Positions 1 through 64,000 of a stretch of 64,000 nt of DNA are shown here, piece by piece. The notes under the pieces were generated by a model. The model did no database searches, was not told where the DNA came from, and saw nothing but the letters and a program-made list of their open reading frames with translations. The DNA is from a virus, in IMG/VR virus record IMGVR_UViG_3300032116_000082, positions 30,272 through 94,271 of that record. One strand, given 5' to 3'. How positions within the stretch are numbered: the stretch's first letter is position 1; each line of letters starts with the position of its first letter. The position numbers and the translations under genes are program-made.

Positions 1-3000
1 ATAGCACTTGTATTGATCTTCGAACGTCAACGGTACGCCCGCAGGTGCGGGAGGCATCACGGCAATGAGGTACCAGTTGACCGGGTCCTGCTCTCGGCTG
101 ATCGAGATGTTGATATCATGCAGCGCGGCCGAGGCATTCGTGGTGACGGTAATATCGTTCGAGAAGGGAATACCGCACGCGACCCGAGTGGTTGTCGGAT
201 CACTCGTGTTGGAAACACACGTCCCCTCCGCACCCGCCGAAGCGGTGGCCGTGAGGGTAATGTCGTCATCGCCGCCGTCGTCTTTCGTATCCTCAACATA
301 GGCCGTGATCCGCACGGTTTCCGTCTTGCTCTGGTAGGTGACGGCGTATTCGTACACGAGGGGCTTGCCTGAGGCTTTGAATTTCCGCCCGGTATTATGC
401 GAATACGTTCCAGCGCCATCAATGGCTTGCCCCTGATCGGCCTGTACGCCGTGATTGGTGGTCAGGGACGTCGTTTTCGGCGGTGTCAGACTTTGTTCGG
501 TAACCGTGATACTCACCGAACCCGGCGCGTTTGGCGTGTGCTTCCACGACACCAAAATGATACCACTGTCAATTTGCGGGGTCGCTGTCACCTCGCGAAT
601 CGCGTGAACTGTGGGGTTGTCTTCACCGATCAGGAATGGCGGCGCCTTGGTGACCGTACCCTCGCTGTTGAGCGAATTCACCGGCACAGCGACGGCGTAC
701 CACGTCCCCTCCCCCGCATTGATACTGAAGGTGGGTTGATTGATGCTGCCAGAGTACCGAATGTATTGCTCGTCGATGTCCGACGGCTCCAGCTGCTCAA
801 GAGTTGGATCTTTGTTCACCGTATTCTTGATCGGCCAGCCGGTCTTCTTCACGTAGCAGCGCCACGTTTTGGCATCATCGTCAAATCCGTTAGCGGTATA
901 TCGCAACTGGGTCGTTTCCGACTCGTACGACGGCTGCAGCGACTTGAGTGAGGCGGTGGAGTCCGGATCGACCTGCATGACTCGAACGTTTTCTGGCGTA
1001 CACCCGGTCTTGGTGGCATAGAACGCCATGTAAAACGTCTTGTTCTCCCCGGTGAAGGTCTCTTCTCCAGCCGTCGGGGCAAAGCCGTTCAGACCCTGTG
1101 GGGTGTCCGCGCTGCTCAGGCGCTGGAACATCACCGCGCCGTCGAGAATGCGGTATTCGTGTGTTCCCTGGTGCGTGGTAGGTAACGGATCACCGCCCAG
1201 CAGAAGCGTGCTGGCGGAACTGCCGACAATCGTGCGAATCAGCGGCTTCTCATTTTCAGGGGCAATCCACGCGTAGTAGTAGTTCAGATCGCCGGTCGTC
1301 CATTGGCCGACTCCGGCAGTAACCGACCAGGTGCGCCCCGCATCACTCACCGCATTCGCGGAGACGACCCCTGTCGAGGTTGTCGCTGGTTGGAGGGTCG
1401 TGCCGAGATTTTGCGGAGCCGGAGCCGGTGCCATGGCAAATCGCGCGGTCACGGTGTCCGGCACGCGGTTGCCGTCGGTATCCTTGGTGTCAAACGTGAC
1501 GAACGATCTCGGCGTACGAACCAGGTCACGATTGACTGGCTCGCCAAACGGCGCTCCCGCAATGCCAATGACGATGCTGCCGCTTCGGTTCTGCGCCGCC
1601 AACCCACCACCGGGATCGTCAACGGTGACCGTCGTCGGATTGGTCACTGTCTTGACGCGGTAGCGCGTATTCAGTTCTGGAAGCGTTGACCCGAGCACGT
1701 CAAACCACTGACCAACCACCAGCCCATGCGGCTCCGTGGTGACAAAGGTCGTGATGTCATTACTGCGGGCACTGGTGGCCAGCGGGACTAGGCTGTAGTC
1801 GAAGCTTCCGCACGGGAGCAAAATCAGCCGCTTGGAGGCCCCCAGGGGTAGGTCAACCACACCACGAATGACCTTGTTGCGGCGAAGATCGACATGGAAT
1901 GGCGAGTCTTTCGACGGCTCCTGAGGACCAGCCGGGTCCACATGCCACTGCACGCCGAAGGTATCGTCGTCACCAACGGCAATGAATGACGCCGTGTTAT
2001 TGTTGTTGTCGAGGAAGGTCTCGAGTGACGAAATCTCTGGCGTGGTATCCAAGTCCACCACGAAGCTGAGCACATCGGACTCCCGCCCAATCGCATCAAC
2101 CGCCCATACCCGAATCCATGTATCGTCTTCGGTACGGTTGAGCGCGACGAACCGGGATCGCGCGCGGGCGACCCCCTCACGATCGCCTGGCAGCAGATTA
2201 GGCCCGGTGTTCGCGTAGGAGAACGTACTGGCCGTCACCGCGGTTACTTCAAACGTCCCATTCAGCGAAGCCGTCGTAGCACCGGCGACCTCGACCAACT
2301 GCTCGACAACAAAGCCGTGCGGCGTCTCCGTCGTCACCGTGGTCACATTGTTGGTCCGAACAAAATCGGTGATCACCACACCGACGCGGTCGTCGACCAA
2401 GACCTCGTTTTCCGCCGTGATCTCGTACGGAAAATACGGTTCATACTGCTGCGGGACGGGAAACAAGACCGTCGGGGTCTCGTCGCCCTTCCGCTGATAG
2501 TGAATCTCTACGCCCTCGAACCTGGCCTGGGGCGGAGTCTTCGGACTGTTGGCATTGTAGGCGTAAAGCTCGACCAGGGCGTACACCTTCGGATCGCTGT
2601 AATCCTCAGGAGCTTCGACGAAGAATGCTTGTTCCGTCTTCGTAAGCTGGCGAAACGCGACAATAGGTCCACCCGTGAACTGGTCGTCCGCGGGGGTATA
2701 CGTCCAGACCGCCGCGTCGTCAAAACTCTGTTGGTTTCGGGACCGGTCAAACGTGGCGAAGTAGTACAGTCCGTAATTCTCGCCGAAGAATTGCAGCTCG
2801 TCCTGGCGATTGGGCAGTCCGAAGTCGCTCTTGACCTCGGTATCCTTGTAGATATACATGCCCACTTCAATATTATCACCGAGGGCATCCGCAATTGCTG
2901 CGATAATGTCATCTGGAAGGTCTTCTGCAATCGTGACGCTGTTCGTTGTGTTCTCTGCGATCGTAAAGGTGTAGGTCGGAAAGTTCTCCAGCGTTAGCTG

Positions 3001-4425
3001 CAGTTGGAATCCTTCCAACGTACTGTCTTCATCGTCTGGAAATTCGTTCAGGACCGCGGTAAGCGTACGTTTGTTGGAGCCGACGGACGCTAGTTCGTAG
3101 GGGACATCAATGAATACTTCTTCTTCGGGCGGCGCCTCTGGATCGAGCACCGAGTTCATGACTTGCTGGCGGTAGTAGACGTTCACCCCCGCATAGTCGA
3201 GGTCAGTCGGTGTGTCGAACTTGACGGTCACCAGTCGATTGGTCACCGTGGGGTAGTCTTCCAGGATGGTGATAGGACCGGGCGCGAAAATGTCTCCCGC
3301 CACGATGTACTGCACCTGACTGGTCGGGCTGAGAACGGTTTCGTCTACGAGCCCGACCGCCCGCAGCACATACTCATACCCATGATCCCGGTTGACCGCA
3401 GAATCGACATACTCGACCACCGAGGCATTGACGACGCGACTAACGCGCGCGATTTCATTGAAGCTACCGACAGACAGGAACTGACCGACGACGTTCGGCA
3501 AGGTCTCCAGGTCAATGGCGAGCCGACAAGCGAGTGTCGTTTGATACGCCGATTCGTCAACTGTCGTCGTCGTTTCGTCATCCTCAGTGATCTGCGTAAC
3601 CGTGACGCTTGTGACCACACCGAGCGTCTGACCGTTGGCAATCAGGAACGCGCCGACCTCCAGCTTCGGTCCTTGATCGCCGCCCATGGTGACGGTAAAC
3701 GTGCTGTCCGGACCGAGGGGCGACATTGTAGTAACAAGACCATCGCCGACTTTGGTCAGGTCCGCCAGCAAGATAGGCTCGCGACGGTAGACCCGGTAAC
3801 TGCCGACTTCCGGATCGGAATGCCACCGAAGCGTATTGCGGGCCGTACCGGCGCCCTCGTCGAGGTAGCCGGTCTGGATGGACACCCACTGAGGAGCACG
3901 TGGGATTTCCGTCTCGCCGACGAGTCGCACCTTGGTCGGGACCGCCACCGTGATCGTCGGAGCCACGGCCTGGACATACAGCGTGTGACGCCCCGCACTA
4001 ATATTCAGTGGGACTGCGACCGACCCACTCACCGTACGGATGAGCGTCCCATCGACATAGATCGCCGCCGTGGCGCCGGTGCCTGGGATCGTGATATCCA
4101 GATTGAATGACAGGCTCCGCTCAGCCTCTACCACGGTTCGAAGCATCAGGACCGTGTTTGGTCGAGTCGTTACCGTAATCCGACCTTCGATCGCCGTTTC
4201 CAACGACAGCGTCGACGTTTGCTCAGCAAAGGCGTCGAAGTAGTCCGTGAGCGGGAGGACCTGCGACCCGTTAATCCGGAGTGCTAGCCAGGTCTGGGAG
4301 ACAACCTCAGAAATATCTGCGAGGTCAACCCGCACGGCGCCATGGATATTGCCAACGGTCTGTCCGATCGTGACCGTATCCTGGCGAATCAGTTTGCGGA
4401 AGGACTCTAAAAGAGACAAACCCAT
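1..4425 (-). CDS. Large tail-tip/host-specificity protein (>1475 aa, runs off the window edge) with FN3-like and E1-FCCH-like beta domains; absent from the ORF track
   Basis: Manual translation from ATG at 4425 (MGLSLLESFRKLIRQDTVTIG...) shows no in-frame stop down to position 1. FN3-like segments: NTLRWHSDPEVGSYRVYRR and YVDSAVNRDHGYEYVLRAVG. Two FCCH-like repeats: TTETPHGFVVEQLVEVAG and TTEPHGLVVGQWFDVLG. Directly follows the 1988-aa tail gene. Confidence 0.8.
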   Translation of the reverse strand, partial: MGLSLLESFRKLIRQDTVTIGQTVGNIHGAVRVDLADISEVVSQTWLALRINGSQVLPLTDYFDAFAEQTSTLSLETAIEGRITVTTRPNTVLMLRTVVEAERSLSFNLDITIPGTGATAAIYVDGTLIRTVSGSVAVPLNISAGRHTLYVQAVAPTITVAVPTKVRLVGETEIPRAPQWVSIQTGYLDEGAGTARNTLRWHSDPEVGSYRVYRREPILLADLTKVGDGLVTTMSPLGPDSTFTVTMGGDQGPKLEVGAFLIANGQTLGVVTSVTVTQITEDDETTTTVDESAYQTTLACRLAIDLETLPNVVGQFLSVGSFNEIARVSRVVNASVVEYVDSAVNRDHGYEYVLRAVGLVDETVLSPTSQVQYIVAGDIFAPGPITILEDYPTVTNRLVTVKFDTPTDLDYAGVNVYYRQQVMNSVLDPEAPPEEEVFIDVPYELASVGSNKRTLTAVLNEFPDDEDSTLEGFQLQLTLENFPTYTFTIAENTTNSVTIAEDLPDDIIAAIADALGDNIEVGMYIYKDTEVKSDFGLPNRQDELQFFGENYGLYYFATFDRSRNQQSFDDAAVWTYTPADDQFTGGPIVAFRQLTKTEQAFFVEAPEDYSDPKVYALVELYAYNANSPKTPPQARFEGVEIHYQRKGDETPTVLFPVPQQYEPYFPYEITAENEVLVDDRVGVVITDFVRTNNVTTVTTETPHGFVVEQLVEVAGATTASLNGTFEVTAVTASTFSYANTGPNLLPGDREGVARARSRFVALNRTEDDTWIRVWAVDAIGRESDVLSFVVDLDTTPEISSLETFLDNNNNTASFIAVGDDDTFGVQWHVDPAGPQEPSKDSPFHVDLRRNKVIRGVVDLPLGASKRLILLPCGSFDYSLVPLATSARSNDITTFVTTEPHGLVVGQWFDVLGSTLPELNTRYRVKTVTNPTTVTVDDPGGGLAAQNRSGSIVIGIAGAPFGEPVNRDLVRTPRSFVTFDTKDTDGNRVPDTVTARFAMAPAPAPQNLGTTLQPATTSTGVVSANAVSDAGRTWSVTAGVGQWTTGDLNYYYAWIAPENEKPLIRTIVGSSASTLLLGGDPLPTTHQGTHEYRILDGAVMFQRLSSADTPQGLNGFAPTAGEETFTGENKTFYMAFYATKTGCTPENVRVMQVDPDSTASLKSLQPSYESETTQLRYTANGFDDDAKTWRCYVKKTGWPIKNTVNKDPTLEQLEPSDIDEQYIRYSGSINQPTFSINAGEGTWYAVAVPVNSLNSEGTVTKAPPFLIGEDNPTVHAIREVTATPQIDSGIILVSWKHTPNAPGSVSITVTEQSLTPPKTTSLTTNHGVQADQGQAIDGAGTYSHNTGRKFKASGKPLVYEYAVTYQSKTETVRITAYVEDTKDDGGDDDITLTATASAGAEGTCVSNTSDPTTTRVACGIPFSNDITVTTNASAALHDINISISREQDPVNWYLIAVMPPAPAGVPLTFEDQYKCY

Positions 4426-4427
4426 CG

Positions 4428-7400
4428 TCAGCTCCCTCGCCGCTCAGGCAGCAACACCAGATGACACGTCAACTCCGTAGTTTGTGGAAGGACGGGACCA
4501 ACCCCCACGGGCATGTGCCCAGTCGTGAAGGGCCCACCGACGTCCCACGAGATCCCCGAATAGTTTCCGTTCCGCAAAAACCCGCCGGTAATTTTCGGCG
4601 TGCTGACATTGAGGTCGTCATCCTTCCAACCCGTCCACGCGCCGTAGTCGTAATACAGGTTATTCGAAAAGCCAATGAAGCGGTGTCTCCACCACATCAC
4701 CCCGTCCAGGCGCTCTTTGCCAAACCGATTCGTCGGGAACATGGAGCCCGATTCCCACACGTACTCACTGCGGAACGACGTCCGGAACCAGTCGATACCG
4801 GCGCCGGTTGGCGGAGACGTTGTGGTCGACGGACCCGTACGATCCACCAGCACCTGAAACAGCGGATAGCTCGAGACATTCAGCGTTTGGCTGACCTGAA
4901 TGCCCTTATAGCGATGGGGATTCACGTAATACGGTGACCCTGCCGCGACCTTGGTCGGCGCCGCCGCCGGGTACGGACCACGACTGTAGATGCCCCGCAG
5001 ATCTTCCCAATGCACCGTCTCGTCCTGCCGGACGTAGTTGATGGCATTGGTCGGAACGCCGTCCTTGAACATGCCTTTAGTTACATCGACACGAAATCCA
5101 GGGTTGAACTTCAGCGCGGTGCCGGATCCCGTCATATCAACCGTCGGACTCGACCACGTCTGCGCCGCCCCGGCGTCAGACGTCTTGCGCTCGATAGTGT
5201 TATCCGATCCGAAGGCACGGACCTTTACCTTGGTCTCCGAGCCGCCGATGGTCCAGTACATGTTGATACCGCGAAGATCGGCCTCCTCGCCGTTATTCGT
5301 GAAGCTGGCGAACGTCGACTGCGCAAACGGCGGAGCGGGCGGCGAGACCATTGGGGGCAGTAAGAAATATGGATGCAGATCCCGTGTGATGGACGGAATC
5401 CACAACGGACTGCTTTCCCACTCCCACGTTCCTACGTCCATGCCGCCAGACGCGTTCGCGCCCAGAAACGAACTCGACACGGCGCCTGCGACGGAACCAA
5501 GCTGACGCATAACATTCGACGCGCTGTACTCGAGCGGCAGGCGGTATCCGTCAACGGATGCCGCCGCGTGATTGGCCGAGTAGGTGTCCTGTGGGAACGT
5601 GCCGAAGGCGGACCACGAGACTGGCGTAGTGCCCACGTTTGTCGCCGACACGTCATGCTGATACCAGAACGACTGCAGTAGCTTGGCAAACAGCGTATTG
5701 GCCGAATAACCGAACGCTGTGAGCTGGTTTGCCTTCCAGTCGGCCTCCTCGGTCCACTGACGGCAAACGACCGTGCGGCGCTGCTCGTACATCGGATCGG
5801 TCGGCCAGTTCAGCGCCTGGGTATTGGTGTAGATCTTAGACTTGTCAACGAAACTGCGATTAATCCCCCAGCTGGAGCGCCCCGAGCGATCGGTGACGTA
5901 CGCCGACAGGTAAAACAGGTAGGACATCAAGGCGAACTGCAGGCGGGAACGAGCGGTCGCGGTCGCGCGCGCGCCGTTCCACTGAGGCACTTCTTCCAGC
6001 TGCAGGTAGTCCCCGAACTCGATCGACTGTTCGTACCCGGAGATCAAGAAATCCTTCTTAAAATCCCGCGGATAGAACACCCATTCGGTGCTTGCGTCAC
6101 CAGGATCCGTCGCGTCGTCCCAGCGGAACGTCGAGGCTTTCCGGTAGCCGGAATCCGTATACTGCTTGGTGTGCTCGTCATTGGTCAGGCGACGGCTATA
6201 CACCGCTCGATCTTCCACCGTCGTCCCTGGAAACTCCTTGCCCGCATACACCACCACCTGATCCCCGATAATAGCCCGAAGATGGACCTCTCTCGTGAGT
6301 TTGACGGAGATCTGGGAATCCTTACCTGCCCACAGAACACCTGGGCGCGGTGCCACTTTGAACCGAATACGGATCGGCTTGTCGTTGTTAATGTACGCCG
6401 TCAACGAGGACGGCTGGCTGGTAGGCGGTAGCGCGCCCCACGAGGCTCCGATCTTGTCTTCGACTTTCAGCTCGAGCTTCGTGGGTTCTGGTAAATGCGT
6501 CAAAATCGCAACGTTGACGTCGTCGTCCTTACTGCTCAGTTCCCTTTCGGCAGGCGTCGTCGTCTCGGCTTCAATGTGGACATACCAACGGGCGTACGTT
6601 CCGTGGCCAATAATCGGGACACCGTCCACATTTCGCGCCAACCAGATGTACGCCAACGGACCGAGGTCGCCGCCGCCAACTTCTTGGTTCCAGACATAGA
6701 ACCCCCGCCCAACGCGCGGCTTCTGATCGTCCTCGAACGTACCCTCAACCAACTCGGAATACAGCTCGGACTGGACCGCATTCCACAGGCCCAGCTGGTC
6801 CACGCCGTCCCAGGTGAACACCTTGTCGGCCATCACGGGCAGGTATTCCCAATGCTGCTCCGGCTGATTCGCGTCCGAGGCCGGGTTGGTTAGCCAGCCC
6901 ACGACCGTGTGATCCTCCCAGTTCCGGATCGATACCCGATACATCCCCTCCGCTAGGACGGAGAATCGGATATTGACCAGGTTGCCGAGCTCGCTCGTAT
7001 ACGGGTCATAGAACGGGCTCTTGGAAACACCACCAGCAATCCCATTCGGGTCGCCGCCTCCAACAGGGAACAAGGACCGATACCGCACATCAAAGGTCAA
7101 CACTTCGTCGGTCGATACGCCGGTTGTGGTCCCTTGAGCCCACGGGAGGGAGACGCCAACACTGGTGTAGTTCAGCCCATAAAACTCGTGGTACGGGTTA
7201 TTCGAAAGCCACCCGGTGTTCATGCGGTCCGTACCCACCCGGTACGACAAGAAGATCTTGCCTTCCGTGGCCAAAGCCGCACCGCCAGTCAAGGCTTTCT
7301 GACCGCGGAACAGCGAAATGACCCCGTCGGTCTCTTCGTAGTAGAAATAGTCCGACCGATCAACGGATCCAGCCGCCACGGTCGAGTCCAACGCGACCTT

Positions 7401-10394
7401 GGTCGCGGCAGCGTCGGAATACAACTTGACCCGCACCCCCTGCATCGTCCATTCGGGCGGGATACCAAACGTCTTGATCAGCTGGAGCGGCTGCCACCGA
7501 CCACTAATGGGTATCTCCAGGATCTTTGGCACTTCCACCGCGGTGCGACCCCCAGCGACAAAATTGCCCTTGATCTGGAAGGTCCCTGGGACTGGAGGCC
7601 AGGGCGCATTGCCCGGCATACTGAGCGTCGTCCCGCCGAATGACAGACCATTATACGCCACCGTATTGCCGATCACCTGCTTGACCAGACTCGGCGAGGG
7701 ATTGCTGTACGAATGTCCACTGAGTGACACATAATCCACCGTCAGTCCCGTGACCGGCTTGTTGTCGAATTTCGACAGGTCAATGTCCGTTCGGGGCTGG
7801 TACGCAGGATAGTCAGGCCACGGCTCCGTCTCGATCGTGGTCTGGAACTTATTGAGGTCAATCCGGTGCTGGATCTTGCGCACGTACTGCGTCGTGTCCG
7901 GCGTGACGGTGTTGAACTTGCTCTCCTCCACCGCGACCGGATCGGTGATCTCGAGCATGGGGAGCAGCGTGTGCGTTACCGTGGTGCCCACGCGCGGAAC
8001 GGATTGCCGGTAAATGAAGACCTGAGCCAAGTACTTAGCTAACCCATCGTCGGCGATCGCTTCGTCGTAGATGACCGACTGCTTCAGGTACCCGACATAG
8101 TTGGTGGCGGTACGGTCCGTAATCGAGCCCAGGTCGATCGCGTTCTGGACGACGAATTCCTGCTCGGTCGGCGCCTGGGCTTCTGCGAACTTGTCGCTGT
8201 CCGTTACCGCGGCCTTCCGACGACCCACGATGGTCACCTTATTTCGGACGGCATCCTGCTGAGTCTTGGTCTGTACCGTCAGCGCGGCGTCCAGCGTAGA
8301 CAGGGCGGGCAGCTTCGGATTGTCTGGATCCTGCGCATAGGCCAGGATGCAATCCACATACGCCGGTGTCGTTCCGGCGACGGGCTGGAGCGTCACTATC
8401 AGCTGTAGATAATCGCCGGTATACGCCGTATACACGGTACTATTACCGCCTGGAGCCGTCACAGCCGAGTCGAAGAACAGTTCCGGCTCTCCGACCGTAG
8501 CGGCAACATGCACTTGCTCTTGGGTTTCCTGGTATCCTTCCGACACCGTGACGATACGAGGCTCCCCGAGCTCAGTAATACGTCTCTGGTTGCTCTGCGT
8601 AGTCAGGTACGACACGTCCGAGGGTGTGACGGTGACAATCCAGTCGCGAATACCACTTGCCCGCGGAAACGAAATATCTACCCGCGAAGCATACACAGTC
8701 ACTTCGAACGTCGGCGTAGCGCCAGAGGCGGCCGACATGTACGTCGCACCGTACGCTGCCGGGTTAATGACCTCGGTCGCGGTGCCCGTCTTCACATCAT
8801 CGGTGGTGATATCGTGAACATACGACGGGGAATTGGCGGGAAATAGCACCGCCGCGCCGGTGACATCAAACCGGCAAATGTACCCCACGCGATCAGTCAA
8901 CTCACGAGCGCGGGCCCAGAGGTCTTTGGTGGGTTCAACCTTAAAGACGTAATCGTCGTCGTACGGGCGCGTTTCCGTAAAGGACAACCCAACATTGCCG
9001 TAGTGAACCGCCCGCGGAAGCCGAAGGGGCTCGCCAGATAGGGTGTCCGCGCGGAATCGCTTCAACAGAGCACCATTGATCTCAACGTCCCTACCGTTCC
9101 CGTTATCCTGCACGGCCTGGAACAGGCGACGAAAACAGATTGGGTCGATACCGGCCCGAATCCCCAGTTCTTCAACGGCCCATGCGAGCGGCCAGTTGTC
9201 GAACGCGGGGACATTGTAGACCGGCTGCTTCCGATCAACCGGCAACACATCGGCATAGTCAAGCACCTGGAAACCACGGGCCATGTAACTAATACGATCC
9301 GGTGCCTGCTCGTACTGCTCGACCATGCGACCTTCAAAGCTCACGCAGGTAATCTGCAACCGCCCGGTAGAGCCACTACCAAAATCGTCTACCTGCCCCG
9401 TAAAGATCGGCATCCAGGACGGAGTCTCCGCCCGCTTGGCGACTTCAATTTGAATCAGTCGCTTCCGCTTGAGCGTGTGCAGCAGATCCCCGGCATCATA
9501 GACCCGGAGGGATCCCGGATCGGTCTCCGGATCTGGCTGATAAAACACCCAGCCACTCCCATCGTTGATCGCCGGATTGACCAGCGGGACCTCGATGTCG
9601 GCGCGGATAGCACTGCCCTGTTCGTGGTTGACATTCACCGACAGGATATACGGCAGCTCCACCGCCTGAACGTCCGCATGAGAGAACAGGCTCGCTGCGA
9701 GGAGTGGCGCGGCTTGCGCTGCCGCCTTGGCGATCGGTCCTCTGCTATTGGCATCGGTGGGCCGTGCCGTCGGAATCGCCCGAATGACCAGCCCGCCCCA
9801 CGAGTCGGTCTTGTCCTGCACGTAGTACACATGCAGGGTCGAGGTGGAAGAGAAGGTGTGCGTCGACGAATACCGGAAGCCGTTTTCCAGAAAATCGCTC
9901 TCCGAGACATCTCCCTTGAACAGCGTCGTCCTCGTCGCACCTTCGACCACATCAATCCGCACCCATCCGGATCCTGCCACGGCAAACGTGAAGACGTCGT
10001 CATCCGCCAGCCACTGCCGACGAGACCGTGCAACGAGTGCTCCCTGAAAGCAGAGCGCCACTCGTCCAGTATACGCCCCGCCCCACCAGTTCGGAGTGCC
10101 GCTCCCCCAATAGGACTGCACCAGAGGCCACCGGCCATCTGCCACGGCAGCGGATGCGAACGATCCATTGGTGAAAGCGGATTCCGGACTGGAACCAGAC
10201 GCCACCGCCTTGAGCGCCGTGGCGTACTGGCTCCAGTTGACCGATTCCGCCAACGGCTGAAACACCCGAAGCTTCAACCCCTCGGACGCCTCGTCATTTT
10301 CAAGCGTCGTATACGGAGTATCCCAACTGCGAACCCGGAACTGCCATTCCTGGTCCGCAGAGAAGAACGCTGAGGTGGTAGGCGTCGGCCGCAT
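4428..10394 (-). CDS. Large tail-tip/baseplate hub-like protein (1988 aa) with PA14-like and FlgD-Ig-like segments
   Basis: Second gene after the tape measure. Contains hub-like IFTGQVDD...ITC and VRNKVTIVG motifs, a PA14-like N-terminal region, and FlgD-Ig-like NIRFSVLAEGMYRVSIRN...FTWDGVDQLG. Confidence 0.65.
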   Translation of the reverse strand: MRPTPTTSAFFSADQEWQFRVRSWDTPYTTLENDEASEGLKLRVFQPLAESVNWSQYATALKAVASGSSPESAFTNGSFASAAVADGRWPLVQSYWGSGTPNWWGGAYTGRVALCFQGALVARSRRQWLADDDVFTFAVAGSGWVRIDVVEGATRTTLFKGDVSESDFLENGFRYSSTHTFSSTSTLHVYYVQDKTDSWGGLVIRAIPTARPTDANSRGPIAKAAAQAAPLLAASLFSHADVQAVELPYILSVNVNHEQGSAIRADIEVPLVNPAINDGSGWVFYQPDPETDPGSLRVYDAGDLLHTLKRKRLIQIEVAKRAETPSWMPIFTGQVDDFGSGSTGRLQITCVSFEGRMVEQYEQAPDRISYMARGFQVLDYADVLPVDRKQPVYNVPAFDNWPLAWAVEELGIRAGIDPICFRRLFQAVQDNGNGRDVEINGALLKRFRADTLSGEPLRLPRAVHYGNVGLSFTETRPYDDDYVFKVEPTKDLWARARELTDRVGYICRFDVTGAAVLFPANSPSYVHDITTDDVKTGTATEVINPAAYGATYMSAASGATPTFEVTVYASRVDISFPRASGIRDWIVTVTPSDVSYLTTQSNQRRITELGEPRIVTVSEGYQETQEQVHVAATVGEPELFFDSAVTAPGGNSTVYTAYTGDYLQLIVTLQPVAGTTPAYVDCILAYAQDPDNPKLPALSTLDAALTVQTKTQQDAVRNKVTIVGRRKAAVTDSDKFAEAQAPTEQEFVVQNAIDLGSITDRTATNYVGYLKQSVIYDEAIADDGLAKYLAQVFIYRQSVPRVGTTVTHTLLPMLEITDPVAVEESKFNTVTPDTTQYVRKIQHRIDLNKFQTTIETEPWPDYPAYQPRTDIDLSKFDNKPVTGLTVDYVSLSGHSYSNPSPSLVKQVIGNTVAYNGLSFGGTTLSMPGNAPWPPVPGTFQIKGNFVAGGRTAVEVPKILEIPISGRWQPLQLIKTFGIPPEWTMQGVRVKLYSDAAATKVALDSTVAAGSVDRSDYFYYEETDGVISLFRGQKALTGGAALATEGKIFLSYRVGTDRMNTGWLSNNPYHEFYGLNYTSVGVSLPWAQGTTTGVSTDEVLTFDVRYRSLFPVGGGDPNGIAGGVSKSPFYDPYTSELGNLVNIRFSVLAEGMYRVSIRNWEDHTVVGWLTNPASDANQPEQHWEYLPVMADKVFTWDGVDQLGLWNAVQSELYSELVEGTFEDDQKPRVGRGFYVWNQEVGGGDLGPLAYIWLARNVDGVPIIGHGTYARWYVHIEAETTTPAERELSSKDDDVNVAILTHLPEPTKLELKVEDKIGASWGALPPTSQPSSLTAYINNDKPIRIRFKVAPRPGVLWAGKDSQISVKLTREVHLRAIIGDQVVVYAGKEFPGTTVEDRAVYSRRLTNDEHTKQYTDSGYRKASTFRWDDATDPGDASTEWVFYPRDFKKDFLISGYEQSIEFGDYLQLEEVPQWNGARATATARSRLQFALMSYLFYLSAYVTDRSGRSSWGINRSFVDKSKIYTNTQALNWPTDPMYEQRRTVVCRQWTEEADWKANQLTAFGYSANTLFAKLLQSFWYQHDVSATNVGTTPVSWSAFGTFPQDTYSANHAAASVDGYRLPLEYSASNVMRQLGSVAGAVSSSFLGANASGGMDVGTWEWESSPLWIPSITRDLHPYFLLPPMVSPPAPPFAQSTFASFTNNGEEADLRGINMYWTIGGSETKVKVRAFGSDNTIERKTSDAGAAQTWSSPTVDMTGSGTALKFNPGFRVDVTKGMFKDGVPTNAINYVRQDETVHWEDLRGIYSRGPYPAAAPTKVAAGSPYYVNPHRYKGIQVSQTLNVSSYPLFQVLVDRTGPSTTTSPPTGAGIDWFRTSFRSEYVWESGSMFPTNRFGKERLDGVMWWRHRFIGFSNNLYYDYGAWTGWKDDDLNVSTPKITGGFLRNGNYSGISWDVGGPFTTGHMPVGVGPVLPQTTELTCHLVLLPERRGS

Positions 10395-11101
10395 TAGTAG
10401 GGGATCTCCTCGTCGATCACAAACGTGAACTTGGTATTGCTATACCGGACGGATCCACCATCCCCGCGCAATTCGCGCGTGGTATCCAACACGCGTGCCT
10501 TCCACCAGGCGGGTTCCGACCATGACAGCAGGATCGTGCCGGTCCCGAGCGGGCCGCTGAGGGGATTCTCGAGCGTAAGGCTGGTGCTGGTGGCCCCAAT
10601 TACCGAGCGTCGCTCAAAGGGGTAAACCGTGCTTCCAGGAAGCACATCGATGACCGCATTCTTGAGCAGGGACGGACCGACGTTTGCAGGGAGCGACACA
10701 GACAATGTGGTAGTGCTCGTCGCCGACGCCGTGAGCTGCACCTGGCGATTCAGGTTCAGCAATCCGGTGACCCCGTCATAGACATAGATTTGCGGAGGAA
10801 GACCACGCGCCATGCGCGTGCGGGCCGTGAGCTGTTGAAGCCACTTGTAAGTGCGCTCGTAGGTCACCACCTCCGGCCCAGCATTGGACCAGATCCAGCT
10901 GCGGCGTCGTGGGTCGCGGTTAGTAACCTGAGTAATCACACGCCCATCGGCGGTCTCAATCACTTCGCCGAGCTCGGCGTTCGGGTACTCCACCCGCGTC
11001 GGTCCGGGAAGGAGCGGAACGTCCTGATTCAGCTTCGCCCCAGCAAGGTCGGCCATCGCGATGCGGAACCCAACCAGTTTGGTCGTCGTCGTAACGGGCA
11101 T
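10394..11101 (-). CDS. Putative distal tail (Dit-like) protein, 235 aa
   Basis: First gene after the tape measure. Start moved to ATG 11101 (MPVTTT) because of a GGGGGA RBS; the ORF-track start at 11215 lies inside the promoter motif. TAATG overlap with the next gene. Confidence 0.55.
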   Translation of the reverse strand: MPVTTTTKLVGFRIAMADLAGAKLNQDVPLLPGPTRVEYPNAELGEVIETADGRVITQVTNRDPRRRSWIWSNAGPEVVTYERTYKWLQQLTARTRMARGLPPQIYVYDGVTGLLNLNRQVQLTASATSTTTLSVSLPANVGPSLLKNAVIDVLPGSTVYPFERRSVIGATSTSLTLENPLSGPLGTGTILLSWSEPAWWKARVLDTTRELRGDGGSVRYSNTKFTFVIDEEIPY

Positions 11102-11113
11102 TGCTTCCCCCAT

Positions 11114-11156
11114 AAACACAAAAAGGCGCACCGTACCTGAATGGGCACGGGACGCC
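11114..11156 (-). terminator. Intrinsic terminator-like hairpin inside the leader of the Dit-like gene
   Basis: Minus strand GGCGTCCCGTGCC-cattca-GGTACGGTGCGCC (one mismatch, two G-U pairs) followed by TTTTTGTGTTT. Confidence 0.5.
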
Positions 11157-11186
11157 GTTTTGCACTCCGAAACTCCCCAAACGACA

Positions 11187-11221
11187 CTCCCCGTGACTCT
11201 AATAAGTCGAGTCACGGGGAG
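11187..11221. repeat. Perfect 13-bp inverted repeat enclosing the core of promoter A
   Basis: CTCCCCGTGACTC - 9 nt loop - GAGTCACGGGGAG. Confidence 0.9.
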
Positions 11222-11231
11222 CTGAGCGTAG
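11201..11231 (-). promoter_or_regulatory. Putative phage late promoter A
   Basis: Minus strand CTACG-ctcagctccccgtgact(17)-CGACTTATT. Confidence 0.65.
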
Positions 11232-11232
11232 G

Positions 11233-14200
11233 TTAGCGTCGGATATCGAAGGCGCTGCCTGCTCCTCGTAGTTCGTTCCGGATCGCGTCAGCCACTAGGG
11301 CCGCTACCTTCTGCTCATCCTGACCAGGAGCCGCATTGACCGTGATATTCATGGACACATTTCCGCCGCTGCTCGAGCTGTTCGCACCAAACGGACGGAA
11401 CGTCGGCACCACAAAGCCCGTCGGGACATTCATGAACCGGCTATCGAGCTGCAGCATCCGCGTCTGATTCTCAACCGCTTGAATCTGCTGTCGCGTATTG
11501 CGTTCGATGAGTTCCAGCGCGGTGATCTGCTTTTCGCCGTCCTCCACATTCTTCTTGAGCAGGCCACCAACCAGACCACCAAGCACACCACCAATAGCAC
11601 CACCCACCGGGCCGAGCGGTGTCATCGTCCCAATCATGGCCCCTATCGAGGCCCCTTCCTGGGCGAAGTTGGCGTCCTTATACGGGGAGTTGTTGTTGCC
11701 GATCTGCCCACCGGCCAGGGAGCCCGCCAGCACCAAGGCCGCTTCCCCAGCGGACTTCCAGGAACCCCCGCGAGAACTGGTACTGATCGACGAATTGCCA
11801 CCGCGCGTCCCCTGGGCATCCATGGTGCTCGTGCCCAGTGTGACGCCGACGCGATCAACCGGCGTCCCGCCGGACAGCAACGCCCCACCAGCGGCTGCCG
11901 CCGCTCCAGCTGCCGCTGCGGCCGTACCCTCGGCACCAGCCCCTGCAACTCCCCCGCCCACCGGACTGATGTTCGTGGCGCTCAGCGCCCCTTGCAGGGC
12001 GTTTCGTAGTTCGATCGAGGCATCACGCACGCCGTTCCGGAATCCTGCCTCGATGTGGGTTTCCGTCGTCAACGCCCCGTTATTGAAGCCGTCACGGAGC
12101 ACCGAACCAAGTACACCCGTTTCACTGAACGCCCGACGCATAAAGACATCGACCAAACGAGCCTGTGCCGCCTGGCCCATGGCCTCGAACATCTGGTTGC
12201 GCCCTTCCACATTGAAATTCCGATACGACATCAACACATTGCGCATCGGATTGGTCATGTCCTGGACCAACTGCATCGCCTCGTCCTGGCGACGACGCGT
12301 CAACTGACCATCCAGCGTGGCGACCGTATTATACTGGGCGGCCATGCGTTCCCGATCGGCCGTTGACTGCGTGTTGGCAAAATCCCGCCGAGCCTTCGCG
12401 AGCGCCTGGTCCTTCGGCGTGCCGTCAGGCATCAGGTTGGCCTCGGCGAGCGCGGCATCGCGTGCAATCGTCGCCTGGGCGATCTGATTATTATAGGCCA
12501 GCTGGGCGAGTGCCTGCTGGGAATTCAACGTGACCATCGGATTCCGCGGATCGAGCTGCTGCAAGGCAAAATCCCCCTGCAACAGCGCCTGCTCTAGCGT
12601 GAACCGCCCCTGGGCATTCGCTCGAGCATTGTCCGCCTGTACCTGAATCTCGTTACGCTTCCTTTCGCGCTCGACTTCGGCGAGAATCATGTCGTCAAGG
12701 ACCTTGCGCGCCTTCTCCCGGCGCTCGGCCAGCGTGCCCTCGAGTTTGGCAAGTGCGTTCAGCTGTTCTTTGGTCTTTACATCGCCAAAGGCACCCAAGG
12801 CATCCAGAACGTTTTGCAGCTCCTTCGCGGCGACCTGCAGTTCCTCCGGACTATCCGACCGCAGCCCGAACGAAATGACGTCGGTCAGCCCCTTCTGCGT
12901 CGCCGCCACATACTGCTGCCGCATCGCATTGAGCTTTTCGATGTCCCGCTTCCGTCCACCGCTCAGCGCAGCGATCACCGCGGGATCATTGGCGATGCCT
13001 GCCCCAAGTGCGCCGCTTCGGACACCGCCTTCTTCAACTTGAATCTGGCGCAGGACCTCAGCATCTGCACCAACTGCCGTGCCACCCGACAACACGCTCG
13101 CTGCCAGCTTCGCACGATCCGTCAGCAGGCGAATCGGCACCTGATCCATTCCAATCAACATCTGCCGAGCCGCCTGCGCCCGAGCACCGACCGAGTCAAA
13201 CCCCGTACCGTATTGCGCCGACAGCCGCTCTTCCGTACCGATCTCCGCCATACGCGACGCAAACTGCATGATCGGCTCGAACATCCGATCCCGGATACTG
13301 AAGTCGAGCGCTTTAGAGGTAACCGCTGCCGCCTGAGACGTACGCGTCAAGCTGTCGTTCAGCTTGAGTAGACGGTCCTTGTACTCCTTCATCCCCGCCG
13401 TTTGGATATTGATGGCCTCGGCGGTCTTCATGAGTTCCGCGCGAGCCAAATCTACCGCTTGCTGGAAGGCCTCGACAAAGGCACCACCAGGCGTTGCGGC
13501 CTCACCCACCGTCCCCAGTCCGCGCTGAATGGCCTTGATCCGCTGATCGCCGTCGTTGCCAACGGCTTTGTTGATCACACCGATAAGGTCCGCGGCCAGC
13601 TGCCGCTGATTGCCCAGACGATAGTACGCTCCGGACAATTCACCCTGTTGCTGCATATTCAGGTTACCGGCCTGTGCAGCTGACTGAATAACGGCCTGCG
13701 GAGTAATGGTCTGATTTGACTGACGGAGCCGCTCTTCAGCCGCCTTGAGCTGAGACCGCTGGTTGGCATTTACGAGCAACTGTGTACGAGCGTACTCATC
13801 CAGCTGCTGCAGCTCCTGACCAAACGTGAGCCTCCCAGCCATGTCGGCAAACGTACCACGCGTCCCTGGGGCTCGTAGATTGTTGGCAAACATGAACTGC
13901 TGCCCAGCGTAGCTATACTGCTCAAAGAAGTCATTAAAGGAAAACCGATTGGTCACCTTCACCCGTCGGCCGGAGCCGGGCATACCATTGTAATCAACCA
14001 GCATCTCCTGTTCAGACGAGTTCTTCAGCGTCTTCATCAAATCACCGAAGGACTTGTCCACCTCGGAGAACAAATCAGCAAGGTCCTTGCGAAGACCAGA
14101 CGTCATGGTATCTGGTACCGCGAGGCCGTACGTTGCCGTTGAGCGGACCAGCGCCAGCGCCTCCGCCGCAAGCGCAGCCGGATCGCCGATGTTAGCAAAT

Positions 14201-17200
14201 CCAGGTAGCGCCGCGCTCAGGTTCTTGACAAGCTCCTCGAGCGTCCGATCATACTGCTGATTTTGCGGCAGCTTCCCTCGGTCAACCTGATCCTGGACCT
14301 GACCCGCCGCCGAAAGGAACGCCGTGCGGACCTGGCTGGACAGTTCGTTCGTGTCCATCCCGTACTGGGTTGCCCGCCGGGAATATTCCTGGAAGAAGTC
14401 AGATTCGCGGAAGGTCTGCAGGTCGAATTCATCCGGCGTACGGACATCAAACTGATCTTGACGATTCTGGAACCACTTCAAGATCCCCACAATCACCGCG
14501 ACTCCCGCAGCGATAGCGGCGATCGGCGCAGCATACCCAGCAACGCCCGCAGCGAGACCAGCGCCTCGGACCGCCGCACCACTCAGGAAACCACCGCCAG
14601 CACCAGACGCAAATTGCATCAGCCGCGGGGCCAGCGCGGATCCAATTCGCGCAACCGCGAAGCTGGCACCAGCCGCCGTCAACATTCCGGCAGGACTCGA
14701 TAGGCCCTCACCAGCAGCAGCGCCCGCACGCAGTCCGGTCTTGAGCAGGCTGGCCACACCGGTGTCGTTGAACAACGTCGAGGCAAGCTTCGTGAGGGAC
14801 GTATTGAACTGCGCCAGTGAGGCGGATACGGTATCCATGCGCAGCTTGACACGCTCTTGCGTGTCCCCGTAAGCCAGGGCGCTCTCGTTTGCGACCTTGA
14901 GGACCTTCGTGTTGTAGTCGTCGAGCAATGCCGCCGCCACGTTCGACTGACGGGCACCCGCGAACGTCGTCAGCAGCTGCTGTGCCTTGACCGTATCGCC
15001 GCTAGCCTTGAGCTCCTGATACCGGTTAGCAATATCTCCAAGAATGTCCTGCAACGGACGCAGCTCGTTCGGGTTATCCCCCGCCAGGTTAATCTTAAAC
15101 TGCTCCTGCAGCGCCTTGGCGACCTCAGGAGCACCGAGACGAGAGATGATGAACCGCAGGGACGTGGCCGCCTGCTCGCCAGTGACACGCGTCCGTTCAA
15201 TGATCGCCGTGGACGCACCGATAACCAAGTCGAGGGCGTCGACTGCGCCCAGGGCCTGTGGCTGCAGCTGTTGCGCGAGCGAGCCCGCCCGCTGGATTGC
15301 GTTGGAGAGGTCCTGCGCACTGACCGCGTACTGCGACTCAATTCGGGAAATACGATCCAGAATATCAAACGCGGTGACCTGCCGGTCCGTAATGTTCTGG
15401 ACCGCGATGAGCATTTCGGTTGCCTGCTGCGCATCAAGCCCGGCGCCAATCTGGGCGGCCAGCGAGGCCCGCGTCAGGCTGATCGTTTCATTGGGGTCCG
15501 CACCCGTCTGCGCAAACAGCTTGGCGGAGCGCATCGATTCCTGGACGGACACCCCGTATTCCGTAGCGGCGCTGAAAACGCCCGAACCGATCGCGGCAGC
15601 CTGACCGCCCGATCGGGTACTCAGCACACCTTGAATGTTCTTCAAGTCCGTTTCAAACTGCACCGCGGCAGCCGATGCCTGACGAATCTCGTTCGCGATC
15701 GTGTACAGTATTCCACCCGCCGTCATATAAGCGGCGAGGTTCTTGAACTTATTGACCACGCGGTCCATCATCGATCCGCCAGCTTCCGCGTGATCAATGG
15801 ACGCCTGCGTCACCTTCAGCAGGGCGTTGTACAGCTTGCCCAACTCGCCGTTGAGCTGCCCGTACTTTGCCTTGAGCTTGTCGACGGAGCGCTCGGCCTG
15901 TGGAACGTTCAGGTCGTCATACCGCTTCCCAATGAACTCCTGCAATCCGGCACGAGACTGCTCCAAGCTCTTGCGACGCGCCTGAATCCGTGGATCATCG
16001 CCTGTTAACAGGGCTGATTCGGCATCAATCGTTCGAAGCTTCTTCTCTGCATCCAAGATGGACCGATACTGATCACCGAACGCGTTACGCGTACGCGCGG
16101 CATCGATGACAGCCGTCGCGGCGGCAGACACCTCATTGTTCCGTCCGGAGAAGAACCGAGGATCGGAAGAACTCATCGCGCGGGCGTTCATCGCAAACGT
16201 CTGCATCAGTGCATCCATCTGCGCACTGTTCTGGGCAATCTGGCGCGAGGTGGTGCGCGTGGACATCTGCGCACCCACCTGGGCATCGAACGTGGCCAGA
16301 AGGTCCTGCGCACGCATCTGGGAATTGCCGATCTGATTCCGCCCACGCAGGATGAGCTCCCGCAGGACCGCCGGATCCGTCCCAAGGACAGGAGCGGTTC
16401 CAGACAATGCCGGGCTGCCGGTCAGTGTCGGCATCGTGTCGTCATACCGGACACCACGACCGCCGCCGTATGCCTGGCGATTGATCAGCCGGTCCAGCTC
16501 GCCCTTGGTCTTGATCTCCTCACGGGACAGCCGATCGGCGTTCTTATCTGCCAACGACGCCCCAGCCAGCCCACGCGTCGTCGCCAACGCATTGACCTTC
16601 TCCAAGGCTGCCGCATACGGCTTAAGAACTTCCGCCAGACGCTGGAACTCCTTAATGACCGGGTCAAACTGTACGGTCGCCAGCTCCGACATCGTCTTGT
16701 TAATGCGGGCCAGAGCGCCTTCGACCCCGTTCATAGCGTCCAGGAATTGCTTGGCGGCGGTCGTCTCGGCGGACATGGTCTGGCCGAGTTCGTTGACACC
16801 TTGCAGCGGATTGTCGAGCAAACGCGAACGGACACCGCCCTTCCGGACATAGGCCCGCTCCTTGGGATCCAGGAGCGCCCCGTCCATGATGTCGCCACCA
16901 ACGGCCATCGGCGACGTGCGATAGTAGTAGCGCCCGCCGAACTCCAGCTCACGCTGCCATTCAAGCATCTGTTCGCGCCGATAATCCGTGAAGTTCTTGG
17001 GATCTTCACGTGCCATGGTCTCATATCGCCGGAACATCTTCTCGGCAAAGGCCCGGCGCTGCTCCGTCTGTGGAGCAAACTCACCACCACGACTAATGAA
17101 CCCACGAAGCCACCGCTCACGAACCTCGCGATCCGGCACGTCGCGGTAACCGTCCATGAACGGCGCGGTATCAATGTCCAGGTTGGGATTGAAGGTCGGC

Positions 17201-19212
17201 AGCGGAAACGTCCCGCGCGGACGCGTCAGCTCAAACGCAGTTTTTGCGTCGTTGAACTGTCGCTGAAAGCGCCGTACGCCTCCAAGCGCACCCATCGCCT
17301 GGCGAGAATCCCGCGGAATGTTCCCGGCAATAACGGAGAGCAGGTTATTGCCCGTGATTTCGTCCGCCAGCTCCTTCGGGATAGCAGAGATCTGCCCAGA
17401 GCCCATCTTCTTGAGGGCCGCGGCATACTTGTTGAGCGTGTCGCGAACGTACTGTGCCAACGTGCGCGGCAGCAGCAGGGCTTCCTGCGTCAGATTGGGG
17501 TTCTCTGACGACAGGCTCTTCACGCGCTCCTGCGAGAAGTTGAGTTCTGCCAACTGGCGATTGATCTGCGTTTCCCGATCCCGCACCTGCTGTTGCGACA
17601 GATTCGGGTTGTTGATCGTGCGCTCGCGATCCATTTCGAGCTTCGCCCGCAACTGCGTGGCCGCCTGCATGACCCAGTTATTCGTATTGCGGAACGTCAG
17701 CTGGCCACGCTCGAGCTCCGCCTGTTCCAGCTTCTTCTGGTTTTCCCACGCCTGATTTTGGATCTCCTGGCGCTTGGTCGGGTCCGTCTCACTACGAAGG
17801 CTCTTGCCGTAAATGGCCCGCTGCTGCCGCAGCTGATCGATCTGCTCGTCAAGCGCCTTGCCCTGCGGACTAAAGGCGACACGTGCAGACATCCGCTCAA
17901 ACACTTGCGGAATGGCCATGACGCCAGCATCCGCCGCCCGCTGGAACATGCTGCCTTCACGCGTACTCAGCCCAGAGAGGAACTGGGCTGCCCGCCGCTG
18001 GGCGAGGGCCTCGTGGCTCTGCGGCGCCTGCTCAAACACCGCCTCCGCCTGGGCCCGCTGACGCGAGCTCATGAAGTTCGGACCCCCTGCTGGACTCGTA
18101 CGGAGCATCTCCGCATCCATCTGCTGGATGTGCTGCTCCATAACCATGGCTTCACCGCGCAGGTCGTCGAGCTTCTTGCGACGCTCCGCGATCGCCTGAA
18201 CCAGCCCCTCCTGGCCTCGGAACTGCTGTCCAGCTTTTGCCTTCGCCTCCAGGTTGGCTAGCTTCGTCTCATACGTGCGAAGCTGATCCTCCGCCGTCCG
18301 CATATCGGCGCGTACTCGGTCCAAGCTCTCCGTCTGAGACTGGCGCGAACGGCGCAGCTGCTCAGGGTCAGTGCCGTACGCGGTCTTACGAAACACATCG
18401 GCACCCCACTTCGCCTCACCGGGAGACACTTCGCCATAGTACTGCTGACCGCCGCCGCCCATCGCGAGACCATTGCGGACCGCTTCGGAAATAGCCGTGG
18501 CCATTCCTGCCGTCGCGTCGGCGATACCTGAACGCAGTGCGTCGGCAAGCCGTGCGGCACCGGTTTCGAACGCCTTGTTGATGACGGAGGCGTCGATGGC
18601 CAGGCCGGGCGTGCGGCCGGACGCCGTAGTTTCCCGGACGACCTGCGACTGCTCGACCAGGCGCCGACGACGGTCCGCCAACCGCTGACGAAGGTCACCC
18701 TTCGTCAGGTCAAACGGATCGTCCCCTTCGAACCCGCTGCCTAGGGCCGACCGCAACGCGCGAACGTGCTTGTCCGTGATGACCTTGGCACCCTTATCCA
18801 ACTCATCAAGCAGCTTATTGACCGTATCGATGTTGCGAATCTGCCGGTCGAATCGGGTAGGCACCGGACGGCTGCCGCCACCGCCCATGCCGGAGACCAT
18901 CTGCGCCAGCTTACTGATCGACTGCTCGAGCGCCGTGGTGTCGACCTGCACGCTTCCGCCACCACCGCCCCCGCCACCGTCGCCGCCAACTGCATAATTG
19001 ACACGCCCGCCCCCGCGGGAGAAGCCCTTGCTGACCGCCTGGCCAATCTCCTTGGACAGGCTCTCGAGGGACGTGGCGTTGACGCGCACGTCAAACTCTG
19101 CGCCTTTTCCAGACAGCTGCTGGATGGCAACAATGGTATCGTGCAGCTTCTGGAGCTCACCGAGCTTGTCCAGCTGCACAGAAATGAGATAATTCAACCC
19201 ACTTGTTGCCAT
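11233..19212 (-). CDS. Tail tape measure protein (2659 aa)
   Basis: Long, helical and A/Q/R/L-rich. TP901-like core (AVQFETDLKNIQGVL...YGVSVQESMRSAKLFAQTG...YAVSAQDLSNAIQRAGS), Gly/Ala-rich hydrophobic stretches, C-terminal MNITVN motif. Lies downstream of the tail tube and chaperone genes. Confidence 0.92.
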   Translation of the reverse strand: MATSGLNYLISVQLDKLGELQKLHDTIVAIQQLSGKGAEFDVRVNATSLESLSKEIGQAVSKGFSRGGGRVNYAVGGDGGGGGGGGSVQVDTTALEQSISKLAQMVSGMGGGGSRPVPTRFDRQIRNIDTVNKLLDELDKGAKVITDKHVRALRSALGSGFEGDDPFDLTKGDLRQRLADRRRRLVEQSQVVRETTASGRTPGLAIDASVINKAFETGAARLADALRSGIADATAGMATAISEAVRNGLAMGGGGQQYYGEVSPGEAKWGADVFRKTAYGTDPEQLRRSRQSQTESLDRVRADMRTAEDQLRTYETKLANLEAKAKAGQQFRGQEGLVQAIAERRKKLDDLRGEAMVMEQHIQQMDAEMLRTSPAGGPNFMSSRQRAQAEAVFEQAPQSHEALAQRRAAQFLSGLSTREGSMFQRAADAGVMAIPQVFERMSARVAFSPQGKALDEQIDQLRQQRAIYGKSLRSETDPTKRQEIQNQAWENQKKLEQAELERGQLTFRNTNNWVMQAATQLRAKLEMDRERTINNPNLSQQQVRDRETQINRQLAELNFSQERVKSLSSENPNLTQEALLLPRTLAQYVRDTLNKYAAALKKMGSGQISAIPKELADEITGNNLLSVIAGNIPRDSRQAMGALGGVRRFQRQFNDAKTAFELTRPRGTFPLPTFNPNLDIDTAPFMDGYRDVPDREVRERWLRGFISRGGEFAPQTEQRRAFAEKMFRRYETMAREDPKNFTDYRREQMLEWQRELEFGGRYYYRTSPMAVGGDIMDGALLDPKERAYVRKGGVRSRLLDNPLQGVNELGQTMSAETTAAKQFLDAMNGVEGALARINKTMSELATVQFDPVIKEFQRLAEVLKPYAAALEKVNALATTRGLAGASLADKNADRLSREEIKTKGELDRLINRQAYGGGRGVRYDDTMPTLTGSPALSGTAPVLGTDPAVLRELILRGRNQIGNSQMRAQDLLATFDAQVGAQMSTRTTSRQIAQNSAQMDALMQTFAMNARAMSSSDPRFFSGRNNEVSAAATAVIDAARTRNAFGDQYRSILDAEKKLRTIDAESALLTGDDPRIQARRKSLEQSRAGLQEFIGKRYDDLNVPQAERSVDKLKAKYGQLNGELGKLYNALLKVTQASIDHAEAGGSMMDRVVNKFKNLAAYMTAGGILYTIANEIRQASAAAVQFETDLKNIQGVLSTRSGGQAAAIGSGVFSAATEYGVSVQESMRSAKLFAQTGADPNETISLTRASLAAQIGAGLDAQQATEMLIAVQNITDRQVTAFDILDRISRIESQYAVSAQDLSNAIQRAGSLAQQLQPQALGAVDALDLVIGASTAIIERTRVTGEQAATSLRFIISRLGAPEVAKALQEQFKINLAGDNPNELRPLQDILGDIANRYQELKASGDTVKAQQLLTTFAGARQSNVAAALLDDYNTKVLKVANESALAYGDTQERVKLRMDTVSASLAQFNTSLTKLASTLFNDTGVASLLKTGLRAGAAAGEGLSSPAGMLTAAGASFAVARIGSALAPRLMQFASGAGGGFLSGAAVRGAGLAAGVAGYAAPIAAIAAGVAVIVGILKWFQNRQDQFDVRTPDEFDLQTFRESDFFQEYSRRATQYGMDTNELSSQVRTAFLSAAGQVQDQVDRGKLPQNQQYDRTLEELVKNLSAALPGFANIGDPAALAAEALALVRSTATYGLAVPDTMTSGLRKDLADLFSEVDKSFGDLMKTLKNSSEQEMLVDYNGMPGSGRRVKVTNRFSFNDFFEQYSYAGQQFMFANNLRAPGTRGTFADMAGRLTFGQELQQLDEYARTQLLVNANQRSQLKAAEERLRQSNQTITPQAVIQSAAQAGNLNMQQQGELSGAYYRLGNQRQLAADLIGVINKAVGNDGDQRIKAIQRGLGTVGEAATPGGAFVEAFQQAVDLARAELMKTAEAINIQTAGMKEYKDRLLKLNDSLTRTSQAAAVTSKALDFSIRDRMFEPIMQFASRMAEIGTEERLSAQYGTGFDSVGARAQAARQMLIGMDQVPIRLLTDRAKLAASVLSGGTAVGADAEVLRQIQVEEGGVRSGALGAGIANDPAVIAALSGGRKRDIEKLNAMRQQYVAATQKGLTDVISFGLRSDSPEELQVAAKELQNVLDALGAFGDVKTKEQLNALAKLEGTLAERREKARKVLDDMILAEVERERKRNEIQVQADNARANAQGRFTLEQALLQGDFALQQLDPRNPMVTLNSQQALAQLAYNNQIAQATIARDAALAEANLMPDGTPKDQALAKARRDFANTQSTADRERMAAQYNTVATLDGQLTRRRQDEAMQLVQDMTNPMRNVLMSYRNFNVEGRNQMFEAMGQAAQARLVDVFMRRAFSETGVLGSVLRDGFNNGALTTETHIEAGFRNGVRDASIELRNALQGALSATNISPVGGGVAGAGAEGTAAAAAGAAAAAGGALLSGGTPVDRVGVTLGTSTMDAQGTRGGNSSISTSSRGGSWKSAGEAALVLAGSLAGGQIGNNNSPYKDANFAQEGASIGAMIGTMTPLGPVGGAIGGVLGGLVGGLLKKNVEDGEKQITALELIERNTRQQIQAVENQTRMLQLDSRFMNVPTGFVVPTFRPFGANSSSSGGNVSMNITVNAAPGQDEQKVAALVADAIRNELRGAGSAFDIRR

Positions 19213-19226
19213 GACGATATCCTCGG

Positions 19227-20342
19227 CTACCGAACGGTCAGCAAATCATCCAGCGCTTTCGTCAACTCCCGGTCCAAATCCAACAGGTCTTCCGCATGAA
19301 ACTGCCCGTTGTTATTGAACAAGAAGTTCATCGGTTGCGTACCACGTAACAGCAGTCCGACATTCTCATTGTTACGAGGCCCATAGTGCCAGGTGGGTTC
19401 CTTGTTTGCACCAGGATTTCCCGCCGTTTTCCGCCGCGCACCCGTGCCAAATTCCAAGTGCCGCCAAAAGCTTTTATAACGGGAACTAGTCGGCATACCC
19501 GTCAACATATAAGTCGCAGATGGAGTCGTCAGATCATCGACGACATTCATGGGGCCAAGGCCCACTCCCGCCAGGTTTCCGACTCTCCAATCCTGCACAA
19601 AATTGGCGTCGGTGATAATGCTCAGAAGCGCGATCATCTGACGGCGAAACACATTACCGGTCTTGAGGCTGAACGTATGCGATCGATACGTCTTCCCCTC
19701 AGGGCTCTTCTTGAGCTGCTTTATCATGCGCTCGTTGAGCTTCGTCAGCCGATCCCGAAGCTCCGCCGCACGATCCAAATCACCAGACACCTGTGCGTCG
19801 TTTAGACGATCCATGGTGCGGGCAATGGTGCCTTGTAACCCCACATCCTCCATACGCTTCTTGATCTGCTGGCTTGCAGGGCGCTCGACCCCCTGTTCTT
19901 TCAGCACCTGCATCTCGAGCGCCTTAGTCATATTCGCCAAATACCGCGCACGAACATTCTTTGCCACCGAGCGAAGGACTGCGACTTTCAGAATCCGCCG
20001 CACCACCTCATCGCCCTTTAACAAGTGCTGAAGGCCAGCAGCCGCACCATCAAAACCGGACGACGAAAAGGAGAACCGCACCTTAATCGTGAAGGAACCT
20101 GGAGGACTGGCAACCCGGAACGGTGTCTTTTGAGTGGCCTGAACCGCGATCTGTTGCTGCCGCTGTTCCGACGCCTGCGCGCCGCGACGCTTGGAGCGCT
20201 CAACCCGCTGACGACGATACTCCTGATACCACTGCTCACGGTTGTACTGCGGGCGAGGAAACTCCGGCGGCATCGGCTGCGACCGGAGCATCCCCTTGTC
20301 CATATTCCACTCGTCTAAGTCATCCGGCGGTGCCATACTCAC
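19227..20342 (-). CDS. Putative neck/tail-completion protein (HK97 gp10-like motif), about 370 aa
   Basis: FWRHLEFGTG...GTQPMNFL resembles the gp10/virion-morphogenesis signature. GTGA overlap with the stop of the frameshift extension. Confidence 0.5.
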   Translation of the reverse strand: MSMAPPDDLDEWNMDKGMLRSQPMPPEFPRPQYNREQWYQEYRRQRVERSKRRGAQASEQRQQQIAVQATQKTPFRVASPPGSFTIKVRFSFSSSGFDGAAAGLQHLLKGDEVVRRILKVAVLRSVAKNVRARYLANMTKALEMQVLKEQGVERPASQQIKKRMEDVGLQGTIARTMDRLNDAQVSGDLDRAAELRDRLTKLNERMIKQLKKSPEGKTYRSHTFSLKTGNVFRRQMIALLSIITDANFVQDWRVGNLAGVGLGPMNVVDDLTTPSATYMLTGMPTSSRYKSFWRHLEFGTGARRKTAGNPGANKEPTWHYGPRNNENVGLLLRGTQPMNFLFNNNGQFHAEDLLDLDRELTKALDDLLTVR

Positions 20343-20698
20343 CCCTTAAACTCTGGGACCCCTGCGAAATCCGCTTGCACGTTCTTCTTACCGGACTTGA
20401 TCGCCATTTCCCGCGTGTAGTTGGTGTACCACCGGTCAAGCTCCTCGTCGTCCTCGATGATATGCTCGTCCGGTTTATCAGACGGCAGCATGTTGTTGAG
20501 GGAGTCGTAAAACCGGGCGTACCCCAGCAGGGTTAACTGACCATCGTCTATGTCGTAGCCAGAACCGAGGCCGAAGAGCCGGAGTCCGTCTCCGCCGCAG
20601 GACTTGAATCGAGCCTGGAAGTCGGCGGAGCGGGCGATTCGTCGGATGGCTCGGACTCCCCACTGGACGAAGTCGTCTCCCCCACGTCCGCCGCGAGA
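20339..20698 (-). CDS. -1 frame C-terminal extension of the tail assembly chaperone (gpGT-like); fused product about 433 aa
   Basis: 119 open codons in the -1 frame from the slip site: SRGGRGGDDFVQWGVRAIRRIARSADFQARFKSC...LGYARFYDSLNNMLPSDKPDEHIIEDDEELDRWY...EFKG*. It fills the gap to the next gene exactly and is not in the ORF track. Confidence 0.8.
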   Translation of the reverse strand, partial: SRGGRGGDDFVQWGVRAIRRIARSADFQARFKSCGGDGLRLFGLGSGYDIDDGQLTLLGYARFYDSLNNMLPSDKPDEHIIEDDEELDRWYTNYTREMAIKSGKKNVQADFAGVPEFKG

Positions 20699-21639
20699 AA
20701 ACCGAAGGTCTGGAGATACTCCCGCGCCTCATCAGGAATACCGTTCAGGAAGAAGTAGGCTTCCACCAGGAGCCACTGGATCACCGACTCAGGGAACTCC
20801 CAGAGATCCTCGAACGCAGGCGCCAGCAAGCCAACCGGCTTCCCGTTGGCGTCCACCACGTCCGTCGTGAAGTACAGGCGGGCCATCTCCTCGGCATTGT
20901 CGCGCCGCTGCTCGACCGAATCGGAGAAGATCTTGGAATGCTTGAGCTGCAATTCGGCCAAGCGCAGGCGCTCCTTCTGGAGCTTGACATACCGCTGCAG
21001 GCGCTCCCGTAGATCGTCGATCGTGTTCAGGTAATCGATCGTCTCAAGATCCGGCACCGCATTGACGAGCTCCTGATAATCCAGATCGAGGCTGTACACT
21101 TCCCGACCCTGCTTCGACGCGTGCTTGGCGTCGTACTCTTCAGAACGGTCCTTCGACCATTCCAGCCAGCGATCAAAACGCTCAATGACCTCCGCGGCTT
21201 TGTCCGCGTCCGTAATGTGCGTACTGATTGACTCCCGATAGGCAGACGCCGCATCCAGCAGCTGGACGGTCCAGCTCGACTGATCAACCCCATTCACGAA
21301 AAGGGCGCCCATTTCCCGGCTGGTCGAGGCCTGGAGGTCGGTCATCTCCTTGTCCATGGCGGAAGACCATTCCCCACGTTCCTGGACAAGCTTCAGGATC
21401 TGCTCATGGCTCAGAATCTCAGAATCCTGGAGGTCCTTGTGATACTGCCGCTGAACCACCTGGGAGATCTTTCGACGCTTCGCAGGGTTCAAACGCGTAA
21501 AGCGGACCCGCGTGACCGCGACTCCGCATTCCGATTCGAGCGTCTCCGCCAGGGCCTGCGGCATGTCCTTAATCCGGTAACCCCGCGCCAGCTCGTCTTC
21601 CAGCACTGTATCCAAACGCTTTTGCGTCTGCTGCTCCAT
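20548..21639 (-). CDS. Tail assembly chaperone (gpG-like), 363 aa
   Basis: Directly after the tail tube gene. Start moved to ATG 21639 (MEQQTQ; GGGGG RBS). The zero-frame tail after FGF is low-complexity S/E/P/A. Confidence 0.75.
   Translation of the reverse strand: MEQQTQKRLDTVLEDELARGYRIKDMPQALAETLESECGVAVTRVRFTRLNPAKRRKISQVVQRQYHKDLQDSEILSHEQILKLVQERGEWSSAMDKEMTDLQASTSREMGALFVNGVDQSSWTVQLLDAASAYRESISTHITDADKAAEVIERFDRWLEWSKDRSEEYDAKHASKQGREVYSLDLDYQELVNAVPDLETIDYLNTIDDLRERLQRYVKLQKERLRLAELQLKHSKIFSDSVEQRRDNAEEMARLYFTTDVVDANGKPVGLLAPAFEDLWEFPESVIQWLLVEAYFFLNGIPDEAREYLQTFGFLAADVGETTSSSGESEPSDESPAPPTSRLDSSPAAETDSGSSASVLATT
20698..20704 (-). other. Putative -1 programmed ribosomal frameshift site C GGT TTT
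   Basis: TTC GGT TTT CTC. tRNA-Phe on TTT can re-pair with the -1 TTT. Resembles the GGGTTTT-class slippery sites of tail chaperones. Confidence 0.7.
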
Positions 21640-21697
21640 AAAGCCCCCGAATAGTCGGTTCGTGTACCCCGCGCCTCTACGTGCGCTATCCATCGAG

Positions 21698-21729
21698 AAT
21701 AAGTCGATTCTTTGGCAACCAAAACGAAA
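21698..21729 (-). promoter_or_regulatory. Putative phage late promoter B
   Basis: Minus strand TTTCG-ttttggttgccaaagaat(18)-CGACTTATT. The upstream element overlaps the terminator U-tract. Confidence 0.7.
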
Positions 21730-21753
21730 CCGCCGCCCTCAGGGGGCGGCGGC
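21721..21753 (-). terminator. Rho-independent terminator after the tail tube gene
   Basis: GCCGCCGCCC-cctga-GGGCGGCGGT followed by TTCGTTTT. Confidence 0.85.
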
Positions 21754-21780
21754 TCGTTCCGGCGGGTGTGGTGACAAAAC

Positions 21781-23091
21781 TTAGATATTGAATCCCTGGA
21801 CTTGGAACTCAGAACCACGGAAGCTCCAGGTGATCTCGCCACGGCCGCCGACGTTAACGCGGCTGCCCATGGAATCCACGCGGAGGTCACCGAAGGTCAC
21901 CGTCTGCACCTTGGTGCCCTGCTTGGTGAAGTAGTCGATGATGACCGCGAACTCCTTCTTCATGTTCTCCGGCGCGAAGTCGTACACGTTGTCGTACACG
22001 TTCGACCCGGTGAAGGACTTGGTCAGCATCGCCTTCCAGTCCGCCCAGTCCGTCTCCATGACGGTGGCGTTCACGGACATGGTGAGCGGGTAGGTCGGGA
22101 CGCGCTGATAGATCGTCGTGCCCTGGTCGTTGTAAGCCACCTGCCGCAGCGCCTCCATCCGGAGGTCGACCGAGTAGTCAAGCGACTGCACGCGCAGCCA
22201 CTGCTCGGACGAAACCGGGGAAGCCTCATTCACAGGCGCAATGTACACATTCGCCTGGTAGCCGCGGACACCGAACACTGCCGTAGCACCGCTGCCCACG
22301 GTGTCCGGGGTATGCACCGCACTCCACTGGTTGTCACCGGAGACCGGGGTCGTCTTGTAGAAGACCGCCGTCGCCACGACACCAGACGGCACCGTGTAGC
22401 CAGCCGACATGGTGATCGTGCCGCCCGAGAACGCCGCGTACACCGGGTTCGCCACCTCAGTGGTGTAGGGAATCCCGTCGATGGTTACATACGCCAGCGT
22501 CCAGCCCGTATTGTAGGCCGCCCCGTCAATCAGAGTCAGCGTGCTCGAGCTGGCCTTGGTCGCCGGAACCGAGCGCACGACATGGTAGGGCGACGGGAAC
22601 CCAACAACGAACTGACCGGCCCAATTGACCGTGTCCATCGCCATGCCCGTCGTGTCCACCCGGCCCGTGAGCGTGGTCGGGTAGCAGCAGCCAAGGTACA
22701 CCGAGCGGTTGAAGGTCTTCTGCTCGGTCTTCTCATGCAGCACCGCATCGAACTTCAGGGCGGCCAGGTCGTCCTGGTTGAACGTGTAGCCGTTCACGCC
22801 CGTGCCGGACGCAGTCGGGGCATACTCGAAGCCCTCGAAGGCCCCGGTGCCGCTGTTGTACTTCGCCTTCATGCGGGCGATCAGGCCCGCCAGGTTTCCA
22901 GACGAGGCAAGCTCGAACGACCCGGAGGTCTCGAGCTCCATCAGGGTGTCGAGACGGGTCGTGCGACCAAGCTCGAACACATCCTGGGCATTGAAGTTCG
23001 GCTGCCAGGAGAAGTTCTGGACGAGCCCCAGCGTGTTGAAATTGTTCAGGCGCAGCGCCTTGTCGGTCCCAAGGACTTGAGTAACTGCCAT
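21781..23091 (-). CDS. Major tail tube protein (436 aa), apparently with two tandem tube domains
   Basis: Strong AGGAGG RBS, strongly GC3-biased codons, own terminator, located between the tail terminator and chaperone genes. Paired motifs LGLVQNFSW...DVFELG and LRVQSLDY...ALRQVA. Confidence 0.8.
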   Translation of the reverse strand: MAVTQVLGTDKALRLNNFNTLGLVQNFSWQPNFNAQDVFELGRTTRLDTLMELETSGSFELASSGNLAGLIARMKAKYNSGTGAFEGFEYAPTASGTGVNGYTFNQDDLAALKFDAVLHEKTEQKTFNRSVYLGCCYPTTLTGRVDTTGMAMDTVNWAGQFVVGFPSPYHVVRSVPATKASSSTLTLIDGAAYNTGWTLAYVTIDGIPYTTEVANPVYAAFSGGTITMSAGYTVPSGVVATAVFYKTTPVSGDNQWSAVHTPDTVGSGATAVFGVRGYQANVYIAPVNEASPVSSEQWLRVQSLDYSVDLRMEALRQVAYNDQGTTIYQRVPTYPLTMSVNATVMETDWADWKAMLTKSFTGSNVYDNVYDFAPENMKKEFAVIIDYFTKQGTKVQTVTFGDLRVDSMGSRVNVGGRGEITWSFRGSEFQVQGFNI

Positions 23092-23146
23092 TGTGCTATC
23101 CTCCTGTGGTTGTCGATCGCGTCACGAGACGGGCGATCACTCTGCC

Positions 23147-23779
23147 TTACGCCTCGTAACGGAGGCGCGCGTTCAACGTGAATTCAAAAGCTCTGCTTTC
23201 CGGCCCCAGCGGGTAAATCAAGGTGCCAACTGATGTCCGCTGTAACTCCATCAATCCTACTGATGCCTTCGTACCGGCATCATGATCCGCCACCGTGAGA
23301 AACTGACTCTCGTCAAACGCCACGCGGAGCGCATCTACGAGGTACAGCTGTTCACCTTGGTCCCGCGCCAGGCCGTACATATCCAGAGACGCAAACCGCT
23401 CACGCTCCCTCGATCCGAGGCCCAACAGACCGCCGTTCCCCTCATGCTGGACCTGCAAGACAATACTAGGCACCGGCATGTCCTCTGGGGAAAGGACAGC
23501 ACCATCGCTAGTAGGTCGAGTGGGAAACTGCGGAAACGAAAAGTCATCGTTCCGTATCGTCAGGATCCCGCGACTATCGTTATACCGGGAAGCCACTGCC
23601 GAATCCGACAGAAGAATGGCCGCCTGATTCGCCTGGTATTGAGGATAGACCCCGTCCGGCGTCTGGAGGGCATCCAGGGTCGGCCAGTACAGCAAATAGT
23701 CGTGGCTCAACAGCGTACTCGCCAACACCTCGGCGACGCTGTTGGTCAGATTAGTCAGGCTGTACGCTGCGAGCGCCAT
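23147..23779 (-). CDS. Putative tail terminator protein (210 aa)
   Basis: Immediately upstream of the tail tube gene. PVPSIVL...LGLG...SLDMYG pattern. Confidence 0.55.
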   Translation of the reverse strand: MALAAYSLTNLTNSVAEVLASTLLSHDYLLYWPTLDALQTPDGVYPQYQANQAAILLSDSAVASRYNDSRGILTIRNDDFSFPQFPTRPTSDGAVLSPEDMPVPSIVLQVQHEGNGGLLGLGSRERERFASLDMYGLARDQGEQLYLVDALRVAFDESQFLTVADHDAGTKASVGLMELQRTSVGTLIYPLGPESRAFEFTLNARLRYEA

Positions 23780-23969
23780 ACCGGATACACTCCTTCGCCA
23801 AGTTCCAAACCCGACGAATCACCTGGTTGCGAAGCTCATTGAACTGGACCGGGTGGGAGACCTCGGCAGGATCCAATGCGGCCAACTCTTCCATCGTGCC
23901 CATGAGCAGCTTGATCGTGGCGTTTACCTCCGCCTCGATCCGTTTCTGCTCTTCCGTACGTTCCATCAT
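23751..23969 (-). CDS. Hypothetical protein (72 aa)
   Basis: MMERTEEQKR...; TAATG coupling to the upstream gene. Confidence 0.6.
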   Translation of the reverse strand: MMERTEEQKRIEAEVNATIKLLMGTMEELAALDPAEVSHPVQFNELRNQVIRRVWNLAKECIRYGARSVQPD

Positions 23970-24451
23970 TACGACTTCACCGCCCCAGCCAGCGCCACGT
24001 AATACGTCCCGGAATTGATCATGCTGGCGGCTGGCCGAACGACGCTCATGACCTTGAATCGGGTTCCTGCGATTTCGACGTAATCGCACCCGTCCAGGAT
24101 CGTTCCACCCTCAGGCTTGTCCACGTCGGCCGAGATCACACGAGCGTATCCCTTCACATCCCGGTTCCACCCGCCGATCTCGGCCCCTGCCCTGGTACTT
24201 CGAAGGTCACTCAGCGCCGACGTCTCAAGGTACAAACACGGCACCTCGACATCCGGCAGAATGCGCTCCGGCTCTTCCTCCGGGACGGGCTGGGGATTCG
24301 GCTTTGCCAGCAGCGGAGCGACCGGGAGCGGAACCGGCGTCGTCCCACTCGGCTTGGTACGAGCCTTGGGAAATACGATCCGCATGGTATAGTCGCTCGC
24401 CCGAATACGAGCGATGACCCGCTCAGACACCCGACGCGCGTTGACGGCCAT
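23969..24451 (-). CDS. Putative head closure/stopper protein (160 aa)
   Basis: Second neck gene. Beta-rich C-terminus DYVEIAGTRFKVMSV. TAATG coupling. Confidence 0.55.
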   Translation of the reverse strand: MAVNARRVSERVIARIRASDYTMRIVFPKARTKPSGTTPVPLPVAPLLAKPNPQPVPEEEPERILPDVEVPCLYLETSALSDLRSTRAGAEIGGWNRDVKGYARVISADVDKPEGGTILDGCDYVEIAGTRFKVMSVVRPAASMINSGTYYVALAGAVKS

Positions 24452-24891
24452 TAGTGCTTCCTGGCGTTAGCCGTTGTCCGCTGATACGTCACCAGAAGCT
24501 GGTTGTAGTCCGATTTCAGCTCTTCCAGCATGGCCTTGTAGGCCCGCTCGGCAGAGATCGAGGATTCCTCTTCCAGACCAGATCGCCAGCTGACGCCCAA
24601 CTCACCCCGATCCACCCGCTCCCGATAGGTGGACGACAAGACTTCATGCGCCACCGCGTAGATCAGAATGACCATCTGCGAGTCGGAGGCGTTTTGAATT
24701 CCATAGGTGGAGATATCCTGTCGGTTCAGACCGATCGCCACCGTGTCAAAGCCCTGGACCAGGCGGACTGCCAGCTCCACCCTGGCGTCTTCCGCCGATG
24801 AGAGGAGCTGGAGATCGGTCCGTCGCTGGGCAGCCGTGTCGACATCAGACAGCTTCCGGCGCAACATCTTCAACCACTGATCAGTCGTCAC
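24451..24891 (-). CDS. Putative head-tail adaptor (146 aa)
   Basis: Helical; LRRKLSDVD...TDLQL pattern; located downstream of the MCP; GGAGG RBS. Confidence 0.6.
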   Translation of the reverse strand: MTTDQWLKMLRRKLSDVDTAAQRRTDLQLLSSAEDARVELAVRLVQGFDTVAIGLNRQDISTYGIQNASDSQMVILIYAVAHEVLSSTYRERVDRGELGVSWRSGLEEESSISAERAYKAMLEELKSDYNQLLVTYQRTTANARKH

Positions 24892-24907
24892 GGCCCCTCC
24901 GAGTTAC

Positions 24908-25642
24908 TTAGGCTCGCGCCAGCCGGTTGCTGGAGCCTGTTTCCAGATGTCGCACCTTGGCCACCGGATTCAGCTCATCGAGCCGCTCCTCGGCCAGCTC
25001 TTCCACCACCCGGAACAGCGCAGGGAGATCCCGAATGGACTTCCGCGCCCGCTCCGGATCGTCCTGATACTTCGACTCCCCGATCCGGACAATTTCCTGG
25101 TCCACCGCGTAGAGCAACCGGCGCAGCGACGGCTCAGACGTCATTCCGGCAATCGCGTCGCGCAGCTCGTCCTCTGTGCGATCCACGATCCACATCCGAG
25201 GATCCAGAATGACGTTCTTCTTGGCGTCCGGGTGCATATCGTCCGGACGATCTTCCGGGGCGGCATTTTCTGCCGGACCCAGAATCGAGTCGTCCCGGAC
25301 GATCAGCCCACGGCCCACCTGGTTGCCCGTACGAATCTGCTGCCAAAACGCATAACTGATGACCGCACGAGTCCGCGGGTCCGCCACGCCAGGAACCTCA
25401 GGGTTGAGGTTGTACTCCACCACTTGTCCAGACGTCTTGTCGAGCATCCCAACGCTGTAATTCGAAACATTCCGGATTCCGACGACGAGCTGTCCGCCTG
25501 TGAAGAACTGCTTCTGATTCGCACCCAGCTGGGCCGCCATCTGGGCCTGCTGCTGGGACATGCGCTCGATCGTCTCAAGCGCCTTAGCGTACCGCTCCTC
25601 CAAATCCGCAATCCTGGTCTGCTCAGCCTTACGTGGGGGCAT
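24908..25642 (-). CDS. Hypothetical protein downstream of the MCP (244 aa)
   Basis: GGGAG RBS, N-terminal coiled coil, first gene after promoter C. Confidence 0.7.
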   Translation of the reverse strand: MPPRKAEQTRIADLEERYAKALETIERMSQQQAQMAAQLGANQKQFFTGGQLVVGIRNVSNYSVGMLDKTSGQVVEYNLNPEVPGVADPRTRAVISYAFWQQIRTGNQVGRGLIVRDDSILGPAENAAPEDRPDDMHPDAKKNVILDPRMWIVDRTEDELRDAIAGMTSEPSLRRLLYAVDQEIVRIGESKYQDDPERARKSIRDLPALFRVVEELAEERLDELNPVAKVRHLETGSSNRLARA

Positions 25643-25703
25643 GTCGTTCTCCCGCGCCTAGAGGCGCTGTGGTAATTCCCAGGATCCAACCACAGATCCC
25701 GTC

Positions 25704-25734
25704 AATAAGTCGGTGTCAGCAGGCAAAAGCGGGA
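25704..25734 (-). promoter_or_regulatory. Putative phage late promoter C
   Basis: Minus strand TCCCG-cttttgcctgctgacac(17)-CGACTTATT. Confidence 0.65.
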
Positions 25735-25791
25735 ACGGCTAACACCGCTCCACACAAGGGGATTGACGGGCCTGATCACAACCTTACGCCA

Positions 25792-25824
25792 CAAACAACG
25801 AAGGGACCGGCGTTGGCCGGTCCC
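25792..25824 (-). terminator. Rho-independent terminator after the MCP
   Basis: GGGACCGG-ccaacg-CCGGTCCC followed by TTCGTTGTTTG. Confidence 0.8.
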
Positions 25825-25847
25825 CCGTTGCCTGCGGAGTGCCGCTA

Positions 25848-26819
25848 TCAGACCTCGATGATCCGATAGGCGTACGGGTTCCACACCAGGAGCCCCTCCT
25901 CCATCCGCATACCGGTCGTGAAGACGCCGACCCGCGGGTCGGTCTCGGCATAGTTCAGGAAGGAGAGGTCGATCTCGGCGAGGACCGCGCCCTTCGCCCC
26001 GCCCGCGATATACACGCGGTCGTTGCGGATGACATGGTTCCCGTGCTTCCGCGAGAACTTGTCGATGAGCGTCACGATCGGGCTGCCCTGGTAGACACCC
26101 GTCACGCCACGCACTTCGAACTCACGAAGCCCGTCCTGCGACCAGCCGTTGAAACCACGGATGGCCGGGTAGAGCGCCGTGTGACGGCCAAAGATGCTCG
26201 GCGCCTCGCCGTCATCCTTGAGACCATCGAGGGCCTTCTCGAGGTTCGTGTCGGTCAGCCCGCTGTAGCGGAGCGTGAAGCCGGACACGCCCGAGCGGTC
26301 GGCCGTCGCCGCGGGCACGCCCGCGTCGATACCATCGAGCACGAACTGCACGCGATTGCGGTTGATGGACTCGGCGATGTTGTTCACCGCGTCCGAGGCG
26401 CTCATCGCGCCCGAGGCGATCTCCTCGAGCGGAATCTCCACGGCAATTTCCTTCGCCGTGGTGGTCATGCCCCACTCGACCTTGGTCAGGCGCTGCGACA
26501 GCGCCTTGGTGCCGTAGGCACGCTTGGTAACCTTGAGGTCACCACGCATTTCCTGGAACAGGATCTGGTCGCCGAGGTTGTAGGTGCGGCGATCCACCAT
26601 GAACGGGGTCGGGTCCGTGAGGGCCACGGTGTCCTCGACCAGCTGCACCACAAGCTGGGCGATCTCGATCTTGTTGGCCTCAAGCTCCTTGAGACCCTTC
26701 GGATCAATACGGCCCTTCTTGTCGTGTCCGACAGCGGCCTTGAAGATCCGATCCAGCTCAGTCTTGTGGTCCGCGATCTCAGCCGCGGTCCGATTAGCGG
26801 TCTTAAACTGCATGATCAA
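25848..26819 (-). CDS. Major capsid protein (323 aa, HK97-fold inferred)
   Basis: TAAGGAGG RBS, strong codon bias, tandem stop codons plus terminator. Follows protease/scaffold and a 165-aa gene. GVYQGSPIV motif. Confidence 0.85.
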   Translation of the reverse strand: MIMQFKTANRTAAEIADHKTELDRIFKAAVGHDKKGRIDPKGLKELEANKIEIAQLVVQLVEDTVALTDPTPFMVDRRTYNLGDQILFQEMRGDLKVTKRAYGTKALSQRLTKVEWGMTTTAKEIAVEIPLEEIASGAMSASDAVNNIAESINRNRVQFVLDGIDAGVPAATADRSGVSGFTLRYSGLTDTNLEKALDGLKDDGEAPSIFGRHTALYPAIRGFNGWSQDGLREFEVRGVTGVYQGSPIVTLIDKFSRKHGNHVIRNDRVYIAGGAKGAVLAEIDLSFLNYAETDPRVGVFTTGMRMEEGLLVWNPYAYRIIEV

Positions 26820-26850
26820 TCCTCCTTATTCGGTGATCAGGTCCGATGAG

Positions 26851-27348
26851 TTAAACCAGCTCGATGCGGACCTTGCCGCCGAGCACGTCGAACACGCGCC
26901 CAACCACCGGAGAGGTGATCGCGCCAGAGACGTTGGCCTTGCAAAACTTGCCGCCCTTGATCGCCAGCGCCTCGCCGACTACCGGAAGCGCGCCAGAAGC
27001 GGCCGGGTTCAGCGAAGTGTGAAGGAGGGACGGGTCATACTCGATGATGGCGCCCTTCGCCACCTGGACAATCGCGTCGCCGCTCTTGATGGCAACCACG
27101 CGCGAACCCCACTCGGTCGGGACGCCGAAGAGGCTCTCCGAGACCTGGAGCTGGTCCACCGAGACCTTGGCGGCCACACCCCACTTGCCATCGACCAGCT
27201 CGGCCGAGTCAGAATCCCCGACCGTCAGGGCCTTACGCTCACCAGCGGCGTTCGCGCTGATCTTGATCACCGCGCCGAGGGCAATGTCCTCGCCCGCGAC
27301 GGCGGTATGACGCGGCGCGTCATAGAAATTTGCAATGTGCAGCTTCAT
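26851..27348 (-). CDS. Capsid decoration/cement protein (165 aa)
   Basis: AGGAGG RBS; Gly/Ala/Val-rich beta pattern (AGEDIALGAVIKI...VVGRVFDV); lies between scaffold and MCP. Confidence 0.7.
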   Translation of the reverse strand: MKLHIANFYDAPRHTAVAGEDIALGAVIKISANAAGERKALTVGDSDSAELVDGKWGVAAKVSVDQLQVSESLFGVPTEWGSRVVAIKSGDAIVQVAKGAIIEYDPSLLHTSLNPAASGALPVVGEALAIKGGKFCKANVSGAITSPVVGRVFDVLGGKVRIELV

Positions 27349-27365
27349 GTTTTCCTCCTACAAGG

Positions 27366-27386
27366 GTTGCCGCTATCGCGGGTTAC
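27366..27386 (-). repeat. Direct repeat, copy 2 (GTAACCCGCGATAGCGGCAAC)
   Basis: Near-identical to 29231-29250. Both copies begin at a TAA stop codon. Confidence 0.6.
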
Positions 27387-29140
27387 TTGATGAGCGCGGA
27401 AACCTTCGCGCTCAGCTCCGTGACACTGCCCGCAGGCAGAGCGCCCTCTTCCTCAGAGAGCTTCAGGTAGCTGATCTTGGTATCAGCAAACCCAACAAAC
27501 AGATCGCTCTTGAACTCCATCCAGCTCTCATCCGAGGCCGTCGACCAGCGGGCCACGAAACGAGCCTGCTCCTCATCATTCCGCTTGGCAAACGCCGCGC
27601 GGTACGACTCGGGCAGCTCCGCGAAACGGGCAGACCAGCGCTGCTCGATCGCCAGCTTCTCCTGCTCGGCCGCGATCTGCGCCAGGGAGGCATTCGCCGT
27701 CTCCAGCTCAGTCACCATCGCCGCCATCTGCTCCGCCGCCGTCGCCAGTTCGGCCTGCAGGGCATCCCGCTTGAGCTCGGCCTCTTCGGCACGAGCGGTG
27801 AGAGCCGCAACCGAAGCGTCGAGCTCAGCCAGCTTCGCCTGATGCTCAACCTTCGCCTGGGCCGCGAGGTCCAGCTCCGTCTTCAGCACAGCGTTCGCCT
27901 CGAGAGCCGCTTCGAGCGCCGCCTGAGACATGTCGTTCTGATTCTCCATTGTCTCCTCCTCCGTGCGCGTCGCCCGACGGGCCCTCACGCGCTCCTTGGC
28001 TTCGTTTAACACTGACCGCATGTGGTCGAGGCCACGAGAGCCGACAGCCAGCCACTTCACCTGCGCTACCACCCCCGCCAACTGAAAATCCTCGTAGTGG
28101 CGGGCCACCCACGCCTCACGCAGGCGGACTGCATACTCCTCAGTCGCAGTGGTCGTCTTGCCCCCACGGCGAGCCACCGGAGCTAACCGGCGGAACTGGT
28201 CGTTTCCGCGGATATTGCCGCCTCGACGCCAGATTTCCGGCCAGTTTTCCTTCAGGTCGGTCGCCTCATCCAACGGAAACAACTTCCACTGGCTATTTCT
28301 GAGGCTGACCGCCTTATCTTCACCGGGCGTTGGGAAATTCGTCTTGCCCTTCTTGGCGCCAGACAGCACCTCGGTAGCAGATGCCTGCTCCAGGTCGCTG
28401 TCAGACCACTGCTCTTCATCAAGGGAAGCCGCATCCCACTCCCACCATTCACGGGGCCGCTTCTGCTCGGGCATCTGATCCATGTTCTCGATCAGGCCCT
28501 TCGCGTCCGGATCACCAGGCGGAACGTTCAACGCTGACAGCGTAAAGAAGACCGGCTCAATCGCGATCTCGTACGCTCCGTTCTGATCCCGGCCCCGCTC
28601 AACGTTGGTCGGGATACAGGCCATCGAGAACTCGATGTAGCCCTTCTCCCGCTGGATCCGAAGCATTTCCTCTGCGTACTCGGGAAACGCCCAGGCCCAG
28701 ACCACCCCTTTTGCCTCGATACCAAGGGCGCCTCTGCCCTCATAGGCAGCGTCGTCCTGCTTGGCCTCGGCGGCGTACCACACCCCGATAGCCTTCGACA
28801 CCCCGTCCTGCGGAACCACGGCACTGTGATTCCAGTCCATCGGCAGGAAGTTCGGCGCTGCAAGCTTCTCTGCGGCGGGCGCCAAGTCTTCGACGCGGAA
28901 TACGAGGTTGTTGTTGTTCTTGCCTTCGTGAACCATCCAAGCCGTCACTAGCAGCTTTGTTGGCTCACCGTCGGTGACCATCGGCATGAACATCGAGGTC
29001 TTCATCGCCTGCGCGACACGAGCCTCTTCGGTGTCCCCAGGAGTGAGCTCCTGCACCGTCGCCCGCGCCGTGATGAATCGGACCCGTTCGAGACCAGCCG
29101 ACAGGCCGTTCGAACTTTCCTGTCGGTTGTTCTCGTCCAT
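27383..29140 (-). CDS. Prohead protease-scaffold fusion with an extra central domain (585 aa)
   Basis: N-terminal protease-like HEGKNNNNLVF...PMDWNH...IG...FSMAC; acidic coiled-coil C-terminus. Start moved to ATG 29140 (GGAGGAGG RBS). Confidence 0.75.
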   Translation of the reverse strand: MDENNRQESSNGLSAGLERVRFITARATVQELTPGDTEEARVAQAMKTSMFMPMVTDGEPTKLLVTAWMVHEGKNNNNLVFRVEDLAPAAEKLAAPNFLPMDWNHSAVVPQDGVSKAIGVWYAAEAKQDDAAYEGRGALGIEAKGVVWAWAFPEYAEEMLRIQREKGYIEFSMACIPTNVERGRDQNGAYEIAIEPVFFTLSALNVPPGDPDAKGLIENMDQMPEQKRPREWWEWDAASLDEEQWSDSDLEQASATEVLSGAKKGKTNFPTPGEDKAVSLRNSQWKLFPLDEATDLKENWPEIWRRGGNIRGNDQFRRLAPVARRGGKTTTATEEYAVRLREAWVARHYEDFQLAGVVAQVKWLAVGSRGLDHMRSVLNEAKERVRARRATRTEEETMENQNDMSQAALEAALEANAVLKTELDLAAQAKVEHQAKLAELDASVAALTARAEEAELKRDALQAELATAAEQMAAMVTELETANASLAQIAAEQEKLAIEQRWSARFAELPESYRAAFAKRNDEEQARFVARWSTASDESWMEFKSDLFVGFADTKISYLKLSEEEGALPAGSVTELSAKVSALIK

Positions 29141-29180
29141 CCAGCCTCCTCCGCTGTCGCCGACCACAAAGGCCATCACG

Positions 29181-29212
29181 AATGAGTCGTGATCAGCGCC
29201 GCAAAAACGCAG
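29181..29212 (-). promoter_or_regulatory. Putative phage late promoter E
   Basis: Minus strand CTGCG-tttttgcggcgctgatca(18)-CGACTCATT. Heads the protease-decoration-MCP operon. Confidence 0.7.
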
Positions 29213-29230
29213 AAGAAGGCCCGGTTACTC

Positions 29231-29250
29231 GTTCCACTGTCGCGGGTTAC
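29231..29250 (-). repeat. Direct repeat, copy 1 (GTAACCCGCGACAGTGGAAC)
   Basis: Near-identical to 27366-27386. Confidence 0.6.
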
Positions 29251-30611
29251 AAGAGCTCAGACTGAAATTCACCACGCCGCAGCTCGCGAATTTCGTTGAG
29301 TTGTAGCAGGGTAGGAGTCGATTGTGCTGCGGTAAGGGCGTAACGAATCCGTTCGGCAAACTGCTCACCGACCGCGGACCAGGAGGGTAATGCCTCTGCA
29401 CGGTCTCGACATGCCGACCCGAGATATTCAGTGAGATACGGGTCGCTAGCCAACTCAATGAGGATGTCGGCGGTGGCATTCACGTCCACTATCGCGTGGG
29501 CTGTGTTGATGTATTTCGGCTCAAACCGGTAATCCATCACGGGCAACAACTGCGCAGCCCCGGCCCAAATCTCGCGCGTCGCCGACCAGTCAGGTACAAG
29601 CTGCGTGACCCCGCATAACGCGCCTTCAACAGACGTAAGTCCCCACCCCTCACCACCGCCGGTGTTCAGCTGCACGTCCGCGGTGTTGTACAGCATCCGG
29701 AGCTGCTCATCGGTCAGCTCCGGGTACGTCCAGTGCGTACAAATCACCTTGTCCTGGACGCCGTACAGGCGAGCAAGCTGGGCGAGGTCCCATCCGTCCT
29801 TGTCATTACCACCCATGCAATGCAATACGAGCAGCGCATTCGGTCGAATCGCCGCGAGCTTGGCAAACGCCCGAATCGTGATGTCCTGGCGCTTACGGAA
29901 CTGGTTCGTATTGACATTTAGGACGACAAAGGCATCCTGCGGGAAATTCCATACCGCCCGGCAGTCCGCCTTCGACATCGGATAGAACAGGGAGTGATCG
30001 ATCCCATGCGGAACCGGCGCATACGCCTCAAGATTCTGCCGCTCAGCCAGCCGATCAACGCGCAGATGAAGCTCCATACCATCCTTGGGCAACGTCATCC
30101 ATGCGGCACGTTCGCTGAGATTCACCCCGCGATTGGCATAGGAATCAAGGACCAGGTCCACCAGGTCCCGAGTGCCTATAGCCGTCTCTTTCGCACCAAA
30201 TGTCGTATAGGGAACCGCGCTCGTCAGCGCCGCGGCACCCATGGCATAGCTCCATTTGATATTGGGCGTATCGACGGGATAATACCCAACGGTTGGGAAT
30301 CCACGCGGCACGTAACCCAGGTAGTTGGTCTGATTCCACAGATCCTGGATCATCAGCACTACATCGGGCTTGTCCTGCTTGAGCCAGCTCGGGAGCTGCG
30401 TGACGGCAAGAGGATCCTGCGAGGTCTGCCGTGTGGGCTTCAGGTCGTACGGATATGGTTCGACACGGCTTTTTGATCCAAGTCCGTATCCAAGCCCCCG
30501 ATGGATCACCTCAAAACTACCGGTGGACTGGAGATACGTCCCAATCCCACGAGCAACCCGCTCAAAACCAGTAGGCCACCCGCCATCAGCAACCATCAAA
30601 ACACGAGTCAT
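29247..30611 (-). CDS. Glycosyltransferase, GT4/GT-B fold (454 aa)
   Basis: PTGFERVA, VPHGIDHSLFYP, NTNQFRKRQD, and LYNTADVQLNTGGGEGWGLTSVEGALCG (E-x7-E motif). Confidence 0.92.
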   Translation of the reverse strand: MTRVLMVADGGWPTGFERVARGIGTYLQSTGSFEVIHRGLGYGLGSKSRVEPYPYDLKPTRQTSQDPLAVTQLPSWLKQDKPDVVLMIQDLWNQTNYLGYVPRGFPTVGYYPVDTPNIKWSYAMGAAALTSAVPYTTFGAKETAIGTRDLVDLVLDSYANRGVNLSERAAWMTLPKDGMELHLRVDRLAERQNLEAYAPVPHGIDHSLFYPMSKADCRAVWNFPQDAFVVLNVNTNQFRKRQDITIRAFAKLAAIRPNALLVLHCMGGNDKDGWDLAQLARLYGVQDKVICTHWTYPELTDEQLRMLYNTADVQLNTGGGEGWGLTSVEGALCGVTQLVPDWSATREIWAGAAQLLPVMDYRFEPKYINTAHAIVDVNATADILIELASDPYLTEYLGSACRDRAEALPSWSAVGEQFAERIRYALTAAQSTPTLLQLNEIRELRRGEFQSELL

Positions 30612-31003
30612 TACCGTTCGACCATATAGGGGACTTCAACCAACGGCGGCAGCGGAACCCGATTGTATTCTGGGGTTATCCCTGTCCGCTCTAGATACGC
30701 GACCTCCACCTGCTCAATGGATCGCGCGCGACGAGGGCTCATATACGGCTGGAAACGTTTCATTAGCTGCATGGCGCGACGACCACGGAGCATTAGGCGA
30801 TACGTCACGGCACTGTTTGGACGACTTTCCCGACGATCCCTACGTGAATAACTAAGCCCCAAGATGGCAGCAATACGAGCAATCACATGCTCGTCTTTCA
30901 TCTCGACTTGAATCACCGGGGATCGCTGACTGGCCAGGTATCCGAAATACGCTTCCCCCTCGAATACGCCGACCAGCCAGAAGAACGTGTGCGAATCGTC
31001 CAA
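30611..31003 (-). CDS. Free-standing single-motif LAGLIDADG endonuclease-like protein (130 aa)
   Basis: WLVGVFEGEAYF...IQVEMKDEHVI...Y...LMKRFQPYMSPRR. TTG start; TAATG coupling to the glycosyltransferase. Confidence 0.75.
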   Translation of the reverse strand: MDDSHTFFWLVGVFEGEAYFGYLASQRSPVIQVEMKDEHVIARIAAILGLSYSRRDRRESRPNSAVTYRLMLRGRRAMQLMKRFQPYMSPRRARSIEQVEVAYLERTGITPEYNRVPLPPLVEVPYMVER

Positions 31004-31051
31004 ACAGTGTACCGTGAAATGTTATATCTATTGACCGGTTCGACGGTCTTC

Positions 31052-32761
31052 TTACGCCTCCGTCACAAGCGCATCCGGCGTACGACCTGCGCCAGGATCC
31101 TTCCCATCGCCCTGGCCTTGGACGCCGCCCGTGGCCTGTCCCTGAAGACCCTGCGGAGGTGCGAACGCCTGTTCCCATGTAGTCACATCGGGATTCAAGC
31201 CACGTTCCTGGCACTTGAGAAGGAACTCGGCATTCGGATCCCGACCCGACGCGGAAATCAGCGAGTGCAGCGAGACCGCCCCCGCCAGGTAATCCGCCCG
31301 ATTCTGCGTCCGCGTTTCCTTGTAGTCGGCCATGAGGGAGGCGTCGAACTCCCAGATCAGGTCGACCCCGTCATAGCCATTTTCGATCGAAATGCGCTCG
31401 CCCAGCGTAGTCAGGACAGCCGCAAAGTTGTTGGCTAGTTCCTGCATCTGGGCCGCGGCACCGACCATCGAGGCCCAGCTAGCACCGGATCCGTTCCCAA
31501 CATTCCCCATTAGCAGCGCATCCGGAAGGCCAAGCGCCATCTTGATCTTCTGATCCGCAATCTCGTACCGCTTATTGAGGTCGAGGACTGACTGGTTGCT
31601 GCCCACGTCCGTGACCTTGACATCGTCGCCCTGCCAGACAATGACCATGGAGGGGGAGATTTCCTCGAAGAAAGACTGCATGAGGGCTGCGCGGGCCGCT
31701 GCCACATCCGCCTTGGAATACGGAGACTTGGGATCTGCCGACCCAACCTGAACGATCGTCAGGCGGTTAATCACGTTTTCCATACTGACCAAGTCAATCG
31801 CGGTCAGTGCCCGGCTGAACCGAATACCCAGCTTGGCCGGTTCGATCATGGACTCACCCACCGGGTCCGTGGCAAACCCCCGGTGCTTGACATGAAGAAG
31901 TAGGGCCGGAGTTAGAAGTACCCGATTATTCTTCTTCAGCTCTTCCTTGGTCTTGGTGTCCACCAGGCGCTTGACCACATCATTGATTTCCTTGGTCTTG
32001 CTGCCGTTGATAATCAGCTGCGCCAGCGTCGAATCCGGCTTCCAGTACCAGAGCTCTCCAAGTCCGGACAGCTCCGTCACTGGCTCCAGGTTCACCATGG
32101 AAATCGTCTGAATCGTCATCGGCAGGCTGACGTTCCCCACGGTCGGTAGATTCACCTTCGTCCACTGCTGACGGGCGACCCAATCTCCTTCGACCAGCGC
32201 GTGCCGCACCCCGTTGTGGACAATCGACTTCATGCCGCGCTCGCTGGTAATCACACCACCCAGCGGCGAATTGTTCACATTGACGGTGAAATAGTCGAGG
32301 ATCATCTGCAGGTCCTCGATCGCCTTCCGCGACTTGCCCCGACGCGCATGGCGAACCTTGTACCGTCCGCCGACGCCAATCAGAGCCGCCGTCTTATTGA
32401 CGGCGTTATTGATGATGCCTTCATTCTTGTAGATCTCTCGGTACTGCTTGACCTTGGTCGTCAGATTCGTTGTTGGTTTACCGCCGAGATCCGCGAAATC
32501 CGCAATCGTGGTGATATAGTCCGACGTCTTGCCTGGATCTCGGCTCAGGGCCGCCAGAGCCATAATTTCATGGCGGCCATCCTCGAGCGTCCTGGTCTGG
32601 ATTCGAAGCTCCTTGCTGCTATGCCGAGGGGCAAATCGACCCGTAGAAACAATTTCCTGCCGGAGCCTCTCGTGCTCATCCCCGGCAAACAGGTCCTCGA
32701 GCATCATCGTGCCGCCCAAGACCTGGGTCTGAATGCCGCCAATATCCGTAATGTCCGCCAT
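31052..32761 (-). CDS. Portal protein (569 aa)
   Basis: Downstream of TerL. YKNEGIINNAVNK, KRYEIADQKIKMALGLPDALLMG, and YLAGAVSLHSLI...GRDP portal-like motifs. Confidence 0.85.
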   Translation of the reverse strand: MADITDIGGIQTQVLGGTMMLEDLFAGDEHERLRQEIVSTGRFAPRHSSKELRIQTRTLEDGRHEIMALAALSRDPGKTSDYITTIADFADLGGKPTTNLTTKVKQYREIYKNEGIINNAVNKTAALIGVGGRYKVRHARRGKSRKAIEDLQMILDYFTVNVNNSPLGGVITSERGMKSIVHNGVRHALVEGDWVARQQWTKVNLPTVGNVSLPMTIQTISMVNLEPVTELSGLGELWYWKPDSTLAQLIINGSKTKEINDVVKRLVDTKTKEELKKNNRVLLTPALLLHVKHRGFATDPVGESMIEPAKLGIRFSRALTAIDLVSMENVINRLTIVQVGSADPKSPYSKADVAAARAALMQSFFEEISPSMVIVWQGDDVKVTDVGSNQSVLDLNKRYEIADQKIKMALGLPDALLMGNVGNGSGASWASMVGAAAQMQELANNFAAVLTTLGERISIENGYDGVDLIWEFDASLMADYKETRTQNRADYLAGAVSLHSLISASGRDPNAEFLLKCQERGLNPDVTTWEQAFAPPQGLQGQATGGVQGQGDGKDPGAGRTPDALVTEA

Positions 32762-32770
32762 AACAGGTCC

Positions 32771-33073
32771 TCAGAGTCCGAGCTTGAACGGGGTGTCTAT
32801 GCTCGCCTTGCGAATCTGCGCGGCGGCTACACGGGGACAATCGATACGACTGCAGACTGTGCCTTCCTCAACCTCCTGGTCACAGACGGCACACTTGTAG
32901 GTCTGTGCCGCGTGCGACAGCAGGCAGGGGTCCTTCTCACAAGGCGTAGTTGAACCGCAGGCACACACCGCGGCACTCGAGACGGCCTGGCACCCAGGCG
33001 TATCGCACTCGGCGGGCAACGTCTTGCCGCACACCTCGCACGTCTTAGAAAAGTCTGAACCGTGATCTTCCAT
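32771..33073 (-). CDS. Cys-rich metal-binding protein (100 aa)
   Basis: 12 Cys in CxxC, CxC and Cx4C units; AGGAGG RBS. Confidence 0.6.
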   Translation of the reverse strand: MEDHGSDFSKTCEVCGKTLPAECDTPGCQAVSSAAVCACGSTTPCEKDPCLLSHAAQTYKCAVCDQEVEEGTVCSRIDCPRVAAAQIRKASIDTPFKLGL

Positions 33074-35150
33074 GTCCCCCTCCTATGCGGGTAACCACCG
33101 CGCCCAGGGGCGGTGGCGTATCTTCGATCATGCGCTGACGAATCACATGGGCGCGCAACTGCTTGGCGGCGTAAATGAACGCTGCCCACAAGTCCTTCTT
33201 GTTACCGGCCTGTTCCGTATCACCCTTCATGAAGAACTGCCGAAAGTTCTTGGTAGGCTTCTGCTGGAGCGCCCGAAGCTGATGGGCCAGGATCTTTGCC
33301 CCGTTGTAGCCAATGTCAATCTTGACATCAAACGGTCGCTCGGATTCCGGAATATCCTTTGGTAGGTACAGCAGCTTCTGCGTCATCTGTCCGAGCGTAA
33401 ACTCCACCAATCGGTCATTCAGCTGATCGGACGGGAAAATGGCGTCCAGCATGGGCAACGACCGCAGGTCCGAAGCAAACGCCTGGACGCGTTCGTCCGG
33501 ATCAAGCGGATCGTAGATCCGGTACTCTTCCGGTCCGAGATCCTGCTTGTTGATATGTACAAGCTCATCTCGAACGCCCGAGCCACCACCGCGCATATCC
33601 AGGCCGACCGCCCGGCACAACTTCCACGTGTCCGTCTCGTGCGCATCATGGAAGTACACGAGGTTGTACCGATCCTTGAACTCCCGGATCTTGTTCGCAA
33701 CGTCCGCGTGACTCGTCATCCGGTGCTGTTCCGCCCACACCACATTCGACCAGGACGACTTGCCCAAGCCGGTGACCGGGTTGAACTCCCCATCGGCCAG
33801 CGGGCCAACGCGCATAACGACAAATGCGGAAAAGTCCCGACTGCCAGGGGCATAGTCGACACCGAGCACACAGGGATCGGAGCACGACCACATGACCGGC
33901 GGGATAAAATGACTATCTGGATCGGGATACTTGCGCTTCCACTCCGCCCCACAATCCTCATGGGCGAGGATGTACCGGTTGCCCTTGCAAGAGGCCGCAT
34001 CCACTACCTGGTGCGGGTACACATCACCCGTGGACGTATCCACGACATTCCGCTGCTCGGCCAACCAGATGGCCTCTGGGGTTTCCCCGGAGAGCAGCTT
34101 GTCCTCGACGTTACGATTGATTGGGTACGTAGTGATGATTTCGACCGGTACGCCCTGAACCTGAAATCGATTGTTTTCGCCGCGAACCGTGAACGGCAGT
34201 CCGCGGATATCGCGCTTAAACCGGCGAGTGGCATCCGGCCACGTGATCTCCAGTCGCCGACCATCGCGCGTGTCTAGGTGACGGCGGATAATGGTGTCCG
34301 TATAGTCGAAAGACACATACTGCGTCTGCAAAATGCCTTTTCGGCGATACTCATCATACAGCGGCCAGTTGCCCAACTTCGCAGCGTCCAGGGCGGCCAG
34401 GTCGCGAGCCATGCCCTCATACGCTGCCGTCGCCGTTTTCTGGAAGTCGCGCCACCCGTAGTCAATGGTGGTCGTGTAGAAGACGTTGTTAATCGCAGCG
34501 TTATCGCCGCCCGTCTTGAAGTCCCCAAGAACGTTCAAGAAGGAATCCGCGACCTTGGACATGAGTTCGAGGTCGGTGAAATTCGCCTCGTCTACATATA
34601 GGTCGTTGCCGCGAATACCTCGGATCTTTTCAGGGTCGTTGGTCGGAACCGTCAGCAAGTGAGATGCCGATGTAAAATCGATGCGCCAGTAGTTCTGTTG
34701 CCTCAGTACAACCTTTTCGTACACAACCGAGTTCTTGACGAAATCAAGACCAGACTCCTGGTCGAACCAGGCCCCGTTGATCCACTTCTCCGCATCGTCG
34801 TAAAGCAGCTGACCACCGCGAAAACCACCTGCCGAGAGTGTGACTCCTTTCCGCTTGGGAAAGAACAGCGCCCGATAGCTAGCGTACAACACGTCTACGA
34901 CGGCCGACTTGGACGTACCACGACTGCAGACATATACCGTCGTTGGTGCGCCGAGGTGCGCAGCATAGAGCATGAGCCGCTGATGCGGAGGAATGAAGAT
35001 CCCCGTCAAGGATCGCAAGGCGATATCCGGCCAGTGACGCCACCGCATAAGCGGCTTGTACAGACGATCGGCCTCGATCGCCTGCTCTGCCGTTTGCGGC
35101 GTCCTCAGTGTGTCCGCCAAGGACCTCGTCCAGGGTCTAATCGTGAGCAA
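33045..35150 (-). CDS. terL: Terminase large subunit (701 aa)
   Basis: PPHQ adenine-binding motif, Walker A CSRGTSKS, IRGIRGNDLYVDEA (Walker B), nuclease motifs LGVDYA...DFSA, GLDMRGGG and KKDLWAA. Confidence 0.92.
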   Translation of the reverse strand: MLTIRPWTRSLADTLRTPQTAEQAIEADRLYKPLMRWRHWPDIALRSLTGIFIPPHQRLMLYAAHLGAPTTVYVCSRGTSKSAVVDVLYASYRALFFPKRKGVTLSAGGFRGGQLLYDDAEKWINGAWFDQESGLDFVKNSVVYEKVVLRQQNYWRIDFTSASHLLTVPTNDPEKIRGIRGNDLYVDEANFTDLELMSKVADSFLNVLGDFKTGGDNAAINNVFYTTTIDYGWRDFQKTATAAYEGMARDLAALDAAKLGNWPLYDEYRRKGILQTQYVSFDYTDTIIRRHLDTRDGRRLEITWPDATRRFKRDIRGLPFTVRGENNRFQVQGVPVEIITTYPINRNVEDKLLSGETPEAIWLAEQRNVVDTSTGDVYPHQVVDAASCKGNRYILAHEDCGAEWKRKYPDPDSHFIPPVMWSCSDPCVLGVDYAPGSRDFSAFVVMRVGPLADGEFNPVTGLGKSSWSNVVWAEQHRMTSHADVANKIREFKDRYNLVYFHDAHETDTWKLCRAVGLDMRGGGSGVRDELVHINKQDLGPEEYRIYDPLDPDERVQAFASDLRSLPMLDAIFPSDQLNDRLVEFTLGQMTQKLLYLPKDIPESERPFDVKIDIGYNGAKILAHQLRALQQKPTKNFRQFFMKGDTEQAGNKKDLWAAFIYAAKQLRAHVIRQRMIEDTPPPLGAVVTRIGGGHGRSRFRLF

Positions 35151-36192
35151 TCGCGTCGTCCTCTACCGGCTCTTGTACCTGCGTATCGTCGATCGGTACT
35201 TCCTTAAGGAATCCCTTCTTTGCCAACCACGACTCAATTTCGTCGATCTGGAGCCCAGCATAATTCCTGGTGCCACATTTCGCACACTCACAGGTCCGAC
35301 ACCGGGTCGCACCAAACAGCCCGACGTCGTCGAGCTGATAACCGCCCATGTTTGACCGCGGGCTCGGCGTGTGGTACATCTGAAACAGGACCAGCAGCTC
35401 CTCGGCAAGCCAGCGCTCACGGAGCTCAATCGCATTGGTCTCCTCCAGGCGCCGTACCGCCTCCCCGATAGTCCCGCCTTCCTTCTCCTTCTGCTGCTTA
35501 GCCAGCTGGTCCGGGTGGATGTTCAGCGCCTTTTCCAGCTCAACGATCTGCTTCGTCAGCTGCTGGATCTGAAACTCCTCGGTCTTACCCTTCTGGTCCT
35601 TGGCCTGCCGGAAGCGGATGCGGTCAAGAAGCAGCGTGAGATCCAGGAGCATGTCCAGCTTAGACTCCGACGCGACGGAGCGAAGCTGCGGGAAGTCCTT
35701 GAGGTAGGCGTCCTTCAGCCGCTCACGTCGCTCGAGCTCGGCGGAGGTGAAGAACACCAGCGGGTCGTCACCATACGTTGCTTCCCCCGCCACCTTCTTC
35801 CGATATTCATCCGGAAGATTCTTGTCTGTGGCCTGCGCCTCCTTCTTGGCTTTAGCTACTTCCTTTTCACGAGTCTTCCTGGCTCTCCGCTTCTCATCGG
35901 CCGTGACAAGGGGCGCCATCGCATCTAGGTCAAACCGACACGCAGAACGTACACGGGCCGTGAGCGTTGAAGTCGCCATGGCAAACCACGGCGATTTGCC
36001 ATCCGAAGGCAGCACACCCTTCAAACAACAATCCAAATAGTACTTGGCCGCTGCAACCGGCTCCTTCGTATTGCGCGTCTGGGCAAACCAATCGGCGATT
36101 TTTTCGATCGCCTCCTGATATCGTTCCGGCGCAATGTCCGAACCGACCTCATAGATCAAAGGCTCCCGCAGCGTTTTGCCGCCACGTGGCAT
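35137..36192 (-). CDS. Putative terminase small subunit/packaging protein (351 aa) with a C-terminal Cys cluster
   Basis: Immediately upstream of and overlapping terL. Helical core LEKALNIHPDQ; CRTCECAKC. Confidence 0.5.
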   Translation of the reverse strand: MPRGGKTLREPLIYEVGSDIAPERYQEAIEKIADWFAQTRNTKEPVAAAKYYLDCCLKGVLPSDGKSPWFAMATSTLTARVRSACRFDLDAMAPLVTADEKRRARKTREKEVAKAKKEAQATDKNLPDEYRKKVAGEATYGDDPLVFFTSAELERRERLKDAYLKDFPQLRSVASESKLDMLLDLTLLLDRIRFRQAKDQKGKTEEFQIQQLTKQIVELEKALNIHPDQLAKQQKEKEGGTIGEAVRRLEETNAIELRERWLAEELLVLFQMYHTPSPRSNMGGYQLDDVGLFGATRCRTCECAKCGTRNYAGLQIDEIESWLAKKGFLKEVPIDDTQVQEPVEDDAIAHD

Positions 36193-36584
36193 TACTCCTC
36201 CTCCTCTTCGAGATTCCGCTTGAAGTGCTTTGACACATCGTTGCGACTGCTTTGGAGCGATACCGGCGGCATAACCAGGTCAAAATCGCCAGCGACGTCG
36301 CGGACCAACTGCTCCCCCCGCTCGAGTCTGGCGTCGAGAGATTCAGTGTTGTAGATCCGCTCGCGCCGTAAATAGTCAATCATTCGGAACTTGAGCGCTT
36401 GGCGAATGTAAGCATCCGGATTGTCCTTGGCCCGACCAGGATTACAGTTCCAGAGGGCAATCAGCCCCTCCTGGTACAGATCCTCGGCCAAGGTGTCGTT
36501 TGTCTGGGCCAACTTCCAAGATATGGCACGAATTACCAGATCGTACTTTGGCAGGAAGTAGGTTTCGAACTCCTCATTGGTCAT
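36192..36584 (-). CDS. Stand-alone sigma70 region 2 protein (130 aa), putative subunit of a split sigma factor
   Basis: YDLVIRAISWKL...AEDLYQEGLIALW...AYIRQALKFRMIDYLRRE, then ESLD and an acidic tail. No region 4. GAGGGAG RBS before ATG 36584. Confidence 0.88.
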   Translation of the reverse strand: MTNEEFETYFLPKYDLVIRAISWKLAQTNDTLAEDLYQEGLIALWNCNPGRAKDNPDAYIRQALKFRMIDYLRRERIYNTESLDARLERGEQLVRDVAGDFDLVMPPVSLQSSRNDVSKHFKRNLEEEEE

Positions 36585-36616
36585 ACCAGCTCCCTCGGAC
36601 AACAGTTAAGCCCGAT

Positions 36617-36648
36617 ACTAGGTCGTACTTTTGTGATTTCAGACGAAA
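36617..36648 (-). promoter_or_regulatory. Putative phage late promoter H (variant), upstream of the sigma region 2-TerS-TerL-portal operon
   Basis: Minus strand TTTCG-tctgaaatcacaaaagta(18)-CGACCTAGT. Confidence 0.6.
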
Positions 36649-36686
36649 ATCGGGGGCTGGGGAGCTGTTTTCGTCGATTCTACGCG

Positions 36687-36947
36687 TTATTTGACTGATT
36701 CTGAGAGTCTTCGAATGGCGGCGGTGCGGATATATCGTATGGCAGCCTCGGACAGCGGCTTTCCCCGCATCTTTTGTCCTACATACCAGCCAATCGCGGC
36801 ATAGGTCGGCGGCCACGAAGCATTTGGCCACGGCCAATCCGGCGGATGTCGAAGCCCAAAGACCAATTCGACGACCAGGCGATGTTCGTCGGACAACGTG
36901 ATCAACAGCTGCTCGACCGCAATGCGGTTGATTAGATCGTCTTCCAT
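36687..36947 (-). CDS. Stand-alone sigma70 region 4 protein (86 aa), putative subunit of a split sigma factor
   Basis: LITLSDEHRLVVELVFGL...TYAAIG...LSEAAIRYIRTAAIRRL aligns with RpoD region 4 (LTAREAKVLRMRFGI...TLEEVG...VTRERIRQIEAKALRKL). TGATG-coupled to ruvC. Confidence 0.85.
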   Translation of the reverse strand: MEDDLINRIAVEQLLITLSDEHRLVVELVFGLRHPPDWPWPNASWPPTYAAIGWYVGQKMRGKPLSEAAIRYIRTAAIRRLSESVK

Positions 36948-37600
36948 CAGGCCGCCTCATCTACAGTGTCGGCCTGACGTTCACGCATCAGATGCCAGGC
37001 CCAATTCAGCGCAATCGCATCGGCTTCATCATCCTGCGTAATCTTCTTGGTTGTATCGTTCGCCTTGAACTTCAGATTCAGTCCAAACTGCTGGTTGACC
37101 ATCAACAGAACGATCTTCTTGTTGGCCTCATGGTCGGTTCCCTTCTTCGCCCCAATCGCCCGCTTAACCAGATGGGCCGCGACAGCCTCGTCCTTGTCAA
37201 ACTCCCGCCCATAATGCTCGAAGTGGGCCGATTCGATGATGCCTACATATCGTGACAGAATGCCATAGGTGTTCTTCATCCGGCCCTGATACGGCGCCTC
37301 ATAGATTACGACATGCGGCGCCCATTCCTGGAGCATGCCCAGCAACCACGCGCGGAAGTTCATCAAACGCTCGCCGTGACCTGTTCCCGTCTGGCGATAA
37401 CACCCGTGTACCAGCAGGGCACCATTATCGAAAATGGACCAGCCGCACGCACGAGAGCTAGAGTCAAGGGCGAGCACGCGAGTCACGCCGCCTACCGGCG
37501 CGACGGGCTGCGCCTTTCGCCGAGCGGGACCACGCGTCCGGTGCTTCGTTGGTCTGGGGGTGCGCTGCTTTCGCGAACGACCGAGCTTAGCGCGCGGCAC
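36947..37600 (-). CDS. ruvC: RuvC-like Holliday junction resolvase (217 aa)
   Basis: RVLALDSSSRACGWS, VIYEAPY, and DDEADAIAL catalytic acidic residues. Confidence 0.88.
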   Translation of the reverse strand: MPRAKLGRSRKQRTPRPTKHRTRGPARRKAQPVAPVGGVTRVLALDSSSRACGWSIFDNGALLVHGCYRQTGTGHGERLMNFRAWLLGMLQEWAPHVVIYEAPYQGRMKNTYGILSRYVGIIESAHFEHYGREFDKDEAVAAHLVKRAIGAKKGTDHEANKKIVLLMVNQQFGLNLKFKANDTTKKITQDDEADAIALNWAWHLMRERQADTVDEAA

Positions 37601-38237
37601 GATCTACTCCGACAGGGAGCATCTTTCGGAGCAGAGACACCTTCTCCGACGTGGTGACGGCCAAGACGCTGGGCTTACGCCCTAAATGGCCTGCCAGATA
37701 CAAATGGGCATCAACCTGCCATTGAAGCGTGTCCGCGTAGCCAGGATCGTTATAGATGACACCGTTAAACAAACTCAGCGGGCACATATCGATATTCGTC
37801 TCTGATTCGTGCGCGCGCTGTTCGGAGGTCATGTTGTTGGCTACGTGGCGCTGCGGCGCGTCCACCCGATAGACCAGGCCGCCGTGATCGCGAATAAACC
37901 GGATCTCATTGATAAAACGGACATCGGTGATTACGAACTTGTCGAAGCCCCACGACTCTTCAATGCGGCGAATCCGCGCAAACAGGGCGCGCGCCCACAC
38001 GTCTTCTCCATGAACGTGTCTGCCGCGCTCCGTGCCTTCCTGCTGAAGCCACGTCCTGATCGCAACCGGCTTGGGTCCAAGGAACACCTCCTCGTAACTC
38101 GCCACTCCGGTTGCGATCGCTCGAATCTTGATGTCTTCGGCTAGGCTGACATCCAAGTAGCCGAGTGGCCTCAAATAGCGATCTGCGATGGTGTTCTTGC
38201 CGACCCCAGCACGTCCGGCAAGAGCCACCACCTTCAT
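37587..38237 (-). CDS. Deoxynucleoside monophosphate kinase (216 aa)
   Basis: LAGRAGVGKNTIA P-loop, LAEDIK, RTWLQQEGTERGR, VITDVRFINE, HESE. Confidence 0.9.
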   Translation of the reverse strand: MKVVALAGRAGVGKNTIADRYLRPLGYLDVSLAEDIKIRAIATGVASYEEVFLGPKPVAIRTWLQQEGTERGRHVHGEDVWARALFARIRRIEESWGFDKFVITDVRFINEIRFIRDHGGLVYRVDAPQRHVANNMTSEQRAHESETNIDMCPLSLFNGVIYNDPGYADTLQWQVDAHLYLAGHLGRKPSVLAVTTSEKVSLLRKMLPVGVDRAAR

Positions 38238-38701
38238 GACAGCGTGAGAATTCGAGAAGACGGCAGGGCCTCGTGCCCCTGGCGAACCAGCGTTTCGAGC
38301 CGCAACTGGAGATTCTGGAGACTATCCTCGGCCCCCTGCCGGGTCTCTGGCGGCAGTGCGCCCATGGCGAGCTCTAGGTCCAGCTGGGTCCGCAGCTGAA
38401 GCTGCTCCGACCGGACCTGCTGAAAGTGCTGCAGTCGAGCGATGTGGGCCTGGACATACTCCACCGCGGCGTCCACATCCGCACACCCGGTACGCTCAAG
38501 AAACAGACGCTCCAGACTCTGAAACCGGCTAGTCAGCGTGGCCAGACTCTCCTCAACTTTGGCGCGGGTGTCCGCATCCGTGTCCGAATCCACGGATGCA
38601 ATGAGGACCTGGGCCTGGGCAACCCCCTGTTGCGTCTGCTCATACAGCGATGCAATAGCTTTCAACTCTTCAACCTTGAAAATCAGCTGCTGTAACTTCA
38701 T
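38234..38701 (-). CDS. Coiled-coil hypothetical protein (155 aa)
   Basis: ATGA overlaps at both ends; Q/L/E heptads. Confidence 0.7.
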   Translation of the reverse strand: MKLQQLIFKVEELKAIASLYEQTQQGVAQAQVLIASVDSDTDADTRAKVEESLATLTSRFQSLERLFLERTGCADVDAAVEYVQAHIARLQHFQQVRSEQLQLRTQLDLELAMGALPPETRQGAEDSLQNLQLRLETLVRQGHEALPSSRILTLS

Positions 38702-39015
38702 GAAGTAGCTCTCTTGTGGGGGCGTGTACGTGGAAACGATGCCCAAACGCCTGGCGAGATTTCGAGGAGACGGAGATCCGCCTCTCCACGGTGAATGTTT
38801 TCGTGACATGAAAAACACACGGTGATCAAGTTGGCCGGTTCATGCGTGCCGCCCTGACTCCGGTACTGTATGTGATGAAGTTGGAGGCGGTTCTCGCCCC
38901 CAACTCCACACAGTTGGCATTGGTCGTTGTCTCGATCAAGAACGGCACGTCGGACGTGCTGTGAAATACGCGTGGGATCTTCACGAGCCCTATGGCTCGC
39001 CAAATCCTCAATCAC
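38698..39015 (-). CDS. HNH endonuclease (105 aa)
   Basis: VLDRDNDQCQLCG...LQLHHI...GGTHEPANLITVCFSCHENIH. Confidence 0.93.
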   Translation of the reverse strand: MIEDLASHRAREDPTRISQHVRRAVLDRDNDQCQLCGVGGENRLQLHHIQYRSQGGTHEPANLITVCFSCHENIHRGEADLRLLEISPGVWASFPRTRPHKRATS

Positions 39016-39320
39016 TTCGTACGACGCTGCGCTTTGGTGGTCTTCTTCGCTGGAGCCTTACGAGCAGGCGTTTTCGCAGGCGCCTTCTTCGCTGCGGTCT
39101 TCTTCGCTGGAGTCTTCTTCGCTGAGAGCTTCGCTGCCGGGGCAACTGAGGCCATGGCGGTCACCGACTCGTCCGGATTGGGACTATCCGAGATTGCACC
39201 CCCGCCAATCCCACTTGCGGGAAACAGTCCCGACGACGGCGTCGCGGTCTCCGAGAGGTAGTGCTTCACCGCAAACGCGAACGCCGCGACCAGGGCGAGA
39301 AACATGAGTAGAGTAGCCAT
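39012..39320 (-). CDS. Membrane-anchored protein with a histone H1-like PAKK/AAKK tail (102 aa)
   Basis: N-terminal hydrophobic helix; C-terminal KKTPAKKTAAKKAPAKTPARKAPAKK. Translationally coupled on both sides. Confidence 0.75.
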   Translation of the reverse strand: MATLLMFLALVAAFAFAVKHYLSETATPSSGLFPASGIGGGAISDSPNPDESVTAMASVAPAAKLSAKKTPAKKTAAKKAPAKTPARKAPAKKTTKAQRRTK

Positions 39321-39538
39321 CAGTCGTCCTCTGAGAATTTGTTGTGCCGCAACTTGCGACGGTTGTGACTCTTTATAGAAGGAGGCGCCGACTGGCGGTT
39401 CTCCTCCTCTTCGAAATGGGCATCACACTCCAGACACCGAAACAGCGGGAACGCCGTACCCAGGAGCTGAAGATCCTGACTGCCACAATAGGGACATTCG
39501 ATATCGTCCCTAGTACTGATACGCACGCCGCCTCTCAT
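39320..39538 (-). CDS. Zinc-ribbon protein (about 66-72 aa)
   Basis: CPYCGS...FRCLECDAHF. Confidence 0.7.
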   Translation of the reverse strand: MRGGVRISTRDDIECPYCGSQDLQLLGTAFPLFRCLECDAHFEEEENRQSAPPSIKSHNRRKLRHNKFSEDD

Positions 39539-40025
39539 CCTTGAAGAATGCCAGCGCGGTTTTGAGATTGTCGCTCACCCGCTCATTCGTCTTGTTCCAG
39601 GTGTGCCCAGCGTCAATGAGCTCCTGCAGCTTATCAATCCGGTCCTCCAGCTTATCCCGCTTGGACCGAAGCTCGGACACAGAGTCGGCATATCCCTGAT
39701 CCTCAAACCGCCTCTGCAGGGCCCCGGATATCGTCTTATTGCTTTTGGCCTCGGTCGGCGTCAGCGGATCGGCGACCATAACCGCTCGCTCCAACGTCTC
39801 CAAATCCCGCTCGATATTCCGCAGTTCGATATTTAAGCGCATCCGGTCCTGCATCGCATCCGTAATGGCCTGAGTAATCTGAAGTGCGGAATTTGCCAGC
39901 TTAATCAGGTCGTTCGTGGCGCTGACAGGGTTCCAATAGGCGAAATCGTTAGCGTCCGGGTCGATGTCATGATCGTACTCCGGATTAACCCGAACCTTCA
40001 AGTCATCAGCCAGTGATTTCTTCAT
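39510..40025 (-). CDS. Coiled-coil hypothetical protein (171 aa)
   Basis: Start moved to MKKSLADD at 40025; helical heptads. Confidence 0.7.
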   Translation of the reverse strand: MKKSLADDLKVRVNPEYDHDIDPDANDFAYWNPVSATNDLIKLANSALQITQAITDAMQDRMRLNIELRNIERDLETLERAVMVADPLTPTEAKSNKTISGALQRRFEDQGYADSVSELRSKRDKLEDRIDKLQELIDAGHTWNKTNERVSDNLKTALAFFKDERRRAYQY

Positions 40026-40062
40026 ATGGACTCTGTAGTGGTTGACGGCGAGGCGGCCGATC

Positions 40063-40326
40063 TTACACAACAAAGCCGTATTGCGTCCCGCAATCGTTGC
40101 AATACAGCTCGCCGTCTTCGTAGCGATCGGAATCCAGCAAGACGACATTCGTGCTTAAACACGCCATGCATACCGGTACGTCTTGCGGGACCCGGTGCAG
40201 TGCGCTCACTACCGGTGGACGGTTGGTCTGTTCACGAATCATGAATCGTGACCATTGGCCATCTTCAGACCGCTGCCACAGCATCGTGGTAGCGACAACC
40301 GGGCGTTTTGGATCAAACCGACTCAC
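40063..40326 (-). CDS. Zinc-ribbon protein (87 aa)
   Basis: CMACLS...LYCNDCG; GTGA overlap with the polymerase stop. Confidence 0.65.
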   Translation of the reverse strand: MSRFDPKRPVVATTMLWQRSEDGQWSRFMIREQTNRPPVVSALHRVPQDVPVCMACLSTNVVLLDSDRYEDGELYCNDCGTQYGFVV

Positions 40327-42623
40327 GCCGCCATTTCCTTGGTCCAATACGGCACTACACCCTCAGAACCCTCTGGAAACTCTGCCGCAACCGGCACATC
40401 GGGGCAGTAGAAGCGTCCTGCCTGTTCCATAAGCTCTCTCATCAACGGCGCGAACTCCTGGGCGATGGAATCATGTACCTCACACACAATCTCGTCATGA
40501 ACGAGATTCACCACGAAGGCCTTGTCCTGCCAGCCGCGATCGTCAATCAGTCGTTGAATTAAACACGCCGCGGCTTTCGTCATAGTCGCGGATCCGCCTT
40601 GAATCGGGGCGTTGGATCCTTCGGTATAGGTGTTTTTAGAGTCGGGCGGGAAGAATCTGATCCGACCGCAGGGCGCTCGGACGTAGGTCACCATGTCCCC
40701 AGCGACCTCATCCCAGATTTTCGGCGCGTGTGGATTATTGGGATCCGCACGCTGAGAGCAGAGGTCCTGGTACTCCAAGACCTTCTCGTGGACCTCAAAG
40801 AACCGGCGATGTAGCCCCTGGGCATATTCGAAGCTGGGGGCCTCAACCTGACCGGTCATGATGGCATCGGCCAGTCCTAGGGTTAGCTGATCGCGGAGCT
40901 TTCTGGCACCGGACCGATAGGCCATCGCCAGCACGACGGCCTTGAAAATCTTCCGCTCGAGCTTGCCTTCCGGCGTGTGCTTGTCTGGCCTGTGGCCCAG
41001 CATTGCCTCGGCGACTGACAGATACAGGTCGTCATTCCGTTCATAGGTTCCGATATACACCGGATCCTTCGACACCTGGGCCAGAAGCCGAGGCTCCTGC
41101 TGCGAGTAGTCTGCAATAACAAAGGAATACTCGTCGGCAGGGATGAAACAATGCCGGTACCGAGCGTCTCCGGGAACGTTCTGCAGGTTGGGAGTAGTGC
41201 TCAAACGCCCGGTATTCGTTACCGCCTGATGCACTTCGGTATGTACACGGCCAGTATCCGTTCGGACGTTCTTCAGCAGCCAGTCATTACCAAAGGTGTC
41301 ACAGCGAATATCGTACTTGGAATACTCCATCAACAAATCAACAATATCCGAAGGCAGCTGCCCACGGCACTTCCGGAGCGTCAAGGTGTTTTTGTCCGAT
41401 TCGGTTAGCAGGCAATACTGATACTCGGATACCACCCAGTCCGGAATGTCACGAACGTCGACCGATCGCCCGCGCTCCTCCTGCTGCTGCCGCCAGTCAC
41501 GACCGAATAGCTGCTTGAGCTCGTTGAGCCGGTCCACAGACGTCACTACCTCGTAACTCCATTGACGACCCTCACAGATCTTCTTGATCGCCCACTTGAC
41601 CTGTTCCGAACTGGAGTAGTTCAGCGGCTTGTTAAGCTTCGGGTAGATTGGTCTCTGCTTGAACGTATCGGTGTCGAACAGGTCTGGCTGCATGGTGTAC
41701 TGCCGAACCAGATCGTCCAGGGCCGCCTGTGCCTCAGCCCGCTTGGCCAGCGCCTCCTGCCACAGGGCTCGCCACTGGGACCGATCCACCCGCATCCCGT
41801 GGTGCTCAAGCTCACCTAGAACCGGGATCAGCTCCATCTCGACCTTAATGATGCCCCGCAGCCCACGTTCCTCGATCAAAGTGCGTTGCTTCTTCGCAAT
41901 GACGAACGGGTAAATGACGTCGCTCGCGGCATACACGATCTGGCGCAACGTATGCTGTCCAACGGGAGTCTTGAAGAACCCGGTTCGGAGGGACTCTTCC
42001 TTGTCGATTTCCACCTTGGAGTACCGCTCCATGAGGGCAGCCATGGAGCACAACTTGTAGGCACTACGATCCTCGTTCTTTCCGCGAGCCTCCCCCTTCG
42101 GCGATAGCAGACCAGCGCGGATGATCATCTCGGCAATCTGCGTGTCGGCGAGATTACGGCATCGGACGTCGTACTGTGCGCGGAGAAACCGGTATTCAAA
42201 CCGGACGTTCTGACCCAGCTTGGTCACCTGGCGATTCTCGAGTACGTCGAATACCGGCCGCAGCTGTTCTTTGGAGAACGCACGGACGTCTATCACCACG
42301 GCGTTGGGAAACCGGGGGTCGGCCACCTCCATATTGCCAAGCTGCAGGGTGGCGATCTTCGAGTCGAACGGGTTCAGACCAGACGTCTCAAGGTCCAGGC
42401 CGACCATATTGAGTGTCGCAAGCCACTCCACAACCAGGGGCAATTCCTGCGGCTGTGTCACATACCAATATCGTACGAGCTTACTGGTGTCTTCACTCAG
42501 TGGCAGGTCGATGGTGAATTGCAGCGGACGACCGTCCTGCGGCATATCCAAAACCTGGAGCTTATGCCCGTACCGGATTAGCTCTTCACGCTGCAGGCGC
42601 AACGGCTCAGTCAACGAAAGCAT
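40323..42623 (-). CDS. polA: Family A DNA polymerase with 3'-5' exonuclease (766 aa)
   Basis: ExoI LDLETSGL, ExoIII YAASD, TNTGRLS...PNLQNVP, motif A ADYSQQEPR, motif B RKIFKAVVLAMAY, NAPIQGGSA, motif C VHDEIVCE. Confidence 0.96.
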   Translation of the reverse strand: MLSLTEPLRLQREELIRYGHKLQVLDMPQDGRPLQFTIDLPLSEDTSKLVRYWYVTQPQELPLVVEWLATLNMVGLDLETSGLNPFDSKIATLQLGNMEVADPRFPNAVVIDVRAFSKEQLRPVFDVLENRQVTKLGQNVRFEYRFLRAQYDVRCRNLADTQIAEMIIRAGLLSPKGEARGKNEDRSAYKLCSMAALMERYSKVEIDKEESLRTGFFKTPVGQHTLRQIVYAASDVIYPFVIAKKQRTLIEERGLRGIIKVEMELIPVLGELEHHGMRVDRSQWRALWQEALAKRAEAQAALDDLVRQYTMQPDLFDTDTFKQRPIYPKLNKPLNYSSSEQVKWAIKKICEGRQWSYEVVTSVDRLNELKQLFGRDWRQQQEERGRSVDVRDIPDWVVSEYQYCLLTESDKNTLTLRKCRGQLPSDIVDLLMEYSKYDIRCDTFGNDWLLKNVRTDTGRVHTEVHQAVTNTGRLSTTPNLQNVPGDARYRHCFIPADEYSFVIADYSQQEPRLLAQVSKDPVYIGTYERNDDLYLSVAEAMLGHRPDKHTPEGKLERKIFKAVVLAMAYRSGARKLRDQLTLGLADAIMTGQVEAPSFEYAQGLHRRFFEVHEKVLEYQDLCSQRADPNNPHAPKIWDEVAGDMVTYVRAPCGRIRFFPPDSKNTYTEGSNAPIQGGSATMTKAAACLIQRLIDDRGWQDKAFVVNLVHDEIVCEVHDSIAQEFAPLMRELMEQAGRFYCPDVPVAAEFPEGSEGVVPYWTKEMAA

Positions 42624-44640
42624 TGGGATCGAGTGAGAAGATATCTTTGGCGACCGTCTGCTCGGTCATACTTGGAGCGGGAACAAATTTCGAAACTGTT
42701 TGATGCAGTAAGAGCTCGACGGCGACACCCGCTTCACCCTCACGCTGCTTGACGATCGTGATCTTCCGCTTGGAAATGGCACCTGGCGTACGTTCACCGG
42801 TCAGAATCATGGCTACGTCGGCGTCGGCCTCGATGCGACCGGTGCCCTTAAACCAGTTGATCTGCGGCTCGTCGTCCGCCTCAACCTTCCGCTGCAGTTG
42901 TGAAAACACCACGACAGGCTGCCTCAGAACCTTGGCCATGTACTTAAACTCCATGGACAACCGCGACAACTTCTCGTATTCCGACTGGTGCCCGTTCACA
43001 TCGATGGAGCCGAACTGCAGGTAATCCATAAACACGACCATCGGTTTGCCGATGGACAACTTCTCCCGCAGAATGGTGTCTTCGAGCAGGTTGAAAATGA
43101 GATCCGGTTGGCTAGCGGAGTAATGCAGGTAAATCGGCAGCTGATATAGTCGTTCAGCCGCCAGCGTGACCTCACGCTCCTCTTCGCTGTTGAGCGGATA
43201 GGGGCTGCCGTTCCAAAGACGCTCGCCCCGTATGGCCCGTGAATCCACACCAGACATGCGGGCCAACATGCGCTCCTCAAGCCCTTCCTGGCCGGTCTCG
43301 GCGCTGAATCCCAACACCGGAATGCCTCGCTCGGCCATGGACACCATGGCATCAACCATGAGCGCCGTCTTTCCAATGCTTGGAAGAGCGCCTACGATCG
43401 TGAGCTCCTTCGGGCGAAGGCGTGTATACTGATCAAGACCGGCCGTGCCCCACGTCGCACCTGTCGGAACCTCCCCTCGATTGCGACGCCGCATACGGTC
43501 CAAGGAACGCTTAAAATCCGACCGAAGCATTGGTTCGGTGGTTTCCTTGACCAGCGTGGCTATCGGCGCATCACCGACGTGGTACGGCGCCCCGCCCTTG
43601 CATCCCTTACAGGCCAGATGCGGGAAATGCTCGCGGATGTAGCGGCAACCCACCGGCGGATGACGAAGTGCCTGAGTGTACTTGGCGTCCGTCTCTGACT
43701 CGGAGTATCCCTTATAGTCGCGGCTGATCAGATGGGCCGCCTCACGACCGTTGGCGAAGCAGGTCAGCTGCTGAATAGCGGCGTACCACTGCGGCTCCGG
43801 TAGCCGTTCGCGGTTCTCGAACGCATGGGCCATAAACTGGCACCCATAGTCCGAGATCAGCTTTAGGACCCCATTTAGGGGTTTTTCCGGCCGTCCGCCT
43901 GGATGAGTCTCTCCATAGGGGGCAGGCTCATACATCTCGGTCCTGACACTCGGGACAGGCGCAGCTTCCACAGGAGCATTATCCGCCAGCTCCTGAATGA
44001 CGTATCTGTTGTTGTACCGGACAATCTTGACAAACTCCGCAGGACCAACCGGATCCAGCGTGGTGGTATTCAAGAACACACTGGCGCCGCCGGGCACTCC
44101 AGGACCCAATTGACTCGACCAACCAGCCGGTGCCTCCGCACCGAAGAACGGCAGCGCAATCAGGTTGCCGTAGGGTCTAGACTCGCTGACCGTGGTCTGG
44201 ACCGGGTACAGGCGATCGAAGCTGCTGGCGTCAACCAGAAGCGGCTTTAGGGCTTTTCGAACGTCAGCCGCAGGGACCGGAGATTCGAAAAAGCCCCAGA
44301 CATGGCAACCTTCACCGGATCGGGACTTCTCCAAGTAGACTTGAAGTCCGGCCTCCTGGAATACCTCGAGCTGGTTCAGCGCCTGGTTTAGGACGGAGGT
44401 AGCATCGTCCTCTGCGTCGAAATCCAACGCGAACCAGCAGACCGTGGAATCGGCGAGAAGCTGGTACTGACCAAGCAGGATGCGCCCTGCCAGGTGATCC
44501 TGCAGCAGATCGTCCGTAAGTGGTTCTTTTACAAGGGCATATCCGACTTTTCCAGGCTGTCCATCCTTGACAAACGCCTTGGCGTAGACGTCGCCGCGAC
44601 CACGAAATAGTCGCGTTGTTGCTTCCAGAAGGGTGTTCAC
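42607..44640 (-). CDS. AEP primase-DnaB (SF4) helicase fusion (677 aa)
   Basis: AEP motifs ALDFD, EKSRSGEGCHVW, GNLIALP. Central 4-Cys domain. DnaB motifs GALPSIGKT, FSAET, FMDYLQ, FSQLQR, IEADADV, KQREG. Confidence 0.9.
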   Translation of the reverse strand: MNTLLEATTRLFRGRGDVYAKAFVKDGQPGKVGYALVKEPLTDDLLQDHLAGRILLGQYQLLADSTVCWFALDFDAEDDATSVLNQALNQLEVFQEAGLQVYLEKSRSGEGCHVWGFFESPVPAADVRKALKPLLVDASSFDRLYPVQTTVSESRPYGNLIALPFFGAEAPAGWSSQLGPGVPGGASVFLNTTTLDPVGPAEFVKIVRYNNRYVIQELADNAPVEAAPVPSVRTEMYEPAPYGETHPGGRPEKPLNGVLKLISDYGCQFMAHAFENRERLPEPQWYAAIQQLTCFANGREAAHLISRDYKGYSESETDAKYTQALRHPPVGCRYIREHFPHLACKGCKGGAPYHVGDAPIATLVKETTEPMLRSDFKRSLDRMRRRNRGEVPTGATWGTAGLDQYTRLRPKELTIVGALPSIGKTALMVDAMVSMAERGIPVLGFSAETGQEGLEERMLARMSGVDSRAIRGERLWNGSPYPLNSEEEREVTLAAERLYQLPIYLHYSASQPDLIFNLLEDTILREKLSIGKPMVVFMDYLQFGSIDVNGHQSEYEKLSRLSMEFKYMAKVLRQPVVVFSQLQRKVEADDEPQINWFKGTGRIEADADVAMILTGERTPGAISKRKITIVKQREGEAGVAVELLLHQTVSKFVPAPSMTEQTVAKDIFSLDPNAFVD

Positions 44641-44724
44641 AGGGCGATCAGGTGGTGAGGGTCCTGCCTGATTGACGACTTACGCGAACTCCTTACATTC
44701 GCCCCACAACCACCGGATAAACCC

Positions 44725-45114
44725 CTAGAATAGTAGGAAGAACGACGCCTGCAGATCCCCATACCGGACTACGACAACTGGCTGGCTAATCCCAACCTGC
44801 CCTGAGAGCCCCTCCGGATAAACAGTCCACGTCCCAGGGATAACCATGGTGTCCCCGAACGCAGCATCCGGAATCAAACCGTCCGGAAGTACAAGAACAG
44901 AGCCCGGTTGAATTTCCGTGTTTCCAAAATCAGAAGCCGAAGGCAACCCATCGAGGTCAAGCACCAACGCCAACGCAGACAGCGCCGGATCTCCGACCGC
45001 GGAAGAACTCGGAATTCCCGCAGGATAGAGTACAAGCAACGCCACCCGACTACCAAAGTAGCCGGGTGGAAAATACCGCTCAGCAAAGAACCCCCGCGGA
45101 AACAGGCTAGCCAT
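44725..45114 (-). CDS. Hypothetical virion protein with short GIPSSSAVG/FG repeats (129 aa)
   Basis: FPRGFFAERYFPPGYFG N-terminus, then four repeats of about 23 aa. Confidence 0.6.
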   Translation of the reverse strand: MASLFPRGFFAERYFPPGYFGSRVALLVLYPAGIPSSSAVGDPALSALALVLDLDGLPSASDFGNTEIQPGSVLVLPDGLIPDAAFGDTMVIPGTWTVYPEGLSGQVGISQPVVVVRYGDLQASFFLLF

Positions 45115-45116
45115 GC

Positions 45117-45767
45117 CTACGTTGCGTCAAATAGAATAGCCGTTCGATTACCGTTAGCATCTACCGTTGCAACAATGCGGTTCTTGTCATCCGCAACACT
45201 TCGGAAGGTAATCGTCGTGCCTTCCGCGCCGGACACCTTACCGACTAGGGCAGACAGAATCAGCCGCATCGCTCCTGTCAGATCCAAGCCCGAATCCACA
45301 GCTTTGGAATGCACCGCGTCTGCAATTTCGGACGGTGACGCCTGATTTACCGCGTAGGACAAGTTGGACACCGTCGACGTAACCCCGCCACCTGGCAGAA
45401 TCAGAAACGGACTCTGCCCCTCCTGGTCATTATAAAGTGTCCCCGTGACAGACACCTCGTGGTCAACAACCACCCGCCAGCCATTCATCAAAAAATAGAT
45501 ATCTCCGGCAAGCAAGCCCCCGCCCACCGGATCCCCACCAATGACGCGAACCGCGGGTAAGAACTTGGCGTTGTCACGAACCTGAACCCATTCCTTCCAG
45601 GCCGAGTAGATATCGCGACGCACATCAATATTCGTCTCCAACGGATTAACGATGATCTGACGATTAAGGCCATCAAACGTACACCGCTGCTCACCCCACA
45701 CCCCAGCACTAGGAGTGTAGGGTCCCCAGAACTCATGAAAGGCGTAGTTCTGGATCAGCGTCGTCAC
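45117..45767 (-). CDS. Putative virion structural protein (216 aa)
   Basis: GTGA-coupled start. Shares the YSxWKExW...NGW motif with the 532-aa protein. C-terminal LVGKVSG...DKNRIVATVDANGNRT. Confidence 0.65.
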   Translation of the reverse strand: MTTLIQNYAFHEFWGPYTPSAGVWGEQRCTFDGLNRQIIVNPLETNIDVRRDIYSAWKEWVQVRDNAKFLPAVRVIGGDPVGGGLLAGDIYFLMNGWRVVVDHEVSVTGTLYNDQEGQSPFLILPGGGVTSTVSNLSYAVNQASPSEIADAVHSKAVDSGLDLTGAMRLILSALVGKVSGAEGTTITFRSVADDKNRIVATVDANGNRTAILFDAT

Positions 45768-47674
45768 TGCGCAATCTCCTTCCACGCAGTCTTAATCACG
45801 AGGTGCACCGGATTGGTACCGAAGTACTTCTTACAGATGATCGACCACAAGAAGCGAGAGCCAAACATGCCCCGAATGGTGCCACCACTGGTGTACGTGC
45901 CGAAGCCGGTCGTATTCAGCGGCGTCGTCATCGCCGCGTTCGTATACAACTCGGCGGTGGTGAGACCCGTGATCTTCATGTAGTAGGTCTGCCCGTTCAC
46001 CTCGGTCATGCCACCAACACCCGCGAACGTTACGGCCGTCCCATCCCGTAGCATATGCGGCATATCGACGGTCAGCACTGCCGAGGACGCGTTGGTGATA
46101 CCGGCGACCACACATTGCCGCGTACCACCGTTCTCCGCGTAATTCTTAATCGAAGCTTGGAGGTTATTTGCCAGCGATGTAAGATCCTGCGCCGAATGCC
46201 CATTCGCCAGCGTCTTGACCGTAGGCCGACCGCCACCGTAGAACGTCGCATCCGTGTCCATAGACACAGTCGGCGAATCGGTTGCCTGCCAGTTGAGCCC
46301 GGCCACAATCGGCTCCGCAATAACCTCGACCTCCACCAAAGCGGGCGCTCCCGTGACCGTATCAAACGCCAACACCTCGAGCTGGTTCGGAAAGTACAGC
46401 GTCCGATTGGTGCGCCCGTTGTCAAGCAGCTCCACCGGTGCCAGGGTTCCAATATACTCGTAGCTGTTATTTGCAGTGATAGTGTAATTCATACTCTGCA
46501 ACCCAGAGCGCCCAGATCGCAGCGGATCAAGGGCTGTCTCCGTCCAAACGGAGGAACAGAAGACCCGCATTTCACTGCTACTTCCAGTCGACGCGAAGTT
46601 CCGCTGGGCAAAGCAAATGGGCAGCGAGCCGGTTGCACAGAAAGGATACGGCGCGGTATTTCCATGGTGATACTCATGACAGACCACGCGCTGCCCCTCG
46701 TGGTACACACCGAACCGAACGCGTCCCGCCCCCAGCCACTGCATGTCGATCCAGTACAGATTGTCCTTCGTCACATCAATCAACATCTGCGACGGTCCCG
46801 TCCCGTCGATACGATCCCTGTTCCAGTCTTCCTGCCAGATGTAGGTGTCCACCACCGACCCAGTCACATCGGACTTGATGACGAAGCCCAGCTTCACCTG
46901 CCCCGGATTCGCCGGGTCCTCCCGATGGACGAAGTGGACCCCGTTCTGAAAGTCGAACATGCCCCAGGAACGGCCGAGTCCCACTTTTCCGCTATCGCCC
47001 AACGCCAAGGTCGCCATAAAGAGCTGGCTCGACCCCGGCGTATAATGGTGGTACGTATTCGACGTATGCGCGACGATGTCACCGCTCACGGTCGTCGAGC
47101 TAAGCAGCGCCGCCCGCTTGTTCTGGTCCCAAGCGAGCGTCGCCCCGCCTACCAGGCGAGTACTGAAGGCATCGGGCATGGTACCGTTGGCAAAGACGTA
47201 CTCGCCGAGGATGGTACCCTGACTGACACGGAGCTTGCCAAACGCATCCAGCTGCGGCTGCCCTTCCGCGAAGGTGATCTGGGCCGACCCAAACTTGTCG
47301 ACCCACATCCCATATTCCGGATTATCGTAGCTCGTGATATGATTCGTGTTGACCCAGACGTCCCGCACTTCCAACGTTGGGTGGACCTGGGCAATGGTTA
47401 CCCCATCGAGGGTGATATTCTCACCCGGCTGCGGCGTCAGATTGTTGAACGTCGCACTCCGCGAGTAATGGACCTCAATATACCCGGTAGTGCTGGTTAG
47501 CTCGTACACCCCGTGCACGTGCATCGAGAACCCGGAGGTTCCCAGATGCACGCGGGAGCCCAAGGCAAACGTTCCAGTCCGATTTGTATACGGAACCGAC
47601 GCCGTGTGCTTTAGATTGATGCGCGGTCCGGTGGATGCTGGAGGAATCCGCGTGAAGTTACGTTCGCCTGGCAT
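45764..47674 (-). CDS. Putative virion appendage protein with a lectin-like core and a C-terminal E1-FCCH-like domain (636 aa)
   Basis: DAFGKLRVS and YWIDMQWLGAGRVRFG; C-terminal GITNASSAVLT...HMLRDG..V.FAGVGGMTEVNG...TTGFGTYTSGG. Confidence 0.65.
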   Translation of the reverse strand: MPGERNFTRIPPASTGPRINLKHTASVPYTNRTGTFALGSRVHLGTSGFSMHVHGVYELTSTTGYIEVHYSRSATFNNLTPQPGENITLDGVTIAQVHPTLEVRDVWVNTNHITSYDNPEYGMWVDKFGSAQITFAEGQPQLDAFGKLRVSQGTILGEYVFANGTMPDAFSTRLVGGATLAWDQNKRAALLSSTTVSGDIVAHTSNTYHHYTPGSSQLFMATLALGDSGKVGLGRSWGMFDFQNGVHFVHREDPANPGQVKLGFVIKSDVTGSVVDTYIWQEDWNRDRIDGTGPSQMLIDVTKDNLYWIDMQWLGAGRVRFGVYHEGQRVVCHEYHHGNTAPYPFCATGSLPICFAQRNFASTGSSSEMRVFCSSVWTETALDPLRSGRSGLQSMNYTITANNSYEYIGTLAPVELLDNGRTNRTLYFPNQLEVLAFDTVTGAPALVEVEVIAEPIVAGLNWQATDSPTVSMDTDATFYGGGRPTVKTLANGHSAQDLTSLANNLQASIKNYAENGGTRQCVVAGITNASSAVLTVDMPHMLRDGTAVTFAGVGGMTEVNGQTYYMKITGLTTAELYTNAAMTTPLNTTGFGTYTSGGTIRGMFGSRFLWSIICKKYFGTNPVHLVIKTAWKEIAQ

Positions 47675-47686
47675 GAACTAGGCTCC

Positions 47687-49285
47687 TTACACGGGGTTGC
47701 TGTAGTTACGTTCCTGCGCAGGCGCGAGAAGAATAGACTGTCCTGCCGTACGCGTGATCACATGATCAACGGAAGCAAATTGACCGCCGGAGAGGCCGAT
47801 CCCGATGACCTTGACAGTCACGTTTCCTGCCGGAGACACCGTACGACCACCCTGCGTGTTTGAGTCGTAGTTGAACGTCCAGTTGATGGGCGAGCCGGTA
47901 TACGTGCCACTGATCGGGCTGCCATCCTTGTCGTTGACCAGCAGGGCGTTGGCCGTGCCGTAATTGCTGCTGTTCGGCGTCGTCGTGAAGAACATGCGGT
48001 AGATGAAATCGCCGCTCCCGGCAAACGAGCCAAAGTTGATCGTTCCAGCCGACACGAACGGATAGCGCCGAACCACCGCGTTAAAGTCATAGAAATCAAC
48101 GGCATTCAGGAAGTTGGCGCTCAGACCGCTAATGAACACGCCATTCGAGCCGACGAGTGTGTCACCAACGAACTGCAGAAGGGCGTCCGCCGTCTTACCC
48201 GTAACACTGCCAGCACCCGAATCGATGTCGCTATTCTGACGCAGCAGATACTGGATCTTCTCATAGATCTGCTGAGTCGTAGCAGCGCCACTACCATCGG
48301 TAATCACATACCGGTATGGCTCATCATTGGAGTCACCATCAACATCGAACAGCTGATCCGTGCCAAAATACTCCACAGAAATGGTGCTGTGAATCGACCC
48401 AACCGTTCCACCTGAGGTATACGAACCAGGATCTGACGCGATATTGATCGTGAAGGTGTCGGTGTCAACTGCCGTCACAACACCACCAACATTATACCCC
48501 GAGGGCGTCACACCCGTAATCGTGGCATACTGACCCGTAGAGAAGCCGTGCGCCGCCGTCGTATTGATCGTAGCGACACCGCTGGACCAGGAAGCCGAGG
48601 TCACCGCGACATTCTTGGTGATGAACGCGTCGCTGGAGCTAATCTTGAGGTCCGTGGCGTTCGACAGCGGGAACCGGTAAGTAATATACGTGAGCGTCGA
48701 GGCACCGATCGCGGTGTTGTTCGAGCTGGCGTATAGCTTCCCCTGCTCACGGCAGAACAGCTTGAAGCTATCCCCATCCGTAAAGTTGAAGTTGCCATTG
48801 GACGAATCGCCGAAAATCTGTACGGCCTCGTTTACCGGACCGGGATAGGCAAAGTTCGTCGCCGCACCCGTACCAAACTGGTAATAGGGCTGGTCCACGG
48901 CGCCAAGCGATCCAAGGGACACGACGCCAAGATACTGCCGCTCAACGGCACCTGCCGCCGATCGCTCAGCCCAACCGGCCGTACGAATCAGCTTACGGGT
49001 TGCATCATTCGCAGGCTTCCAGCCATTGATGAACTCGAACGATTCCGGCGTAATCGCTTCCATGGGGAACGGAAACTTGATGTACGTCGTATTAGACTTC
49101 CACTCCTCCTTCAGCCACGAATACAGCGTCTGGCCGGTAACCCCACCAGTCGCCCCCTCGTCAGCGACAACGCCGCTTGCATTGGTCGAGGCGTTATATG
49201 GGCGAATTTCGATGGTCTTTGCTGTGGTATTGACAACAACGTCAGTACCGTCGACCAACTGATCCGGATCAGAAATGATAGGCAT
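47687..49285 (-). CDS. Putative virion structural protein with an FCCH-like insert (532 aa)
   Basis: AAGGAG RBS; T/S/G-rich beta composition; TTAAHGFSTGQYATITGVTPSGYN insert. Confidence 0.7.
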   Translation of the reverse strand: MPIISDPDQLVDGTDVVVNTTAKTIEIRPYNASTNASGVVADEGATGGVTGQTLYSWLKEEWKSNTTYIKFPFPMEAITPESFEFINGWKPANDATRKLIRTAGWAERSAAGAVERQYLGVVSLGSLGAVDQPYYQFGTGAATNFAYPGPVNEAVQIFGDSSNGNFNFTDGDSFKLFCREQGKLYASSNNTAIGASTLTYITYRFPLSNATDLKISSSDAFITKNVAVTSASWSSGVATINTTAAHGFSTGQYATITGVTPSGYNVGGVVTAVDTDTFTINIASDPGSYTSGGTVGSIHSTISVEYFGTDQLFDVDGDSNDEPYRYVITDGSGAATTQQIYEKIQYLLRQNSDIDSGAGSVTGKTADALLQFVGDTLVGSNGVFISGLSANFLNAVDFYDFNAVVRRYPFVSAGTINFGSFAGSGDFIYRMFFTTTPNSSNYGTANALLVNDKDGSPISGTYTGSPINWTFNYDSNTQGGRTVSPAGNVTVKVIGIGLSGGQFASVDHVITRTAGQSILLAPAQERNYSNPV

Positions 49286-49289
49286 GGCG

Positions 49290-49484
49290 CTACTCCTTGA
49301 CTAACGTCATTTGGTAATTGGTGCTGATGACGACCAGTTCGGTACCGTCGGGGTTGCTAAAGGTCTTTTCGACGGCGACCACATCTCCGTCTGCGAACGT
49401 GATAATCTGACCGGGCTCCGCGCTCAGCAGCACCTCCCCGAGATGCTGATTGTCGGTGGTCTGGGTGATCCTATACATACGCAC
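49290..49484 (-). CDS. Small hypothetical protein (about 64 aa)
   Basis: Fills the gap in the operon, with matching codon usage. Confidence 0.6.
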   Translation of the reverse strand: MRMYRITQTTDNQHLGEVLLSAEPGQIITFADGDVVAVEKTFSNPDGTELVVISTNYQMTLVKE

Positions 49485-49502
49485 ACATACCCGTTCGAGA
49501 GG

Positions 49503-51755
49503 TTAATTTGGCGGGTTGAGATACACCCGATCCAATACCTGCTGAATCGGAAGCTCCCGGTTAGACGCGGAATACGTAAGTGGCAGAACAATGTCTTTGT
49601 AGCCAACCGCGAAGATCACGATGTAGCCGTCCTGACCAGATACCGACTGACTAAACTCAAAGCTTGTACTGCTGGACTCAACGCCAGCAATCTCGGTAGC
49701 CGTAGCAGGATCAGTACCTACATACGCGCGCACCTCGGATCCGGCCTTAAGTCCCGTGAGCGTCACGAGGGCAGACGCGTTGACGGTAACAGTAGCACCT
49801 GCCGTACGATATGTCGGAATGGTGCCCCCAGTAACGTTGATAACCACCGCTCCACTCGTAGCCGTGACATACACCGTCTCGTTTCCAGTAGAGCCGTTGC
49901 TAGCCGCGTACCCCGTAAACGTCAGATTACTGAAGGTATAGGTACCTGCCGACGGGATGATCATCGCGTGCCCGGTACCACCGCTCGTGAAAGAACAGCT
50001 TGAGATAACGTTTGGATTGCTTGCCGTAACCGTCGTATTGCTGAACGTGCAGTTCGAAATTGTCGCGCCGTTTTGCGTCATCGTGGCGCAGTCGGTAAAC
50101 GCCATGTTCGAGAACGTCGTCACCGGCTGCAGGGTCACCGTGGCACCGACCACGGAGGTACCGGCGAATGACCACGTGGCGGAGGCGGAGGCGGTGCCCC
50201 CGATGCGCCAGTAATACGGCGACGGGGACGTGAACACACAGTTCACAAACTTGCAGGTATCGCCCGCCTTGGCATCGAACTCAATTCCCAGGTGGCTCGC
50301 GTCGACGTGAAAGTCGAAGTAGTCAACACCGTCAGTGCGTTGCGGCCACTGGAAAGTACGAAGTCCCACATTGATATGGACTGGATCGCCACCGCCGATC
50401 GCGAGGCGCGTCCATACTGTCGCGGCAGCACCATTGCGGACGATAACCGGAATGTCACCGGAGCCGCGATTGACCGCGAAGACCAGGTCCGTGAACCCCA
50501 AAGGGACCGACGCCGTCCCCCCAGCCAGGACCGTTTCATTCAGCGCCCAGAGCTCCGACCACTCAAGAGCAGACGCGCCATAGTAGCCATTACCGCCGAC
50601 GAACAAGCGATTGACCGCGTTCGTCGCGAGCGTGCCCGTAGCATCCCACGTGGTGGTCTGCGTTTGACCCACCTGAATCGCAAAGTTCTGACGATTTGCC
50701 GGATCCGTCGATTCCGTGAACTGACCACCAAGAAGCCAGGCCTTATGGTTGTTAGAGGCATCGGCAAAGCGCAGGTAGATGCCCCCGTTGGACGGCTTCC
50801 CCATGTCGAGGTAGTCGCGAGGGACCTGGGGGCGCCACGTCCCGAAGACCACTCCGGAACCGAAGGTAAGGTCGCGAGCGGTCGCGAACGTCAGCTGCGT
50901 CGCCGAGATACCCGTCTTACTGTTGGTGGTTGTGTGACGCATCGCGGCGCGGAACGGGTTGTAGCCCGAGTCGGCGGCGGCCGCACCCGTCACACCCGAC
51001 ACCGTCTTGCCTGCGAGCGTCAACAACTGCGTCGCGTTGCCGTTCTGCCAGGTGCCCTGATCTGCATTCGGCTCAAAGGCCATCGCGGCGATAACCTGCG
51101 CTGGGATCGTCGCTCGGTCCACGTACGGGTCGATCTCTTCGTTCGTCCCGCTATCCCGCACGGCCAGAAGCACCGACCGCGAGTCGTCCTGCGCAGCGGC
51201 CCAGTACCCAGGGTGGGTCAGGGCCGCCGCCGTGCGCTGGAAGGTGTACGAAAGCCCCAACGAGTTCGCACCCGCGTCGCCGCCGAACAGTGTCACCCAG
51301 CCAGGCAACGAGGAGGGCCCGATGCCGCTGTCAGTGGAGAGCATGCCCAGAACGAGGCAGTTGTTGTGCAACGGCGTGATCGTGCCGCCACTCAGTGGCA
51401 ACGTCCCATCGTCCGCCGCCGCCGACGCGGTGGCGCTAATCGCGTCCGTTATCGTGGTGCCAAAGACGTTCTTGACCGAGACCACCACGGAGACCGAGGT
51501 CTCTGAGGTGTAGCTCAGCGTGACGGCCTCCGCACTACTGACGGCCTTCTTCCCGAAGACCGTGGCGTTCGCGCCTGCACTGTTAACGCTGGCCAGCTGC
51601 GTCCAACCCGTGGGCAACGTCGGACCACCGGCTGCGGTATCTTTGTTGAAAAAGATCAGCAGCAGGTCTCCGGTCTGATGCGCTGGCATCTCTAACACCG
51701 ACGATGCCACCGCCACAGACTCTACGGTGATCGCATAATCTCGGATCTTGGGCAC
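49503..51755 (-). CDS. Putative virion appendage protein with a beta-helix-like region (750 aa)
   Basis: HQTGDLLLIF...LPTGWTQL N-domain; repeats FSNMAFTDC, ISNCTF, ISSCSF, FSNLTF. Confidence 0.65.
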   Translation of the reverse strand: MPKIRDYAITVESVAVASSVLEMPAHQTGDLLLIFFNKDTAAGGPTLPTGWTQLASVNSAGANATVFGKKAVSSAEAVTLSYTSETSVSVVVSVKNVFGTTITDAISATASAAADDGTLPLSGGTITPLHNNCLVLGMLSTDSGIGPSSLPGWVTLFGGDAGANSLGLSYTFQRTAAALTHPGYWAAAQDDSRSVLLAVRDSGTNEEIDPYVDRATIPAQVIAAMAFEPNADQGTWQNGNATQLLTLAGKTVSGVTGAAAADSGYNPFRAAMRHTTTNSKTGISATQLTFATARDLTFGSGVVFGTWRPQVPRDYLDMGKPSNGGIYLRFADASNNHKAWLLGGQFTESTDPANRQNFAIQVGQTQTTTWDATGTLATNAVNRLFVGGNGYYGASALEWSELWALNETVLAGGTASVPLGFTDLVFAVNRGSGDIPVIVRNGAAATVWTRLAIGGGDPVHINVGLRTFQWPQRTDGVDYFDFHVDASHLGIEFDAKAGDTCKFVNCVFTSPSPYYWRIGGTASASATWSFAGTSVVGATVTLQPVTTFSNMAFTDCATMTQNGATISNCTFSNTTVTASNPNVISSCSFTSGGTGHAMIIPSAGTYTFSNLTFTGYAASNGSTGNETVYVTATSGAVVINVTGGTIPTYRTAGATVTVNASALVTLTGLKAGSEVRAYVGTDPATATEIAGVESSSTSFEFSQSVSGQDGYIVIFAVGYKDIVLPLTYSASNRELPIQQVLDRVYLNPPN

Positions 51756-51758
51756 GGA

Positions 51759-52166
51759 TTACAGAGCAAAAATCTTGTTGGGTCCGTTATCGAACCGCAC
51801 TTCAGCCGCACCGCCGTTCGCCAAAAACGGTAACCCGGCAACATCATCCAAATACGCGATCAATGGAGAGGTCGCTGGTGACCCGGTATCCAGATACAAC
51901 ACCAAGGCCTCGACGGTTGTACCGGCGGGAAGAACGGCAGGAAATATCACATCGTCGGCGTCAAAGACACCGTTGGTCACACTTTTATTGACCAAAACCT
52001 GCGGAGAACTTACAACGGCAGATTGAACCGCCGAGTAGTGTCCGTGTGTGGCGCTGTAGGTATATGCCGCAGAATCAACCAGAGCGATCTTGACCGCTCC
52101 GGTCAGCAAGTTGGCTCCTCCCTGCAGGAGAAGCTCCTTGAACTCCGGGTACAACGTATTGGCCAT
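51759..52166 (-). CDS. Putative virion structural protein (135 aa)
   Basis: MANTLY...VKIALV...GVFDADDV.F...SPLIAYLD...NGG...IFAL, a pattern typical of small phage structural proteins. Confidence 0.65.
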   Translation of the reverse strand: MANTLYPEFKELLLQGGANLLTGAVKIALVDSAAYTYSATHGHYSAVQSAVVSSPQVLVNKSVTNGVFDADDVIFPAVLPAGTTVEALVLYLDTGSPATSPLIAYLDDVAGLPFLANGGAAEVRFDNGPNKIFAL

Positions 52167-52168
52167 GG

Positions 52169-52756
52169 TCAGTACCCCACCATCAGCGCAACAACATCAT
52201 AGGTGTTGCTGGCCGAGCGATATAGAATTCCAATGCGGTCCAGCTTGTCAGGGGCAGTACTAAGCTGAATCGACGGAATGATGAGGGAATACCGCAGGTT
52301 TGCTGGCCAAGTCACGGCGTGCCCTCCCGTGGATCCCTGGGTCAACTCAAGAATCAGCCGCTGGTCATTTGTTGCCCCAGTAAAAGCGAACGTCGTAGGA
52401 CCCTGAAGAGTGACCCGTACGACGTCGACCGTTGCCCAATCCACCGTCATGGTACTCGTCCACGGCAAGACGCTGCTCCGTAGCGGGCCCAGGCCGCCAG
52501 GAGGGCCCGGTACACCCACAGTCACCACCTGGACAATCGGCTCCTCTACCAGGACCGTCTGCCGTACCGTCTGACCATCGTCAATTAGGAGCCGCTCGAG
52601 ATCGTCCCCGGTCGTTACAAGGATCCCGTCAGCACCCTGTTCCGAGATTGTCAGCTGCTGGAGTTCCGGACTGGTCAGAGCCAAGTTCGCGGCAAGCTCC
52701 GGCGTCGCGTCAATGACGACCGTCTGCGTAGTCACCGCAGTATTGACCTTAGTCAC
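52169..52756 (-). CDS. Putative fibre-associated protein (195 aa)
   Basis: Short GVPGPPG collagen-like stretch; C-terminal LELTQGSTGGHAVTWP...LST...DRIG domain. Confidence 0.6.
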   Translation of the reverse strand: MTKVNTAVTTQTVVIDATPELAANLALTSPELQQLTISEQGADGILVTTGDDLERLLIDDGQTVRQTVLVEEPIVQVVTVGVPGPPGGLGPLRSSVLPWTSTMTVDWATVDVVRVTLQGPTTFAFTGATNDQRLILELTQGSTGGHAVTWPANLRYSLIIPSIQLSTAPDKLDRIGILYRSASNTYDVVALMVGY

Positions 52757-53103
52757 CGAGTCACCTCCGGCTTCACGGTGAAGCTGCCCTCGATCAGACG
52801 GGTCACCACTCCACTACCAGAAACGAGCTCGAGATCATACACACACGGCTTGGTAGGCAGCGCCGCAGTCTGCTCGGCGGTCAGGGTCATCACAATTTTG
52901 CCCGTGGTTGGGTATAGAACAACCCGACCATTCGCCGTTGTCAGCTCAATGACCGTAGTTGCCGACTTGATCGTCTGACGGACGTGCATCCGCGCCGAGT
53001 ACCCGGTCAAATTCACGGGTTGCTCGGTCGCATCCGTCCAGGTCAGCTCCCGGATGAACGTCGCGCCCTGCTCACACACGATATCGTAACGCCCAGCGGC
53101 CAT
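52753..53103 (-). CDS. Beta-sandwich fibre-attachment protein (LtfC/BppU-like, 116 aa)
   Basis: QGATF...W...PVNLTGYSARMHVR...LTAEQTAAL...YDLELV...RLIEG; GGAGG RBS. Confidence 0.7.
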   Translation of the reverse strand: MAAGRYDIVCEQGATFIRELTWTDATEQPVNLTGYSARMHVRQTIKSATTVIELTTANGRVVLYPTTGKIVMTLTAEQTAALPTKPCVYDLELVSGSGVVTRLIEGSFTVKPEVTR

Positions 53104-53169
53104 GACGGACCCTCCAATTGCGGCAATAGCCAGGCACTGGTGGCACTAGCCACGACAGGGCCTGGCTAC

Positions 53170-53201
53170 AATAAGTCGCTGTAACGCTGGGAAATACGAA
53201 G
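53170..53201 (-). promoter_or_regulatory. Putative phage late promoter D
   Basis: Minus strand CTTCG-tatttcccagcgttacag(18)-CGACTTATT. Confidence 0.7.
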
Positions 53202-53212
53202 CCCGAATCAGA

Positions 53213-53497
53213 TCACGGCTGCGGTACCGGCGGAGGCCCTGACACCGCGAACTCATAGAAGAACTTGATGTCCGCCGCCGGTATGCCCGTCTTGATCGCC
53301 AAAGCCTGACGAAGATCCTCGTTCGTCCACGCGGGGTTATCGCTCAAGTCGACCTGTTCACTCACGATGATCGGGTTATCGACCAGATGCACCCCGAAAT
53401 ACGCCGTGGCGGGGGTTAGACACCGACACTCGATCATCCCGGTTTGATAGCTGATCGTGGCCGAAAATACCTGCAACGCAGGAAAGCTTCCTGGCAT
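53213..53497 (-). CDS. Hypothetical protein (94 aa)
   Basis: AAGGAG RBS; last gene of the fibre operon. Confidence 0.7.
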   Translation of the reverse strand: MPGSFPALQVFSATISYQTGMIECRCLTPATAYFGVHLVDNPIIVSEQVDLSDNPAWTNEDLRQALAIKTGIPAADIKFFYEFAVSGPPPVPQP

Positions 53498-53517
53498 ACC
53501 GACTCCTTTTCTATGGA

Positions 53518-54543
53518 CTAATACACTTCAATCTTAACCCGTCCCGCGCCTCCCTGCCCTCCATTCCAATATTGATCTCCATTCGTACCGGTACCACCCC
53601 CAGAACCACCAGCCCCAGGCGCACCACCCGTTCCAGCAACTGTGTAGTTACCTATCCCACCCGACGCACTGAATCCTTGAAAGACAGTGCGATCTGCGCC
53701 GTTGCCGCCCAAAAACTGAATTGACTTATAAGAGTAACTTGGATTGATGGTCACAGGTACCATACTACCCGCGCCTCCATTAGAGAAGCTTGTAGTACCA
53801 GGCCACAAACGAGGGCCTGAAATAGCCTTTCCGGTCGCGGTTGTACCTACACTAGGACGGGTTTCCGTATACTGACACCCTTCATATAACACTTCCGTAT
53901 TTGTATACCAACCCGAAGGCCAACCCCCCGACGCACTTATATATACTGAATAGTCATTGTATGCCTGTTGAAGCTCCTCGTTCCACAGCTCTTCTAAAAT
54001 GTAGACCTGCGATGTACCACCAATATATCCGTTTGGCGGTACAGAATTAACCGAACCGCCAGAGCCCCCAGCGCCAACAATAATCGTCAAGGGACCGGCG
54101 TTATGCAAACCGCTTGCCTGATAGTCGCCGACAGCCGCTACTCCCGCACCTGCACCGTACGCGGGCTGTATCCAGCCAACATTATAAAAATTTCCATCAC
54201 ACGACTCGTTGTAGTCGTAGTAATACGATCCTGCGCCACCACCGCCGCCACCAATAACAAATATACGTAGCAAAGTCGCTCCCGCTGGTACCGTATACGA
54301 ATATGTCCCTGGCGTACTCCACGTCTGCGTGGCCAGCAACGGAGGCGTTGCGGAGTGGTTGTACCCACGCCACTCGCTCATGGCGTGCGGCGCGGATACG
54401 TTCGGTCGAATCGTCGAGTTCGTATTAATGTTTGTGTAATTTCCAACACTAGCGCTCATGAGACTAATCGACGCCGAGGCCGAACGACCAAGCTCGGTGT
54501 TGATTTGGCTCATGGACAACGAACCAGACGACGGGAGTGCCAT
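53518..54543 (-). CDS. Glycine-rich adhesin/receptor-binding tip protein (341 aa)
   Basis: MALPSSGSLSMSQINTELG N-domain; TPGTYSYTVPAG...IGGGGGG...IIVGAGG...GGAGRVKIEVY Gly-rich domain; visibly AT-richer DNA. Confidence 0.75.
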   Translation of the reverse strand: MALPSSGSLSMSQINTELGRSASASISLMSASVGNYTNINTNSTIRPNVSAPHAMSEWRGYNHSATPPLLATQTWSTPGTYSYTVPAGATLLRIFVIGGGGGGAGSYYYDYNESCDGNFYNVGWIQPAYGAGAGVAAVGDYQASGLHNAGPLTIIVGAGGSGGSVNSVPPNGYIGGTSQVYILEELWNEELQQAYNDYSVYISASGGWPSGWYTNTEVLYEGCQYTETRPSVGTTATGKAISGPRLWPGTTSFSNGGAGSMVPVTINPSYSYKSIQFLGGNGADRTVFQGFSASGGIGNYTVAGTGGAPGAGGSGGGTGTNGDQYWNGGQGGAGRVKIEVY

Positions 54544-54553
54544 AGGTCAGCCC

Positions 54554-54925
54554 TTAGTTGGTCGCAGGTGCCGGTTCAGGAGCCGTAGGCTCAGGAGCCA
54601 CGGGCTCAGGGGCCCACGGCAGCGGCTTTGGCGTCAGGGCGAGCTTCTCGAGCTCCTTCGCCACCACGTAGGCGACATGCGCCCGCACGTTGTCCAGCGA
54701 GGAATCCGCCTCAACCCATGACACAAGCTGCGCCTCCGTCAGATCCGCAAAGTCCGTGAAATCGTCCGGATCCGCCGCGTCGAACTTGACCGTAGCCGGA
54801 AGCTCAAACGTCGCAGTGCCGTCCACACCCTTCACGACGACATCGAGTTCCTTGACCACGTCCGCGAGATCGTCCTGGGTACCAACCCGAGCCCCGGTTA
54901 CCGTGTAGCTGAATGTAATCGCCAT
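54554..54925 (-). CDS. Fibre-associated small protein (123 aa)
   Basis: Start at MAITFSYTV (GGAGGA RBS); FTDFADLTEAQLVSWVE...LPW motif. Confidence 0.7.
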   Translation of the reverse strand: MAITFSYTVTGARVGTQDDLADVVKELDVVVKGVDGTATFELPATVKFDAADPDDFTDFADLTEAQLVSWVEADSSLDNVRAHVAYVVAKELEKLALTPKPLPWAPEPVAPEPTAPEPAPATN

Positions 54926-54935
54926 ACGTCCTCCC

Positions 54936-57900
54936 CTACTGGTTGAGTAGCGCAGCAACCTGCGCCTTGAGTGTGTCAATCTGCTCTTGCTGTTCCTTGA
55001 TCGCCTCGATGAGCAGAGGCACAAGACGATCGTACTTCACGGTCAAGTAGTTCTCCCCAGACTTGCTGGAGATCTCGCCAGTCTCCGGATCCGTATGGAA
55101 GTCCACCGGGGCCAAGGTGACCGCTTCCGGCAACACCGCCTGGACCTCCTGCGCCGAGAGACCCACCTGCTGCTTGTCGTTCTGATACCCCAGCGACTTG
55201 GCCAGGGCGTTCTCCACGTACAGGAACCCGCTCAGCTGCTTGACCTTGGCAACCGGCGACGCGATCGCACCAACCCGCGTCTTGAGCCGCTCGTCCGAGT
55301 AGTACGCGGTGATGTCTCCAGTGGCTGCGATCTGGTTCGCAACGTAGAACGCCTTCGCGTTGTATACTCGAACCCAGGTGCCGTCCTCCATGTAGACACC
55401 ACCGCCCCACTGGTTACTATACCAACCCGTGTTGCCAGTTGATCGGAACCAATCGCTGGCGTTCCAGGACGCGGCATATACGTAATCGTTGGACGGGTTG
55501 AGGTAGACCTCTGCCGTGCCGTAGACCGAGTTGCCAGAGCCCCACAGCATCTGGTAGTTGGCGTTGGAGTTGTTGCTATAGTTGATGGTGACCTGGCTAG
55601 CCGTCGTAGCACTAGACGCCGTCGTAGCGCTAGTCGCCGTCGCGGCGTTACCGGTAATGTTGATGCCCCACGTACCAGAGGCTCCAGAGCCGGTCAGCGA
55701 CGGTGCGTAGCTGGTGTAATTGCTGGTCGTGATAGCGCCGATGGCCGATGCGACCGCTTGCGGCGTGTAACTCCGAATGTAGTAATCGCTGGAGTTGAAC
55801 CCTGCAAAGTACGCCAGCCCAGAAGCGTTTCGTTCCGCCCCACCACCACTGGTGTAGAAGTAATTGTTCGCGATATATCCATTACTGTCGCGCTGAACGA
55901 TCGTGTTCGCGCCACTCGACGCATTCTGCGTATACCCGTTCAGCGACCCAGCGGAACCTGTAACGTTAATACTCCACGTACCAGAGGCCCCAGATCCAGT
56001 CAGGCTCGGGCTGTACGAGGTGTAATTACCAGAGTGCAGAACTGTTCGCCACGCGGTAAATGTTGCCCCGGAAGTATGCCACCCGCGGAACCACAAATTG
56101 TCATTTTGGTAACCACCATAGATCTGCAAACCGGTATCGATACCGCGGGCAACGATCAACTGCCCATAACTACCGCCTGGCGAATTGGTCGGTGTAGCTT
56201 CGGCGTTGAAGAATCCAGTGGACAGGATAGAATTGAAATCCGTAGTAAACCGAGTGCCTTCTTGTGACGACGGCAGCGTCGGCTTGCTAGTCACATTGGA
56301 CCAGGCGACAGAGCCTGCACTGCCCGTCACATTGATCGACCAAGTCCCAGAGGCGCCGCTGCCAGTCAGCGATGGGCTGTAAGACGTGTAGTTTCCAGCG
56401 TGCAGGACCTGATTGCTGTCTTGCTTGAGTGCGCCAACTGACACGTTTACGTCGCTGCCAGTAAACACCAGCGTGGCGCTTCCGCCGCGAATGTTCAACG
56501 GCTGATAGGTGCTGGTGCTCCGGTTGTACGAGAGGACGTATCCCGAAGCACCGGAAAAGCCGACTTCTAGCGCCGAGCCCGTATTGCCCGCGCCGTCCGT
56601 GTACCAGCCGCTGAATCGCCCCTGCCCAGACGAGGCGATGTCGGCGCTGAAGGACCGCTGCGAGGTCGTGGCGGCATTCCCCGTGATATTGATGCCCCAC
56701 GTGCCAGACGCACCTGAGCCAGTCAGCGTCGGACTATATGACGTGTAGTTACCGGCGTGCAGAACTTGATTGCCGCTCTGCTGCAAGGCCACCTTGCTAT
56801 TGACGGCGCTGCTGCTCAACTCCAGCCAGTTGTTATTATAAGCGGGCCCTATCCAGAGAATAGACAGCGCGTCCGCACCACCGTTAGCTCCAAACCCACC
56901 GCGGTTCGTGCCTGACGAACCAAGGAAGTACAGACCAGTCGCCCAGCCGCCAGTGTCGCCCTTTATGGAGATCAGGCCGTTGGCCGTATCAACAACAATT
57001 GGTCGCGCACCTGTAAAGGTGTCTCCGGCCTTGTTTACCGGGGTATACCCAAGGGCGGTCGTCACCATGCCAGACGTGATGCCCGTGATATACCCGCTGG
57101 GATTCGTGCTGTTGTATGGGGTGTACCCGAGCGCAGTCGTGACCTGGCCAGAGGTAATGCTGGAGACAGTCGCAGCATTACCCGTAATGCTGATGCCCCA
57201 CGTCCCAGAAGCTCCGGAGCCGGTCAGACTTGGGCTGTAGGACGTATAGTTGCTGCTATCAAGTACAGTCCGCCACGCGGTCCACGAGCCAGTCCCGCCG
57301 ACATTACTAGGATTGCCGGACCGCGTGTAGAGCGTGCCTGTAGAGTAGCTGCCATAGATCTGGGTGATCGTATCCGAGCCGCCATAGATGACAAGCAGCT
57401 GCCCATAGTCCGACGGACGATTCGCTTCCGTGTTCTGAACGCGGTAGAACCCCGAGGTGGTCAGGGTGTTGAGATCAACACCACCAGTGGAGCCGCGAGC
57501 GATGTTCGACACCGTCCCCGCATTCCCCGTGATGTTGATGCCCCAGTTGCCAGATGCGCCGGAACCCGTCAGCGACGGTGCATAGCTATTGTAGTTCGAG
57601 CTATCCAGCTGCGTACGCCAGGCAGACCAGCTGGAATTGTACGCACGCGTGAACGTCTGGCCGGAAGACAGATGTGTCGCAAGCTGACCAACGACATTGC
57701 TCTCGTTACCGTACGTAACAATGGCATAATGCTCATTAGTCGGATTGTTTGCATTCGGATCAAACCGATACGCGCTGCTGACAAAGTTAGTATTGGGATT
57801 TGTCTGGCTGCTCGATGAGCGCAACATAAACCCAGTATATCCGGAAGTGATATATCCGCTGGGATTCGTGCTGTTATACGGCGTATACCCGAGGGCCGTC

Positions 57901-60900
57901 GTGACCTGGCTCGAGGTGATACTAGAGACCGTGGCCGCGTTGCCAGTGATACTGATACCCCAGGTCCCAGATGCTCCAGAGCCAGTCAGGGACGGAGCAT
58001 AAGAGGTGTAGTTCCCGGCATACAGGACCTGACTGCCTCCCTGCTGCAGCGCTCCTCTGACGATGTTGACATTGCCGCCGTGATCAATGCTGACCGCCGT
58101 CTTAGCACCCGTGGCGAACGAGTCGGTCGTTGCCAGGTACATCTTGGTGCCATAAGTGCCGGACGACTGGACGTAGATTCCCGCCTGCGCGTCTCCAGTG
58201 TTATTGAAGGTCCAGGTAATTGCCTGCACCTGGTCATTCGTGTTGTTGCCGTTGAACCGCAGGTTATAACTAGCCGTACCTGGGGTCGTCGTGTTCATCG
58301 TTGAGACGCCGTTCAACGAAAGAATACCGCTAAACGCACCGGTAGTGGCGTTGACCGTACCGCCCGACTGGTTAGTAGCCGTGGTCGCCGTTGATGCTGA
58401 CCCCGCGCTGCCGGTGATATTGATCCCCCACGTACCGGAAGCACCGGAACCAGTCAGCGACGGAGCATAGCTGTTGTAGTTGTTGGAATGGAGCACGCGA
58501 CTCCACGTCCCAATCGACCGCTCGCGAATGTAGAGGTTCGCGGAGCCTTCGGCGGCCCCCACCAGGTCAAACCCACGAGACGACGTATCACCAGCACCCA
58601 TGATGAACCGGTACGACATGACACTACTCATTCCGGTCGGCAGATTCGACGAACCTGACGGATTCGCGAAGATTACGTCATACAGCGCCGGATACGAGTT
58701 GAAGTCATGCGTAACATACGGCTTGCCATTCTGAGCAATCGTCGATGAGAGGGCGTAGCTGGTGTAGTTCCCTGCGTGAAGAACCGTATTTCCATCAACC
58801 GTCGTGCCCGTAGCGAACACGCCCACGCCAGCGACCGTAATGCCGCCGACCGTAGCGCCACTACGCTGAACATCAAACGCGTACAGCGCCGTACTCTTGT
58901 TCGTTGTATCAACGATAAAGTTGGAGCCATCAACATTCGCATTGTTATTCGAGACGAACACATGCGAGCTGACGAACTTGCCCGTTCGCTCCACCCGAAG
59001 CACCTCGGCACCACCAAGCAACCCTTGGAAGAGATAGTGCCCGGCACTCGTGTCTTGCTGGTTAATGCGAAGAATCGGCGTACCTTGAGTGCTAGCAGAC
59101 AGATACGCCCAGGCGGAGGTAGTGGCATTCGCCTGTACGGCATCGGTGATGCCAAACCCGCTCAGCGTCGTGGGCTTACTCGTAATGCCAGACCAGGCGA
59201 CGTTCGTCGCAGTCGCCGCATTGCCGGTGATGCTAATCCCCCACGTACCGGAGGCTCCGGAACCCGTCAGGCTCGGGCTGTACGACGTGTAGTTCCCGGC
59301 GTGAAGAACCTGATTGCCGCCCTGCTGCAGGGTTGTCAGAATGTTGACGGTGCCGGAGGTGTCAATTACCATGCGCTCGGTTGCGGATCCGTTAGTGTAG
59401 AAGCGCAACCCGAAACCAGTCTCCGCGATCAGCGACATATCGGAACTAGAGTCGCCTTCCCACGCGCCACTGAGCCCAACGAAACCAGCCGTGGTGCCAT
59501 TGTTTACAAACCCAACGACGGCTTTGCCGGTGTTCGTATTGTTGATGCGAATTGCCGCATCTGAGCCAACAATGTCAAGTTTGTAGTTTGCTGTCGGACT
59601 CGCCGTCCCCACGCCCACGCGGTTGTTCACCGCGTCCACGTACAGCGTGTTCGTGTCGACCGTCAGGTTCCCGCTGATGACGGCGCTATTAGTGCTAATG
59701 CCAGTTGTCGTGAACGTGGTTGCCGATCCAGCACCACCGCTCACCACTCGAATCCCAGTGCCGTCGATACCGAACCCGAAGTTCGTGTATCCAGCAAACG
59801 TGATGCTCGGGTCCGTCGCAGATCCAGCCGCTGCGGTGATATCGCCGCTCACCGTCAGGCTGCTCAACGTCCCGACGCTGGTGACGTTTGGCTGCGCGGC
59901 GGTCGAGAGCGTGCCCGCTAGTCCCGTCGCCGACAACACACCGGTTGACGGATTGAACGTCAGCTTCGTGGAGGCGACGTTAATCGACGTCGTGGTGCCG
60001 CTCGTGACGTCATCAAACAAGAGGTACCGCGTCGCGTTGGTCGTCGTGTCGTCGGACACCGCCACCGAGGCACCGGCCGAGCCAGTCGAAGCCGAGGTGA
60101 TACGACCCTTCGCATCCACGGTAAACGTGGCGTTACTATACGTTCCGGCAGTAACCCCGCTGTTCGACAACGTCGCAGTAATGGCCGTCGTCCCGCTGCC
60201 AGTCACATCGCCAGACAGCGTAATGGTCTGGTTCCCGCCAGGCGACCAGGAGAGCACACCGGAGCCGTTGGTCGTGAGCACCCGACCCGAAGCCCCATCC
60301 GCGGCAGGCCACGTATAGGCCACGCCGTTCAGCGTGGTGATACCTGTGACAGAAAGCGTCGAGAGGATGCCAACCGAGGTCAGGCTCGAGCTGACCACAT
60401 TGGAGGCGAGGGCCGTTCCGGAGAGCGTACTGGCAGGTGCAACCACCGCCTGAGTCGTCACCGCAGTGACCAAGCCCTTGGCATTGACCGTGACCACGGG
60501 AACCGTCGACGCCCCGCCGAACGACCCGACGTTGCTATTGACCGTCGCCAGCGTCAGTGCCAGGCTGGTGCTGCCGGACCCGGTCGCATCCCCCGTAACG
60601 CTGATCGTCTGGTTCCCGGTCAGATACGTCGCCGTATCCAGGGCCCAGGTGTCCGCCGCGGTCTTCTTGAGGAACCCAGACGTTCCCGCCAGGGCGGCAA
60701 TTGCCGCCAGATCCGCATCATAGGCCTGGACGTTCGTCCCAATGGCAAGGCCGAGGTTCGTGCGCGCGGCCGCCGCATTGGTCGCCCCAGTACCGCCGTT
60801 GGCAATCGCCACCGTGCCGGTCACATTGGCCGCGTTGCCGCTGATGTTGCCGGAGACCTTACTACCAGCAAGTGACGTGATCCAGCTCGGATCTGCGTAG

Positions 60901-63725
60901 CTCCCGCCCACCGTGACGACGGCGTTTCCGTTCTGCGTCAGGCTTCCGGTCACCGCCAAACTGCCAGGAATGGCCACTGCGCCCGCATTCGAGATCGTCA
61001 GGCGATCGGTAAACGGAACGGTCGTGCCTGCAACGCCAACCGGTGCCGTCTTAAAGGCCAAGCCGCCATTGGCAAAGTCCAGCTGGACCGCAAAATCGGC
61101 ACGATCATACGTATACGAACTACCGGTGGTCGTCGTACGATACCCTTCACCGATCGTCCCGTAGCCAAGATCACTACGACCCAGGGTGATGTAGTGAAGA
61201 ATCGAGTACGTCGACGGTGCGGTATGGCCGATCCACCGACCCCCGCTGTAACTCGACACTACCTGGCCGTTGAGATTCGAGGTGCCTGAGACCGTGACAC
61301 TGCTCAGCGTCCCGAGCGACGTAAGGCTCGAGTTCACCACCGTGCTGTTAAGCGTCGTCCCGGACAACGTTCCGGCAGGAGCCACCACCTGCACCGTCGT
61401 GACCCCAGTCACGAGACCCTTAGCGTTCGTCGTAACCACCGGGACATTCGAGGCATCGCCGAACGTCCCGACGTTGCTATTGACCGTCGCCAGCGTCAAC
61501 GCCAGCGCCGTGGTGCCAGACCCAGACACGTCACCGGTGACGGTAATAGACTGATTGCCCGTCAGGTACGCGTTGGTATCCAACGACCAGGTGTTCGCCG
61601 CGGTCTTTTTGAGGAATCCCGTCGTTCCCGTCAGCGCGGCGATGGCCGCAAGATCCGGATCATACGCCTGCACATCGCTTCCGATGGCCACGCCCAGGTT
61701 CGTGCGGGCCGTCGCCGCATCCCCCGCTCCGGTACCACCACGTGCGAGCGCCAGCGTACCAGAGGAAATGTTCGAGGCGTTGGTGGTGTCCGTCGTGGCC
61801 GAGGCAACAAGCCCAGACACCGCGCCTGAGGCAATCGCGATCGGCGTCGAGGCCGCCGCCGTCAGCTGACCCTGCGCGTTGACCGTGAACGTCGCCACAC
61901 TCGAGGCGGAGCCATAGCTCGCCCCAGTGACTCCCGTATTGGTAATGCTGAACGTGTTGCCCGTCTTGGTGAGCCCGGTCCCAGCGAACAGCTGATTGCT
62001 GCTGAAGAGCTGCGAGAACACCAACGGGGTGGTGCCCAGCGTGATCGGGGCATCCGTCGACAAGAACCAGCCCGTGTCCGCCAGCGTCGCGCCGGACTCC
62101 ACGAACAGGAAGATGCCAGGCGTGACCGCTCCTGAGCTATCCGCATCCGCCGCACGTACCCAGGTGCCGTTGGCACCCGTTCCGACGGACTGCACGACGT
62201 AAATGCCGTTCTGCGCTCCATTCGCCTGCGCGCGCACCAGCACGCGATCATTTGCCGCCAGGGTCACTCCGTCCACACTACTCGGAGCTCCGCCAGCAAG
62301 GCTGACGTCGCCGGTGGTTGCCACCCGCGCGGAGGCCTTGAAGTCCAGGTTGCCCAGGGCCAGCAGATCGACGTAGCCCTTATTGACAACGTCGGTATCG
62401 GCCACGGGGTTGGCGACATTGGTCAGCCGCTGCCCATTGAAGGATACCGGGCTCGTCGGCACCGCCATCTGATCCAGCCGATTCGTGCGAACCTGCGTGT
62501 CAAAGTCCGAGATCTTGGCCGAGGTGAGCACCGGAATATCCGTTGCCGCCAGCGTCGTCGCCGCGGTGACCTGGCCCTTGGTGTTGACGGTCAGCTTGGT
62601 ATAGGTCCCAGCCGTCAGCCCCGCCTGGTTTGGCAAGGTGAGGGTAATGGCCGTCGTACCAGAACCCGACACATCTCCCGTAACGTTGATCGTCTGGTTT
62701 CCGGTGAGGCGCGCATTGACCTGTCCCTGCAGCTTCTGAACGGCCTGCAGAATAGAATCGGTCGCAGCCACCGAAGTGTTCGTGCCAACGGCATAGCCCG
62801 TCAGGAGCTTTCCGGTGACCGTCGCGTCCGCAATCGCCACCGTGATCGCCGTCGCACCGCTCCCAGAAGCATCACCAGACAGTGTAACCGTCTGATTGCC
62901 CGTCAACCGGGCATTGACCTGGCCCTGGAGTTTCTGCAGCGCGACCAGAATCGAGTCCGTCGCCGTAAGCGCGGAATTCGCGCCGACGACATATCCGGTC
63001 AGCAGCTTGCCCGTCACCGTCGCATCGGCCAACGACGTCGTGATCGTTGTGGCGCCGCTACCCGTGATATCCCCGCTCAGGGTGATTGACTGGTTGCCGG
63101 TCAGGTATGTGTTCGTATCGAGCGCCCAGGTCGACGCGCCCGTCCGCTTCAGGAATCCTGTTCCGGTAATCGCGGCAATGGCGTCCAGGTCGGCATCGTG
63201 GGCTTGGACATTCGTACCAATCACGAGGCCCAGGTTGGTGCGTGCATCGGCAGCCGTCGCGGCGCCCGTTCCGCCCCGCGCCAGCGCCAGTGTCCCCGAG
63301 CTGATCTGATCCGCATTCAGCGCCGTCAGCGTCGAGCCGTCCGTGCTGTTGACCCAACTCGTCCCGTTGTATCGAATAAACTGACCCGCGGCGGTCCCCG
63401 CAAAGGCGATGTCGGTCAGATTCGTCAGCGCCAGCGACGGCGTCGCCGCCCACGACAGCCCGCCGCTGCCGTTGGTCTTGAGGTATAGGTTCGCAGACTG
63501 CGTTGCCGGGAACGTGTAGGTAATGCCGCCCACCGTGAGCGTCCCGCCCAGGGTGGTCGCACCCGTCACGGAGAGCGTTGCCAGCGACCCAAGATTGGCC
63601 GCGGTGTACCCCGCGATCTGAGAAACCGTCAGCTTACGAGAAGAATTCCCTTGAGTCGTCTCGAGCTGATCCGTTCCAGAAATCGTCGAGGCACTCGGAA
63701 GATCTATAATACGAGCGTTGGCCAT
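54936..63725 (-). CDS. Very long tail fibre (2929 aa) with a C-terminal peptidase S74 intramolecular chaperone
   Basis: T/G/S/A-rich repeats. Knob modules such as [13 protein letters not shown]...YGQLLV. C-terminal YYSDERLK...[16 protein letters not shown]...[14 protein letters not shown] plus coiled coil. Confidence 0.93.
55645..59310 (-). repeat. Nine full and one partial copy of an approximately 33-aa (about 100-bp) fibre repeat
   Basis: VLHxxNYTSY(S/A)[14 protein letters not shown](N/S)ITG(N/S)A copies near 59260, 58460, 57980, 57560, 57220, 56720, 56360, 55990 and 55690; partial copy near 58770. Confidence 0.9.
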
Positions 63726-63781
63726 GTCTACCCGTCCTGACCCGATGCGGGCGTAATCGGTTGCGCCGTTACCCTGGCTCT

Positions 63782-63813
63782 TGTAAGTCGAAGATTTACA
63801 CGGGAATGCGCAG
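63782..63813 (-). promoter_or_regulatory. Putative phage late promoter F
   Basis: Minus strand CTGCG-cattcccgtgtaaatctt(18)-CGACTTACA, upstream of the fibre gene. Confidence 0.65.
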
Positions 63814-63818
63814 CGAAA

Positions 63819-64000
63819 TCACGGTCGTTCAACGAGGGCTCCCCCGTTGATCACGGACCACCAGCGCTCCCCGTTGACGGGCGAGACCCACCATTCCAAA
63901 AACCGATCCTTTGGCATCCATTTCTCGGTCTTCCCAGACGACGGATCGGGATCGAAATAGCAGACCCGCTCCCGATCGACGTCCAGTATTACAATCGCGT
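63819..64000 (-). CDS. 3' end of a putative C39-like cysteine peptidase (partial)
   Basis: Manual translation ...AIVILDVDRERVCYFDPDPSSGKTEKWMPKDRFLEWW... matches the C39 C-terminal pattern xVVx..D...V...DP.....F...W. Confidence 0.55.
   Translation of the reverse strand, partial: AIVILDVDRERVCYFDPDPSSGKTEKWMPKDRFLEWWVSPVNGERWWSVINGGALVERP

Follow-up and report, generated by a model that had tools for sequence, protein, structure and literature searches.

Two-box sites and sigma genes of the phage

The window analysed here comprises 64,000 nucleotides (positions 30,272 to 94,271) of the 94,271-bp virus record IMGVR_UViG_3300032116_000082, which represents an uncultured phage. An element of two boxes, with the consensus YTKCG, 17-18 bases and CGACYTAYT, recurs in it between genes. 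The original prediction had listed seven minus-strand copies, occupying seven of the eight large intergenic gaps; every one of these sequences was found at its place and the count of gaps holds:

s1, 63782..63813, minus strand: CTGCG-N18-CGACTTACA, 56 nt ahead of the ATG of a 2929-aa fibre gene
s2, 53170..53201, minus strand: CTTCG-N18-CGACTTATT, 66 nt ahead of the appendage block, which opens with a 116-aa gene
s3, 36617..36648, minus strand: TTTCG-N18-CGACCTAGT, between the sigma region 4 and sigma region 2 genes, 32 nt ahead of the region 2 ATG
s4, 29181..29212, minus strand: CTGCG-N18-CGACTCATT, CG followed by a T-tract, 40 nt ahead of a 585/598-aa gene that heads the operon with the capsid protein
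s5, 25704..25734, minus strand: TCCCG-N17-CGACTTATT, 61 nt ahead of a 244-aa gene and downstream of the terminator of the capsid gene
s6, 21698..21729, minus strand: TTTCG-N18-CGACTTATT, upstream box overlapping a terminator T-tract
s7, 11201..11231, minus strand: CTACG-N17-CGACTTATT, after the tape-measure gene, with the next ATG 99 nt on

The sense orientation of these copies is strict, and their 9-mers precede the start codons by 32-99 nt, in agreement with the predicted distance of about 30-100 nt; over the genome, sites at operon heads lie 21-99 nt ahead of start codons. The lone gap of more than 80 nt that is devoid of the motif (44641-44724) is located upstream of the primase-helicase gene, that is, before the replication operon, as had been noted. 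Other apparent gaps above this length (20343-20547, 23780-23968, 40149-40322 and 54544-54935) resemble small or mis-called coding regions, and three of the four are conserved in a relative. Therefore, 44641-44724 is the only empty gap. A simple sigma70 consensus scan detected no sense-strand promoter in it and no excess of such promoters anywhere.

Several motif copies are positioned directly 3' of intrinsic terminators, several upstream boxes coincide with terminator T-tracts, and at about half of the sites a T-tract follows just downstream of the -35-like box. Two of the terminators are:

21727..21755, minus strand: intrinsic terminator with a 12-bp stem, the T-tract of which is the upstream box of s6
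25801..25826, minus strand: intrinsic terminator that follows the capsid gene, with the s5 box about 67 nt further downstream

Additional copies, complete or partial, occur inside and outside the window:

s8, 19508..19516, minus strand: CGACTTATA, core-only, without the CG box
s10, 23510..23541, minus strand: TTTCG-N18-CGACCTACT, within a 210-aa ORF (23147-23779)
genome 22099-22107: further copy ahead of the lysis block
genome 1340, plus strand, outside the window: further copy ahead of an SNF2 helicase gene
genome 14650, plus strand, outside the window: further copy ahead of a class II RNR gene, conserved in three lineages

It is uncertain if s8 is a genuine copy: the ATG (19496) that follows 11 nt on opens a small conserved frame directly preceding the tape-measure gene, and in the related genome G001 a CGACTTATT copy occurs about 50 nt off, not at the orthologous position. 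Site s10 is kept in G001 and in a second relative, G002, but its sequence is coding; either an internal promoter or a chance resemblance preserved by the protein sequence may account for it.

The statement that all copies precede late genes holds within the window and fails for the whole genome because of the plus-strand copies before the SNF2 helicase and RNR genes. Most structural proteins stayed unnamed in searches of Pfam and PHROGs, thus the "late" status rests on a tape-measure match, a YonB-like capsid match, a weak portal match, an endolysin and gene order. The terminase had no match in a PDB profile search.

Three genes of the phage are related, or possibly related, to sigma factors:

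36687..36947, minus strand: sigma region 4 half, 86 aa; ends the replication/nucleotide block as its last cistron
36192..36584, minus strand: sigma region 2 half, 130 aa, ECF-like, with an acidic tail; first cistron after s3, followed by a 351-aa gene, a putative large terminase and a putative portal
genome 11432-12172, plus-strand block: sigma-like protein, 246 aa

The region 2 half matches Pfam Sigma70_r2 (E=1.7e-8), and ECF-type NCBIfam models align to it by their N-terminal half alone; its family comprises 52 clusters, in which every protein is 120-152 aa long. The region 4 half gave no Pfam, NCBIfam or PDB-profile match. Its AlphaFold2 model (pLDDT 89.4) retrieved mostly isolated sigma region 4 structures or whole sigma-factor chains among the top 50 Foldseek matches, and the identity of the 86-aa protein as sigma region 4 is thus confirmed by its predicted fold. 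Regions 2 and 4 therefore reside on separate, conserved polypeptides, and the pair is kept in five lineages.

Recurrence and conservation of the element

The pattern CG-N17/18-CGACYYANW has 11 matches on both strands of the entire record. Nine of them fall in sense-oriented non-coding DNA (6.7 kb) and none in antisense orientation, whereas 2000 dinucleotide shuffles of this non-coding DNA contain 0.12 matches on average and never more than 3. The exact CGACTTATT is present four times in the record, each time on the minus strand and between genes, and one exact 9-mer common to four gaps was matched in only 4 of 300 shuffles. All nine intergenic cores have the CG box upstream at the fixed spacing, with a chance of about 0.16 per site; therefore the upstream box stands out significantly from the GC-rich background, a point at which the original prediction had seen a possible failure. 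The CGAC tetramer is invariant in the 11 sites of this phage (G000) and in every orthologue. By itself, k-mer enrichment did not pick the core out; it surfaced GTAAGAA, TGATTCG and ACGGAGG instead. The first was rejected as a second motif, being mostly confined to the Lys/Arg-rich ends of small ORFs, and the other two were rejected for want of significance after correction, so that this analysis yielded no second conserved motif class able to serve the split sigma.

Four related phage lineages carry the element at matching places, which makes five lineages together with this phage. When the orthologous copies are compared to G001 and G002, identity amounts to 97% in the core and 81% in the upstream box, but only to 47% in the spacer and about 51% in the flanks (upstream box versus spacer, P=5e-6 for the G001 and G002 footprint), and the length of the spacer is unchanged in eight of nine orthologous comparisons. 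Conserved boxes and a divergent spacer whose length is nearly always kept are the signature of a -35/-10 promoter. Site s6 illustrates this trend: its boxes and the 18-nt spacer length are retained in both relatives, while the G002 spacer matches at 1 of 14 positions. Other sites vary more. The s2 orthologue of G001 reads ACGCT..-N18-CGACCTATT, s5 is kept in G001 and absent in G002, and both s9 and the s3 copy of lineage L024, each conserved in lineages, have TGCT in place of TCG/TGCG, a point against the promoter reading.

More distant relatives, with region 2 proteins 45-50% identical and a GC content of 51-57%, have the motif ahead of both the region 2 gene and the head operon; s4 is retained in G001 as well as in L024/L025, whose region 2 protein shows 45% identity. 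The order of the region 4 gene followed by the region 2 gene is retained in all five lineages, always with a motif copy at the place equivalent to s3 between the two. The DNA-reading segments of both sigma halves are invariant across lineages in parallel with the invariant boxes, including the recognition helix of region 4; the residues PLSEAxIRY of the region 4 half are invariant in five lineages. Co-variation of motif and sigma among relatives, which had been proposed as a check, was not seen; the two are co-conserved. Megablast with 20 kb of the sequence matched none of the deposited phage genomes, and no prophage relatives of the terminase were found among 185,579 species genomes, so that this search pointed to no host.

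A split sigma factor as the candidate reader

We consider that the signal before nearly every structural-gene operon of this phage and its relatives is most likely a split-sigma promoter. With moderate confidence we further class the elements as phage-specific promoters of an ECF-like (group 4) type that the split sigma reads, the region 2 gene itself standing behind one of them. The role of the -35 element would fall to the upstream box (roughly YTKCG, often with a short T-tract) and that of an extended -10 element to the invariant CGAC together with YTAYT, and transcription would start a few bases past the 9-mer. The reader that we infer is the host core RNA polymerase equipped with the two-polypeptide sigma of the phage: the 130-aa region 2 protein would recognise CGAC and the bases that follow, and the separate 86-aa region 4 protein would recognise the upstream box. 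Since a promoter copy stands between their genes, the halves would belong to different transcription units, region 4 closing the replication block and region 2 being the first gene behind s3. Region 2 could first be produced by read-through and then boost its own promoter along with the head, neck, tail, fibre and lysis operons, restarting transcription after terminators.

The promoter reading is supported by the absence of the motif before the replication operon and from seven of nine plus-strand non-structural gaps. Two good copies, before the SNF2 helicase and RNR genes, are contrary to a strictly late role. Contrary to an ECF-type assignment, the upstream box YTKCG(Y) lacks the AAC typical of ECF -35 elements, and the distance of 17-18 nt from CG to CGAC is at or just past the long end of the ECF range, depending on where the -35 element ends. 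The suggestion that region 4 is actually used fits the fold of the 86-aa protein and a recognition helix that, like the upstream box, is invariant.

One could tentatively go further and join these elements into one scheme, which we regard as possible rather than probable: an order-permuted, linker-free, two-polypeptide ECF-type sigma that reads both boxes. The absent covalent linker between domains 2 and 4 may explain the tolerated spacing of 17/18 (perhaps 19). Halves encoded in successive transcription units would make late transcription dependent on both, as in an AND gate, which then reinforces itself through s3. Several promoters would in addition be built into hairpins that form in read-through RNA only; by terminating this RNA (s7) or hiding a ribosome-binding site (RNR site), the hairpins would leave as productive just those transcripts that the phage sigma initiates.

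One could argue that the promoters are read by a different sigma, either the 246-aa protein in a cascade of the SPO1 type or a host ECF sigma, and that the split sigma reads other, unrecognised sites or only a subset. This is somewhat unlikely in our view. The claim of cognate promoters is supported by comparison with regard to promoter-like boxes conserved with the gene pair, and is moderately probable with regard to the reader. The 246-aa protein resembles a full-length viral sigma: the ESM Atlas places it among viral clusters carrying Sigma70_r2/r4 (score 0.95-0.96), its C-terminus is region-4-like, and orthologues in G001 and G002 extend its occurrence to all three lineages represented by whole contigs, the only ones that a search for its relatives returned. 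However, it has no Pfam or NCBIfam match, its AlphaFold2 model is poor (pLDDT 64) and the Foldseek matches to sigmas are weak and mixed. In an SPO1-type cascade a single-chain phage sigma acts before the two-subunit one, and motif copies before the region 2 gene itself and before the RNR and helicase genes would fit such an earlier-acting factor. CGAC-type -10 elements do serve cellular ECF sigmas (PMC5758882). It would be unusual, as for the host, if a phage relied on one of its stress sigmas to express every structural gene. Against a different reader stand the failure of k-mer enrichment to reveal a second conserved motif class for the split sigma and the joint presence of motif and split sigma in two more distant lineages.

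Less probable still is that the 9-mer acts mainly in RNA, as a hairpin-presented loop motif for processing, termination, antitermination or translational control, or that it is the binding site of a non-sigma protein, such as an operator for a late activator or repressor. The RNA variant draws on hairpins, since perfect stems of at least 5 bp enclose 6 of the 11 cores (null mean 2.0, P=0.009). Several cores lie in hairpin loops, and two of these hairpins are conserved with compensatory or wobble changes, one of them at s7:

11187..11221, minus strand: perfect 13-bp hairpin, CTCCCCGTGACTC / GAGTCACGGGGAG, with the s7 core in the loop

It is kept in G001 and, with one U-G wobble, in G002, and is probably a terminator or a stabiliser for read-through RNA. 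The second hairpin, at the RNR site, has a wholly different stem with G-U wobbles in G002, and its 3' arm overlaps the Shine-Dalgarno sequence. The coincidence of several upstream boxes with terminator T-tracts also speaks for an RNA-level function. However, s1, s2, s3 and s5 have no convincing enclosing stem, the short stems of s4 and s6 are lost in G001, and Rfam 15 gave zero matches for the window at the gathering threshold. An RNA loop motif would moreover leave the second conserved box, at a fixed 17-18 nt across a spacer of free sequence, unexplained, and promoters could accommodate the hairpins if their spacer and early transcribed region also took on a folded form in read-through RNA. 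A functionless recurrence due to chance or composition, to which the 7-mer CGACTTA (by itself not over-represented genome-wide) and the 9-mer with 2 mismatches (131 matches versus 112 expected) could point, deserves practically no credence and is effectively refuted already by the nine sense intergenic matches against 0.12 expected and by retention in five lineages with boxes conserved far better than spacers.

Significance and comparison with known systems

The motif provides a concrete promoter consensus for a family of uncultured large phages (52 clusters of the region 2 protein in public data) and makes it possible to map their operons with sequence as the only input. Should the split sigma prove to be the reader, nature has carried out an experiment on how unjoined domains 2 and 4 cooperate at a -35/-10 promoter, and the phage would show late-gene timing through halves made from different transcription units. 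Such a compact, probably orthogonal sigma-promoter pair could serve synthetic gene circuits.

The closest promoter geometry is that of ECF sigmas. The autoregulatory promoter of B. subtilis SigX is TGTAAC-N17-CGAC, and its CGAC is a documented ECF -10 element, as the original prediction had stated; ECF promoters have spacers of 14-17 bp between elements and -35-proximal T-tracts (PMC5758882). The phage sites share with them the two boxes at a fixed distance, the CGAC core and, at about half of the sites, the T-tract just past the -35-like box. The region 2 half matches ECF HMMs, and a motif copy precedes the sigma's own gene as in autoregulated ECF sigmas. In contrast to ECF promoters, the upstream box is YTKCG and not xxAAC, the conserved -10 block has 9 nt (CGACYTAYT) and not 4-5, and 17-18 nt separate CG from the core; the presumed reader is made up of two polypeptides whose genes stand in permuted order, and no anti-sigma factor was identified for the phage. 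Promoters of the sigma54 and FliA types were ruled out on sequence by comparison with their consensus sequences.

Two-subunit sigmas that read -35 and -10 elements are SigO-RsoA of B. subtilis and Sig7-Sig8 of Tn916 (bioRxiv 10.64898/2026.10.01.756105). The phage resembles them in architecture by having regions 2 and 4 on separate proteins and a bipartite promoter; with Tn916 it also shares the setting of a mobile element and the positive autoregulation proposed here. Unlike in these systems, region 4 precedes region 2 with a promoter copy between the genes, and the context is that of late genes in a large tailed phage.

Among phages, a phage-encoded sigma function split over two proteins drives structural genes in T4 (gp55/gp33) and SPO1 (gp33/gp34), which the present phage would parallel; if the 246-aa protein is a sigma, the layout, with a single-chain and a two-subunit sigma, would be similar to the SPO1 cascade. 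T4 late transcription employs gp55, gp33 and the sliding clamp, of which gp33 does not read DNA, and T4 late promoters consist of an extended -10 element (TATAAATA) alone, with no -35. A T4-type promoter is ruled out here by the CG box conserved at fixed spacing in 9 of 9 intergenic sites. In contrast to T4, reading of a -35 element is suggested for this phage by the upstream box, conserved and fixed in its spacing, together with the genuine fold of region 4.

The two-box element and its distribution

All seven two-box sequences of the original prediction, each consisting of a CG-containing upstream box, a spacer of 17-18 nt and a 9-mer core, were found at their minus-strand positions. The window comprises bases 30272-94271 of a linear virus record of 94,271 bp (GC ~59%, 58% complete by CheckV estimate), for which megablast of 20 kb found no similar sequence among deposited phage genomes. 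Plus-strand genes are confined to one block of the record and the remainder is entirely minus strand.

Genes and motif copies of the record
Record 48-18709, plus strand: gene block including SNF2 helicase, integrase, RuvB-like ATPase, class II RNR and methyltransferase
Window: genes for AEP primase-DnaB helicase, family A DNA polymerase, tape-measure protein (phrog_4211, E=1.4e-24), YonB-like HK97 capsid protein (Atlas score 0.98) and portal (weak match)
Outside the window, far end of the minus-strand block: Amidase_2 endolysin
Window 63782-63813 (s1), 53170-53201 (s2), 36617-36648 (s3), 29181-29212 (s4), 25704-25734 (s5), 21698-21729 (s6), 11201-11231 (s7), minus strand: the seven two-box sequences
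Window 19508-19516, minus strand: core-only copy s8, ahead of a conserved small reading frame
Window 23510-23541, minus strand: complete bipartite match s10, within a coding region
Record 22099-22107, minus strand, outside the window: copy CGACCTATT, after a terminator and before a block ending in dUTPase and endolysin genes
Record 1340, plus strand, outside the window: CG-N18-CGACCTATT, before a small ORF and the SNF2 helicase gene
Record 14650, plus strand, outside the window: RNR site, CG-N17-CGACCTACT, 21 nt ahead of the RNR gene

Four exact copies of the 9-mer CGACTTATT are present in the record, all of them intergenic and on the minus strand; one exact 9-mer common to four gaps was seen in 4 of 300 shuffles, and this sharing taken alone is only suggestive. 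The count of the bipartite pattern is decisive for the observation: CG-N17/18-CGACYYANW is matched 11 times over the two strands of the complete record; 9 of the matches fall in the 6.7 kb of sense non-coding DNA and no match is antisense, against a mean of 0.12 bipartite (maximum 3) and 0.78 core matches in 2000 shuffles of the intergenic DNA. The original prediction would have failed had the CG box not been significant over a GC-rich background. CG stands at the correct distance in 9/9 intergenic cores, with ~16% expected by chance; therefore, this concern is answered. The consensus of 11 sites reads (C/T)T(G/T)CG(C/T), a T/A-rich stretch and CGAC(T/C)TA(T/c)T. The other apparent large gaps of the window resemble small or mis-called genes, therefore the claim that seven of eight gaps carry the element stands; the sole empty gap (44641-44724) precedes the primase-helicase gene.

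The element is strongly but not exclusively linked to structural and lysis genes. The proposal that all copies precede late genes has to be softened, given the copies before the SNF2 helicase and RNR genes. No copy was found in the remaining seven plus-strand gaps or in the gap ahead of the replication operon.

Several genes of the window deserve mention in their own right. A 371-aa ORF (19227-20342, minus strand), whose nucleotide similarity to the related phage G001 is gone over most of its length, is probably over-called; a conserved small protein (…RYKSFWRHLE…) begins at ATG 19496, immediately behind the core-only copy. An HNH endonuclease (phrog_5046; 30611-31003, minus strand) and a 454-aa protein (29247-30611, minus strand) that matches the phage glycosyltransferase family phrog_2170 are encoded in the stretch from the portal gene to the head operon. 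Two large appendage-block proteins (45764-47674 and 47687-49285, minus strand) contain a ubiquitin-E1 FCCH-like domain (Pfam PF16190; E=7.7e-9 and 7e-4), which is unusual among virion proteins. Downstream of the 2929-aa fibre gene follow a Gly_rich_2 protein and a DUF7936 protein (53518-54543 and 54554-55024, minus strand); the former, with a GC3 of only 0.49 compared to ~0.72 elsewhere, may have been acquired recently.

Conservation of the boxes in related phages

Four more lineages were found besides the source record. G001 (IMGVR_UViG_3300043427_003610) is collinear with it at 65-76% nucleotide identity, G002 (IMGVR_UViG_3300048586_000548; near-identical G003, 3300048587_000696) has a GC of 66%, and in the metagenome lineages L024/L025 and L026/L027 (GC 51-57%) the sigma region 2 protein is only 45-50% identical. 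Orthologous motif copies are present in G001 at s2 to s7, s9, s10 and the RNR site; G002 keeps s3, s6, s7, s10, the RNR site and one lysis-side copy, and s4 and s5 are missing. Copies immediately ahead of the region 2 gene and the head operon occur in L024/L025 (TTGCG-TTTT...CGACTCACT), and L026/L027 carries the exact CGACTTATT with CTGCG or CTACG at N17/18 ahead of the same two. At the region 4/region 2 junction of G002 (L012:8186-8926; G002rc 10825-10900) the core is separated from the conserved CGTCTG by 11 additional bases, and exactly 18 nt ahead of CGACCTAAT there is a new CG. Therefore, considering also the missing s4 and s5, the putative promoters turn over in this phage family.

In gapless, core-anchored comparisons with s7 left out, identity is 97% in the core and 81% in the upstream box (inflated in part, for the core and the CG, by ascertainment, since a pattern search had supplied the sites), 47% in the rest of the spacer, 51% in the 20 nt further upstream and 52% in the 12 nt downstream. 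The box differs from the spacer with P=5e-6, and its identity is still ~75% without both CG columns. Spacer length is unchanged in 8/9 comparisons, unlike the surrounding intergenic DNA with its many insertions and deletions; the spacer of s6 in G002 matches at 1 of 14 positions, yet its length is still 18 nt. Conserved boxes with a free spacer of fixed length are characteristic of paired boxes that a protein contacts, such as those of -35/-10 promoters, and the reading of the motif copies as promoters is well supported by this comparison.

Hairpins around the cores

A perfect stem of at least 5 bp encloses 6/11 cores (2.0 expected, P=0.009). Two hairpins are conserved, one with a 13-bp stem around s7 and one that encloses the RNR site; G001 does not keep the shorter stems of s4 and s6, and no Rfam match was found within the window. 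The RNR-site hairpin (CCCGTTGG/CCAACGGG; L009:14620-14680 of the whole record, plus strand) holds the motif copy of the class II RNR gene in its loop, and in G002 the stem is built from wholly unrelated sequence, G-U wobbles included. The 3' arm runs into the Shine-Dalgarno sequence (ribosome-binding site), and the hairpin may therefore keep read-through RNA from being translated. With transcription starting just past the 9-mer, the hairpins would be present only in RNA reading through from upstream; they would terminate or silence this read-through and leave promoter-initiated RNA open. Such a putative role as read-through silencers can reasonably be inferred and is compatible with the promoter reading.

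Candidate readers and known systems

Sigma-like genes of the phage
Window 36687-36947: region 4 gene (86 aa), directly upstream of the region 2 gene
Window 36192-36584: region 2 gene (130 aa)
Record 11432-12172, plus strand, outside the window: 246-aa sigma-like protein with a region-4-like C-terminus

The 130-aa protein matches Sigma70_r2, and ECF-type models are matched over the N-terminal half only; its family comprises 52 clusters with every member 120-152 aa long and an almost invariant 2.3/2.4-like segment, IRQ..KFRMID..R. HMM searches with the 86-aa protein gave no match. Its structural model is confident (pLDDT 89.4) and most of its top 50 Foldseek matches are to sigma factors, either as whole chains or as region 4 in isolation. 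The best of them reach probability 0.97-1.00 and target TM ~0.8, with E-values that are weak, as expected at 86 residues. PLSEAxIRY in the last helix region is invariant in five lineages. All five lineages keep the order region 4 to region 2, and in each a motif copy lies between the two genes or overlaps them. At s3 the upstream box doubles as the 3' arm of an inverted repeat of 8 bp (GACGAAAA ... TTTTCGTC; window 36642-36690, minus strand), which is kept in G001. The repeat is too weak for a terminator call, and transcription may therefore continue from the region 4 gene into the region 2 gene.

The 246-aa protein could read some or all of the sites: it has the region-4-like C-terminus, falls among viral sigma clusters in the ESM Atlas (0.95-0.96) and has orthologues in G001 and G002. 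Its HMM and structure evidence is weak. No motif copy was found ahead of its gene. The phage may have in this protein a second sigma of full length, in which case an SPO1-like cascade would result. Distribution among relatives does not separate the two candidates, and what links motif and sigma in related phages is co-conservation, not co-variation. The original prediction is confirmed and extended as an observation; of its interpretation the promoter part is well supported by the comparisons, and the split sigma as reader is the most economical reading, not a demonstrated one. Our confidence in the explanation is only moderate because of the 246-aa candidate, the co-conservation without co-variation and the sequence-only basis of the proposed promoter activity.

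The SigX autoregulatory promoter has CGAC as its -10 element, and in ECF promoters, whose spacers measure 14-17 bp, the -35 element is often followed directly by a stimulatory T-tract (PMC5758882). The phage sites similarly have CGAC, plus a T-tract at about half of them; unlike ECF -35 boxes, however, their upstream box is without AAC. Natural two-subunit sigmas are SPO1 gp33/34, T4 gp55/33, SigO-RsoA and Tn916 Sig7-Sig8 (bioRxiv 10.64898/2026.10.01.756105). A -35 box is missing from T4-type promoters; the phage element is therefore closer to the SigO-RsoA or Sig7-8 type.

Follow-up and report, generated by a model that had tools for sequence, protein, structure and literature searches.

Sigma factors divided between two polypeptides have been described only a few times, namely as SigO-RsoA of Bacillus subtilis, as a pair encoded by Tn916 (a 2026 preprint) and as the late factors of phages T4 and SPO1. 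SigO-RsoA and the Tn916 pair Sig7-Sig8 are split sigmas with experimental support. In the B. subtilis system (SigO-RsoA, or YvrI-YvrHa), the functions of sigma region 4 (sigma4) and region 2 (sigma2) reside on two polypeptides encoded by adjacent genes, both of which are required at the target promoter, a natural AND gate that serves a cellular stress regulon; SigO, at ~22.5 kDa, comprises more than region 4, and RsoA is ~9 kDa. The region 4-bearing gene, sigO, precedes rsoA. The late factors of T4 (gp55 and gp33) and SPO1 (gp34 and gp33) sit on host RNA polymerase (RNAP), one protein at the sigma2 site and the other at the flap/sigma4 site; T4 late promoters are known to have a -10-like box only, and T4 gp33 is not known to read a -35 element and needs the sliding clamp. 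In Tn916, sig7, which encodes a region-4-like subunit, precedes sig8, which encodes the region-2 subunit, and both products (orf7/orf8) associate with RNAP; the pair is initially expressed by read-through and then by positive feedback from its cognate promoter (bioRxiv 10.64898/2026.10.01.756105). According to the same preprint, no sigma-factor function had been predicted for Sig8, and its only link to RsoA came from a language-model tool (bioRxiv 10.64898/2026.10.01.756105).

Here we analyze a pair of genes, orfA and orfB, in a 64,000-nt stretch of viral DNA (referred to below as the window) from a phage record that is ~58% complete. The minus strand is the coding strand for both genes: orfA (36687..36947) encodes 86 aa with the fold of sigma region 4 only, and orfB (36192..36584) encodes 130 aa from its ATG and comprises region 2. 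They are separated by a spacer of 102 nt (36585..36686, minus strand), counted from the orfA stop to the orfB ATG. A first-pass annotation of the window had reported two ORFs of these lengths at this distance, with three further in-frame stops in the spacer, and all of this is correct. In our assessment, the two products probably (at a probability of roughly 0.6) form a two-subunit split ECF-like sigma factor for the late genes of a tailed freshwater phage. Such a pair would bind RNAP, would need both of its halves and would read the promoter-like motif described below. It represents a new phage-borne form of a two-subunit sigma design that was rare but already known, adding to the few recorded cases an environmental tailed-phage lineage that encodes a minimal sigma4 (86 aa) and a sigma2 of the ECF type in separate genes, together with a candidate cognate promoter located between the halves and before the late operons.

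The arrangement resembles Tn916 Sig7-Sig8 in that a small region-4-like gene comes first and a region-2-like gene second on a mobile element. Accordingly, the reversed domain order emphasized in the first-pass annotation is present here but is less unusual than had been supposed, as sig7 also precedes sig8. In contrast to Sig8, orfB is a plain ECF-type sigma2 of the PF04542 family; the Tn916 promoter lies upstream of both genes, whereas the promoter-like site here lies between them; and Tn916 is a Firmicute ICE, whereas this locus belongs to a freshwater tailed phage. The likeness to SigO-RsoA consists in the distribution of the sigma4 and sigma2 functions over the products of adjacent genes; unlike in that system, the sigma4 subunit is minimal (86 aa), the sigma2 subunit is the larger one and keeps a linker stub, and the proposed role is a phage late switch rather than a stress response. 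In the Pfam, NCBIfam and PHROG scans, orfB matched generic sigma or ECF models only, and orfA had no significant match. T4 gp55 plus gp33 and SPO1 gp34 plus gp33 are likewise two small proteins, matching the late switch proposed here, but orfA, unlike T4 gp33, has the full sigma4 helix-turn-helix (HTH) fold, and the motif here consists of two boxes. In PHROGs, no gp55 or gp33 family was matched by either protein; orfB matched only phrog_1740 ('RNA polymerase sigma factor', E = 0.046), and orfA matched nothing.

Canonical ECF (group 4) sigmas share with orfB a sigma2 signature, DLYQEG...W, followed by an R/K-rich region 2.4 and then ESLD, and a promoter-like motif with a CG-containing -10-like box is another ECF-like trait of this locus. 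ECF sigmas, however, carry sigma2, linker and sigma4 in one chain, whereas the present factor is split or, when fused, permuted: the window holds two ORFs, and the fused relatives also have region 4 first. What is found instead, adjacent co-oriented region-4 and region-2 genes, is the architecture of a split sigma. This split or permuted order rules out the usual path of the sigma2-sigma4 linker through the RNA exit channel; if the proposal is true, the sigma2 subunit may make up for the linker with its short conserved stub and its acidic tail, and the system tests how much of that linker initiation really needs. We tentatively suggest, with considerable reserve, a distinct phage-borne class of the sigma70 family in which sigma4 comes before sigma2, in most cases encoded by two genes and sometimes fused into a single permuted polypeptide.

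The pair lies exactly where the DNA-metabolism genes give way to the terminase/structural genes. The final recognisable DNA-metabolism gene upstream of orfA encodes a RuvC-like resolvase (36947..37600, minus strand; phrog_159, E = 7e-16) and is syntenic across all related loci; its TGA shares one base with the orfA ATG. On the other side, the orfB stop overlaps the start of the gene for a 351-aa protein, p351 (35137-36192, minus strand), which has no family matches and occupies the small-terminase position, followed by a terminase-large-subunit-like gene, TerL (33045-35150, minus strand), with weak matches to PHROG TerL families. Together with orfB, the p351 and TerL-like block (33045..36192, minus strand) opens the late/packaging block.

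The assignment of orfA rests on its predicted structure. The AF2 model (pLDDT 94) contains helices at residues 2-15, 20-29, 49-60 and 67-85, and VIA-align superposed it on sigma region 4 with Z 10.2 and an rmsd of 1.7 A over 70 of the 86 residues, a score to be read with the caution that for helical domains Z below ~13 is inconclusive alone and Z near 10 may reflect a common arrangement. The superposition spans residues 344-413 of Tth sigmaA and 534-605 of E. coli sigma70, and the model covers the complete region 4 of the T. thermophilus, E. coli, M. tuberculosis and S. aureus sigmas. Nearly all Foldseek matches of the model are to sigma region 4, and no other fold family occurs among the 50 matches listed for VIA-align and Foldseek. 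As judged from the model, orfA is a complete sigma region 4 by fold. The profile evidence is different: orfA has no match to Pfam PF04545 or PF08281 at E up to 1, does not reach the curated cut-off and gave no region-4 match in the Pfam, PHROG and NCBIfam scans; the same two profiles have zero matches in the 94-kb record. A weak profile match was obtained to region 4 of T. maritima sigmaA (1tty, E = 1.6). The earlier designation of orfA as region 4 is thus borne out by the fold but not by an HMM match to PF04545/PF08281. Of the features described for it, the W/P-rich loop is present and is the main insertion (residues 30-48, between helices 2 and 3), but the HTH turn (residues 61-66), for which an insert of ~8 aa had been given, exceeds the usual length by a few residues only. 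Conservation in the orfA family is highest in the recognition helix, which carries the conserved motif PLSEAAIRY. The 29 close homologues are all 85-108 aa long, and the wider relatives form 70 clusters at 50% identity, nearly all of 66-150 aa. The alignment of this wide family was too divergent for use in the locus search.

The region 2 assignment of orfB is direct, and here the first-pass annotation proved right: the protein passes Pfam Sigma70_r2 (PF04542), for which the cut-off is 24 bits, with a score of 34.6 (E = 1.7e-8). The match covers 36357..36512 on the minus strand, which corresponds to residues 25-76 of the 130-aa form, or to residues 31-82 of a 136-aa reading from an alternative upstream TTG start, and to positions 16-69 of the 71 in the profile. 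A six-frame PF04542 search of the genome identified orfB as the single site. The best NCBIfam matches of orfB are to ECF-type models, in region 2 only, and its 50 homologues (105-180 aa) contain PF04542 only; a search for longer homologues found none. The protein consists of an ECF-type sigma2, a conserved linker stub ESLD..G.Q and a variable tail ending in EEEEE, which is predicted to be disordered (AF2 residues 109-130, pLDDT < 50). The AF2 model of orfB is of low confidence (pLDDT 69, pTM 0.48), and a Foldseek search with it returned noise only; the orfB-family profile had no match to PDB sequences at E up to 0.01.

Both genes have the separate, intact translation signals claimed for them. 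In addition to the orfA ATG that overlaps the RuvC TGA, there is a Shine-Dalgarno (SD) sequence GAGGGAG before orfB, read from the sequence at 36590..36596 (minus strand), and 12 of 13 related orfB genes have an SD of the GGAG/GGGAG type within 20 nt before the start, the exception being L019. Comparison of the window with L001 and L005 shows that most of the spacer has diverged, the promoter-like boxes and the SD being the exceptions, and the folding of the spacer RNA is no better than that of shuffled sequences (z -1.5 to +0.2). As orfA and orfB are in the same frame, the real product might conceivably be a single region-4-to-region-2 fusion made by stop-codon read-through or recoding; L001, L005, L007-L009 and L011 also have the two genes in the same frame, with a single stop between them, and fused proteins exist. 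Against this stand four in-frame stops in the window (that of orfA itself and three inside the spacer) and two in L010, the different frames of the two genes at seven loci, the mixture of TAA, TAG and TGA stops, the own SD and start of almost every region-2 gene, and the remaining genes of the window, which are intact under table 11. Given this variety of stop codons and frames, together with the presence of more than one stop, we rejected read-through for the same-frame pairs and regard it as very improbable. The first-pass annotation had excluded both a frameshifted gene and read-through, and the multiple stops, mixed frames across loci and own SDs agree with it on read-through.

Relatives of the locus retain the pairing. 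A search for adjacent pairs, which the first-pass annotation had proposed, found that 13 of 15 distinct loci have a region-4 gene followed, after a spacer of 11-296 nt, by a region-2 gene on the same strand. The order RuvC, orfA, orfB, p351, TerL is kept in 13 of the 15, although TerL identity there is only 46-51%, and the synteny of orfB, p351, TerL and a portal-like gene is kept in L005, L007, L010, L011, L015, L016 and L018; in addition, the source contigs in the lists of orfA and orfB homologues pair up in size. At the protein level, four clusters (P0097, P0104, P0124 and P0134) match both family-specific HMMs in one polypeptide with region 4 first, that is, sigma4, ~25-47 aa and then sigma2. 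Their linker corresponds to the spacer plus the former region-2 start Met of the split forms. The P0134 cluster includes three variants of ~90% identity, all fused, on at least 8 contigs, and P0124 has a weak PF08281 match (E = 0.01); scans of IMG/VR with P0124, P0134 and P0097 gave no match. The fusions keep the region-4-then-region-2 order and so support a joint function; such natural permuted fusions are unusually direct genomic evidence for halves acting together, and indirect support for RNAP association and for a need for both subunits. The first-pass annotation had counted fused relatives, with the split form unique or degraded, against its own reading, whereas the split is kept in the lineage and fusions are rare. 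A prediction of the orfA-orfB complex scored 0.00, which gives no verdict and is evidence neither way.

Between orfA and orfB, we identified a bipartite motif, YTNCG-N17/18-CGACTTATT, which we infer to be a promoter. The spacer copy, TTTCG-N18-CGACCTAGT, lies at 36617..36648 on the minus strand, with a -35-like box at 36644-36648 and a -10-like box, which contains CG, at 36617-36625; its end is 32 nt from the orfB ATG. An 8-bp inverted repeat, GACGAAAA/TTTTCGTC (36668-36675 and 36642-36649), contains the -35-like box in its 3' arm. The motif is conserved with identical spacing in the spacers of L001 and L005, and L010, L012, L013, L014, L015 and L016 likewise have it within or at their orfA/orfB junction, for a total of 8 related loci. 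Genome-wide, the strict motif has 7 matches, plus one variant at a fibre gene, where 0.6 would be expected; every one lies on the coding strand and 14-66 nt upstream of an ORF start, and the motif recurs upstream of late operons. Besides the spacer copy, sites lie at 21698-21729 and 53170-53201. Orthologous positions are conserved in three related phage records. The unique sites total 26, and the -35-like box is conserved at a fixed spacing. The enrichment is seen only with the bipartite pattern and not with the 11-mer ACGACCTARTA at 2 mismatches. A scan of 35900-37800 for sigma70-type promoters and terminators found no promoter-like site and left the spacer empty.

Given the motif between them, orfA and orfB seem to belong to different transcription units. 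This would also suit halves that act independently, with orfB as a sigma2-only factor like T4 gp55 and orfA as a free-standing HTH regulator or as a protein that competes for the beta flap and drives region 4 of the host sigma from it, either for host shut-off or as a gp33-like co-activator rather than a -35 reader; T4 offers a precedent, as gp55 functions without region 4 and gp33 occupies the flap. We consider independent action distinctly unlikely, as the natural fusions join exactly the orfA and orfB families, the motif has a conserved -35-like box at fixed spacing, and the recognition helix is the most conserved part of the orfA family.

Another candidate reader of the motif is the product of a second full-length sigma-like gene (244 aa, genome C1:11438-12172). 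The pair could be a real two-subunit sigma and the late motif nevertheless be read by this protein or by a host sigma, in which case orfB would be no more than one of the late genes, and the regulon of the pair would be a different, smaller or later one. The Atlas neighbours of the 244-aa protein are phage sigma70 clusters scoring 0.95-0.96, its gene is conserved in two related phages (G001 and G002), and its C-terminal helix RAIRCI (family consensus RAIRYI) resembles AAIRYI of orfA, a likeness that extends over 12 columns only; furthermore, if the pair reads the motif, orfB is required before its own promoter can fire. On the other hand, the 244-aa protein has no Pfam or NCBIfam matches, hhalign of its family against both halves was not significant, and the motif scan found no site upstream of its gene. 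The motif, by contrast, directly precedes orfB in the 8 related loci, an arrangement that is typical of autoregulation in ECF-type sigmas and at Tn916 Psig7. On balance, reading of the motif by the 244-aa protein or a host sigma appears unlikely, although it deserves some weight. A search of the phage's own genome with PF00940 (T7-like RNAP) gave no match, and neither did its control, which makes this negative uninformative.

If the pair itself reads the motif, orfB would dock through sigma2 on the beta-prime clamp helices of host RNAP and would open and read the -10-like element, and orfA, consisting of sigma4 only, would contact the beta-flap tip and recognise the -35-like element. The pair would thereby guide the polymerase to promoters of the bipartite type, whose sites precede the packaging, head, tail and fibre operons. 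As the motif site lies between the genes, the DNA-metabolism operon would end with orfA and the late operon would begin with orfB. The first orfB would be supplied by read-through from upstream, and afterwards the pair would drive orfB together with the late genes, in a positive-feedback, two-input switch. With the halves coming from different temporal units and their own cognate promoter between them, an AND gate with built-in positive feedback would time the late switch. Such a transcription switch would be compact and probably orthogonal.

The selection test suggested in the first-pass annotation gave dN/dS values of 0.098 for orfA (versus L001) and 0.078 for orfB, resembling those of the neighbouring genes, so that both genes, at dN/dS ~0.1, are under purifying selection. 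The view that they are intact, separately translated halves of a sigma70-family factor is supported. The failure of orfA in searches with region-4 HMMs could also be taken as a sign that the two ORFs are decaying, functionless remnants of a rearranged sigma gene, but this is exceedingly improbable in view of the dN/dS values, the conservation of the pair in a lineage with TerL only 46-51% identical, the 70 clusters of orfA relatives and the near-identical sequence, with 0 indels, in independent freshwater metagenomes. Contigs from four further, independent freshwater runs cover the locus with 0 indels and 1 substitution, and the split arrangement is therefore not an assembly artefact.

Searches of TerL and orfB by tblastn against 50,697 phage records gave no match, and scans of GTDB genomes found no prophage copy. 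The sole GTDB match, in an Omnitrophota MAG, was rejected as an ordinary full-length ECF sigma that aligned via region 2.2 alone. The phage is widespread, as many freshwater metagenome studies, dated from 2017 to 2025, contain near-identical DNA.

In this part of the window, every gene lies on the minus strand. Upstream of orfA (36687–36947, minus strand), an 86-aa ORF for sigma region 4, are found, in transcription order, genes for a family A DNA polymerase, a primase-helicase, an HNH-like ORF, a dNMP kinase and a RuvC-like resolvase, whose stop codon is overlapped by the orfA ATG. Downstream come a 102-nt spacer, orfB (36192–36584, minus strand, 130 aa), which encodes sigma region 2 and has the Shine-Dalgarno (SD) sequence GAGGGAG, the gene for a 351-aa protein (p351) in the position of the small terminase, a TerL-like gene, and then head, tail and fibre genes. 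The spacer is in the same frame as both ORFs and contains three further stop codons, as the first-pass annotation had stated. The window comes from a 94-kb IMG/VR virus record with an estimated completeness of 58%. Contigs from four other, independent freshwater runs cover the locus without an indel and with one substitution; the two separate ORFs of the annotation, region 4 and then region 2, are therefore real DNA. Codon 23 of orfB (window position 36518) is TGG (Trp) in the window but CGG (Arg) in three independent freshwater runs. Arg is nearly invariant here across the orfB family, so the window's record holds either a rare variant or an error.

OrfB passes the Pfam Sigma70_r2 model (34.6 bits; cut-off 24), and its top NCBIfam matches are ECF models, covering region 2 only. 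Conservation in the orfB family alignment is highest at region 2.2–2.4; beyond region 2.4, a conserved ESLD..G.Q stub is kept, followed by a variable tail that is acidic at its end and predicted to be disordered. OrfA has no HMM match in Pfam, PHROGs or NCBIfam, and region-4 models match nowhere in the 94-kb record, so that the region assignment of the first-pass annotation is supported by HMM for orfB and by fold for orfA. The orfA model, built from a 20-sequence alignment, has four helices (pLDDT 94), and its Foldseek matches are almost exclusively sigma region 4. VIA-align superposes it on region 4 with Z 10.2 and an rmsd of 1.7 Å over 70 residues, spanning the entire region 4 of the T. thermophilus, E. 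coli, mycobacterial and S. aureus sigmas. The sole profile-to-PDB match, a weak one, is region 4 of T. maritima sigmaA. About 16 residues are unaligned, most of them in a W/P-rich loop (residues 30–48) and the remainder lengthening the HTH turn; family conservation is highest in the recognition helix, PLSEAAIRY. Because the fold matches sigma region 4, the original reading of orfA was right in substance.

The adjacent pair is not confined to the window. Among 15 distinct loci (the window, three IMG/VR records and metagenome contigs L007–L020), a region-2 gene follows the region-4 gene on the same strand in 13, with spacers of 11–296 nt, and a clear SD is present on 12 of 13 related region-2 genes. 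Both exceptions are short contigs. L012 stops 331 nt past orfA, within an ORF (1389–1719) whose Cys-rich start resembles that of the extended region-2 protein P0079; in these two, the region-2 protein seems to be extended at its N-terminus by a Cys-rich, zinc-ribbon-like segment. The expected region-2 slot of L013 is taken by an unrelated ORF (1383–1939, at least 180 aa), directly behind a CGACTTATT site of the promoter-like motif described below. Contigs bearing close orfA homologues and those bearing close orfB homologues match in length. The block of RuvC, orfA, orfB, p351 and TerL, and then a portal-like gene, persists even where TerL is down to 46–51% identity and each of the two halves to 40–60%. 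With the related locus L001 as reference, orfA has a dN/dS of 0.098 and orfB one of 0.078; both values are low and resemble those of neighbouring genes, with dS saturated.

When 1.84 billion representative proteins were searched with a profile, orfA relatives fell into 70 clusters, nearly all with lengths of 66–150 aa; four of these run on into Sigma70_r2 (P0097, 254 aa; P0104, 235 aa; P0124, 244 aa; P0134, 168 aa). According to family-specific HMMs, the fused proteins have an orfA-like N-terminus and an orfB-like C-terminus with 25–47 residues between them, a linker that still shows the old region-2 start Met. P0134 exists as three fused variants, about 90% identical, on at least eight contigs; for P0124, a second member comes from a different source. 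When two families are fused in some genomes, this is classically taken as evidence of joint action, and on this basis we infer that the orfA and orfB families do so. At the protein-sequence level, the fusions also show that a permuted chain, sigma4 and then sigma2, should be viable. Judged by synteny, selection and fusions, orfA and orfB do belong together, and we conclude that they are two halves of one factor, whichever protein reads the late motif.

In several loci the frames of orfA and orfB coincide with one stop between them, an arrangement that would suit programmed read-through into a single product. Such read-through is nevertheless unlikely, because the window has four stops between the halves (orfA's own and the three in the spacer), the two ORFs are in different frames in seven loci, the stop codons are a mixture of TAA, TAG and TGA, and nearly all region-2 genes carry start signals of their own. 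The same-frame loci with a single stop are probably where the fusions originated.

The spacers of the window, L001 and a second relative, L005, have diverged except for the SD and the sequence TT(T/G)CG-N18-CGACCTA(G/A)T. A strict form of this motif (YYNCG-N17/18-CGACYYANT) has seven matches in the 94-kb genome, against 0.6 expected from Markov-1 simulated sequences, and one variant precedes the fibre gene. All of these sites are on the coding strand, 14–66 nt ahead of an ORF with an SD, and precede fibre, appendage block, orfB/terminase, protease/capsid, neck and tail genes. The other copies of YTNCG-N17/18-CGACTTATT, all on the minus strand and given from -35 box to -10 box, precede the fibre gene (63782–63813), the appendage block (53170–53201) and the protease/capsid (29181–29212), neck (25704–25734), tube (23510–23541), tail chaperone (21698–21729) and Dit-like (11201–11231) genes. 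The full motif is found at orthologous positions in three related phage records (G001–G003), and in G001 the -10-like box is strand-biased (10 forward and 1 reverse, against 4 and 2 for controls). In L010 and L012–L016, whose orfA is only about 40–50% identical, the motif is likewise present within or at the orfA/orfB junction. The consensus of 26 unique sites is YTNCGttt ... CGACTTATTa. No sigma70-type promoter or terminator was predicted in the spacer. Given the promoter-like motif in the junction, orfA would close one transcription unit and orfB would open a late one in the window's clade and several others; in clades with spacers of 11–40 nt that lack the motif, the two are probably co-transcribed. 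The spacer also has a conserved upstream tract, CAGCTCCCC (36658–36666, minus strand), complementary to the orfB SD region (GGGAGCTGG, 36588–36596), with which it pairs in the minimum-energy fold; GCTCCCC of this tract is retained in L001 and not in L005. This pairing may sequester the SD; the fold energy of the spacer is no better than that of shuffles.

If the pair works like ECF holoenzymes and the characterised split sigmas, the β′ clamp helices would be the docking site of orfB, which would recognise the CGAC-type -10 box, and orfA would dock on the β-flap tip and recognise the YTNCG -35 box. The first orfB would be supplied by read-through from the DNA-metabolism operon, after which the pair would amplify orfB and turn on the late genes. 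We put the odds that the split pair reads the late motif at roughly even or a little better. The motif could instead be read, in an SPO1-like cascade, by a 244-aa sigma-like protein encoded on the plus strand of the source record, about 18.1–18.8 kb before the window start (G000:C1:11438–12172; also L047:439–1173). Its ESM-Atlas neighbours are phage sigma70-family clusters (0.95–0.96), it is conserved in G001 and G002, and its C-terminal helix, with RAIRCI in this protein and RAIRYI in the consensus of its family, is reminiscent of AAIRYI in the orfA recognition helix. However, it has no Pfam or NCBIfam match, and profile comparison of its family with both halves was not significant. A cascade with this protein as a second, full-length sigma is possible.

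The split-sigma design is already known from SigO-RsoA, which acts as a natural AND gate, and from Tn916 Sig7-Sig8, in which read-through is followed by positive feedback and the region-4-like gene comes first (bioRxiv 10.64898/2026.10.01.756105); T4 gp55/gp33 and SPO1 gp34/gp33 are looser counterparts. Since Tn916 shares the region-4-first order, the reversed order that the first-pass annotation regarded as unusual is not new in itself. The new features are a lineage of phages whose sigma4 subunit is a minimal 86-aa protein and whose sigma2 subunit is of an ordinary ECF type, a candidate cognate promoter that is conserved and lies between the two genes, and natural permuted fusions (sigma4 then sigma2). 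A literature search found nothing on permuted sigma factors, and the ECF reclassification paper explicitly names phage and split ECFs among those uncaptured. No relatives were found among cultured phages or in GTDB genomes; freshwater metagenomes from many studies contain DNA that is nearly identical.

Elsewhere in the window, the primase-helicase (42607–44640, minus strand) combines a "TOTE conflict system"-type AEP domain (PF22548, E 1e-33) with a DnaB-like C-terminal helicase. Two neighbouring proteins (45764–47674 and 47687–49285, minus strand) have domains matching the ubiquitin-E1 FCCH domain (PF16190), the match in the 636-aa protein scoring 35.9 bits, over the cut-off. A GT1-family glycosyltransferase gene (29247–30611, minus strand) is embedded in the head genes, with the portal-like gene on one side and the protease/capsid genes on the other. 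Four giant ORFs on the minus strand (54936–63725, 11233–19212, 4428–10394 and 1–4425) encode 2929, 2659, 1988 and more than 1475 aa, respectively. The last three have essentially no family matches; the first has a Peptidase_S74 intramolecular chaperone domain at its C-terminus and is therefore fibre-like.
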